Positions 1 to 34,372 of a stretch of DNA of 34,372 bases are shown here, piece by piece. The notes under the pieces were generated by a model. It saw only the letters and a list, made by a program, of their open reading frames with translations. It was not told the origin of the DNA and searched no databases. Numbering within the stretch: the stretch's first letter is position 1; each line of letters starts with the position of its first letter. The DNA comes from Planctomycetota bacterium (lineage in GTDB: Bacteria; Planctomycetota; SZUA-567; H5-PLA8): assembly GCA_045863855.1 (NCBI GenBank), contig BTVV01000063.1, forward strand, positions 1 through 34,372, given 5' to 3'. A program made the translations under genes and the position numbers.

Positions 1-2424
1 TTCCAATCCCTGCATCTGGTACAGCGGCATCGTGCGCACCTTAAAGGTAAGTTTCGCATCCGGCCGGCCTTCCAGCGCCTGCATCGCGTTGACGCCGAAG
101 TTAAGGAAAATCTGCCGCAACTGCTCCGGATCGGCCATGAACGGATCGATCTCCTCCCCGGCCTCCAGCGAAATCTGCATATGTTTGGCTTCGGCGCGCG
201 AGACCAGCATCAGGCGCAGATTGCGCAGCAGTTCGGTAATCTCGACGCTCTGGAGCCGCGGACCGCGCATGCGTGCGTACTTCAGGAAATCCGTGATGAT
301 CTGGTCGAGCCGGTCGGATTCGGAAAGCACGATCTCGACGAGAATCTTTTTGTTCTCGGGAATCTCCACCGACCGCGCGATTTCCTGCACCGCGCCACGG
401 ATCGAAGCCAGCGGATTCCGGATCTCGTGCGCAATGCTCGCGGAAATCTGGCCCATTGCTTCGATGCGCTCTTTATGCTTGAAGAATTCCTCCATTTTCT
501 TCTCGGCGGTGATGTCATGCACGACCACGATGACGGCATGCGGCGGCTGGCCGGGTTCGGAGAAGGGCTTCAGCTTCACCTCGAACGGCAGGATAATCCC
601 ATCGGGCCGGCGATTGGCGACTTCGACCCGACGCGTCGTCGCTTCGTCCAGCACGCGCAGCGCCTGCGCGTCGACATGTTCGCCCAGCAGATCCTTCAGC
701 GACTTCTTCACGGGCCGCTCGGTCAGCGCAAGCAGCCGTATGACTTCGTGATTGTGGTAAATCACCTGGCGCTCGCGATTCAACACCAGGATGCCTTCGC
801 CCAGGCCTTCCAGAACTTCGTAGTGCAACAAGCGCGCCACGGTCAGGCTGCGCGAAAGGTAGCCGCTCAGGAATGCCACGAGGAAAAAGCCGCAGATCGG
901 CAGCAGCAGCAGATACACGTAGCGTATGGGACTCAGGTCGCGAAACTTGCGCAGTTGGGCCTCGCTGGCCGTGCTCTGGTAGGACTCGGGAATAAAACCC
1001 AGTCCGTAGCTGAGCGTGAGCAAGCTGAAGAGCGTGGCCGTTAGACAGGCCACCAGTACCGCGCCGCGCCAAGAGAGCACGAACGCCGCCGAAACCACCG
1101 ATACGAGGTACAGCGTCACGAACGGGCTGTCCACTCCGCCGGTGTGATACACGAGCGCCGAGACCAGACCCACATCCACGAAAATTTGCAGAGGCGCAAG
1201 CTTTTCGGCCAAATCGGAACGCCGCAGTGCCCACGTATAGAAGATGGTAAGGAAGAGCACGATTACGACCACGAGACCGACCGGCCTCAAATACAGCGGC
1301 ACGTCCGGAGCGAGCACGTCGCGCTTGGCGCTGGGCAATGTATACGCCGCCCGCAGGGTAGGTCGGTGGCCCAGAAACTCCGCGCGTGTCTTGCCGCTCT
1401 CCACATCCCACAGGCGGATCAAGCGATCGCCCGTGCCGGTGGCCGCCGTTTGGGCGTCCGGAGCCAGCACCGCCGACAGCACCCAATCGGCGTGCTCCGC
1501 GAATACCTTCAGTTCGCGATTCTGTTTCACCGACCAGAGCATCAACTTGCGGTCGCGAGAAGCGGAAAGAAATGTCTCGCCGTCGGAAGCGAACGAAAGC
1601 GCGGTGATGGGCAATTCGTGCGCTTCCCATGCACGCACGAACTCGAGCTTCTCGAGATTCCACAACTTCATGATCAGCCCGCCGGTCACCAGCCAGTGCC
1701 CGTCGGGGGAGATTGCGGCGGCCTGGATCGGGCGCACATGCGCTTCAAGATCGGCTTCCGCTTCGAGCGTGTCGGCCTTCCAGGTTCGCACGTGCCCGTC
1801 GGCCCCGACAGAAATCACACGCGACGCGCCGGGCAGGAACGCGGCGAACACCGTGAATCTGCCAGCCGAGTCCTCTTTAGCCTGCGCAATCTCGCGCGGC
1901 TGTTCGCCGGCCACATGCCAAACCCGAAGGCTCTTATCGCCGCCGCCCAGAACCAACCGGTCGCCCTCCGGCGACCAAGCCAAGTGGTGAACTTGCGCTT
2001 CGTGCGGTATCAGTCCCAGGAACTTGCCCGTGGCCGTCTCGTGAATGCGCACCTTGCCATCGGCGCTGCCGGATGCCAGCTTGGTACCGTCCGGGCTAAA
2101 AGCCACTGCCCGGACGATGTTGGCATGTCCTTCGATGGTGGCCAGCTTCTCGCTGCCCGATTCCAAGTCCCAGATGCGTACCGTGGCGTCGCTGCCGCCC
2201 GACGCCAGCAACGCTCCCGATGGCGCGTAAGCCAGTGCGTTCACTTCGCCTTCGGGATCGGGCAGCCGCACGCCTTCGCGAAGCGAAGCGCCTACGGAAA
2301 GGGATTCCTGGAGCAACAGAACGATTAGCGCAAGCGTAGCGAAGAGCAGGCGCAGCGAAATCAATACGCGATTGCCGCGCAACGTACGCTGATGGCTCTC
2401 GACCAGCGGCTCCATTTCAAACAC
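1..2424 (-). CDS. pilS: PilS-like sensor histidine kinase with inserted 7-repeat WD40 beta-propeller (3' end truncated by window edge)
   Basis: Hand translation gives one open frame from GTG 2424 (GAGGAG 5 nt upstream; alternative ATG 2415) to position 1. Order: TM1 (RVLISLRLLFATLALIVLLL), seven WD40 repeats, PilS-type membrane region (QIFVDVGLVSALVYHTGGVDSPFVTLY), PAS-like segment, H-box IAHEIRNPLASIRGA, N-box QLRQIFLNFGVNAMQAL. Lies directly downstream of pilC. Confidence 0.88.
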   Translation of the reverse strand, partial: MFEMEPLVESHQRTLRGNRVLISLRLLFATLALIVLLLQESLSVGASLREGVRLPDPEGEVNALAYAPSGALLASGGSDATVRIWDLESGSEKLATIEGHANIVRAVAFSPDGTKLASGSADGKVRIHETATGKFLGLIPHEAQVHHLAWSPEGDRLVLGGGDKSLRVWHVAGEQPREIAQAKEDSAGRFTVFAAFLPGASRVISVGADGHVRTWKADTLEAEADLEAHVRPIQAAAISPDGHWLVTGGLIMKLWNLEKLEFVRAWEAHELPITALSFASDGETFLSASRDRKLMLWSVKQNRELKVFAEHADWVLSAVLAPDAQTAATGTGDRLIRLWDVESGKTRAEFLGHRPTLRAAYTLPSAKRDVLAPDVPLYLRPVGLVVVIVLFLTIFYTWALRRSDLAEKLAPLQIFVDVGLVSALVYHTGGVDSPFVTLYLVSVVSAAFVLSWRGAVLVACLTATLFSLLTLSYGLGFIPESYQSTASEAQLRKFRDLSPIRYVYLLLLPICGFFLVAFLSGYLSRSLTVARLLHYEVLEGLGEGILVLNRERQVIYHNHEVIRLLALTERPVKKSLKDLLGEHVDAQALRVLDEATTRRVEVANRRPDGIILPFEVKLKPFSEPGQPPHAVIVVVHDITAEKKMEEFFKHKERIEAMGQISASIAHEIRNPLASIRGAVQEIARSVEIPENKKILVEIVLSESDRLDQIITDFLKYARMRGPRLQSVEITELLRNLRLMLVSRAEAKHMQISLEAGEEIDPFMADPEQLRQIFLNFGVNAMQALEGRPDAKLTFKVRTMPLYQMQGLE

Positions 2425-2579
2425 GACCACTCCTCATCCGTACGGTAGAGCCAGGAATGCTCAAGAAAGGGGGCGAACCCGTTGGCCGGGCGCTCCGGTG
2501 ATACCTCATGGTCGCGGGCTGCCGGTTCTCCCCGCGCCCGGAATCCGGCCCGGGACGCGGCGGGATCGAACCGTTGCGG

Positions 2580-3815
2580 CTACTTCTTGCGCAGCGCCTC
2601 CTGGATCTTGAAGATCGGCAGGAACACGGAGAGCACGATACCGCCCACGATCAGGCCCATCACGCCGATCATCAGCGGCTCGATCAGCGCGGTGAGCTGC
2701 TCGACGGTCGCTTCCACCTGCTGGTCGTAAAATTCCGAGATTTTCTCGAGCAACTGCTCGAGCGCGCCGGACTTTTCACCGATCGCCACCATGCGCACGA
2801 CCATCGGCGGAAACACCGGAGATTCGCCCAGCGGGCGCGCGAGAGGATCGCCTTGGCGAATTGCCTCGCGCGCGTTATTCACCGCTTCTTCTACCACTCG
2901 GTTGCCCGCCGTCGCGGCCACGATTTCAAGCGCGCCAAGGATCGGCACGCCGGACTTGAGCAGCGTCGAAAAGGTCTTGGAGAAGCGCGAGAGCGCGATC
3001 TTCTGGAACAATTGGCCGAAGACGGGCATTTTCAACAGCATACGGTCCCACACGTACCCGCCGCTGTCCGTCGACTTGTACCACTTGAGCACCAGAAACA
3101 ATCCCGTGAACATCATGGCCAAATGGATGAAATAGTTCTGCATGGCGTGGGAAATGGCGAGCACGATGACGGTCGGCGTCGGCAAATCGACGTTCAGCGT
3201 TTTGAAGATTTCCTGGAACTTGGGAATGATGAACACAAGCAGGAAGGTGGTGATGCCCAAAATCATGACCAGCGAGACGACCGGATAGGTCATGGCGCCC
3301 TGAATCTTGCGCTTCAACTGCTCGACCGATTCCATGTAGTCGGCCAGGCGCTGCAAGATGGTGTCGAGCTGGCCGGACGCTTCGCCCGCCTTGATCATAT
3401 TGATGTAAATGCGCGTGAATACGCCGGGGTGCCGTGCAAGCGCCGCCGAAAGGTCCGAACCGCCGCGCACATCCTCGATGATCGTGCCCACGACGTTCTT
3501 AAAGCCCGGATCCTCGGCCTGCTCTTCTAGAATGTCCAGGCATTCCAATACCGGAATACCGGCGCTGATCATCGTCGAAAACTGGCGCGTGAAGATCACC
3601 AGTCCTTCGCCGCTGATCCGGGGCTTTCCGCCTCCGAGGTTAAGGTTCCAGCCTTTGCCGGCGGCTTTTCCGCCCCCACCCACTTCGGTAATCGAAACGA
3701 TGCGCAGATTCTGCCCGCGCAAGTTCGCCACGACTTCCTCGCGGCTGCCGCCTTCTATGGTCTGACTGACCTTCTTGCCGCCCTGATCTTGCGCCACGTA
3801 TTTGAAGGTGGGCAT
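2580..3815 (-). CDS. pilC: Type IV pilus inner-membrane platform protein PilC (GspF family)
   Basis: FTRQFSTMISAGIP, MIKAGEASGQLDTILQRLA, AMTYP, MVAIGEKSGALEQLL, LIEPLMI motifs; two GspF repeats; follows pilB. Confidence 0.95.
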   Translation of the reverse strand: MPTFKYVAQDQGGKKVSQTIEGGSREEVVANLRGQNLRIVSITEVGGGGKAAGKGWNLNLGGGKPRISGEGLVIFTRQFSTMISAGIPVLECLDILEEQAEDPGFKNVVGTIIEDVRGGSDLSAALARHPGVFTRIYINMIKAGEASGQLDTILQRLADYMESVEQLKRKIQGAMTYPVVSLVMILGITTFLLVFIIPKFQEIFKTLNVDLPTPTVIVLAISHAMQNYFIHLAMMFTGLFLVLKWYKSTDSGGYVWDRMLLKMPVFGQLFQKIALSRFSKTFSTLLKSGVPILGALEIVAATAGNRVVEEAVNNAREAIRQGDPLARPLGESPVFPPMVVRMVAIGEKSGALEQLLEKISEFYDQQVEATVEQLTALIEPLMIGVMGLIVGGIVLSVFLPIFKIQEALRKK

Positions 3816-3889
3816 GTCTCGAATTCTCCGTTCAGGGGCGCCGATCCCTCGCCGCCCTCACATCCTCTGTTCAGGTGCTTCGCTCGAGG

Positions 3890-5614
3890 CTACACTTCGT
3901 TCTGCGTCATCGCGACGACTTCCTTCAAGTCGGTACGGCCGCGCATGGAGTTAAGCAGCGCACAGCGCCGCAGCGTAATCATGCCCAATTCCAGCGCCTT
4001 GCCGCGGATGTCCAGCGCCGAACCGCCGTCGATGACAATGCGCTTGATTTCGTCGCGCATGCGCATCGTCTCCAGGATCGCGAACCGGCCTTTGTAACCC
4101 GCGCTGCAACGGCCGCAGCCTTTGCCTTCCATGAACTTCGCGCTCTCGAGGTCCGACTCTTTGAATCCGATTTCCAGCAATCGCTCTGCGGGCAACTGGA
4201 TCGGACCCCGGCATTCGGTGCAAAGCTTGCGCAGCAAGCGCTGCGCGGAAACCAGAACCACCGAACTGGCCACCATGAACGGGTCGATGCCCATGTCCAC
4301 CAAGCGCGATACGGTACTCGGTGCGTCGTTCGTGTGCAGCGTACTCAACACCAAGTGCCCGGTAAGCGCCGCCTTGATCGCGATCTCGGCCGTTTCCTTG
4401 TCGCGGATTTCGCCGATCATCACCGTGTCAGGGTCTTGGCGCAGGATCGAGCGCAGCGCCGCGGCAAAGGACAGCCCGCGCTTATCGCTGACAGGCACCT
4501 GGTTCACGCCGTCCAACTGGTATTCGACCGGGTCTTCGACCGTCGTAATGTTGTCTTCGACGCAAAGCACTTCTTTCACCGCCGAATACAACGTCGTCGA
4601 TTTGCCCGAACCCGTCGGCCCGGTCACCAGCGCCATCCCGTACGGCTGCTTCACCGCCCAGCGGAAATCGTCCAGCGCCTCCGGTTCGAAGCCCAACTGA
4701 TCCAGGGAGAGCGACAGCCCGGACGAGTCCAAGATACGAATACAGACCTTTTCGCCGTGAATCATCGGCAGGATCGAGGTACGAAAGTCCACCTGCCGGC
4801 CCTTCACGCGCATCTGAAACTTGCCGTCCTGCGGCTTGCGCCGTTCGGCGATGTCCATATTCGCCATGATCTTCACGCGCGATACGAGCGCCGGGTGCAC
4901 GCGCTTGGGCAGGCTGTTCGTCTCGTGACACGCGCCGTCCACGCGGTAACGCACACGTACGCGCTTCTCGAACGCCTCGATGTGAATGTCGCTCGCGCGC
5001 TGCTCGATCGCCGACAGAATCAGCAAATTCACCATCTTGACGACGGGCGAGTTGCCCGACTTGATGTCCTCGGCCAGGTCGATCGCGCCGTCTTCTTCCT
5101 TGTTCTCCTTCAACTCCATCGCGCCTTCGACCGAATCGGCGCCCGAAAGAAGCTGGTCCATCTCTTCGCCGGTATCCACTTCCTGGCGGAACGCGGTGGC
5201 GATCGCCTTCATCACCGAAACGTCCGTCGAAACCACCGGCACGATCTCGCAGCCCGTCACCAGCTTCACATCGTCGAGGATCAGCACGTCGAACGGATTC
5301 GCCATGGCGATGGTCAGCATCTTTCCCAGGCGGGAAATGGGCAGCACCTGCCACGTCTTGCACTGTTCTTCCGTCAGGCGCTCAAGCGCCATGGGATTGG
5401 GCTTCACGCGCTCCAGGTTGATCGGGTGGTAGTTCATCTCCTGCGCCACCGCCGCAATGATCTCGGGCTCCTTGACCACGTTCCGGGTCAGCAGCGTTTC
5501 GGTAAACGAAGCGTTCGCGCGTTCGGAGTCGCCTAAAAACTGCTCCCGCGTCTCCTCGTTGATCAAGCCGTGCTTGACGAGGATCGCGCCGAGCTTCTTA
5601 TCGAACTTGGCCAT
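3890..5614 (-). CDS. pilB: Type IV pilus extension ATPase PilB (GspE family)
   Basis: ASDIHIE, Walker A GPTGSGKS, TVEDPVE, LRQDPD..MIGEIRD, His box GHLVLSTLHTND, tetracysteine CTEC...CGRC; degenerate MshEN-like N-terminus KKLGAILVKHGLI. Confidence 0.95.
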   Translation of the reverse strand: MAKFDKKLGAILVKHGLINEETREQFLGDSERANASFTETLLTRNVVKEPEIIAAVAQEMNYHPINLERVKPNPMALERLTEEQCKTWQVLPISRLGKMLTIAMANPFDVLILDDVKLVTGCEIVPVVSTDVSVMKAIATAFRQEVDTGEEMDQLLSGADSVEGAMELKENKEEDGAIDLAEDIKSGNSPVVKMVNLLILSAIEQRASDIHIEAFEKRVRVRYRVDGACHETNSLPKRVHPALVSRVKIMANMDIAERRKPQDGKFQMRVKGRQVDFRTSILPMIHGEKVCIRILDSSGLSLSLDQLGFEPEALDDFRWAVKQPYGMALVTGPTGSGKSTTLYSAVKEVLCVEDNITTVEDPVEYQLDGVNQVPVSDKRGLSFAAALRSILRQDPDTVMIGEIRDKETAEIAIKAALTGHLVLSTLHTNDAPSTVSRLVDMGIDPFMVASSVVLVSAQRLLRKLCTECRGPIQLPAERLLEIGFKESDLESAKFMEGKGCGRCSAGYKGRFAILETMRMRDEIKRIVIDGGSALDIRGKALELGMITLRRCALLNSMRGRTDLKEVVAMTQNEV

Positions 5615-5656
5615 ACATGACCCCTTATCGAATCGCGCCCGACCCTTCGAAGCACT

Positions 5657-6601
5657 CTACTTTTTCAGGAACCCAAGCAGCCCGCCTTTGGTCGGCGGAC
5701 CCTTCTTCGACCCGCCCTTCGGCTGCTGCCCGTCCCCATCCGACGTCTGCCCGTCTTCTCCGCCCGCGGGCGATGCGGCTTTGTTGATGCCGCTCTTGCT
5801 GAGTTTAGGCGCGTTGCCTGCAAAGGCCGAAAGACGACCCGAGGTGTTGGGAAAGCGCGCCGAGGCCGCCGGCTTCTGCTCTTCGGATTGCGCCGGAGCC
5901 GGGACCGCTACCGGAGGCAGCGGCGTATCGTCCTCGTCGTCCGAAGGCAGATTCGAAACGCCCGACTCCAACTGGTCGTCCGACAATCCCTGAACCTGCG
6001 CCCCCACGGCCGCCAGCGCTTCTTCCAGGCCCGTATTGGATCCCACCGCTTCTGCCAGGTCCTGGGCCAACTCGGATTCTTCCGCCGGAGCAATCACGCC
6101 CGCGTCTTCGTCCGAGTCGCCTTCCAGCAGCATCTTGCCCAAGCTCGTCAGGTCCGCGTCGTCGTCCTTCTTGCGGTCCTTGAAATGCTCGTCCAGCGCA
6201 CGGCGGATATCGTTCCACGTACCCACGAACTGGCAGATCTTGCAGCCCGAAATGCGCTCCAGCTCGGAAAGCACATCGTGGTTCATCAAGCCCGAACCCA
6301 CGATGATCAAGACCGGTCCAATCCGCTCCAACGGCAGGAATTGGTACTCCCAAGCCAACGATTCGGGAAAGACATCAAGCACCGCTTTATCCACTTGGTA
6401 CTGCTCGGAGGCGATGTAGGGCAGGTTGAATTGCTGGGCGATAGTCGAAGCGATGGCTTCTTCGGTGACGAAGCCCAGCTTAACCATGGCCTCCCCAAGG
6501 AAGAGGTTCGACTTGCGCTGTTCGACCAGCGCGGCCTGAACCTGGTCTTCCGTGACGAGCCCCTCGGCCCTGAGCAGTTCGCCCAGGCGCCTTTTGGTCA
6601 T
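5657..6601 (-). CDS. Stand-alone MshEN / GspE-N domain protein with acidic disordered tail (no ATPase domain)
   Basis: Start probably ATG 6601 (or 6622). RRLGELLRAEGLVTEDQVQAALVEQ and FLGEAMVKLGFVTEEAI match the tandem MshEN motif, followed by a PilB-N-like segment (YQFLPLERIG), a D/E-rich low-complexity region and C-terminal GGLLGFLKK. Confidence 0.85.
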   Translation of the reverse strand: MTKRRLGELLRAEGLVTEDQVQAALVEQRKSNLFLGEAMVKLGFVTEEAIASTIAQQFNLPYIASEQYQVDKAVLDVFPESLAWEYQFLPLERIGPVLIIVGSGLMNHDVLSELERISGCKICQFVGTWNDIRRALDEHFKDRKKDDDADLTSLGKMLLEGDSDEDAGVIAPAEESELAQDLAEAVGSNTGLEEALAAVGAQVQGLSDDQLESGVSNLPSDDEDDTPLPPVAVPAPAQSEEQKPAASARFPNTSGRLSAFAGNAPKLSKSGINKAASPAGGEDGQTSDGDGQQPKGGSKKGPPTKGGLLGFLKK

Positions 6602-6686
6602 TCGAGTAACGCGTGCGACCATACCGTTCGGTCCGATCCGTTGTCGCTTGCCCCGAGCGCCGCGGTCGCGGCGCACACCCCAACGC

Positions 6687-7751
6687 CTACTTGTTTTGAA
6701 TCAGCTTGCGCAACTCTTCCGGATCCAGCGTCGCTTCCATCGCGACGTCGAAACTGATCTTTCCCGCCTTGTACAACTCGTGCAGCGAATGGTTCATCGT
6801 GCGCATGCCGCTCTTGCCGCCGGTCTGAATCGACGAATAAATCTGGTGCACCTTGTCGTCGCGGATGTTCGCGCGAATCGCGTCGTTGGGCAGCATGATT
6901 TCCGGCGCCAAGCAGCGGCCCTTGCCGTTATTCACCGGGAGCAACTGCTGGCAGAATACGCCCTGCAGCACGAACGAAAGCTGCGTGCGAATCTGGCTTT
7001 GCTGACCCGCCGGGAAGACGTCGATAATGCGGTTGATCGTCTGTACCGCCGTCGACGTGTGCAGCGTGGCGAACGTCAAGTGACCCGTCTCGGCCAGGGT
7101 CAAACCCAGTTCGATCGTTTCCATGTCGCGCATTTCGCCGATCAGCACCACGTCAGGGTCTTGGCGCAGCACGTGCTTCAGCGCGAAATGAAACGCCTTC
7201 GTGTCCGGACCGACCTCGCGCTGATTGACCAGGCACTGCTTGTTGCGATGCACGAATTCGATGGGGTCTTCGATCGTGATGATGTGCAACTGCTGCGTGC
7301 TGTTGATCAGGTCGATCATCGAAGCCAGGGATGTGGATTTGCCCGAGCCCGTCGCGCCGGTCACCAGCACCAGCCCCTTGGGCAAGTTGCACAAATTCTC
7401 GCAAACCTCACGCGGCAAACCGAGCTGCTCGAACGTGGCGATTTCGTACGGAATCACGCGAATCGCCGCGCCCACCGCGCCGCGCTGGTAAAAGACGTTC
7501 ACGCGGAAGCGCCCGATCCCGGCGATCCCGAAGCTCATGTCCAGTTCCTTCTCGGACTCGAACTTCGCGATCTGCTCGTTGTCCAGAACCGAGTAGACCA
7601 GCTTCTGCGTGGCCTCGGCGTCGAGCATGTCGTATTCGGTGGGAATCAACGCGCCGTCGATACGAATCCGCGGCGGCGAGCCCGCACTCACGTGCAGGTC
7701 CGACGCTCGGCGTTCCATCATCACACGCAGCAGTTCTTCAAGCGTGACCAT
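6687..7751 (-). CDS. pilT: Type IV pilus retraction ATPase PilT
   Basis: ASDLHVS, GRFRVNVF, Walker A GATGSGKS, TIEDPIEFVH, LRQDPDVVLIGEMRD, AETGHLTFATLHT, AIRANIRDDK (AIRNLIRE-like motif). Confidence 0.96.
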   Translation of the reverse strand: MVTLEELLRVMMERRASDLHVSAGSPPRIRIDGALIPTEYDMLDAEATQKLVYSVLDNEQIAKFESEKELDMSFGIAGIGRFRVNVFYQRGAVGAAIRVIPYEIATFEQLGLPREVCENLCNLPKGLVLVTGATGSGKSTSLASMIDLINSTQQLHIITIEDPIEFVHRNKQCLVNQREVGPDTKAFHFALKHVLRQDPDVVLIGEMRDMETIELGLTLAETGHLTFATLHTSTAVQTINRIIDVFPAGQQSQIRTQLSFVLQGVFCQQLLPVNNGKGRCLAPEIMLPNDAIRANIRDDKVHQIYSSIQTGGKSGMRTMNHSLHELYKAGKISFDVAMEATLDPEELRKLIQNK

Positions 7752-7877
7752 TCAATCGGCCTCGATTCCGCACGCTCATTAAAGGGCTCGGCAATTCGAC
7801 GCCATCAAACTGCGTCGCTGCCACAGAAGCCCACCTCAACCCAGATGCCAAGCTGCACTAGGTGCAAGCAAGGCTTG

Positions 7878-7906
7878 AGTTTAGCGTCCTCGCTTAAGAC
7901 CGTCAA
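7878..7906 (-). promoter_or_regulatory. Sigma70-type promoter for the pilT-pilB-pilC-pilS cluster
   Basis: Minus strand TTGACG (7906-7901), 17 nt, TAAACT (7883-7878), about 125 nt upstream of the pilT start. Confidence 0.6.
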
Positions 7907-8059
7907 GGTATGCCATGCCTCACTTCTAAAAATTGTCACCAACGGCGCAACCCATTACAAATAAATAGGTTACATGACAAAAACGAATCCCAACCGACAC
8001 GGGCTTATAGTGTGCATAGTTCCCCTCATACTACACAGCTGGCGAACTGTCCTATCTTG

Positions 8060-8698
8060 CTACCCTGGCAGGACTCGGACGCGACGGTCTTCCAGGCGTA
8101 AGCGCCCAGCCGCAAACAACCGTATGGCCTCGGGGTACACTTCGCGCTCTGCTTCCTGGACGCGCGCCGCCAAGGATTCCACGTCATCGCCTTCCAGGAC
8201 CGCAACAGCGCGCTGCGCCACGATCGGACCGTGATCGTATTCGTTGTCCACGAAGTGAACCGTGCACCCAGCCACCTTGCAGCCGTGCTTCAGCACCGCT
8301 TCGTGTACGCGATTGCCGTAGTAGCCTTTCCCGCCAAAGCTGGGCAAAAGCGCCGGGTGAATATTGAGTACGCGCCCCGCGTACTCCTCCGGAATCTTCA
8401 GCAACGAAAGGAACCCCGCGAGGCAGATCAGGTCGGGCCGGTGCGGGCGCACCGCATCGAAAAGCGCGTCGCTGAACTCTTCGGGCAGCACGAACCGCTT
8501 GCGCTCCACCACCGCAGTAGGAATGCCACGCTGCTTCGCCCGTTCCAGGCCGTAGGCGTCCCCGCGGCTGGAGAGCACGAAGACGATCTCCGCCGGCAAT
8601 TGCTTGGCGGCGCTGAGCACCAGCAGATTCTCGAGCGTCGTGCCGCTACCGCTTAGCAGCACCGCGATACGCAACGGATTGGACGGCGTCTGATTCAT
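8060..8698 (-). CDS. purN: Phosphoribosylglycinamide formyltransferase
   Basis: True start ATG 8698 (MNQTPSNPLRIAVLLSGSGT); LICLAGF, NIHPALLP, GCTVHFVDNEYDHGPI motifs. The longer ORF-track N-terminus overlaps the next gene. Confidence 0.95.
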   Translation of the reverse strand: MNQTPSNPLRIAVLLSGSGTTLENLLVLSAAKQLPAEIVFVLSSRGDAYGLERAKQRGIPTAVVERKRFVLPEEFSDALFDAVRPHRPDLICLAGFLSLLKIPEEYAGRVLNIHPALLPSFGGKGYYGNRVHEAVLKHGCKVAGCTVHFVDNEYDHGPIVAQRAVAVLEGDDVESLAARVQEAEREVYPEAIRLFAAGRLRLEDRRVRVLPG

Positions 8699-8712
8699 CT
8701 TCCAACGATTCC

Positions 8713-9663
8713 TTATTCCCGCGCCGGCTTCCACGAACTCTTGAGTTTCCATTCGCCGGCAAAACTGTCCTGCCCGCGCAGCGTCTCCAGCCGCGTTTGC
8801 AGATCCACGCTGGCGTCCAGCAATCGATGCGGAGCGCCGGTCAAGCGTACCCGCCCGCTCAGCAAGCCTTGAATCTGTACATCGGCCAGGCGGATGCCGC
8901 CCCAGGCGAATCCTTTGGCCTGGCGCGTCTGAAGCTGGCCCGAAAAGACGACTTCTACGATGCCGCGTCCGCCCTCGCGATCCAGACCCGTGGCCCGGCA
9001 TTGCAGAACGGTGGTGAGCGCCGGGCTGACCGGTACGGGATAAGGCAGCACCACCACGCGCTCGAATGCCGTTCCCGTCTCCGCGCCCGGTGGAAAGTTC
9101 GGCGCGAGCATCAACCACTCGCGTCCCAGCGCCAGGTGATCGGCCAGCGGCCACGCCAACCCGTGTGCCGTCACTTCCAGTTGAGCGATCGTTCCGCCTT
9201 GGGCCGTCCAGACGTACCAAGGTTCGCCGGTCAACCGCTTCAGCTCTTCCGCCGCGGCGGGCGATGCGGCACCCTCCAGCATCCGTTCGGCCCGCCCGCC
9301 CAGGCGGTGGTCGTAACGGGACCGGTCGAAGCGCAGCGTCTCCTCACCGGCCGGACGCTTTTGGCTGCGCGAAAAGTCTTCCACCGCCAGACCCCAACGT
9401 GCTTCCCCGCCCCCGGCCGCCGCATCCAGGGGCGCGATCCGGACCGTCATCTGAGTGCGATTGGGTATGCGGCGCAGATACGCGACTTCCTGACCGTTCA
9501 AGCGCGCCTGCCCGGACTCTTCTCGCTCAATTCGATACCGCTCCGCAGCCGGCGCTTCCGGCTGGTCCGTGCCGCCCTGTACGCCGCAGCAGACCCCTGC
9601 GGCCAAACAGGCCCAAGCCCACACCGTTCCCGTAAGCCGTCTGTGCGACACATGTTCCGCCAA
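8713..9663 (-). CDS. Hypothetical exported protein
   Basis: 316-aa ORF co-oriented with and 15 nt upstream of purN; N-terminal basic plus hydrophobic segment (RRLTGTVWAWACLAAGVCCG) suggests a signal peptide; start codon uncertain; no family recognised. Confidence 0.6.
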   Translation of the reverse strand: MAEHVSHRRLTGTVWAWACLAAGVCCGVQGGTDQPEAPAAERYRIEREESGQARLNGQEVAYLRRIPNRTQMTVRIAPLDAAAGGGEARWGLAVEDFSRSQKRPAGEETLRFDRSRYDHRLGGRAERMLEGAASPAAAEELKRLTGEPWYVWTAQGGTIAQLEVTAHGLAWPLADHLALGREWLMLAPNFPPGAETGTAFERVVVLPYPVPVSPALTTVLQCRATGLDREGGRGIVEVVFSGQLQTRQAKGFAWGGIRLADVQIQGLLSGRVRLTGAPHRLLDASVDLQTRLETLRGQDSFAGEWKLKSSWKPARE

Positions 9664-9868
9664 GCATCCGCTCCTTTATAAGGGTGCGCAGCAACAGCCT
9701 AGCCGATTTTCCACGCCGTGCAGCAGCATCGGGAGCAAGCCGCCTAAAACGCTCGAATCGAAAAATCCGGCGTTCGCCCTTGCTTATTACTCATAAGAAG
9801 GTATTTTTATATTGAGATAAGGACAGGGATTGATCGAGGCGTACCCCAAGCCGAATAAGGAGCGACCG

Positions 9869-9967
9869 ATGAGCAACGAACGACCCATGCCTTACCTGAT
9901 GCTGGGCATCACGATCGGAGTGGCTTTGCTGGCGTTGGCGCGTTACTTGGTGGTTCTGTCTCACTAG
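9869..9967 (+). CDS. Small hydrophobic membrane peptide, 32 aa (MSNERPMPYLMLGITIGVALLALARYLVVLSH)
   Basis: Strong SD TAAGGAG 6 nt before ATG 9869, TAG ending 9967, one predicted TM helix, AT-rich promoter-like region at 9780-9815. Below the ORF-track cutoff. Confidence 0.6.
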   Translation: MSNERPMPYLMLGITIGVALLALARYLVVLSH

Positions 9968-10165
9968 CCGGATCAGGCGGTTGCGTACTCTCCAGGGCGC
10001 TGATGGAGGGTCGCACAAGCCGGCCGGGCGTTCGTCCTCGGGAGGACGCGGAATCGCCGGTAGCGGCCAGGATGCGGTGAAGGTGGCGGTTCCAGAGGCG
10101 GTAGGATCGAGAGCGCTCCGCAGAGCGCCCACGCCAAGCGGAACCCACCGGCCGCATCCCCCCAC

Positions 10166-10199
10166 CCGGCCTCCTCTTGCAGGAGGCCGGTGCTTATTT
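10166..10199. terminator. GC-rich hairpin terminator between convergent units
   Basis: CCGGCCTCCT-CTTGC-AGGAGGCCGG perfect 10-bp stem followed by TGCTTATTT on the + strand; just past the stop of the 10205..10798 gene. Confidence 0.65.
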
Positions 10200-10204
10200 A
10201 GGCA

Positions 10205-10798
10205 TCAAGCATCCGGCTCTTCGGGCTGGCGAACGCCACAGGCAAGCGCAATCGCCGCACCCAGGCCGGCGCCCAGCCCCATGCCATGCGCGACTCCCCA
10301 AAGCAACATGCCTTCGGCCCCGCGCACGGTGTAAAAGAGCTTGGAGCCCGCGAAGTACCCCACCGTATTGGCGGCAAACAGCACCAGCACGATCGCCGGA
10401 ATCCGGCTAAGCGCACCGAATCCGAACGCCAAAGCGACGCCCAGCAGCACGCATCCGGACCCGGCGCCCACCCATTCCCCAAGCGATCCACGCAGGGAAA
10501 AGTACGCAGCCACCCAGGCCGCGGCGTAGAGGAAAAAGGAACCCCCGAAGATCGGGAACCAGCGCGCGATCCGGCGCGGCCGCGGCAACACGGGAATCAT
10601 CGCCGCGCCGCCCAGCATCATGAAAAGCGCGGTCCATACCGCGTACGCGCCGTATAGGCCCAAATTCCGATACATCCATTTCTCGCCAAACGCGACCGTG
10701 GCATACACCAGCACGCTTGCCGCCGTGAAGCAGAGCGCCCCCAGCAACGCGGATCGCAGCACCGAAGGCGCCGCCGGACTCGATTCAGCTTCGGCCAT
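10205..10798 (-). CDS. Hypothetical integral membrane protein (about 6 TM helices)
   Basis: 197 aa, Gly/Ala/Leu-rich hydrophobic helices; start overlaps the end of the upstream oxidoreductase gene (operon). Confidence 0.75.
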   Translation of the reverse strand: MAEAESSPAAPSVLRSALLGALCFTAASVLVYATVAFGEKWMYRNLGLYGAYAVWTALFMMLGGAAMIPVLPRPRRIARWFPIFGGSFFLYAAAWVAAYFSLRGSLGEWVGAGSGCVLLGVALAFGFGALSRIPAIVLVLFAANTVGYFAGSKLFYTVRGAEGMLLWGVAHGMGLGAGLGAAIALACGVRQPEEPDA

Positions 10799-11642
10799 GG
10801 GACTCCCGGGTGCGCTCGAACAGCCGCATCAGCCGCGCAGATTCGTTTTCCGCCAGCGGTCCACTCGCCAGGCTGGCGCGATTGCGCTCGATCCATTCCA
10901 GTTTGCGTATGCCCACGATGACGTGGTCCACGCCGGGTGCAAAGAGCGCGAAACGAAGCAGCGCATCGGACAACCAGGTGCGCGCCTCTTCGGGCTGGAC
11001 GCCTTCATCCGCATGGGCCGCCATCACGAGTGTATCGAGCAGCCAGCCGCGGTTAAATGGCGAAGTCGCGAAGCCCCGCCAACCGTGCGCGGCTCCGGTG
11101 GAAAAGAACTGGTCGGACGGCTGCGCCGGGTTGCGCGGATGGACGAAGAACGCGTAGGGATCGGGCGAACGGTTCAGAAGCGCTTCCGAAGGCGCCCACG
11201 TGCCCAGAGCGCCCACGCGGCCCGCATCGCGCCAGCGCCGGGCAACTTCAACCTGCTTCGCGTGCTCTTCCGCCGAACCCGCGGGATGAACCACCAGCAG
11301 GTCGATCCGGTCGGTTCGCAATTGCTGGAGCATTCGATCGAGGTGCGGCTCGCCGTACGGCGTAGGCCCCACGAGGTACGCGCCGCTGGACGGATCGGCG
11401 AAAAAGTTCCAGGCCAGAAGGCGCGCTTCGGAACGCCGGCCCAGCTCATCGAGCACCCGGCCCAGCGCCACGCGTTCGGCCTCATAGGTGGTATCGAAGC
11501 CGTTGATTCCGCTATCGAGACACGCGCTCACGAGAGCGAGCTGCGTCTCGAAACTCACCGCCGGATCGTTGCCCAATTCGGGAATAAACGAGTGCCCGCC
11601 CACCACCAGGCGCGAGGGCCATGCCGGTGCGTGCGCGCTCAA
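10785..11642 (-). CDS. Aldo/keto reductase family protein (divergent)
   Basis: GINGFDTT, LRTDRIDLLVVH, GRVGALG, SPFNRGWL, LRFALFAPGVDHVIVG motifs; TTG start with GGAGG SD 8 nt upstream. The usual IATK lysine position reads LLAWN. Confidence 0.78.
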   Translation of the reverse strand: MSAHAPAWPSRLVVGGHSFIPELGNDPAVSFETQLALVSACLDSGINGFDTTYEAERVALGRVLDELGRRSEARLLAWNFFADPSSGAYLVGPTPYGEPHLDRMLQQLRTDRIDLLVVHPAGSAEEHAKQVEVARRWRDAGRVGALGTWAPSEALLNRSPDPYAFFVHPRNPAQPSDQFFSTGAAHGWRGFATSPFNRGWLLDTLVMAAHADEGVQPEEARTWLSDALLRFALFAPGVDHVIVGIRKLEWIERNRASLASGPLAENESARLMRLFERTRESHGRS

Positions 11643-11765
11643 GGCATCGACCTCCTGGCCTTACTCGTGGCGAGCAGATTTGAACGCGTGCACCATCGCC
11701 TTGGCATCTAAAGGTCGATGCCGGATGGAAAGGAGGGGAGCCGATCAAGTCTCCCCTTCGGCTCC

Positions 11766-14700
11766 TTACTCCACCCCCACTCCGATCTTGCCCGCGTCGC
11801 CTTCCACGTCCACATCGAACGTCTTCCAACCCGCCGGGATCTCTCCCGCGCGCAGTTCCGTGGCCAGCGTCTCGTGGCAGATCTGCTCCTTGAATTGCTC
11901 CGCCCGCTGCACCATCCGCTCCGGCCCCTGCACCGCGAGCTTGATGCGCTGTTCGTACTTGAGGTCCATTTCCTTTCGCGCGCCTTGCACGCGATTGACC
12001 AACTCACGCGCGTAACCTTCGGCTTCCAGTTCCGGCGTCAGGTGCGTATCGAGCACGATCACGACCTGCTTCCCGCCCGCCGCCGCGTACCCTTCGCGCG
12101 CCTGGATGCTCACTTCCACTTCCTCGGCGCTGAGCACTACGTCGTGCCCGGCCACGCGCAGCGTGCAGCTCCCGTCGTTATCGAACTTCCCCTTCAAGTG
12201 CGACGCGTTCGCCTCCGTAAGCGCCTGCTTGATCGCCGGCACCAGTTCGCGGTATTTCGCGCCGATCAGTTTGAAATTCGGCTTCACCTGGTACGAGACG
12301 AACTTCTCCGCCAGCCGCGCGAATTCGACATCCTTTACGTTCAGCGCATCCTTCAGCACCTCGGCGTGCGCGCGGACGACGTCGGTCTTGCTTCCGTCGG
12401 CCAGGACCAGGATGAGTTTGGACAGAGGCAGGCGCACCTTCAGCTTCTGGGCGGCCCGGACATTGCGCCCCAGGCTCACGATCTCGCGCACCAGCGCCAT
12501 TTCTTCACCCAGCGCGCAATCCACCGCCTGCGGATCCGCGGTGGGATAGTCGCAGTGGTGCACGCTGGCCGGAACCCTGGCGAATTTATCGAGGTTGACG
12601 ATGGTGGCTTGCGAATCCCCGGGCTTCGGTCCGGCGGGGGCGGCCTCCCCGGACCCCAGCGGGCCGTACACCAGATTCTGCCAGATATCCTCCGCCGCAA
12701 ACGGCACGAACGGTGCGATCAGCTTGGAGAAGTTCACTAGGCACTCGTAGAGCGTCCAGTACGCGTCGAGCTTATCCTTATCGTCGGGATGCGAACGGTC
12801 CTCGCTGCGCCAGGAACGCCAGAATCGGTCGCGTGTGCGCTGGAGATACCAATTGCTCAGGCTTTCGCAAAACGCGCTGAGCTGCTGGGCCGATCCGAAG
12901 ATGTCGTACTCGTCCAGCCGCTGCCGCACGCCGGTCGTGGTCTGGTGCAATTCGCTGAGGATCCAGCGGTCGAGCTGTGTCCGCTCGCTCAGCTCGCGAC
13001 CGCCGCGGCGGAAGCGCTGGAAGTCAGGACCGCGGCCGGCCGAAGGATCGAAGCCGTCGATATTCGCATAGATCGTGAAGAAGCTGTACACGTTGCGCAA
13101 CTTGAGCAGGAAGTCTTTCTGCGCTTCGCGCACGTTTCCGCGGCTGAAACGGCTCGACGTCCACGGATGGTTCGAGGAATAAAAGAACCAGCGCAGCGCG
13201 TCGGCGCCTTCTTCGTCAAGGATGCCCGAGGGGTCGATGTAATTCCCCTTGGATTTCGACATCTTCTCGCCCTTCTCGTCGCAGACGTGCCCCAGCACCA
13301 CGCACGTCTTGTACGGATGCGGTTGCGGCGCGCCGTCGAAGAGCAGCGTCGATTCGGCCAGCAGCGAATAAAACCAGCCCCGCGTCTGGTCGATCGCTTC
13401 GCTGATGAAATCGGCGGGAAACGCTTGCGAAAAGTGCTCCAGGCTCCCCGGAGCGTGCGGATAACCCCACTGCGCGAAGGGCATGGCCCCGCTGTCGTAC
13501 CAGCAATCGATCACTTCGGGCACGCGCTTCATGCGCTGCTTGCCGTCGGGCGCGAGGTACGTCACCTCGTCAATCCACGGTTTGTGCACGCGCAAATGCG
13601 GATTCAGCGTCGGATCGCTTGCCTGCGCCTTCTCGAAAGCGTCGAAACCCTCCACCCCGGGTTTCTCGCCCAGTTCCTTCAGCGAGCCCACCGCCTCCAC
13701 GTGCGAACCGTCCTCGCTGACCCAGATCGGCAGCGGCGTGCCCCAATACCGCTCGCGCGAGAGCGCCCAGTCGATGTTCGTCTCGAGGAAATTCCCGAAG
13801 CGTCCGTCGCGGATATGCTCGGGCAGCCATTTGATCGACTTGTTATTGGCGATCACCTTCGAGATTTCACGCGTCGTGCGGATGAACCAGCCTTCGCGCG
13901 CGTAGTAGATCAGCGGACTGTTGCAGCGCCAGCAGTGCGGATAATCGTGCTTGTACGCTTCGCGCTTCAACAGCAACCCGCGATCGCGCAGTTCCTTGAT
14001 CAGATTCTTGTCGGCATCCTTGAAGCCCACGCCGCTGAACGCGCCGCAGCCTTCCTTGAACCGGCCGTCGGGGGCGACAAGGTGGATCACCGGAAGGCCT
14101 TCGCGCTGGCCCAGCGTGTAGTCGTCCGCGCCGTACGCAGGGGCCATGTGTACGATGCCCGAGCCCGTATCGAGCGTGACGAAGTCGGCGGCGCAGATCT
14201 TCCACGCCTGCTCGCGTTCTTTTTCCGTGCCCTGCCACCAGTCGAAGAGCGGCCGGTAGCGCCGGCCCACCAGCGCGCTGCCGGACTCGGTCTTGACGAC
14301 CTCGTGCGGCACCTTGCCCATGCACTTCTCGACCAGCGCCGCGGCCATCACCAGCGTCTCGTCGCCCACTTTGACATGCGCGTATTCCACATCGGACTTC
14401 ACCGCGAGCCCCGAGTTGCTGGGAAGCGTCCAGGGCGTCGTCGTCCACGCCAGGTAGCTCACTTTCGACTGCTCCCAGTCGGTCGCGCGGAAGGTCACGA
14501 ATACGCTGGGGTCCTCGACTTCTTTATAGCCCTGCCCCACCTCGTGGCTGCTCAGCGCCGTCTGGCAGCGCGGGCAGCACGGCAGTACCTTATGCCCCTT
14601 GAAGAGCAGGTCCTTCTTGAACAGTTCCGCCAGCGACCACCACACGCTCTCGACGTAGCTCTGGTGATACGTAACGTACGCGTCCTTCAGATCGATCCAG

Positions 14701-15125
14701 AAGCCGATCTTCTCGGTCAGGTTTTCCCAGTCCGTCGTGTACTTGAAGACCGACTCCATGCACTTCCGCACGAACGGGATCACGCCGTACTTCTCGATAT
14801 CCTGCTTCCCGCTGATCCCCAGTTCCTTCTCGACTTCGATCTCGACCGGCAGCCCGTGCGTGTCCCAGCCCGCTTTGCGCGGCACGTAGAAGCCGCGCAT
14901 GGTCTTGTAGCGCGGAAAGAGGTCTTTCACGACGCGCGTAAGCACATGCCCGGGATGCGGGCGGCCGTTGGCCGTCGGCGGGCCTTCGTAGAATACCCAC
15001 GTGGGACGCCCCTCGCGCAGCTTCAGCGATTCTTGAAAGACTCCGCGCTCTTTCCAAAACGCGCGAATCCGCGCTTCCGCTTCGGGGAACTTCATTGACG
15101 TATCGACGGGCTTGAAGGCCGGCAT
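11766..15125 (-). CDS. ileS: Isoleucine--tRNA ligase, type 2 (eukaryote/archaea-like IleRS2)
   Basis: Start ATG 15125 (MPAFKPVD). YEGPPTANGRPHPGH, GWDTHGLPVE, WTTTPWTLPSN, GSGIVHMAP, DWALSRERYWGTPLPIW, DQTRGWFYSL, KMSKSKGN; C-terminal EGYARELVNRVQ extension with no C-terminal zinc finger. Confidence 0.97.
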   Translation of the reverse strand: MPAFKPVDTSMKFPEAEARIRAFWKERGVFQESLKLREGRPTWVFYEGPPTANGRPHPGHVLTRVVKDLFPRYKTMRGFYVPRKAGWDTHGLPVEIEVEKELGISGKQDIEKYGVIPFVRKCMESVFKYTTDWENLTEKIGFWIDLKDAYVTYHQSYVESVWWSLAELFKKDLLFKGHKVLPCCPRCQTALSSHEVGQGYKEVEDPSVFVTFRATDWEQSKVSYLAWTTTPWTLPSNSGLAVKSDVEYAHVKVGDETLVMAAALVEKCMGKVPHEVVKTESGSALVGRRYRPLFDWWQGTEKEREQAWKICAADFVTLDTGSGIVHMAPAYGADDYTLGQREGLPVIHLVAPDGRFKEGCGAFSGVGFKDADKNLIKELRDRGLLLKREAYKHDYPHCWRCNSPLIYYAREGWFIRTTREISKVIANNKSIKWLPEHIRDGRFGNFLETNIDWALSRERYWGTPLPIWVSEDGSHVEAVGSLKELGEKPGVEGFDAFEKAQASDPTLNPHLRVHKPWIDEVTYLAPDGKQRMKRVPEVIDCWYDSGAMPFAQWGYPHAPGSLEHFSQAFPADFISEAIDQTRGWFYSLLAESTLLFDGAPQPHPYKTCVVLGHVCDEKGEKMSKSKGNYIDPSGILDEEGADALRWFFYSSNHPWTSSRFSRGNVREAQKDFLLKLRNVYSFFTIYANIDGFDPSAGRGPDFQRFRRGGRELSERTQLDRWILSELHQTTTGVRQRLDEYDIFGSAQQLSAFCESLSNWYLQRTRDRFWRSWRSEDRSHPDDKDKLDAYWTLYECLVNFSKLIAPFVPFAAEDIWQNLVYGPLGSGEAAPAGPKPGDSQATIVNLDKFARVPASVHHCDYPTADPQAVDCALGEEMALVREIVSLGRNVRAAQKLKVRLPLSKLILVLADGSKTDVVRAHAEVLKDALNVKDVEFARLAEKFVSYQVKPNFKLIGAKYRELVPAIKQALTEANASHLKGKFDNDGSCTLRVAGHDVVLSAEEVEVSIQAREGYAAAGGKQVVIVLDTHLTPELEAEGYARELVNRVQGARKEMDLKYEQRIKLAVQGPERMVQRAEQFKEQICHETLATELRAGEIPAGWKTFDVDVEGDAGKIGVGVE

Positions 15126-15170
15126 GGCTTGGGGTGGACTCCTCAAATGAGAAACTCGAAAACGATCCTG

Positions 15171-15205
15171 AAAACAAAAAACCACGAGGGTTTACCCTCG
15201 TGGTT
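15171..15205 (-). terminator. Intrinsic terminator in the ileS 5' leader (attenuator)
   Basis: Minus strand AACCACGAGGG-TAAA-CCCTCGTGGTT followed by TTTTGTTTT, 45-80 nt upstream of the ileS start codon. Confidence 0.85.
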
Positions 15206-15258
15206 CACGTATCGCTTCGGATTACGGCTTGGAACGTCGGAGCGAGACGGCCCGAGGG

Positions 15259-15306
15259 TTACCCCTGGGCCCCGGTAATCGGCGATAGCCTCCCCGCCCT
15301 GCGCAT
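15259..15306 (-). CDS. Putative ileS leader peptide, 15 aa (MRRAGRLSPITGAQG)
   Basis: AAAGGAAG SD before ATG 15306, TAA at 15261-15259, single Ile codon (ATT) at codon 10; overlaps hairpins that compete with the terminator. Confidence 0.55.
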   Translation of the reverse strand: MRRAGRLSPITGAQG

Positions 15307-15354
15307 GGCGTCTTCCTTTTCTGGGAGCCGTACAAGCCGGCTCGACCGCGTGCT

Positions 15355-15383
15355 AATAGACCACCCAAAGACGGAACTGTCAA
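15355..15383 (-). promoter_or_regulatory. Sigma70-type promoter for the ileS leader
   Basis: Minus strand TTGACA (15383-15378), 17 nt, TCTATT preceded by TG; about 50 nt upstream of the leader ATG. Confidence 0.5.
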
Positions 15384-15400
15384 GAGAGGCGATGCGCCCC

Positions 15401-15429
15401 TTGTCGCCTTGCTACCTTAAGGATACGCT
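15401..15429 (+). promoter_or_regulatory. Possible sigma70-type promoter for the Ser/Thr kinase gene
   Basis: TTGTCG, 17 nt, TACGCT, back-to-back with the ileS promoter. Confidence 0.35.
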
Positions 15430-15488
15430 GGTCGGTTTGGATGGACCGGCAGCGCCCGCGGGGCTCAATCGCCCATAAGGACTTACGA

Positions 15489-18400
15489 GTGGCCGAAGCA
15501 TCCGAATTCAGCCGCGCGAACCCCTCCACCCGACGCCGGCTTTTCGGCGCGGTGGCGGTGATGAAGGGCTATTGCACCCAGTCCCAGCTCGACGAATGCC
15601 TCGACGCCCAGGGCAAGCTGGGCGAGATGGGGTTGCCCGAAAAAATCGGCGAGATCCTGGTCAAGAAGGCCTACCTCACCCGCGAACAGCTCGCCGAAGT
15701 GCTCAAAGACATCCAAGGCAATCCCACACTTGCAGGTTTCGAGATTCTCGAAAAAGTCGGGCAAGGCGCGATGGGCGCGGTCTTCAAAGCACGCCAGATC
15801 TCGATGCACCGCATTGTGGCTCTTAAAATCCTGCCCAAAAAGCTGAGCGCCAATGCGGTCCAAAAAGAGCGCTTCTTGCGCGGCGCCAAAATGGCCGCCC
15901 GCCTCAATCATCCGCATATCGTCGGCGCCATCGATATCGGCGAGTCCGGGCCGTACACCTACTTCGCCATGGAATTCGTCGAAGGCCGCTCGACACGCGA
16001 CGTGGTCAAGGAGCGCGGAAAGTACGGGCTGCAGGAAGGGCTCGAACTGATCCGCCAGATCAGCGAGGCGCTGAAGTATGCGCACGGGCAGGGCCTGATC
16101 CATCGCGACATAAAGCCCGACAACGTGATGCTCAACACACGAAATGAGGCGAAACTCTGCGATTTGGGGTTGGCCCGGCCGGCCGAACTGGAAGACGACG
16201 ATGCCGAACTCACCATGGCCGGAAAGGCCATCGGCACGCCGCACTACATGTCGCCCGAACAAGCCAAAGGCGCTCGGGACATCGACCACCGCGTCGACCT
16301 CTATGCGTTGGGCGCCACCATCTATTACCTGTTTGGCGCACGAACCCTTTTCGCCGGCGAAAACCCATCGCTGATCATGTCGAAACATCTTACCGAGTCG
16401 GCGCCGGCGCTGAACGAAGTGAATCCGGAAGTTCCGGCCGAACTGGCCCTGATGGTCTCGAAGTTATTGGCCAAAGATCCGAACGATCGCTACCCCGACG
16501 CCGGCGCCTTTTTGGCCGATCTGGATCGCCTTAAAAAGGGCGAACAAATCGAGGCGGCCGCATTCAACCGGCCCAGTTCGGCGGCGCAGCCCAAGCTGGC
16601 CGCGCGAAGCGGCAAACGCAAAGCGGTGAATGCCGGAGGCACCACCGGCCCCCGTGTGCCCGTAGGCCCCAAGGGCACTACCGGTCCGCGCGTGCCCGTC
16701 GGACCTCGCCACACCACCGGCCCTGTCGGCGCGATCGGACCCATCCGCGTCACCACCGGGCCGGTCACCGCGGTGCGCCCCCCCGTGCGGGGAACCGCGC
16801 GTGCCGGCGACGAACGCAAAAAGTCCAACGGAACCGTCCTGGCGGTCACCGTCGCCGGCGGCGTGGGCCTCGCGCTCCTCTTAGTTCTGCTGATGCTAGG
16901 TGGATCGCCCAAAGAGGCTGCTCAACAACCCAAACCTCCCGCCCAGCCCTTGCCGCCACCCAAATCGGCGCCCATCGTTCAGGAACCTCCGGCGACTCGG
17001 CCGGCCGCTAAAACGGAAGTCAAAAACTCCGAGCCGCCGGCCGCGCCGGTTCCGACCGAGCCCGTACCTTCGCCGCAACCGGTCGCGGCGCCCGCGGATC
17101 AGCCGCCAGTTCCACCGCAAGAGCCCGCTCCGGCTCAAGTCGAGCCTGCGCCCCAGCCCGCGCCACCGGAACCCGCGCTTCCCGCGCTTCCCCAGCCCTC
17201 CGCGGTCGATCCCGCTCTCGTGGCGCTGCGCGCGCGTTTTCTGACCGAACTGCTTACGCTCACCGCCGACGACGACCTCGATAAAGCCCACCACAAGCTC
17301 CGTGCGCGAGCACGCACGCCGGAATTCGCACCGGCCGCCAAGCTGATCGAGCCCGATTTGAAAGAATTGGAAGCGGCGCACAAATTCGAGACGGCCGCGC
17401 TGGAAGCGCTCGCCAAGCAGGAAAAGGAACTCCCGCTCCCGGAAAAGCTCGCCAAAACCTTCGGCGCGGATAAGGCAAAAGTGAAAGCCTACGACGCCGC
17501 CCGCGGCATCGAAGTCGAAGTCAAAGGCGCAGGCCTGTACCTGACCGGCAAGCTGCTCGACGCGAAGCGCGTGGTGGCCGCGAGTGGCGCGGCGGGCGAT
17601 GGCCCGGAAGGCGCGCTCTATCTATTGATGCGTGGCGCACTCGACGAAGCGCGCGCGCGAATCCCGGCCTTGGCCGAAGAAGTGCGCGCGCCGCTCGCCG
17701 AGAAACTGGAACTTATGGGGGCCGGCGAAAAAGAAGTGCTCGCCCAGCAGTCGTTTGCGGCGCTCCAAAAGAGCCATGACCAGAAACAGTGGAAGACCCT
17801 GGCCGACGGCATCGACGCCTTCCGCGAAACCCACGGAGCGACCCGCTTCGCCCAACAAAAAGCGCCGGAGCTGGAGCAATGGCTGAAGGATATCGAAAAA
17901 GCGCTCATCGGAGAAAATCCGTGGAAGCGCATCTTCCACGCGAAAGAAGCCAAACCCCTGCCCAACGGCTTCGTCGAATTGGCCTACGACTTCAGCGACC
18001 CCGGCCAGCTTGCGGATTTCGAGGGCGTACCCGCCGCTCTCGTGCTGGAAAACGGAGCGCTCAAGATTCCCGCCGGACCGCCGCGCGACGAATTCTGCTT
18101 CGCGCGCTTCAAGGCCCCGATCGCGGAACTGCTGCGCTTCCATGCCGAAGGCCGCTCGCTCACCGGCCAAAAACGCGTGGGGCCCTACTTTCTGGAGCCC
18201 GGCAGCAACGACGGCGCACGAGCGCCCAGGCTCTTGATCCGGCCCTACAACCGAAGCCCGCATATCGAAAACTTCATGAGCGAAGCGGACATCAATCAGC
18301 CGTGCCCGAGGTTGATCGGAAAGCCCTTCGACATCACCCAGGACTTCGCACCCATTTCAGCATCTGTGGCGGACGGAAAATGGAGTTGGACCGTCGGCGC

Positions 18401-18560
18401 CGATCTCGTCGGCGTGGTGCAGATGCCCAAAACCCTGCCCGTCTATTTCCTGATCTTGAACGCCAACGCCGGCGAACATGCGTGGCGTAACTTAAAGCTC
18501 ACGATTCGCCCCGAAGCCGCTTGGGCAAAAGCGGAAATCGAAAAGGCCGCAAAGCCGTAA
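15489..18560 (+). CDS. Transmembrane Ser/Thr protein kinase with MshEN-like N-terminus and large extracytoplasmic region
   Basis: Likely GTG start 15489 (AAGGA SD). GQGAMG, VALK, HRDIKPDN, DLGLA, GTPHYMSPEQ; TTGP repeats; TM VLAVTVAGGVGLALLLVLLML; Pro-rich linker; helical stalk; C-terminal beta-rich domain. Confidence 0.93.
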   Translation: MAEASEFSRANPSTRRRLFGAVAVMKGYCTQSQLDECLDAQGKLGEMGLPEKIGEILVKKAYLTREQLAEVLKDIQGNPTLAGFEILEKVGQGAMGAVFKARQISMHRIVALKILPKKLSANAVQKERFLRGAKMAARLNHPHIVGAIDIGESGPYTYFAMEFVEGRSTRDVVKERGKYGLQEGLELIRQISEALKYAHGQGLIHRDIKPDNVMLNTRNEAKLCDLGLARPAELEDDDAELTMAGKAIGTPHYMSPEQAKGARDIDHRVDLYALGATIYYLFGARTLFAGENPSLIMSKHLTESAPALNEVNPEVPAELALMVSKLLAKDPNDRYPDAGAFLADLDRLKKGEQIEAAAFNRPSSAAQPKLAARSGKRKAVNAGGTTGPRVPVGPKGTTGPRVPVGPRHTTGPVGAIGPIRVTTGPVTAVRPPVRGTARAGDERKKSNGTVLAVTVAGGVGLALLLVLLMLGGSPKEAAQQPKPPAQPLPPPKSAPIVQEPPATRPAAKTEVKNSEPPAAPVPTEPVPSPQPVAAPADQPPVPPQEPAPAQVEPAPQPAPPEPALPALPQPSAVDPALVALRARFLTELLTLTADDDLDKAHHKLRARARTPEFAPAAKLIEPDLKELEAAHKFETAALEALAKQEKELPLPEKLAKTFGADKAKVKAYDAARGIEVEVKGAGLYLTGKLLDAKRVVAASGAAGDGPEGALYLLMRGALDEARARIPALAEEVRAPLAEKLELMGAGEKEVLAQQSFAALQKSHDQKQWKTLADGIDAFRETHGATRFAQQKAPELEQWLKDIEKALIGENPWKRIFHAKEAKPLPNGFVELAYDFSDPGQLADFEGVPAALVLENGALKIPAGPPRDEFCFARFKAPIAELLRFHAEGRSLTGQKRVGPYFLEPGSNDGARAPRLLIRPYNRSPHIENFMSEADINQPCPRLIGKPFDITQDFAPISASVADGKWSWTVGADLVGVVQMPKTLPVYFLILNANAGEHAWRNLKLTIRPEAAWAKAEIEKAAKP
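16638..16780 (+). repeat. Four in-frame TTGP-containing repeats (12-13 aa) in the kinase juxtamembrane linker
   Basis: GTTGPRVPVGPK GTTGPRVPVGPR HTTGPVGAIGPIR VTTGPVTAV; synonymous codon differences between copies. Confidence 0.85.
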
Positions 18561-18636
18561 TTTTGGGGCATCAACTTCGCCCTTCCGAATACGCGCCCAC
18601 CGGCTATTTGACGGCTGCGGCGGAGCATTCCAAACG

Positions 18637-19191
18637 ATGTTGAATCACGTGGCCATCCTGGTGCCCTCGGTACATCGATGCGCGCAGCGGCTTGCGGCGC
18701 TAGGGCATCACGTGGGCGAGATCGAAGCACAACCCGCCGATGGCTCGAAGGAAGTATACGTCGGCCCGCCGGAAGCGGAAGGCGCCCTGTTGCTCGTCGA
18801 ACCCGTGGGGCCAGGGCCGTTCGAACGCGCACAGCGCAAACGCGGATTCGGGCTGCATCACGTCGCCATCGACGTGGACGATCCGGCGCAATACGCAGTC
18901 GAGATGGGCAAGTCAGGCTGGCTTTTGCATCCGAAAAGCATCGCTTACTTCGCACTAAACAAGACGCTCTTTTTGGCCAGACCCGGAGTATGCACTCTGG
19001 TGGAAGTCCAAGCAAAGCGCGCGATGAGCGGTCTGGCGCAAAAGTTCGTCACGGGCGTAGGGATTCGATGCGCACCCGAGTCGATGCATCTGGTTCACGC
19101 ATTGGGTGAGCCCGAGCTTCATGCCGTCCAAGGCGAGGCGGCTCTTGAGATTTGCGGCCATCCGCTGGCGCTCGACCTTTTGTCGAAATAG
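18637..19191 (+). CDS. VOC / glyoxalase family protein (methylmalonyl-CoA epimerase-like)
   Basis: LNHVAILV, LLLVEP.GPGP, GLHHVAIDVDD, TLVEVQ metal-binding motifs. Confidence 0.8.
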   Translation: MLNHVAILVPSVHRCAQRLAALGHHVGEIEAQPADGSKEVYVGPPEAEGALLLVEPVGPGPFERAQRKRGFGLHHVAIDVDDPAQYAVEMGKSGWLLHPKSIAYFALNKTLFLARPGVCTLVEVQAKRAMSGLAQKFVTGVGIRCAPESMHLVHALGEPELHAVQGEAALEICGHPLALDLLSK

Positions 19192-19429
19192 CCCCGCTTC
19201 GGCCGAATTGCTCAGAGCATCGATCTGCTTTACCCTCTACCCAAAGCAAAGAATAATTCGGTGCTGCTCATGTGCGATTTCACCGAATACGCGCCGAATG
19301 CGGCTGCAAATTCGAACGCACCGGCGTCATGCTATTAAGCGATACGTTGAAGATCGCGCTCGCTGCGCTACAACGGTCACGTCTGCGATTCGGCCGGCTC
19401 ACGGTTTCGGTCCACGAGATCCGCACCCC

Positions 19430-19840
19430 ATGAAGTTTTTCTTCTGCGAAAAGTGCGGGAAACGCCTCACCGACGCGGACGTGTCCGGCGGACAAGCGCG
19501 CGACAAGAAGCTCAAGGGCGTCTTCTGCAGCGATTGCTCCGTAGGCATCCTCACCATGGAACACGCGGCGCTCACCGAAGACGAAGCGCGCGTGGTGCTC
19601 ACCCGCGGCGCCGGCAAGGCCGCCGATCCGGCGGAAGCGGACAAGGCCTCCGCGCCCGCTCAGGCGGGACTGAAGTTCTTCTTCTGCGAAAAATGCGGCG
19701 CACGTTTGACCGACCGCGAGATCGCCGGCGGCCAGGCCAAGGATAAGAAGCTCCGAGGCGTCTTCTGCACGCCTTGCTCCGAAGGCGTACTGACGATGGA
19801 AACCATGCCGATGACGCAGGAGCAGGCGCGCGAGATGATC
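19430..19840 (+). repeat. Tandem duplication of a ~57-aa zinc-finger unit, 240 nt apart
   Basis: KFFFCEKCGKRLTDADVSGGQARDKKLKGVFCSDCSVGILTME (19430) versus KFFFCEKCGARLTDREIAGGQAKDKKLRGVFCTPCSEGVLTME (19670). Confidence 0.92.
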
Positions 19841-22540
19841 GCGTCCCATGCCGCCTCCGCGCCAAAACGGCAAAGCTCCGAGCAGAATATCTCCATCGCC
19901 GAACTCAAGAAGCGTAAGGGCAAGCCCTCGTCCAAACTCCGCGCCGGTCGAACCGATGGCGCGCCAAGAGCAGAACGGACCGACCGCGCAGCCTCAGGCA
20001 AGGGCTCGGCGGGCGTGGTTTACCTTTTGATCGGCGTGGCGGTGGCTCTGGTGCTCGGAGTGCTCCTGGTCGGTTCGGGAGGCGGCGGGCACACGGTAAC
20101 GGCCAAAAACAAATCCGGCGAGAGCGCCTCTGATTCGTCTGCGCCCCCCGCCCAGCTGCCTTCGCCCGTGCGAGCCGTCGAAACCGTGCCCCGGAATCCT
20201 CCCGACTCCAGGCAAGACGATCGGGAGGCGGAGGCGGCGCGAATGGCGCGAACCGAACTTCCAGATGCACCCGAAGCACCCGATGCGCCCGCGGCGGCGC
20301 AGCCCGCGGCGGAAGACCTCCCGGCCTGGTTCAAGGGTTTTAAAGCGGTCGGAGGAAATATCGAAGCCGACCAGAAGCATGCGGATCGCGACAACTCCCT
20401 TCAACTCACCGGTGCGGCCGACAAGAAGCCCGGGATCGTGGGCGTGGAAGGCTCTTTGCGCGTTCCCGAGGGGAAGCGCTGGCTGCGCCTGGCCATCCGC
20501 ACCGGCCGGACGCAAGCCCGTTTGGTGATCCGGGTGAACGGCGCGAAGTGGGTCGATGATCCCGTGACCGTGGGAGACTTCTCGGTCGCCTTCCTGGATC
20601 TCGAGGCGTTTTCCGGAAAAGAGATCGGAGTGGCCTGGGGCGTGTTGTACCTCGAAGATTCGGGCCGCACGCGTATCTGGCAGCCGCTTTTCGAATCTGC
20701 CGTGCCCGCCGGAATCGTGCCGCGCAAGGGACCGCTCGCAGACGAGGCCGTGGCGTCCGTTGCTCCCGTGGCCGAACCGAAGCCCGCCGCACCGCAAGCC
20801 TCCCAACCGGCCGCCTACGTCCGCTTTCAACGCGGTTTCGTCGAACGACTCCGTGCCGGAGACACCGCCGCGGCCCGGAAAGCCTTCGACGCCGCGGTGC
20901 AGGATGCCGCGCTCAAGAGCATGTCCGAGCGCGTCGCGCGGCATGCCCTCGCGCTGCAATGGCTCGAGGACCTGGATCGAGCGGTCATTTTGGGCGCCGA
21001 AAAGTTAAAAGAGGTCGATCTGATCGAACTGAAAATGAAGATCGGCAAGCCCATGAAGGTGGGCAAGCGTACGGAATACCAGATCCTCTCCTTTAAGGAC
21101 GGCGCCTTTCAGGTCGGAACCAAGCAGATGTCGATGGCATTGAAACTCGACAGTCTGCATCCGGAGATGCTGGCTCAGTTGCGCGAGTCGGGCCTCGGCG
21201 ATGACGGCGCCGGTTGGATGCGCCGCGCGTTTGCACGATTCCTAAGCTTGAGCGATCCGGAGGCCGACCTCACTCCCGTCTCCGAATGGCTCGAAAAGGC
21301 GCGCAATCTGAAGGCCCCGACCGAAGAACTCGCGTACCTGGCCGATCTGCTGGAAACCGAACGAGCCGAACGCGCCGCGGTCAGCGCCTTCGCGAAACTC
21401 ATGGAATTCTTCGAGACCAGCCAGTGGCGTGCATACCAGCAGGCCTTTGCCGATTTCAAGGCCGCGCACGCGAATTCGCTTACGGCCTTCGAAAAACTGC
21501 CCGAATTGGAAGCACGGCTAACGAAAGCCGCCGCCGAATCGATGGAGCCGTTCAAGTCCCCGCTAAAAGGCCCCGAGGACTTCGACTGGGAGGCCTATGG
21601 GCACGCTTCCGGCGACAAGATGGTCCAATTCACCGATCGCCGCCTGAAGGGCCGCGACGATTTGCAGTACCTCGTCTGGACCCACGCCTCGGCCCATGTG
21701 CAGCGTGACGCGCCGCAAGGTATCCCGTTCAACAACGGAGCCGATTCGCATTTGCGCTTCGGGTTCGTCCGCGCGGTCCCGGTCTCGACCCTTGTCGCCA
21801 AAGCCATGACCTGTTCCTTCAGCGTCCTGAAACCCGACGCGCCGTACCCGGGCGACGTGAAAAATGAAGGGCATTGGTTGCCCGCACGGCCCATCGCCGA
21901 CGACGACCAGACCGTCTTCACCTTGCCGCCCGGTACCACGACGCGCGCGTTGCGCGTCTCCAACAAGGACGGCAAACAGGCCTGGTTCTTTGGCGTCCGC
22001 ATCTTCGCGGGGCTCTACACCAATGTCGCGCGCGGCGTGAAAACCAGCAGCAACTTCGAACAGGACAAAACGAATCGGCTCGTCAACGGCATCTCGGAAA
22101 CGGGCGGAGAATTCTTCGAATCGAAAGGCTGGGACAACGGCGACCAAGGTACGCCCGAAAACGTCAGCGATAAAAACCAAGCCATCGTCATGCTCTACTG
22201 GGATAAACCGGTACAGGCTCAAGCGCTGCTGCTCAACAACCCCGGCTTCGACCACGCCGAGATTTATACCTACAGCGGGCCCAATTCGGTGCGGTCCACC
22301 GCGGGCTCCTGGAAGCACTGGGGCCGCGTCGATTGCCACATTCAGTTTCCGCGCGCATTCCCGCTCCTCACCAAAGATCTCGGTAAGCCCGTCGAGATCA
22401 CCGGCCTGCGCCTGGTCATCCCCAAGCCTTTCTACGAACCGCGCATCCATCCCAACACCGCCAACGGACGCTGCTGCGGAGGCAAGCGGGTCTGGCTCGA
22501 CGAAGTCATCCTGCTGGGTCCGGTCTTGCCCGGGCTTTGA
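19430..22540 (+). CDS. Single-pass membrane protein with tandem N-terminal Cys4 zinc fingers and extracytoplasmic beta-sandwich (discoidin/CBM-like) domains
   Basis: Start ATG 19430 (MKFFFCEKCGKRL); the ORF-track extension overlaps the VOC gene. Two CxxC-x23-CxxC units, TM GVVYLLIGVAVALVLGVLLV, Pro/Ala linker, stalk, C-terminal NVARG..RLVNG..W..IVMLYWDKPV..ITGLRLVI..WLDEV pattern resembling the F5/8 fold. Confidence 0.85.
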   Translation: MKFFFCEKCGKRLTDADVSGGQARDKKLKGVFCSDCSVGILTMEHAALTEDEARVVLTRGAGKAADPAEADKASAPAQAGLKFFFCEKCGARLTDREIAGGQAKDKKLRGVFCTPCSEGVLTMETMPMTQEQAREMIASHAASAPKRQSSEQNISIAELKKRKGKPSSKLRAGRTDGAPRAERTDRAASGKGSAGVVYLLIGVAVALVLGVLLVGSGGGGHTVTAKNKSGESASDSSAPPAQLPSPVRAVETVPRNPPDSRQDDREAEAARMARTELPDAPEAPDAPAAAQPAAEDLPAWFKGFKAVGGNIEADQKHADRDNSLQLTGAADKKPGIVGVEGSLRVPEGKRWLRLAIRTGRTQARLVIRVNGAKWVDDPVTVGDFSVAFLDLEAFSGKEIGVAWGVLYLEDSGRTRIWQPLFESAVPAGIVPRKGPLADEAVASVAPVAEPKPAAPQASQPAAYVRFQRGFVERLRAGDTAAARKAFDAAVQDAALKSMSERVARHALALQWLEDLDRAVILGAEKLKEVDLIELKMKIGKPMKVGKRTEYQILSFKDGAFQVGTKQMSMALKLDSLHPEMLAQLRESGLGDDGAGWMRRAFARFLSLSDPEADLTPVSEWLEKARNLKAPTEELAYLADLLETERAERAAVSAFAKLMEFFETSQWRAYQQAFADFKAAHANSLTAFEKLPELEARLTKAAAESMEPFKSPLKGPEDFDWEAYGHASGDKMVQFTDRRLKGRDDLQYLVWTHASAHVQRDAPQGIPFNNGADSHLRFGFVRAVPVSTLVAKAMTCSFSVLKPDAPYPGDVKNEGHWLPARPIADDDQTVFTLPPGTTTRALRVSNKDGKQAWFFGVRIFAGLYTNVARGVKTSSNFEQDKTNRLVNGISETGGEFFESKGWDNGDQGTPENVSDKNQAIVMLYWDKPVQAQALLLNNPGFDHAEIYTYSGPNSVRSTAGSWKHWGRVDCHIQFPRAFPLLTKDLGKPVEITGLRLVIPKPFYEPRIHPNTANGRCCGGKRVWLDEVILLGPVLPGL

Positions 22541-22549
22541 CGCCCCATT

Positions 22550-22657
22550 CAGGTATACATCAAGTACAAAATTCCATGATTATCATGTAAGTATATAATT
22601 ATAATGTGTTTATAAGTTAAATCTAATCTTAAAAATGTTATACCTGATACATACCTG
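22550..22657. promoter_or_regulatory. AT-rich promoter flanked by two inverted 20-bp candidate operators
   Basis: Reverse complement of 22550-22569 (TTGTACTTGATGTATACCTG) matches 22638-22657 (TTATACCTGATACATACCTG) at 16/20; tandem TATAAT at 22594 and 22600 lie between them. Confidence 0.6.
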
Positions 22658-22673
22658 CGGTGTATGCGCAAGT

Positions 22674-23765
22674 ATGATGAAGATCCAGCGCTCAGGCTCC
22701 CTGCCCTGCTATCGCCAAGTCGAAGCCTGGCTGAGAACCGAGATCGAATCCGGCCGGCTCCTTCCCGACGCGGCCGTCCCCGAAGAGCGGGAACTCGCCA
22801 AACGCATGGGCCTGAGCCGTATGACCGTGCGCCGCGCCCTCGTCACGCTCACCGACGAAGGACTGCTCTACCGCATCCGCGGGCGCGGAACCTACGTCAA
22901 AGCCTCGGCGGCCCCGGCCGTACGCGCTCTGGATACGGTGGGAATCGTGGCGCCCTTCGGGCAGTCCGAATTGCGCGAAAGCTTCTTTTATTACCGCATC
23001 ATGGAAGGGCTGCAGTCGGCCACCGGCGCCTACGGCTTGGCGCTGGTCTATCGCCCGCTGGCCGCGCCGTTCGCGGCCTTCGCCGACACGCTGGTTCGAG
23101 AATCGAGCGCGCGAGCGTTGGTTGCGTTGGGCATCGTGGATCCCGAAGTCCTCGGCGCCCTGGCCGCCCAAAACGTTCCGCTGATCCTGGTGGACAGCAG
23201 CCAGCCGCCCGGTCCGCACCCTTGCGATGCCGTGACACACGAAGGCCGTCTCAGCGCCGAACAGGCGGTGCGCCACTTACTCGAACGCGGGCATCGCAAG
23301 ATCGGACTCTTGACCTACGGGCCCACCCCGGCTTCCTCAGCCCGCGAAGCCGGTTACCGCCTCGCCATGGCCAGCCGCAGGGTCGAACTCCGGCCCGAAT
23401 GGATCGTCTACGCCGAATGCAACGGCGCCGCGGCCTACGCCGCCGCGCGCAGCATGCTGCGCGAACCGGATCCCGTCACCGCTTTGTTCTGCACCACCGA
23501 CGAGATGGCCATGGGCGCCATCGCCGCCGCGAAAGATCACGGCTGGCAAGTGCCGCGCGACCTGAGCGTCATCGGCTTCGGGGATCTGGGATACTTCTGC
23601 CAGCCCGCGCTCTCCTCGGTGCGCATGCCCCTCGAAGAGATGGGCCGCAAGGCCGCGGAACTCCTGCGCGCGCGGATCGACGATCCTGCCGCCGCGCCCG
23701 TCACCGCGTGCTTCCCGTCCGAATTCGTGGCCCGCGCCAGCACCGATTTTCCGCGCGCCGGTTGA
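22674..23765 (+). CDS. GntR-type wHTH / LacI-type sugar-binding domain transcriptional regulator (AraR-like architecture)
   Basis: Start ATG 22674/22677. PEERELAKRMGLSRMTVRRAL..L..EGLLYRIRGRGTYV (GntR HTH) then HLLERGHRKIG, TALFCTTDEMAMGA, VPRDLSVIGFGD, PALSSVR (LacI/GalR effector domain). Confidence 0.92.
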   Translation: MMKIQRSGSLPCYRQVEAWLRTEIESGRLLPDAAVPEERELAKRMGLSRMTVRRALVTLTDEGLLYRIRGRGTYVKASAAPAVRALDTVGIVAPFGQSELRESFFYYRIMEGLQSATGAYGLALVYRPLAAPFAAFADTLVRESSARALVALGIVDPEVLGALAAQNVPLILVDSSQPPGPHPCDAVTHEGRLSAEQAVRHLLERGHRKIGLLTYGPTPASSAREAGYRLAMASRRVELRPEWIVYAECNGAAAYAAARSMLREPDPVTALFCTTDEMAMGAIAAAKDHGWQVPRDLSVIGFGDLGYFCQPALSSVRMPLEEMGRKAAELLRARIDDPAAAPVTACFPSEFVARASTDFPRAG

Positions 23766-23807
23766 CCGCCCTGGGAATCGCCGGCGCCTGACCGAAAGGA
23801 TCTGAAC

Positions 23808-26573
23808 ATGAAACGACCGTGCCTCGTTCTCCTGGCCTTGGCCCTGCTCGCTTGTGCGAGCGCGCTACAGGCCGGCGAATCGCCGCTCATCGCCGGCGAC
23901 TTCGAATCCGGCTCGCCCAAACCGTTCGACGGCAAAGGCGGCGCGCAGATCGTCTCCGAACACGCCGCGCAAGGCGCCAAAGCCCTCAAACTCCCCGCCG
24001 GCGCATGGCAGCACGCCGATCCGGCTTCGGGATTGCCCGCGGATTGGTCGGCATTCGATCTGGTCAAGTTCGAGGTTTTCAACCCGGACGCAAAGACCGT
24101 CAAACTGGTCCTCCAGCTTCGCGACGCCAAAGACCAGGGCTACTGGTCCTGGCATAATCGCTACGTGGCGCTCCTGCCGGGCGCCAACACCGTTCAATTC
24201 GCCGTGGCCGATCTTTGGCGCGGCGAGATCCTGCGCAACGACATGGGCGGTTCCCTCGATCCGCGCGCCATCACGGCCTTGAACCTCCTCGCCGAAGGCG
24301 ACGTGGTGCTCGACGCCTTGCGCCTCGAACGTTTCGCCGCGCCGAAGGTCGACGTACCCGGCCTGCGCGCTTACAAGATCGGACCCGCCGCCGCGCCCGG
24401 CTTCCCGGGCTTCGTAAAGCTGAACGAAAAAGATCTCTACCGAAAAGAGTCCGGCGTCGGCTGGCTCAAAGCCGGGTTCATGCGCCTCGAGGACCGCAAG
24501 CACCCGGACAACCTTTACCGCTCGTACCTCTCCTGCAGCGACGCCGAACTGGCCGTCGATCTGCCCAACGGAAGCTATCGTGTGCATCTCCAGCTCGAAG
24601 ACGCGGGCTACTGGGAGTTCATGCAGCATTACACGCGCCGCGAAGTCCTCGCCGAAGGCCGGACGGTCCTCGACGAATCCATGAACGCGGAAGAATTCCA
24701 GCGCCGTTACTTTCGCCATCAAGATGCCGACGACCTTCCGGGCGAGGATCCGTTCGACAAGTACGTCGAGCCGCGCTTCCCGTGGCGAACCTTCGATGCC
24801 GAGGTCAAAGACGGCCAGCTCAATCTCCAGTTCCGTTCACCAGACATGTACGGAAATACGCTCTCCGCCGTCGTCCTCTACCCCGCCGAGCACGCCACGC
24901 AAGGCGAGGCCTTCTTGAAATACGTCAAGGAACTGCGGCGCTTCGATTGGGCGCAGCGCTGGAAACCCGTCTCCAAACCTCCCGCACTACCCGTGTTCGC
25001 GGGGCAAGCCGCGCAAGCGGCCGTCCGCGACGGCTTCGTCCTGTACCGAACCTCCCCCTATGCGGGCGGCGACGACGTTCAAACCTACGACCACGTGCCC
25101 GCCGAGGCCGAACTCCTCGACCGTCTCGATGCCGCGGCGGCCCAAGGCGAAAGCGAACCGGCCTCCTTTGCGCTGCGGCCCGCCAAACCCCTCGGCAAAC
25201 TGGACGTCACGCTCTCGCCCCTCGTCAATGCCCAAGGCCGGGCCTTGCCCGAAAGCGCCTGTTCGATCTGGACCGGGCGCTACCGCTTCACGCGCCATCA
25301 GGGCCATCAGTCGGGTCTCTACGCGCTATGCGAACGCGAGTTGCGCCCCTTCAATCGCACTCCCGCCGATACGCTGACCTCCGATCACGGGCTCGCTCGG
25401 CGCTTCTGGATCCATGTGGCCGTGCCCGCCGACGCCATCCCGGGCACGTATACCGCCACACTGACCGTCAAAGCCGAACACGGCGGAACCCGCGCCCTCC
25501 CCTTTCAGCTCCGCGTCCTTCCCTTTGCCCTGCCCGATCCCGGGCATCTTTTCACCCTCTACGGAATCGAGATCATGCCTCCGGCCTACTACCCGCGGCC
25601 GCCGGCGGAACGCTTGGCGCAGCGCGAAGCCGTGTACCGCGATCTGCGCGATCACGGCATCAATTACATCAAGGATCTGAACGTCAAAACCGCCTGGAAG
25701 GACGGCAAGGCCTCCGTCGCCAACGCGGCCGAAATCGCAGAAGAACTCGCACTGCGCAAGCGCCTGGGATTCCTGTCCGGCCCCGTGGACGCCCCCGGCG
25801 GAGCATCGCTCGACGAACTCGCCGGCGGCGGTGCCATCAAAGGCATGCCGCGCGAACAATTCATCGCCGCATGGCACCTGGAACTGACCCGCTACTTCCA
25901 AGCCCAGGACTGGCCCAAGCCGTTCTTCTGCTACGGGGACGAACCGAACCTCGCGGAAACCCTGAACAAGCTCGTCGCCGTCAACCAAGCCGTGCACGCC
26001 GTCTCGCCCGACATCTGGATGGGCATCGCCTACCACACGCAAAGCCCCGAAAGCTACGCGCTCCTCGACTCCCTCGACGTCCACCACCTGAAGGATTTCT
26101 GCAAGGTCGAGGACTTTGCGCGCGCCAAAAAGGCCGGGAAGTTCCTGCTCAACTGCAACGTCGGCAGCCACCGCGCCGCCTACGGACTGCGCGCATGGCG
26201 CGCCATGCACGAACGCCGCACCGACGGCCTGATCACCTATTCCTACACCGGAAACCATGTCGATCCGTACTACGACCTCGACGCCCGCGAAGGCGACTTC
26301 CTGCTCGCCCCGCCGCGCGCCGACGGCACCTTCGTCACCACCGCGCGCTGGGAACGCATCCGCGAAGGCATCGACGACTTCCGCTACGCCCGGGCGCTCG
26401 AAGCCCTCGCCCGCCGCGCGCAAACCTCCTCCGATCAGCGCGCCGCCGCCGAGAAGCTCCTCGCTCAAGCCCTGGAGATCGGCGCCGTAGCCCAACTGGA
26501 TCAAGCCCACCGCCAAGCCGAGGCGTGGCGCACCCTGGCGCAGGAAATCCTGGCCCAGGCCGCCAAGCCCTGA
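23808..26573 (+). CDS. Secreted multidomain putative glycoside hydrolase (GH123/DUF4091-like)
   Basis: Signal peptide MKRPCLVLLALALLACASALQA; CBM-like LPADWSAFDLVKFEVFNP; AQGESEPASFAL; WIHVAVPADAIPGTYTATL..LRVLPFALP; YGDEP; RWERIREGIDDFRY. Confidence 0.8.
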   Translation: MKRPCLVLLALALLACASALQAGESPLIAGDFESGSPKPFDGKGGAQIVSEHAAQGAKALKLPAGAWQHADPASGLPADWSAFDLVKFEVFNPDAKTVKLVLQLRDAKDQGYWSWHNRYVALLPGANTVQFAVADLWRGEILRNDMGGSLDPRAITALNLLAEGDVVLDALRLERFAAPKVDVPGLRAYKIGPAAAPGFPGFVKLNEKDLYRKESGVGWLKAGFMRLEDRKHPDNLYRSYLSCSDAELAVDLPNGSYRVHLQLEDAGYWEFMQHYTRREVLAEGRTVLDESMNAEEFQRRYFRHQDADDLPGEDPFDKYVEPRFPWRTFDAEVKDGQLNLQFRSPDMYGNTLSAVVLYPAEHATQGEAFLKYVKELRRFDWAQRWKPVSKPPALPVFAGQAAQAAVRDGFVLYRTSPYAGGDDVQTYDHVPAEAELLDRLDAAAAQGESEPASFALRPAKPLGKLDVTLSPLVNAQGRALPESACSIWTGRYRFTRHQGHQSGLYALCERELRPFNRTPADTLTSDHGLARRFWIHVAVPADAIPGTYTATLTVKAEHGGTRALPFQLRVLPFALPDPGHLFTLYGIEIMPPAYYPRPPAERLAQREAVYRDLRDHGINYIKDLNVKTAWKDGKASVANAAEIAEELALRKRLGFLSGPVDAPGGASLDELAGGGAIKGMPREQFIAAWHLELTRYFQAQDWPKPFFCYGDEPNLAETLNKLVAVNQAVHAVSPDIWMGIAYHTQSPESYALLDSLDVHHLKDFCKVEDFARAKKAGKFLLNCNVGSHRAAYGLRAWRAMHERRTDGLITYSYTGNHVDPYYDLDAREGDFLLAPPRADGTFVTTARWERIREGIDDFRYARALEALARRAQTSSDQRAAAEKLLAQALEIGAVAQLDQAHRQAEAWRTLAQEILAQAAKP

Positions 26574-26611
26574 AAAAGAAGCGGGCGGCTCCTTCAGGGG
26601 CCGCCCGCTTT
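26574..26611. terminator. Bidirectional intrinsic terminator
   Basis: AAAAAG-AAGCGGGCGGCTCC-TTCA-GGGGCCGCCCGCTT-T between convergent genes. Confidence 0.85.
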
Positions 26612-26636
26612 ACGAAGTCGAAAGACCTTCCCGCCG

Positions 26637-27461
26637 TCAATGCGCCAGCGTCTTGACCGCCTTGCGCTGAGCGGCGCTCGCTTCCTGCCAGGCCTTGTGA
26701 ACCTGCGTCGGATCGCCGTACTCGTTCCCCGCCAGATCCCGGCCCCGGGCCAGGTAAATCTGGTGCAGGCGGTTCCCGCCGGCGCCCGCTTCGAACTTCG
26801 ACGAAGCCGGCGCGTAGCGCATCGTGTACCCGCAGCGCCGCTGCGTGCTCGTGTTGAAGTTCGAACCGTGAATCGTCTTGGCGTGGTGGAACGAGCACGT
26901 GTTGGGCTTCAGCACGCAATCCACCGCCGCGGCTTCGTTGAACCGGCCGCGCTTGATCTCCGTCCCGAAAACGTGCTTCTCCGGCTGCGCCACCGGGTCG
27001 TATTCCGAATACCCGTTCCGGCTCGTCCCGGGGATCACCCGCATGCAGCCGTTCTCCGTCGTCGCCGGATCGATCGCCAGCCAGATCGTCACCACCTCCA
27101 TCGGATCCAGCCGCTTGCCCCAGTACGCGCTGTCTTCGTGCCATGGCACCCGCTTGCCCGTTCCCGCAGGCTTGCAGATGAAGTGCGACGACCAGAGCAT
27201 GATGTCCGGCCCGATCAGCGATTCGACCAGATCCAGCACGCTGTCGTCCAGCAGCCACTTGAACAGTTCGATATCCGTGAAGTGCGGCACGTCCATATGT
27301 TCCGGCGTCTTCCCCGACGTCGCTTCCCAAAGCACCAGTTGCTCCTCGAAATGCGCCTTCAGCGCATCGAACTTCGACTGCGGAAAAACGGGCTCATCGT
27401 AGAGCAGATAGCCTTCGCGTTTGTAGAAGGCTGCTTGTTCGGGACTGAGTCGGCCGGCCAT
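26637..27461 (-). CDS. Phytanoyl-CoA dioxygenase (PhyH) family Fe(II)/2-oxoglutarate dioxygenase
   Basis: FYKREGYL, FICKPAG, PWHEDSAYW (HxD), TIWLAIDPATTENGCMRVIPG, HHAKTIHGS, RRCGYTMRY. Confidence 0.92.
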   Translation of the reverse strand: MAGRLSPEQAAFYKREGYLLYDEPVFPQSKFDALKAHFEEQLVLWEATSGKTPEHMDVPHFTDIELFKWLLDDSVLDLVESLIGPDIMLWSSHFICKPAGTGKRVPWHEDSAYWGKRLDPMEVVTIWLAIDPATTENGCMRVIPGTSRNGYSEYDPVAQPEKHVFGTEIKRGRFNEAAAVDCVLKPNTCSFHHAKTIHGSNFNTSTQRRCGYTMRYAPASSKFEAGAGGNRLHQIYLARGRDLAGNEYGDPTQVHKAWQEASAAQRKAVKTLAH

Positions 27462-27559
27462 GGGTGGTCTCCCAAAGGGTTGCGTACGTTCGATACATGC
27501 AAGATAGTTCCACGGAAGTGACTTTTCTTCTTATGGAATGACATTATTCTTGTACTTTA

Positions 27560-28453
27560 ATGACATCGGCCCCTGACGTCCCCAAGCTGCGCATCGCGAA
27601 GTTCGTCCCCCGCGAGGCCCACTACCACGTTGCCCGCCACACCCGCGGGCCGGGGCACGCCACCGGCGAACATACCCACGACTTCCCCGAACTCCTCTGG
27701 CTGGAACGCGGGCGCGCGATCCACCAGATCAACGGACAGCCCAAGGAACTCCGACCCGGCGACCTCGTCTTGATCCGCCCGCCCGACCGCCACGGCTTCC
27801 GCGCGCCCGCCGTGCGCCAGGGCGATACGGCCTTCGTCATGGTCAACGTCGCCTTCCGCAACGCCACGCTCCTGCATCTGCGCAAGCGCTACTACGCCGG
27901 ACGAGCGGAGGCTTTTCCCTGGCGCGGCGCCCAACTCCCCGCCCGCTTCCGCATGGGCGCAGACGATCTCCGCCGCCTCGCCGACGCCGCCGAACGCCTG
28001 GCTCACGGACCGCAATCGCGACTGCGGCTCGAACACTTTCTCCTCGAAGTCCTCGAAAGCATCGAACGCACCGCGCCCGTGGGTTCCGAACAGCCCTCCG
28101 ACCTCCCCGATTGGCTGCGCGGAGCGCTCGCCGTCTTCGCCCAGCCCAAGCACCTCCCCGGAGGCGTGCGCGAACTGGCGCGCTTGGCCGGGCGCGGCCC
28201 CGAACACATCAACCGCGTCATCCGCCGAGGCCTGGGCCAGACGAGCACCGACCTCGTCAACCGCTTGCGCCTCGAGTACGCCGCGCGCGAACTGGCCATG
28301 TCCGGTAAGCCCATCGTCGATATCGCGCTCGATGCCGGCTTCGATAACCTGAGCTACTTTTACCGTCTCTTTCAGCGCCGCTTTGGGCATACGCCGCGGC
28401 AATTCAGGCTTCAAGGACCGCTTCCTACCCACCAGACGGCGCCTAATCGATAA
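27560..28453 (+). CDS. AraC family transcriptional regulator with cupin domain (ChbR/RhaS-like)
   Basis: HTHDFPELLWLERG, PGDLVLIRPPDRH, LRLEYAAREL, IVDIALDAGFDNLSYFYRLFQRRFGHTPRQFR; divergent from the PhyH gene. Confidence 0.93.
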   Translation: MTSAPDVPKLRIAKFVPREAHYHVARHTRGPGHATGEHTHDFPELLWLERGRAIHQINGQPKELRPGDLVLIRPPDRHGFRAPAVRQGDTAFVMVNVAFRNATLLHLRKRYYAGRAEAFPWRGAQLPARFRMGADDLRRLADAAERLAHGPQSRLRLEHFLLEVLESIERTAPVGSEQPSDLPDWLRGALAVFAQPKHLPGGVRELARLAGRGPEHINRVIRRGLGQTSTDLVNRLRLEYAARELAMSGKPIVDIALDAGFDNLSYFYRLFQRRFGHTPRQFRLQGPLPTHQTAPNR

Positions 28454-28604
28454 TGTAACTCATTGATATAAATGATATTACAAGAACGCGCCGAATCGTT
28501 CACATACCGGCCAGATTTCTGCACCCAGAGCACCCCCGTTTCACGACTATCCTGTAAGGGCACATGGTGCCGCGAGAAATCACAGGCAGCGGGAGGACGG
28601 AAAG

Positions 28605-29339
28605 ATGCGGTATGCGCAAGGGTTGGGGCTGCTCGCCGGAGTCGCACTGGCCGTATCGGGGCTGAGCGCCGAAGAGGACGATTGGGAGATTCCGAAAGCG
28701 AAACCCGAAGTACGCCACGAAGGCGATAAGGGCGAACGCCCCGAACACGCCGAAAAGGGCGAACGCGGCGAACACGCCGAAAAGGGCGAACGCGGCGGGA
28801 TGGGCGAGAAGGAACGCGGCGAAAAGGGCGAGATGGGCGAAAAAGGCGAGCGCCCGGCCGGAGGCCCCGCGGACTTCGCCGGCTTTAGCGGCCGCGTCGC
28901 CGGCGTTGTGCTCGATAAGAAGGAAGGCTTCATCAAGTTCAAGGTCGAGCACGTCAAGGAAGTCTGGAAGGACAACCGCGCGGCCAACCCCCAAGCCCTG
29001 GCCGGCCAGACCATCGTCGTAGGCGCGGCCAAGAACCAGTACGTGCAGACCTTCATCAACCGAGTGATGGAATCGAATAACCAATACTATCTGGAAATCA
29101 GCCACTTAAATGGCGAGGTCTTCAAGATCTCCGAGCTGAACGAAGAACAGCGCGCGGCCGTTAAGCACATCGTCGGCGGCGAAGGCGGCTTCAAGCGTGA
29201 AGGCGACAAGCGTGAAGGCGACAAGCGCGAAGGCGAGAAACACGAAGCCGAGAAGCGCGAAGCCGAAAAACGCGAGGCCATGCGGCGTGAAGCCGAAAAG
29301 CGTGAGGCCGAAAAGCGCGAAGGTGTCGACCGGCGCTAA
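28605..29339 (+). CDS. Secreted protein with charged G-E-K/R repeats and KREA/GE pentapeptide repeats
   Basis: GGAGG SD, signal peptide MRYAQGLGLLAGVALAVSGLSA, low-complexity repeats flanking a ~100-aa globular core (FAGFSGRVAGVV...VWKDNRAANPQALAG). Confidence 0.8.
   Translation: MRYAQGLGLLAGVALAVSGLSAEEDDWEIPKAKPEVRHEGDKGERPEHAEKGERGEHAEKGERGGMGEKERGEKGEMGEKGERPAGGPADFAGFSGRVAGVVLDKKEGFIKFKVEHVKEVWKDNRAANPQALAGQTIVVGAAKNQYVQTFINRVMESNNQYYLEISHLNGEVFKISELNEEQRAAVKHIVGGEGGFKREGDKREGDKREGEKHEAEKREAEKREAMRREAEKREAEKREGVDRR
28728..28796 (+). repeat. 27-nt coding tandem repeat (KGERxEHAE)
   Basis: AAGGGCGAACGC(CC/GG)CGAACACGCCGAA, about 2.5 copies. Confidence 0.85.
29193..29327 (+). repeat. 15-nt coding tandem repeat, nine copies (KREGD/KREAE)
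   Basis: KREGD KREGD KREGE KHEAE KREAE KREAM RREAE KREAE KREGV. Confidence 0.88.
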
Positions 29340-29459
29340 GATGTTTCCCATACGCCGCGGAGGGTGCCCACGCGCCCTCCGCGGCGGTTCGATTCGGATC
29401 GCAACAACCCGTTCCCACCCTCCGCTCTTTCCGCAAGCGGCAACCCGAGGCGAGCGCAG

Positions 29460-32400
29460 ATGGCCGAAACCGGCACCTCACCCGCACCCAAGATCATCGG
29501 CGGATTCGAAATCGTCTCCAAGATCGGCAGCGGCGGCATGGGCTCGGTCTTCAAGGCCCGCCAGGTCTCCATGGACCGCCTCGTCGCGCTGAAAGTGCTG
29601 CCCCCTAAGTTCGCCGAAAAAGATCCACGCTTCGTCGAACGCTTCGTGCGCGAAGCCCGCGCTTCGGCCAAGCTCAACCACCCGCATATCGTCCAAGGCA
29701 TCGAAGTCGGCCGCGACGAGCGCAGCGGGCTGCACTACTTCGCCATGGAATTCGTCGACGGGTCCAGCGTTGGACAGTTGCTCAAGGCCGGTCCCATGGA
29801 GGAAAAGCGCGCGCTGGAAATCGCCCGGCAGGTCGCGCTGGCGCTCGACTGCGCCCACAAGGCCGGGATCGTGCATCGCGACATCAAGCCCGATAACATT
29901 CTCGTCACCCAGCAGGGCGTCACCAAACTCGCCGACCTGGGCTTGGCTAAAAAGATGGCCAGCGACGCCAGCCTCACCCAGTCGCTCCCTGCCATGGGCC
30001 CCGGAGCCAACGCCAACCTCACGCAGGCCGGCCAGACCGTCGGAACGCCCGATTACATGTCGCCCGAACAGGCCGAAGGCAAGGCCGACATCGACGTCCG
30101 CACCGACCTCTATTCGCTCGGCGGAACCCTCTACCACATGCTCGTCGGACGCGGACCGTACTCCGGCGGCACCGGCATGGAAGTCGTCATGCGCCACCTC
30201 ACCGCGCCGGTTCCGGACGCCGCGCGGGAGAATCCCAAAATCAGCCGGCAATGCGCCGATCTCGTCACCAAGCTCCTGCAGAAGGATCCCGCCAAGCGCT
30301 GCCAGACGCCGCTGGAGCTGATCGCGGAAATCGACGAGGTCATGGCCGCACACGCAGGCAAGACGCTGCGCTACGCCACCACCAGCGTCCAGCGCCCGGT
30401 CACCACCGGAGGCCTTAAACGCATCGGAGCCGGAACCACCGGCCCGCGCCGGCCCGTCGAAGACCGCGGCGCTCGCGGCGTCGGTCGAGCCGCGCGCCCC
30501 GAAGGAAACTCCTCCCAGGCCGTCACCATCGGCGCCATTGCCGGCGGAGCCGTCCTGCTGCTGGGACTCTTCTTCATGTTCAGCGGCGGCGGTGGCTCGA
30601 ACAAAACCGCCGAAACCAAATCCCGAACCAAGTCCGCGCCGGCCCAACAGCCCGCGCCCGCCGCCAACAAGACTCCCGCCCTCCCCGCGGTGGTCAAGAC
30701 CGACCCCGCCGCGCCCGAACCCGCGCCCGCCGCACAGCCCGCCGCGCCCGATCCGGCGCTATTGCTGGCTCGAGCGCGAACCGGCTGGACCCCCGCGGTT
30801 CAGAAGCTCGACGCCGCCGCCGCGCACGCGCAACTGGAAACCTTCGCCGCAGGACAGGGCCTGAACGAAGCCGCGCAGGAACCGCTTCAAGCCGCGCTCG
30901 TCGCCGATCTGCGCACCGCCTTCGACGCCTTCCGCACCGAGTTCACCGCGCAGATCGAACGCGGCGCGCTCGCCGAAGCGCGGGCGAAGCTCAACGCGTT
31001 TCCCGTTCCGCCGGCCGACAGCGCCTGGCCGCCCAACGTGGCCTTTACCGCCTTGCGCCAGCAATTCGAAGCGCAACTGGCCGCCGCCGAAGCCGCCGCG
31101 CAAACGCCGGCCGCCGCGCCCGCCGCCGCCGCGGCTTCCGGTCCCGCGCTGGATACGCTCTTCGCCCAGGCCGAACCGCAATTCGTGAACAACGCGCCGG
31201 CACGCGCGAAGCAGATCTTCGAAAGCGCCGCGAAGAAGCCCGAATGGGCCGCGCAGGCCCAGGCCCTCCAGGCTCAAGCCGAAGCCACCGCGTGGCTCGA
31301 CGACGTCAAAGCGGCGCTGGAACAAGGCGCCGCGAAGCTCGCCGACGGCAGGCCCCTTGAATTGGCGACCACGAAACGCCAGAAATTAAAGTTCGGCACC
31401 GGTGCGGAATTCGTTTTCGACAGCGTGGCGAACGGAAAGCTGCACGCGAAACTCAAAGGAGGGATGGTCCTCGGAGTCAACCTCGACGACCTCGATCCGC
31501 CTTCGCAGGACAAGCTCTTCGCACTCAACGTCCTGCCCACGCCCGAAGAAAACGCCGCGCTGGCCGTAAAACGCTCCTACGCGGACCTCGTGCGCATGCG
31601 CGCGCTGCCCGAGTTGGACGGTCCGTCGCTCTTCCAGATCCAGGAGCGCCTGGCGCTCTATAAGGAAGCCGGCGCGCCGCCCGAGGTCCACGCCGTCGCG
31701 CAAGCTTGGGCCGATTGGCGCGCGCGGCAAGCGCCACCGCCGGAAATGGCCCTCGATCTGGGCGGCGGCGTGACCCTCGAACTCGTCCTCGTACAGCCCG
31801 GCCGATTCAGCATGGGCACCGCCGCCTCGCCCGCCCCGCCCGGACATCCGCTCACCGCCCGCGTCGCGAAAGACGAACAACCCGCGCGCTCCGTCTTGAT
31901 TTCACGCCCGTTTTACCTCGGTAAATTCGAGGTCACTCAAGCGCAATACCGCCAGGTCATGGGCTCCAATCCCAGCTTCTTCGTCAACGATCGGGCGCCG
32001 GCCGATTCGGTCAGCGGGCAGGAAGCGGAAGCCTTCTGCGCCAAATGCTCGGAACTGACCAAGTTCCTCGTCACGCTGCCCACCGAAGCGCAATGGGAGT
32101 ACGCGGCCAAAGCTGGCGGCGCGGGCTGGATGATCCCCATCGGCGACCCGGCCTTCGGCGGCGACGCCGGAGCCTGGCAAGCCACCAACGAACGAGCCCT
32201 CGATGCGTGCGCCTGGTTCAAGGCCAACCTGTCCTGGGGCACCCGCCCGGTCGGCCAAAAAGCGCCCAACGCCTGGGGCCTTTACGACACCTTCGGCAAT
32301 GTGCTTGAGTGGTGTTCGGACCGCTACGCGCCCTACGACGCCCAAGCCACCACCGACCCGGTCGGCCCGGCGGCCGGCGACCTCATGACCGCCCGCGGCG

Positions 32401-32534
32401 GCACCGCCGTCAGCAACTTCGACCGCTGCCGGCCCGAATCCCGCAACGCGGTCCCGAAGACGCTCAAGAAAACAGGCTTCGGCCTCCGCATCTGCGTCCC
32501 CGTAGGCAACTCCGGCGCGCCGATCAAGAAATAA
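29460..32534 (+). CDS. Transmembrane Ser/Thr protein kinase with C-terminal FGE-sulfatase (SUMF1/C-type lectin fold) domain
   Basis: Start ATG 29460. GSGGMG, VALK, HRDIKPDN, DLGLA, GTPDYMSPEQ; TM IGAIAGGAVLLLGLFFMF; FSMG, FEVTQAQY, LPTEAQWEYAA, PNAWGLYDTFGNVLEWC, RGG...GLR FGE motifs. Confidence 0.94.
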   Translation: MAETGTSPAPKIIGGFEIVSKIGSGGMGSVFKARQVSMDRLVALKVLPPKFAEKDPRFVERFVREARASAKLNHPHIVQGIEVGRDERSGLHYFAMEFVDGSSVGQLLKAGPMEEKRALEIARQVALALDCAHKAGIVHRDIKPDNILVTQQGVTKLADLGLAKKMASDASLTQSLPAMGPGANANLTQAGQTVGTPDYMSPEQAEGKADIDVRTDLYSLGGTLYHMLVGRGPYSGGTGMEVVMRHLTAPVPDAARENPKISRQCADLVTKLLQKDPAKRCQTPLELIAEIDEVMAAHAGKTLRYATTSVQRPVTTGGLKRIGAGTTGPRRPVEDRGARGVGRAARPEGNSSQAVTIGAIAGGAVLLLGLFFMFSGGGGSNKTAETKSRTKSAPAQQPAPAANKTPALPAVVKTDPAAPEPAPAAQPAAPDPALLLARARTGWTPAVQKLDAAAAHAQLETFAAGQGLNEAAQEPLQAALVADLRTAFDAFRTEFTAQIERGALAEARAKLNAFPVPPADSAWPPNVAFTALRQQFEAQLAAAEAAAQTPAAAPAAAAASGPALDTLFAQAEPQFVNNAPARAKQIFESAAKKPEWAAQAQALQAQAEATAWLDDVKAALEQGAAKLADGRPLELATTKRQKLKFGTGAEFVFDSVANGKLHAKLKGGMVLGVNLDDLDPPSQDKLFALNVLPTPEENAALAVKRSYADLVRMRALPELDGPSLFQIQERLALYKEAGAPPEVHAVAQAWADWRARQAPPPEMALDLGGGVTLELVLVQPGRFSMGTAASPAPPGHPLTARVAKDEQPARSVLISRPFYLGKFEVTQAQYRQVMGSNPSFFVNDRAPADSVSGQEAEAFCAKCSELTKFLVTLPTEAQWEYAAKAGGAGWMIPIGDPAFGGDAGAWQATNERALDACAWFKANLSWGTRPVGQKAPNAWGLYDTFGNVLEWCSDRYAPYDAQATTDPVGPAAGDLMTARGGTAVSNFDRCRPESRNAVPKTLKKTGFGLRICVPVGNSGAPIKK

Positions 32535-32589
32535 GCCGCGCGCCTGACTCGGCATTCATCCGGTTGCCGCCGTTTCGTGGCGCGGGGCG

Positions 32590-33747
32590 TTACGGCTTTC
32601 TGAATCCCAACCGCTCGAAATAGCGCTCCGGAATCTCGGCCGGCTTTTTGAACACGGTCCAGCCGCAAGCCTTCGCGGCATCCGGGTCGAATTCCGTTAC
32701 CCACAGCGGATACCCGTAGCGCTTCATGGATTCCAGTTCGTTCAACGCGCAATGACTGCAATAGGCGGGCACCTCGCCCGCCCGGCCCCAAGTCGCGGGC
32801 ACGGCATCGGGCAGCAACGCGTCCTGCCCTTCCCGCGTGCCGGCCAGTTCGCGCCGAATCGCGCCGCCCGAACCGCACGGCTCGAATATCAGCCGGTACC
32901 GGTCGGATTCTTCCACGACCCGCACCGCGCCCTCGCGCGCCGAACCCGAAAAATGAGACCGCAAATGCTCGGCGAGAAACGCCGCGCGAGCTTCAGGCTC
33001 CAGCGCGTGGAAGAGGCCCCAGGTCGCTTCGAAGAAGGAGCATCCGCCCAAAGCCGCTTGAAAGGCTTCGACTGCCGCGGCCGGCCCCATCTGCTTACGC
33101 ACCACCACACCCCACTCCCAGATATACCGAAACAGCAAGTCGTGCCGGACCCGGCAGGCGCTCAGATACGCCTCGAATTCCGCGGCCGCCGCGTCGAACG
33201 CGCTCGCGTCAAGATGCGCAACGACCGCTTCGAAATTCGATTGAGGAACACACATCAATTCCGAAACGAGATTCGGCTCCCGGTTCGCCTGTTGGCGCAA
33301 ATACGTTTCGACGGCGGGAGGCATCAGGCGCTCCGGCGCGAGCAGGTCTTCCATGAACCGAAGCGCTTCGCCGCCGTCTTCGCGCAAAGCGGCCGAAGCG
33401 CCGGCCGCGCGCCGCCAGCGCGCGAACGCTTCCCCCGCCGCCGCCCGCGCCGCCGCCGGCCCCGACCGGTCCTGCGCAAAGAGCGGCCACCGCAACAACA
33501 GCTCGCCCGCGATCGCAGCCATGAATCCGTTGAGCGTATGGGTCAGGTCCAGATATTTTCGCGCGCCGGCCCCGTCACGGCTCTTCAAGCATCCGCGCAA
33601 TCGATCCGCATCCGAAACCTGGAGCGCTTCGGGGTTCCCCGCCCGAATGCCGCGGCCCAGCACGTCCAGCGGCTCCAGCCGCTCCGGCCCCGCGAACAGC
33701 CTTCCCTCGCGCCTGCCCGCATTCTCCGTACCGTCGCTCATCGTCAT
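32590..33747 (-). CDS. Hypothetical protein with C-terminal Cys/His metal-binding motif
   Basis: 385 aa, coding-like composition; FEPCGSGG, VPAYCSHC, ACGW motif; convergent with the kinase gene. Confidence 0.75.
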   Translation of the reverse strand: MTMSDGTENAGRREGRLFAGPERLEPLDVLGRGIRAGNPEALQVSDADRLRGCLKSRDGAGARKYLDLTHTLNGFMAAIAGELLLRWPLFAQDRSGPAAARAAAGEAFARWRRAAGASAALREDGGEALRFMEDLLAPERLMPPAVETYLRQQANREPNLVSELMCVPQSNFEAVVAHLDASAFDAAAAEFEAYLSACRVRHDLLFRYIWEWGVVVRKQMGPAAAVEAFQAALGGCSFFEATWGLFHALEPEARAAFLAEHLRSHFSGSAREGAVRVVEESDRYRLIFEPCGSGGAIRRELAGTREGQDALLPDAVPATWGRAGEVPAYCSHCALNELESMKRYGYPLWVTEFDPDAAKACGWTVFKKPAEIPERYFERLGFRKP

Positions 33748-33817
33748 GCCGAGTGCCTTCTTGGAGTGGGAGGTATCGAAAGTAACGGAAAGGCGGCCAT
33801 ATGAAAGAACTCCTTAA

Positions 33818-34204
33818 TCACGCCGGAATACTAATGCCTAAAAGTTGAAGCATCATTCCAAAGATAGTGAAGAATAGAACTCCCGCGCTCATTAACCCAA
33901 TGGCGGTCCACGAACTGGGCAGTCCCTTTTGAGAAGCCTTTCGTGATGCTACCCATCCAAGCAGACAGCCCATGATGAAAAGTGGTGTTAACGTTACGGC
34001 AAGCATCCCAAACACATTAAACCAGAAAGAGTGCATACTTAACGCTACACACAATACAAAGAAAATTAACTCCACCAATTGAATCTGAAATCGTTTGCGC
34101 TCCCGTGGTATTTTCTGCCAAATCCAAATCGCGAAAACCAAACCGCAAACTAGCGCGGGAAGCACGCTAAACAGGATGATTATGTATCCGTCTACTAATC
34201 CCAA
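33818..34204 (-). CDS. Hypothetical 4-TM membrane protein in an AT-richer segment
   Basis: 128 aa, TTG start with GAGGAG SD, four hydrophobic stretches, A/T-ending codons unlike neighbours. Confidence 0.72.
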   Translation of the reverse strand: MGLVDGYIIILFSVLPALVCGLVFAIWIWQKIPRERKRFQIQLVELIFFVLCVALSMHSFWFNVFGMLAVTLTPLFIMGCLLGWVASRKASQKGLPSSWTAIGLMSAGVLFFTIFGMMLQLLGISIPA

Positions 34205-34372
34205 TTAGCACCACTCCTCTCGAGGTAAAGTAGCGGGACCATATCCACAGGTGGGTATCCTTGAGCCGCGGGTAGCCCACACAAATCTCCGATTGGTGTG
34301 GGGGAGCTTGCGAACAAGTGGCGCTCGTACCCGTACCCTATGCCTACCGCGTACCGCCTCCGAAGCCTACGA

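Follow-up and report, generated by a model that had tools for sequence, protein, structure and literature searches.

Our analyses show that three proteins, A, B and C, encoded in the 34,372-nucleotide stretch of planctomycete DNA studied here (the window; Table 1) share a homologous ectodomain module, and that on the tree of this module a kinase and a four-cysteine zinc finger have replaced each other as heads at least six times. The planctomycete family to which they belong is likely a receptor repertoire that has been overlooked and whose output is of two kinds, kinase or zinc finger. The explanation that we favour as a whole, with a probability of about one half, combines a single-pass chassis, a scaffold module, glycan-sensing domains and a kinase-or-finger output. 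The module is ~250 residues long, has ~20 paralogues in this genome and occurs in 74 of 301 genomes of the phylum and in 1,158 clusters; together with the zinc-finger head, it makes up two apparently unnamed domain families that can now be defined with confident boundaries.

Table 1. Positions in the window of proteins A, B and C and of their parts
Feature	Positions	Strand	Remarks
Protein A	15489..18560	+	MshEN-like head, Hanks kinase, Thr-rich linker, TM, Pro/Ala linker, module, unnamed distal domain
MshEN-like helical head of A	15531..15716	+	jackhmmer; degenerate relative to the c-di-GMP motif
Kinase domain of A	15738..16493	+	Pkinase E 1e-49; Gly at the alphaC Glu site, 15882-15884
Predicted TM helix of A	16836..16892	+	strong hydrophobic helix, residues 466-484 counted from 15441
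Shared module in A	17202..17900	+	divergent, kinase-only clade
Distal domain of A, unnamed	17916..18545	+	common to the A clade
Protein B	19430..22540	+	two zinc fingers, basic Ser/Thr linker, TM, Pro/Ala linker, unnamed domain, module, unnamed distal region
Zinc finger 1 of B	19430..19564	+	CxxC...CxxC pattern
Zinc finger 2 of B	19673..19804	+	
Predicted TM helix of B	20015..20071	+	strong hydrophobic helix, residues 196-214
Second unnamed mobile domain in B	20312..20713	+	residues 295-428, N-terminal to the module; occurs with kinase or finger heads
Shared module in B, complete form	20789..21538	+	model pLDDT 96.5
Sm-fold, SHD1-related barrel and flanking helices in the B module	20972..21199	+	
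Distal region of B	21545..22537	+	no family assigned
Protein C	29460..32534	+	Hanks kinase, TM, Pro/Ala linker, helices, short module, FGE-sulfatase domain
Kinase domain of C	29505..30305	+	Pkinase E 3e-51; catalytic motifs intact
Predicted TM helix of C	30522..30578	+	strong hydrophobic helix, residues 355-373
Shared module in C, short form	31125..31745	+	without the last helical hairpin
FGE-sulfatase domain of C	31779..32492	+	Pfam PF03781

A preliminary description of this DNA had recognised a common layout of head, linker, transmembrane (TM) helix, Pro/Ala linker and stalk in the three proteins, and its open reading frames, coordinates and quoted stalk segments all proved accurate. The layout holds, with one strong hydrophobic helix in each protein, but B carries an extra domain and C has additional helices before a module that covers profile positions 3-205 of 280. 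The stalks, previously aligned by eye, are homologous. The suggested HMM search, with a profile built from 63 modules of other genomes, recovered B at 2e-58, A at 4e-39 and C at 4e-25, the best score among reversed-ORF controls being 0.25. Profile-profile comparison of disjoint clades with hhalign gave 98.4% over 233 columns for A and B and 99.6% over 185 for B and C (15 controls per pair, best 3.3%); A and C matched at just 28%, so that their link runs through B. Pairwise BLAST similarities are weak (A-B 6e-4, B-C 1e-4, no match for A-C), jackhmmer failed to find the family when seeded with only A or only C, and a word-indexed protein search found a single relative.

The module is confidently predicted (pLDDT 96.5, 70 sequences) to consist of TPR-like helices around a small barrel of the Sm fold. 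This barrel compares with Hfq/Sm at Z 6.2 (rmsd 2.4, 56 aligned) and with the SHD1 structure 2hbp at Z 4.3 (rmsd 3.1, 56 aligned), with which it shares a small Sm-like barrel followed by a C-terminal helix. In hhalign, pooled module alignments matched 30 planctomycete SHD1 domains at 88-94%, over the last three strands and the helix, while 30 controls remained at or below 0.76%; by clade, the values were 89% for C, 63% for B and 1% for A. These profile matches suggest that, for the B and C clades, the barrel is remotely homologous to the peptide-binding SHD1. Unlike SHD1 itself, it is inserted between TPR-like helices, is undetectable in the A clade alone and lies below Pfam detection: PF03983 had no match in this genome at E 0.01 and was not among the 25 Pfam families shown for 70 module members. 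It is part of a membrane protein and is predicted to lie on the periplasmic side, where ring assembly or RNA binding of the Hfq/Sm kind would be unlikely. The last 110 residues of the module resemble the hairpin packing of TPR arrays such as BamD (Z 6.7, rmsd 4.7, 112 aligned), and Sti1 is matched at Z 7.5; such values, Z 6-7.5 for parts of the module, are at a level common for any helical bundle, and TPR Pfam models match only 2 of 70 members. The stalk thus remains unnamed insofar as searches of Pfam, NCBIfam and PDB sequences gave no family, even though a characterised family, SHD1, is a remote relative of one part of it. Whole-module structural comparison gave no match that stood out, and neither the whole module nor the barrel had a Foldseek match at E 0.001, from which novelty of the fold does not follow. 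In the ESM Atlas, three unnamed clusters at 0.91-0.92, with Planctomycetota and Verrucomicrobiota as their commonest taxa, are leads only.

The heads of 109 complete module-bearing ORFs comprise 75 kinases, 30 zinc fingers and one FHA domain, the other three being split genes. The module tree implies 17 head changes, six of them forced by starred branches, against a mean of 42.5 after shuffling. The proposed mix-and-match repertoire stands in its expanded family, unnamed module, head exchange and varied outer domains, but it has essentially two head types. The zinc finger has no curated family above cut-off; its best PDB match is a LIM domain at E 0.012, Zn_ribbon_5 is found in 1 of 35 fingers at E 0.001, and beyond this there are scattered weak matches to 25 families, with ESM Atlas matches all under 0.9 (again leads only). 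From its cysteine pattern, the first finger of B would be of the treble-clef type; a Pfam scan of B showed no Pkinase domain. The module is carried by only 10 of this genome's 68 kinases and by 9 of its 22 zinc-finger membrane proteins. The system thus extends beyond the module, and the 13 finger-headed membrane proteins without it indicate that the finger class does not need it. Beyond the module, this class occurs as single-pass proteins in 103 of 201 genomes. A conserved soluble protein, one copy of which lies at C11:81701-82978, joins FHA and finger in all 15 loci examined, providing a testable link between the kinase and finger arms. A TTGP-type motif is present in 7 of the 10 module kinases of this genome versus 4 of the 58 others, counts that are not independent since all ten belong to one starred clade.

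A hydrophobic helix precedes the module in 106 of the 109 complete ORFs. We infer an N-in/C-out topology with the C-terminus in the periplasm; positive-inside counts were 29 for, 14 against and 7 even for kinases, and 32, 36 and 17 for finger-headed proteins, whose counts thus lend this topology no support. By a hand count, 52 of 105 scanned homologues have a lectin- or CBM-type Pfam domain on either side of the module (LamG3, PA14, NPCBM, CBM_4_9, CBM96, DUF1080, FGE-sulfatase or C-type lectin), and about half, including A and B, are without a recognised sensor domain. Of the distal domains first proposed, Pfam bears out the FGE type of C; the beta-sandwich of A, with no Pfam match, and the discoidin-like domain of B, with neither a Pfam nor a PDB sequence match, are unconfirmed labels.

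In the explanation that we favour, the module, with its TPR-like helices and SHD1-related barrel, likely acts as a periplasmic protein-binding scaffold, and the exchangeable lectin-type domains likely sense glycans. SHD1 binds NPFxD peptides in yeast (PMC2199253) and is found in extracellular bacterial proteins (PMC5906684), and dextran accumulates in the planctomycete periplasm (PMC5394234). Output would pass either through a Ser/Thr kinase or through a zinc finger without catalytic activity. Ligand-driven clustering might induce kinase autophosphorylation on juxtamembrane TTGPR repeats, a mark that FHA proteins could read, and the finger could offer a docking site to a shared partner in the cytoplasm. 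Finger-headed proteins would thereby contribute to the phosphothreonine network of the kinases and would not each require one dedicated kinase partner.

Alternatively, kinase and finger proteins might pair through the module as receptor and co-receptor, the kinase phosphorylating the Ser/Thr-rich linker of its partner. Three of nine finger-plus-module genes indeed lie less than 3 kb from a kinase-plus-module gene, far above the null (mean 0.06; 0 of 2000 permutations as high), and one such pair, whose genes overlap or are separated by 3-4 nt, is conserved in four genomes from three genera (G004, G007, G012 and the present genome, G000, where it lies at C40:3490-6861 and 6865-9477). However, the common ectodomain of this pair, both members of which fall in one starred clade in G000, fits a tandem duplicate and the pair is part of a longer syntenic block, finger-finger tandems also exist (G005, G006), A and B orthologues are not adjacent in the 20 kb around the A orthologue of G001, from the same genus, and none of 40 distant module proteins has a finger head. 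We therefore regard such pairing as unlikely. A phylum-wide extension of it, in which the module joins kinase receptors and zinc-finger co-receptors into combinatorial glycan-sensing complexes and the soluble FHA-finger adaptor couples phosphothreonine to the finger arm, is equally doubtful; if true, it would be a bacterial counterpart of receptor-kinase/receptor-like-protein repertoires. Plants have receptor-like kinases and receptor-like proteins that share ectodomain repertoires with and without a kinase, a likeness of analogy only, with no homology.

An improbable alternative sees these proteins as envelope-organising anchors, the finger docking a cytoplasmic scaffold, the outer part gripping peptidoglycan or outer-membrane complexes and the kinase versions regulating the sites. 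ZitP of Caulobacter (PMC5182063) and GltJ of Myxococcus (PMC11135422) are likewise bitopic, each having at its N-terminus a cytoplasmic docking domain that binds zinc, and also a flexible linker, and the zinc ribbon of GltJ is a docking switch (PMC11135422). The finger proteins have the same arrangement of an N-terminal four-ligand zinc domain, linker and single TM helix, the class is often single-copy across the phylum, 27 of 28 sampled finger loci encode a TM helix that mainly helical segments follow in many cases, and the long Pro-rich linkers could cross the periplasm. Unlike the ZitP/GltJ ribbon, the finger alternates with a kinase on one chassis, and Pfam scans found neither a GYF nor a DUF3426 domain; lineage-specific expansions (26, 24 and 13 matches in single genomes) and diverse lectin-type domains better fit a sensing repertoire. 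Improbable too is a module that merely serves as a passive rigid spacer raising sensors across an enlarged periplasm, with a purely structural barrel. It is mostly helical, with low, structural conservation (Ala, Leu and Gly occupy almost every conserved column, and there is no catalytic set); in distant relatives it is the continuation of a longer helical run beginning near the membrane, and another domain usually follows it, as the spacer role put forward earlier would have it. Against this role, the inserted barrel, a relative of a peptide-binding family, has been retained throughout the phylum, and the module is the last domain in 11 of 109 P-series proteins with a kinase or finger head, so that, being also the sole ectodomain seen in L088/P0111, it is not merely a spacer; it is duplicated in P0024 and ends within 40 residues of the stop codon in 7 of 109 locus ORFs, including one split gene. 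A complex prediction for two copies of the B module scored 0.00 without controls and weighs neither way. That the similarity of A, B and C is an artefact of Ala-rich helices, an idea favoured by the weak pairwise scores and by designed helical repeats reaching E 0.004-0.02 with the profile, is virtually eliminated by the held-out profile, the reversed control, the clade-to-clade hhalign matches and the confident 70-sequence fold.

Planctomycetota have some of the largest kinase repertoires in bacteria, with about half of the kinases lacking an annotated partner domain, and their single-pass Hanks-type Ser/Thr kinases with periplasmic TPR, WD40, FGE-sulfatase or DUF1080 domains are known (PMC11032199). 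The family described here resembles them in its N-terminal kinase, single TM helix, shuffled periplasmic domains, FGE and DUF1080 among them, and lineage-specific expansion. It differs in that the module has no Pfam model, that survey being Pfam-based, and in its kinase-less versions, which are beyond the survey's scope; "zinc" and "SHD1" have 0 occurrences in its main text, and its supplementary tables may list some of these kinases. The claim of an undescribed system must accordingly be narrowed, shuffled single-pass kinases being already known, to the module and the kinase-less finger arm, neither of which is described in the openly accessible main-text literature searched. What these add is that, on one chassis, a finger without catalytic activity can take the place of the kinase; all parts, module and finger included, are small and probably soluble enough to be used in binding tests.

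The MshEN-like head of A, already noticed in the preliminary description, is supported by jackhmmer, which led to the window's own PilB-type proteins (the one at 5657-6676 with E 2e-7) and indicates homology to PilB/MshE N-terminal repeats; a Pfam scan of the protein had no match there. The c-di-GMP binding motif of MshEN repeats is of the RLG type, and an intact one is absent from the head of A, whose two repeats have LFG and KIG. The kinase of C has a complete set of motifs (Gly loop, VAxK, alphaC Glu, HRD, DxG and PE). The alphaC Glu is present in 149 of 153 motif matches, with A (counted twice) and P0104 as three of the four exceptions; it is replaced by Gly in A and its G002 orthologue, and is Glu in the G001 orthologue. 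Intramembrane proteolysis, suggested by M50 protease and CYTH genes that adjoin the conserved kinase-finger pair, was considered and set aside because synteny is just as strong for the flanking genes on either side. Scans for promoters and terminators did no better than chance. Contigs from three RNA runs of two studies, belonging to a close relative (~88-97% identical), cover parts of A and B, which, without a silent control, does not establish transcription. Protein A starts with GTG, and its orthologue P0104 begins at the same residue.

Our profile searches show that the three single-pass proteins of the window, A and C with kinase heads and B with a zinc-finger head, share a real, unnamed domain of ~250 residues (the module), and that the family built on it is wider than could be seen from the window. 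The likeness of their stalks, which the preliminary description had aligned by eye, is marginal in pairwise BLAST. An HMM of six sequences, B and five paralogues found by phmmer with B elsewhere in the same genome (G000; 6.9 Mb, 94% complete, with the window as its contig C63), recovered both kinase-headed proteins, C with an E-value of 4e-9 and A with one of 1e-7. A stricter profile of 63 modules, solely from other genomes, established the likeness at 2e-58 (B), 4e-39 (A) and 4e-25 (C), with 16 G000 ORFs below 1e-5 and the top reversed-ORF control at 0.25. Clade-to-clade comparison with hhalign upheld the relation of A to B (98.4%) and of B to C (99.6%) and gave only 28% for A to C, with controls at or below 3.3%. 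C is without the last hairpin of the module, and 12 of 109 complete ORFs stop early likewise. The many paralogues and relatives expected of an HMM search were also found: a broader profile detected 21 G000 ORFs below 1e-6, one a partial match, and the module occurs in at least 74 of 301 genomes of the phylum, a lower bound with eight candidates scored per genome. The first profile found it in all 16 other genomes of the same family, in two of three further genomes of the same order and in none of 15 genomes of family f4, where a second profile found it in one of nine. A library of 50% clusters yielded 1,158 matches at E 0.001 (463 at 1e-10), the best 150 of the 1,158 being those examined.

For architectures we sampled 60 regions around the strongest module matches outside G000 and the related genome G002, and 40 around distant phylum matches, weaker matches being left out. 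These loci and G000 contain 126 module-bearing ORFs, or 109 complete ones after removal of 17 touching a sequence end; a hydrophobic helix precedes the module in 106 of the 109, and the heads comprise 75 kinases (one degenerate), 30 zinc fingers, one FHA domain and three split genes. In agreement with the swappable heads proposed initially, a FastTree phylogeny of 139 modules (long branches flagged) has 17 head changes, where shuffling gives a mean of 42.5; starred branches enforce six of the 17. This tree omits 42 near-duplicates and 43 rows whose head could not be classified, most of them truncated N-terminally. The proposed variety of outer domains was likewise borne out: of 105 scanned proteins, 52 carry lectin- or CBM-type domains, placed before or after the module, and LRR, Kelch, FG-GAP, ILEI and CAP domains were seen as well. 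No further domain follows the module in 11 of 109 library proteins, and it is the sole ectodomain seen in L088/P0111. Distant proteins have a longer helical run between membrane and module, and in some of them zinc ribbons or MshEN-like repeats precede the head. Because all 40 have a kinase (39) or FHA (1) head, fusions of finger and module are mainly an expansion of the window's own family and order; L211 is a single, weak instance from outside them. One kinase, P0024, carries the module twice. Some module genes are interrupted by a frameshift or stop (L073 and L045 in genome G001, L064 in genome G013), among them the likely C orthologue; these breaks may be assembly errors.

TTGP-type repeats precede the membrane in seven of ten module kinases versus four of 58 others, the ten being related sequences, with four full TTGP(R/V) copies in A, one in C and up to three in paralogues. 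Kinase A has Gly (codon GGC) at the alphaC Glu position, as does its G002 orthologue and unlike that of G001. From this loss, read in the light of established kinase biochemistry, kinase A in its lineage may have low activity or act as a scaffold; kinase C is intact. The whole G000 genome encodes 64–68 kinase-motif ORFs, about 15–16 with MshEN-like heads. A and C are of a kind already described from Planctomycetota (PMC11032199), namely single-pass kinases whose periplasmic TPR, WD40, FGE and DUF1080 domains are shuffled, and the feature as a whole is a variation on that kind. For the module, the finger class and a soluble FHA-finger protein, no description was found in the open literature (supplements outside the search).

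The finger, with three invariant cysteines and a nearly invariant fourth, matched no curated family above cut-off and, judging by its cysteine pattern, is probably of treble-clef type. Of 201 phylum genomes, 103 have it, often as a single copy, with expansions to 26, 24 and 13 matches, and a TM helix accompanies it in 27 of 28 sampled loci, the remaining one running into masked bases; G000 has 22 finger and TM proteins, nine of them with the module. These proteins can be compared with the bitopic zinc-domain docking proteins ZitP and GltJ, as candidate members only. The same finger on a soluble FHA protein, present in 15 of 15 family loci examined (once with two fingers), appears to tie it to phosphothreonine signalling via domain fusion.

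That kinase- and finger-headed members form fixed co-receptor pairs, a hypothesis close to the co-receptor or adaptor role first suggested for the kinase-less member, seems unlikely. Although three of nine finger-module genes have a kinase-module gene no more than 3 kb away, far above chance, and one such pair is conserved in three genera, that pair has the look of a tandem duplication and is embedded in a more extended syntenic block, finger-finger tandems also exist, and the A orthologue in G001 has no such finger neighbour within the 20 kb fetched.

The unnamed module combines fold types that are already known; its model (pLDDT 96.5) consists of a five-stranded barrel with four helices before it and six after it. 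The helical parts resemble TPR arrays with unremarkable scores, and the barrel alone resembles Hfq/Sm (Z 6.2) and SHD1 (Z 4.3). When 30 planctomycete SHD1 domains were aligned and compared with the module, the match (88–94%; 30 controls, at most 0.76%) covered the last three strands of the barrel and its helix, the signal being 89% in the C clade, 63% in B and 1% in A; binding of a short peptide motif is documented for yeast SHD1 (PMC2199253). An enzyme is unlikely because conservation is confined to Ala, Leu and Gly positions and to one Glu, one Trp, one Phe and one Thr. A binding scaffold would be the most economical reading, and we give our best mechanism for the receptor chassis a probability of about 0.5.

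A, B and C all lie on the plus strand, yet not in one operon, and C begins 7 kb beyond B.

Coordinates of the features discussed (window positions unless a locus is named)
Feature	Position	Strand	Remarks
Type IV pilus/T2SS-like cluster	1-7751	-	PilT-, MshEN-, PilB-, PilC-like; histidine kinase with apparent WD40 propeller (all by eye)
A	15489-18560	+	kinase head
alphaC Gly codon of A	15882-15884
TTGP(R/V) repeats, juxtamembrane linkers	16641-16770 (A); 30390-30440 (C)
Unnamed distal domain of A	17916-18545		~210 residues; common to A clade, partial matches in distant kinases
Glyoxalase-like gene	18637-19191		between A and B
B	19430-22540	+	finger head
Second unnamed domain	20312-20713		~130 residues; mobile, found with kinase heads and with finger heads; 30 rows, some duplicates; weak CBM60 matches in two homologues
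Sugar-use cluster	22635-28453		between B and C; GntR/LacI-type regulator, GH123-like secreted protein; by eye, PhyH-like dioxygenase, AraC-type regulator
Secreted-looking protein	28605-29339		just upstream of C; 244 residues, charged GEK/EKREA repeats, no Pfam match
C	29460-32534	+	kinase head
FHA-headed single-pass protein	L157:3350-6502		module and CAP domain; third head type
Kinase-module, finger-module, CYTH-like, M50-like protease, second kinase	L191:3490-12589 (G000 C40); L187, L188, L190		order kept in three genera, within longer syntenic block; CYTH and M50 presumed from motifs
Soluble FHA-finger protein	L249:2698-3933 (G000 C11:81701-82978)	-	FHA and finger
Acidic protein	L249:4192-5964		divergent from FHA-finger gene; 590 residues, extremely acidic, low-complexity, C-terminal hydrophobic helix
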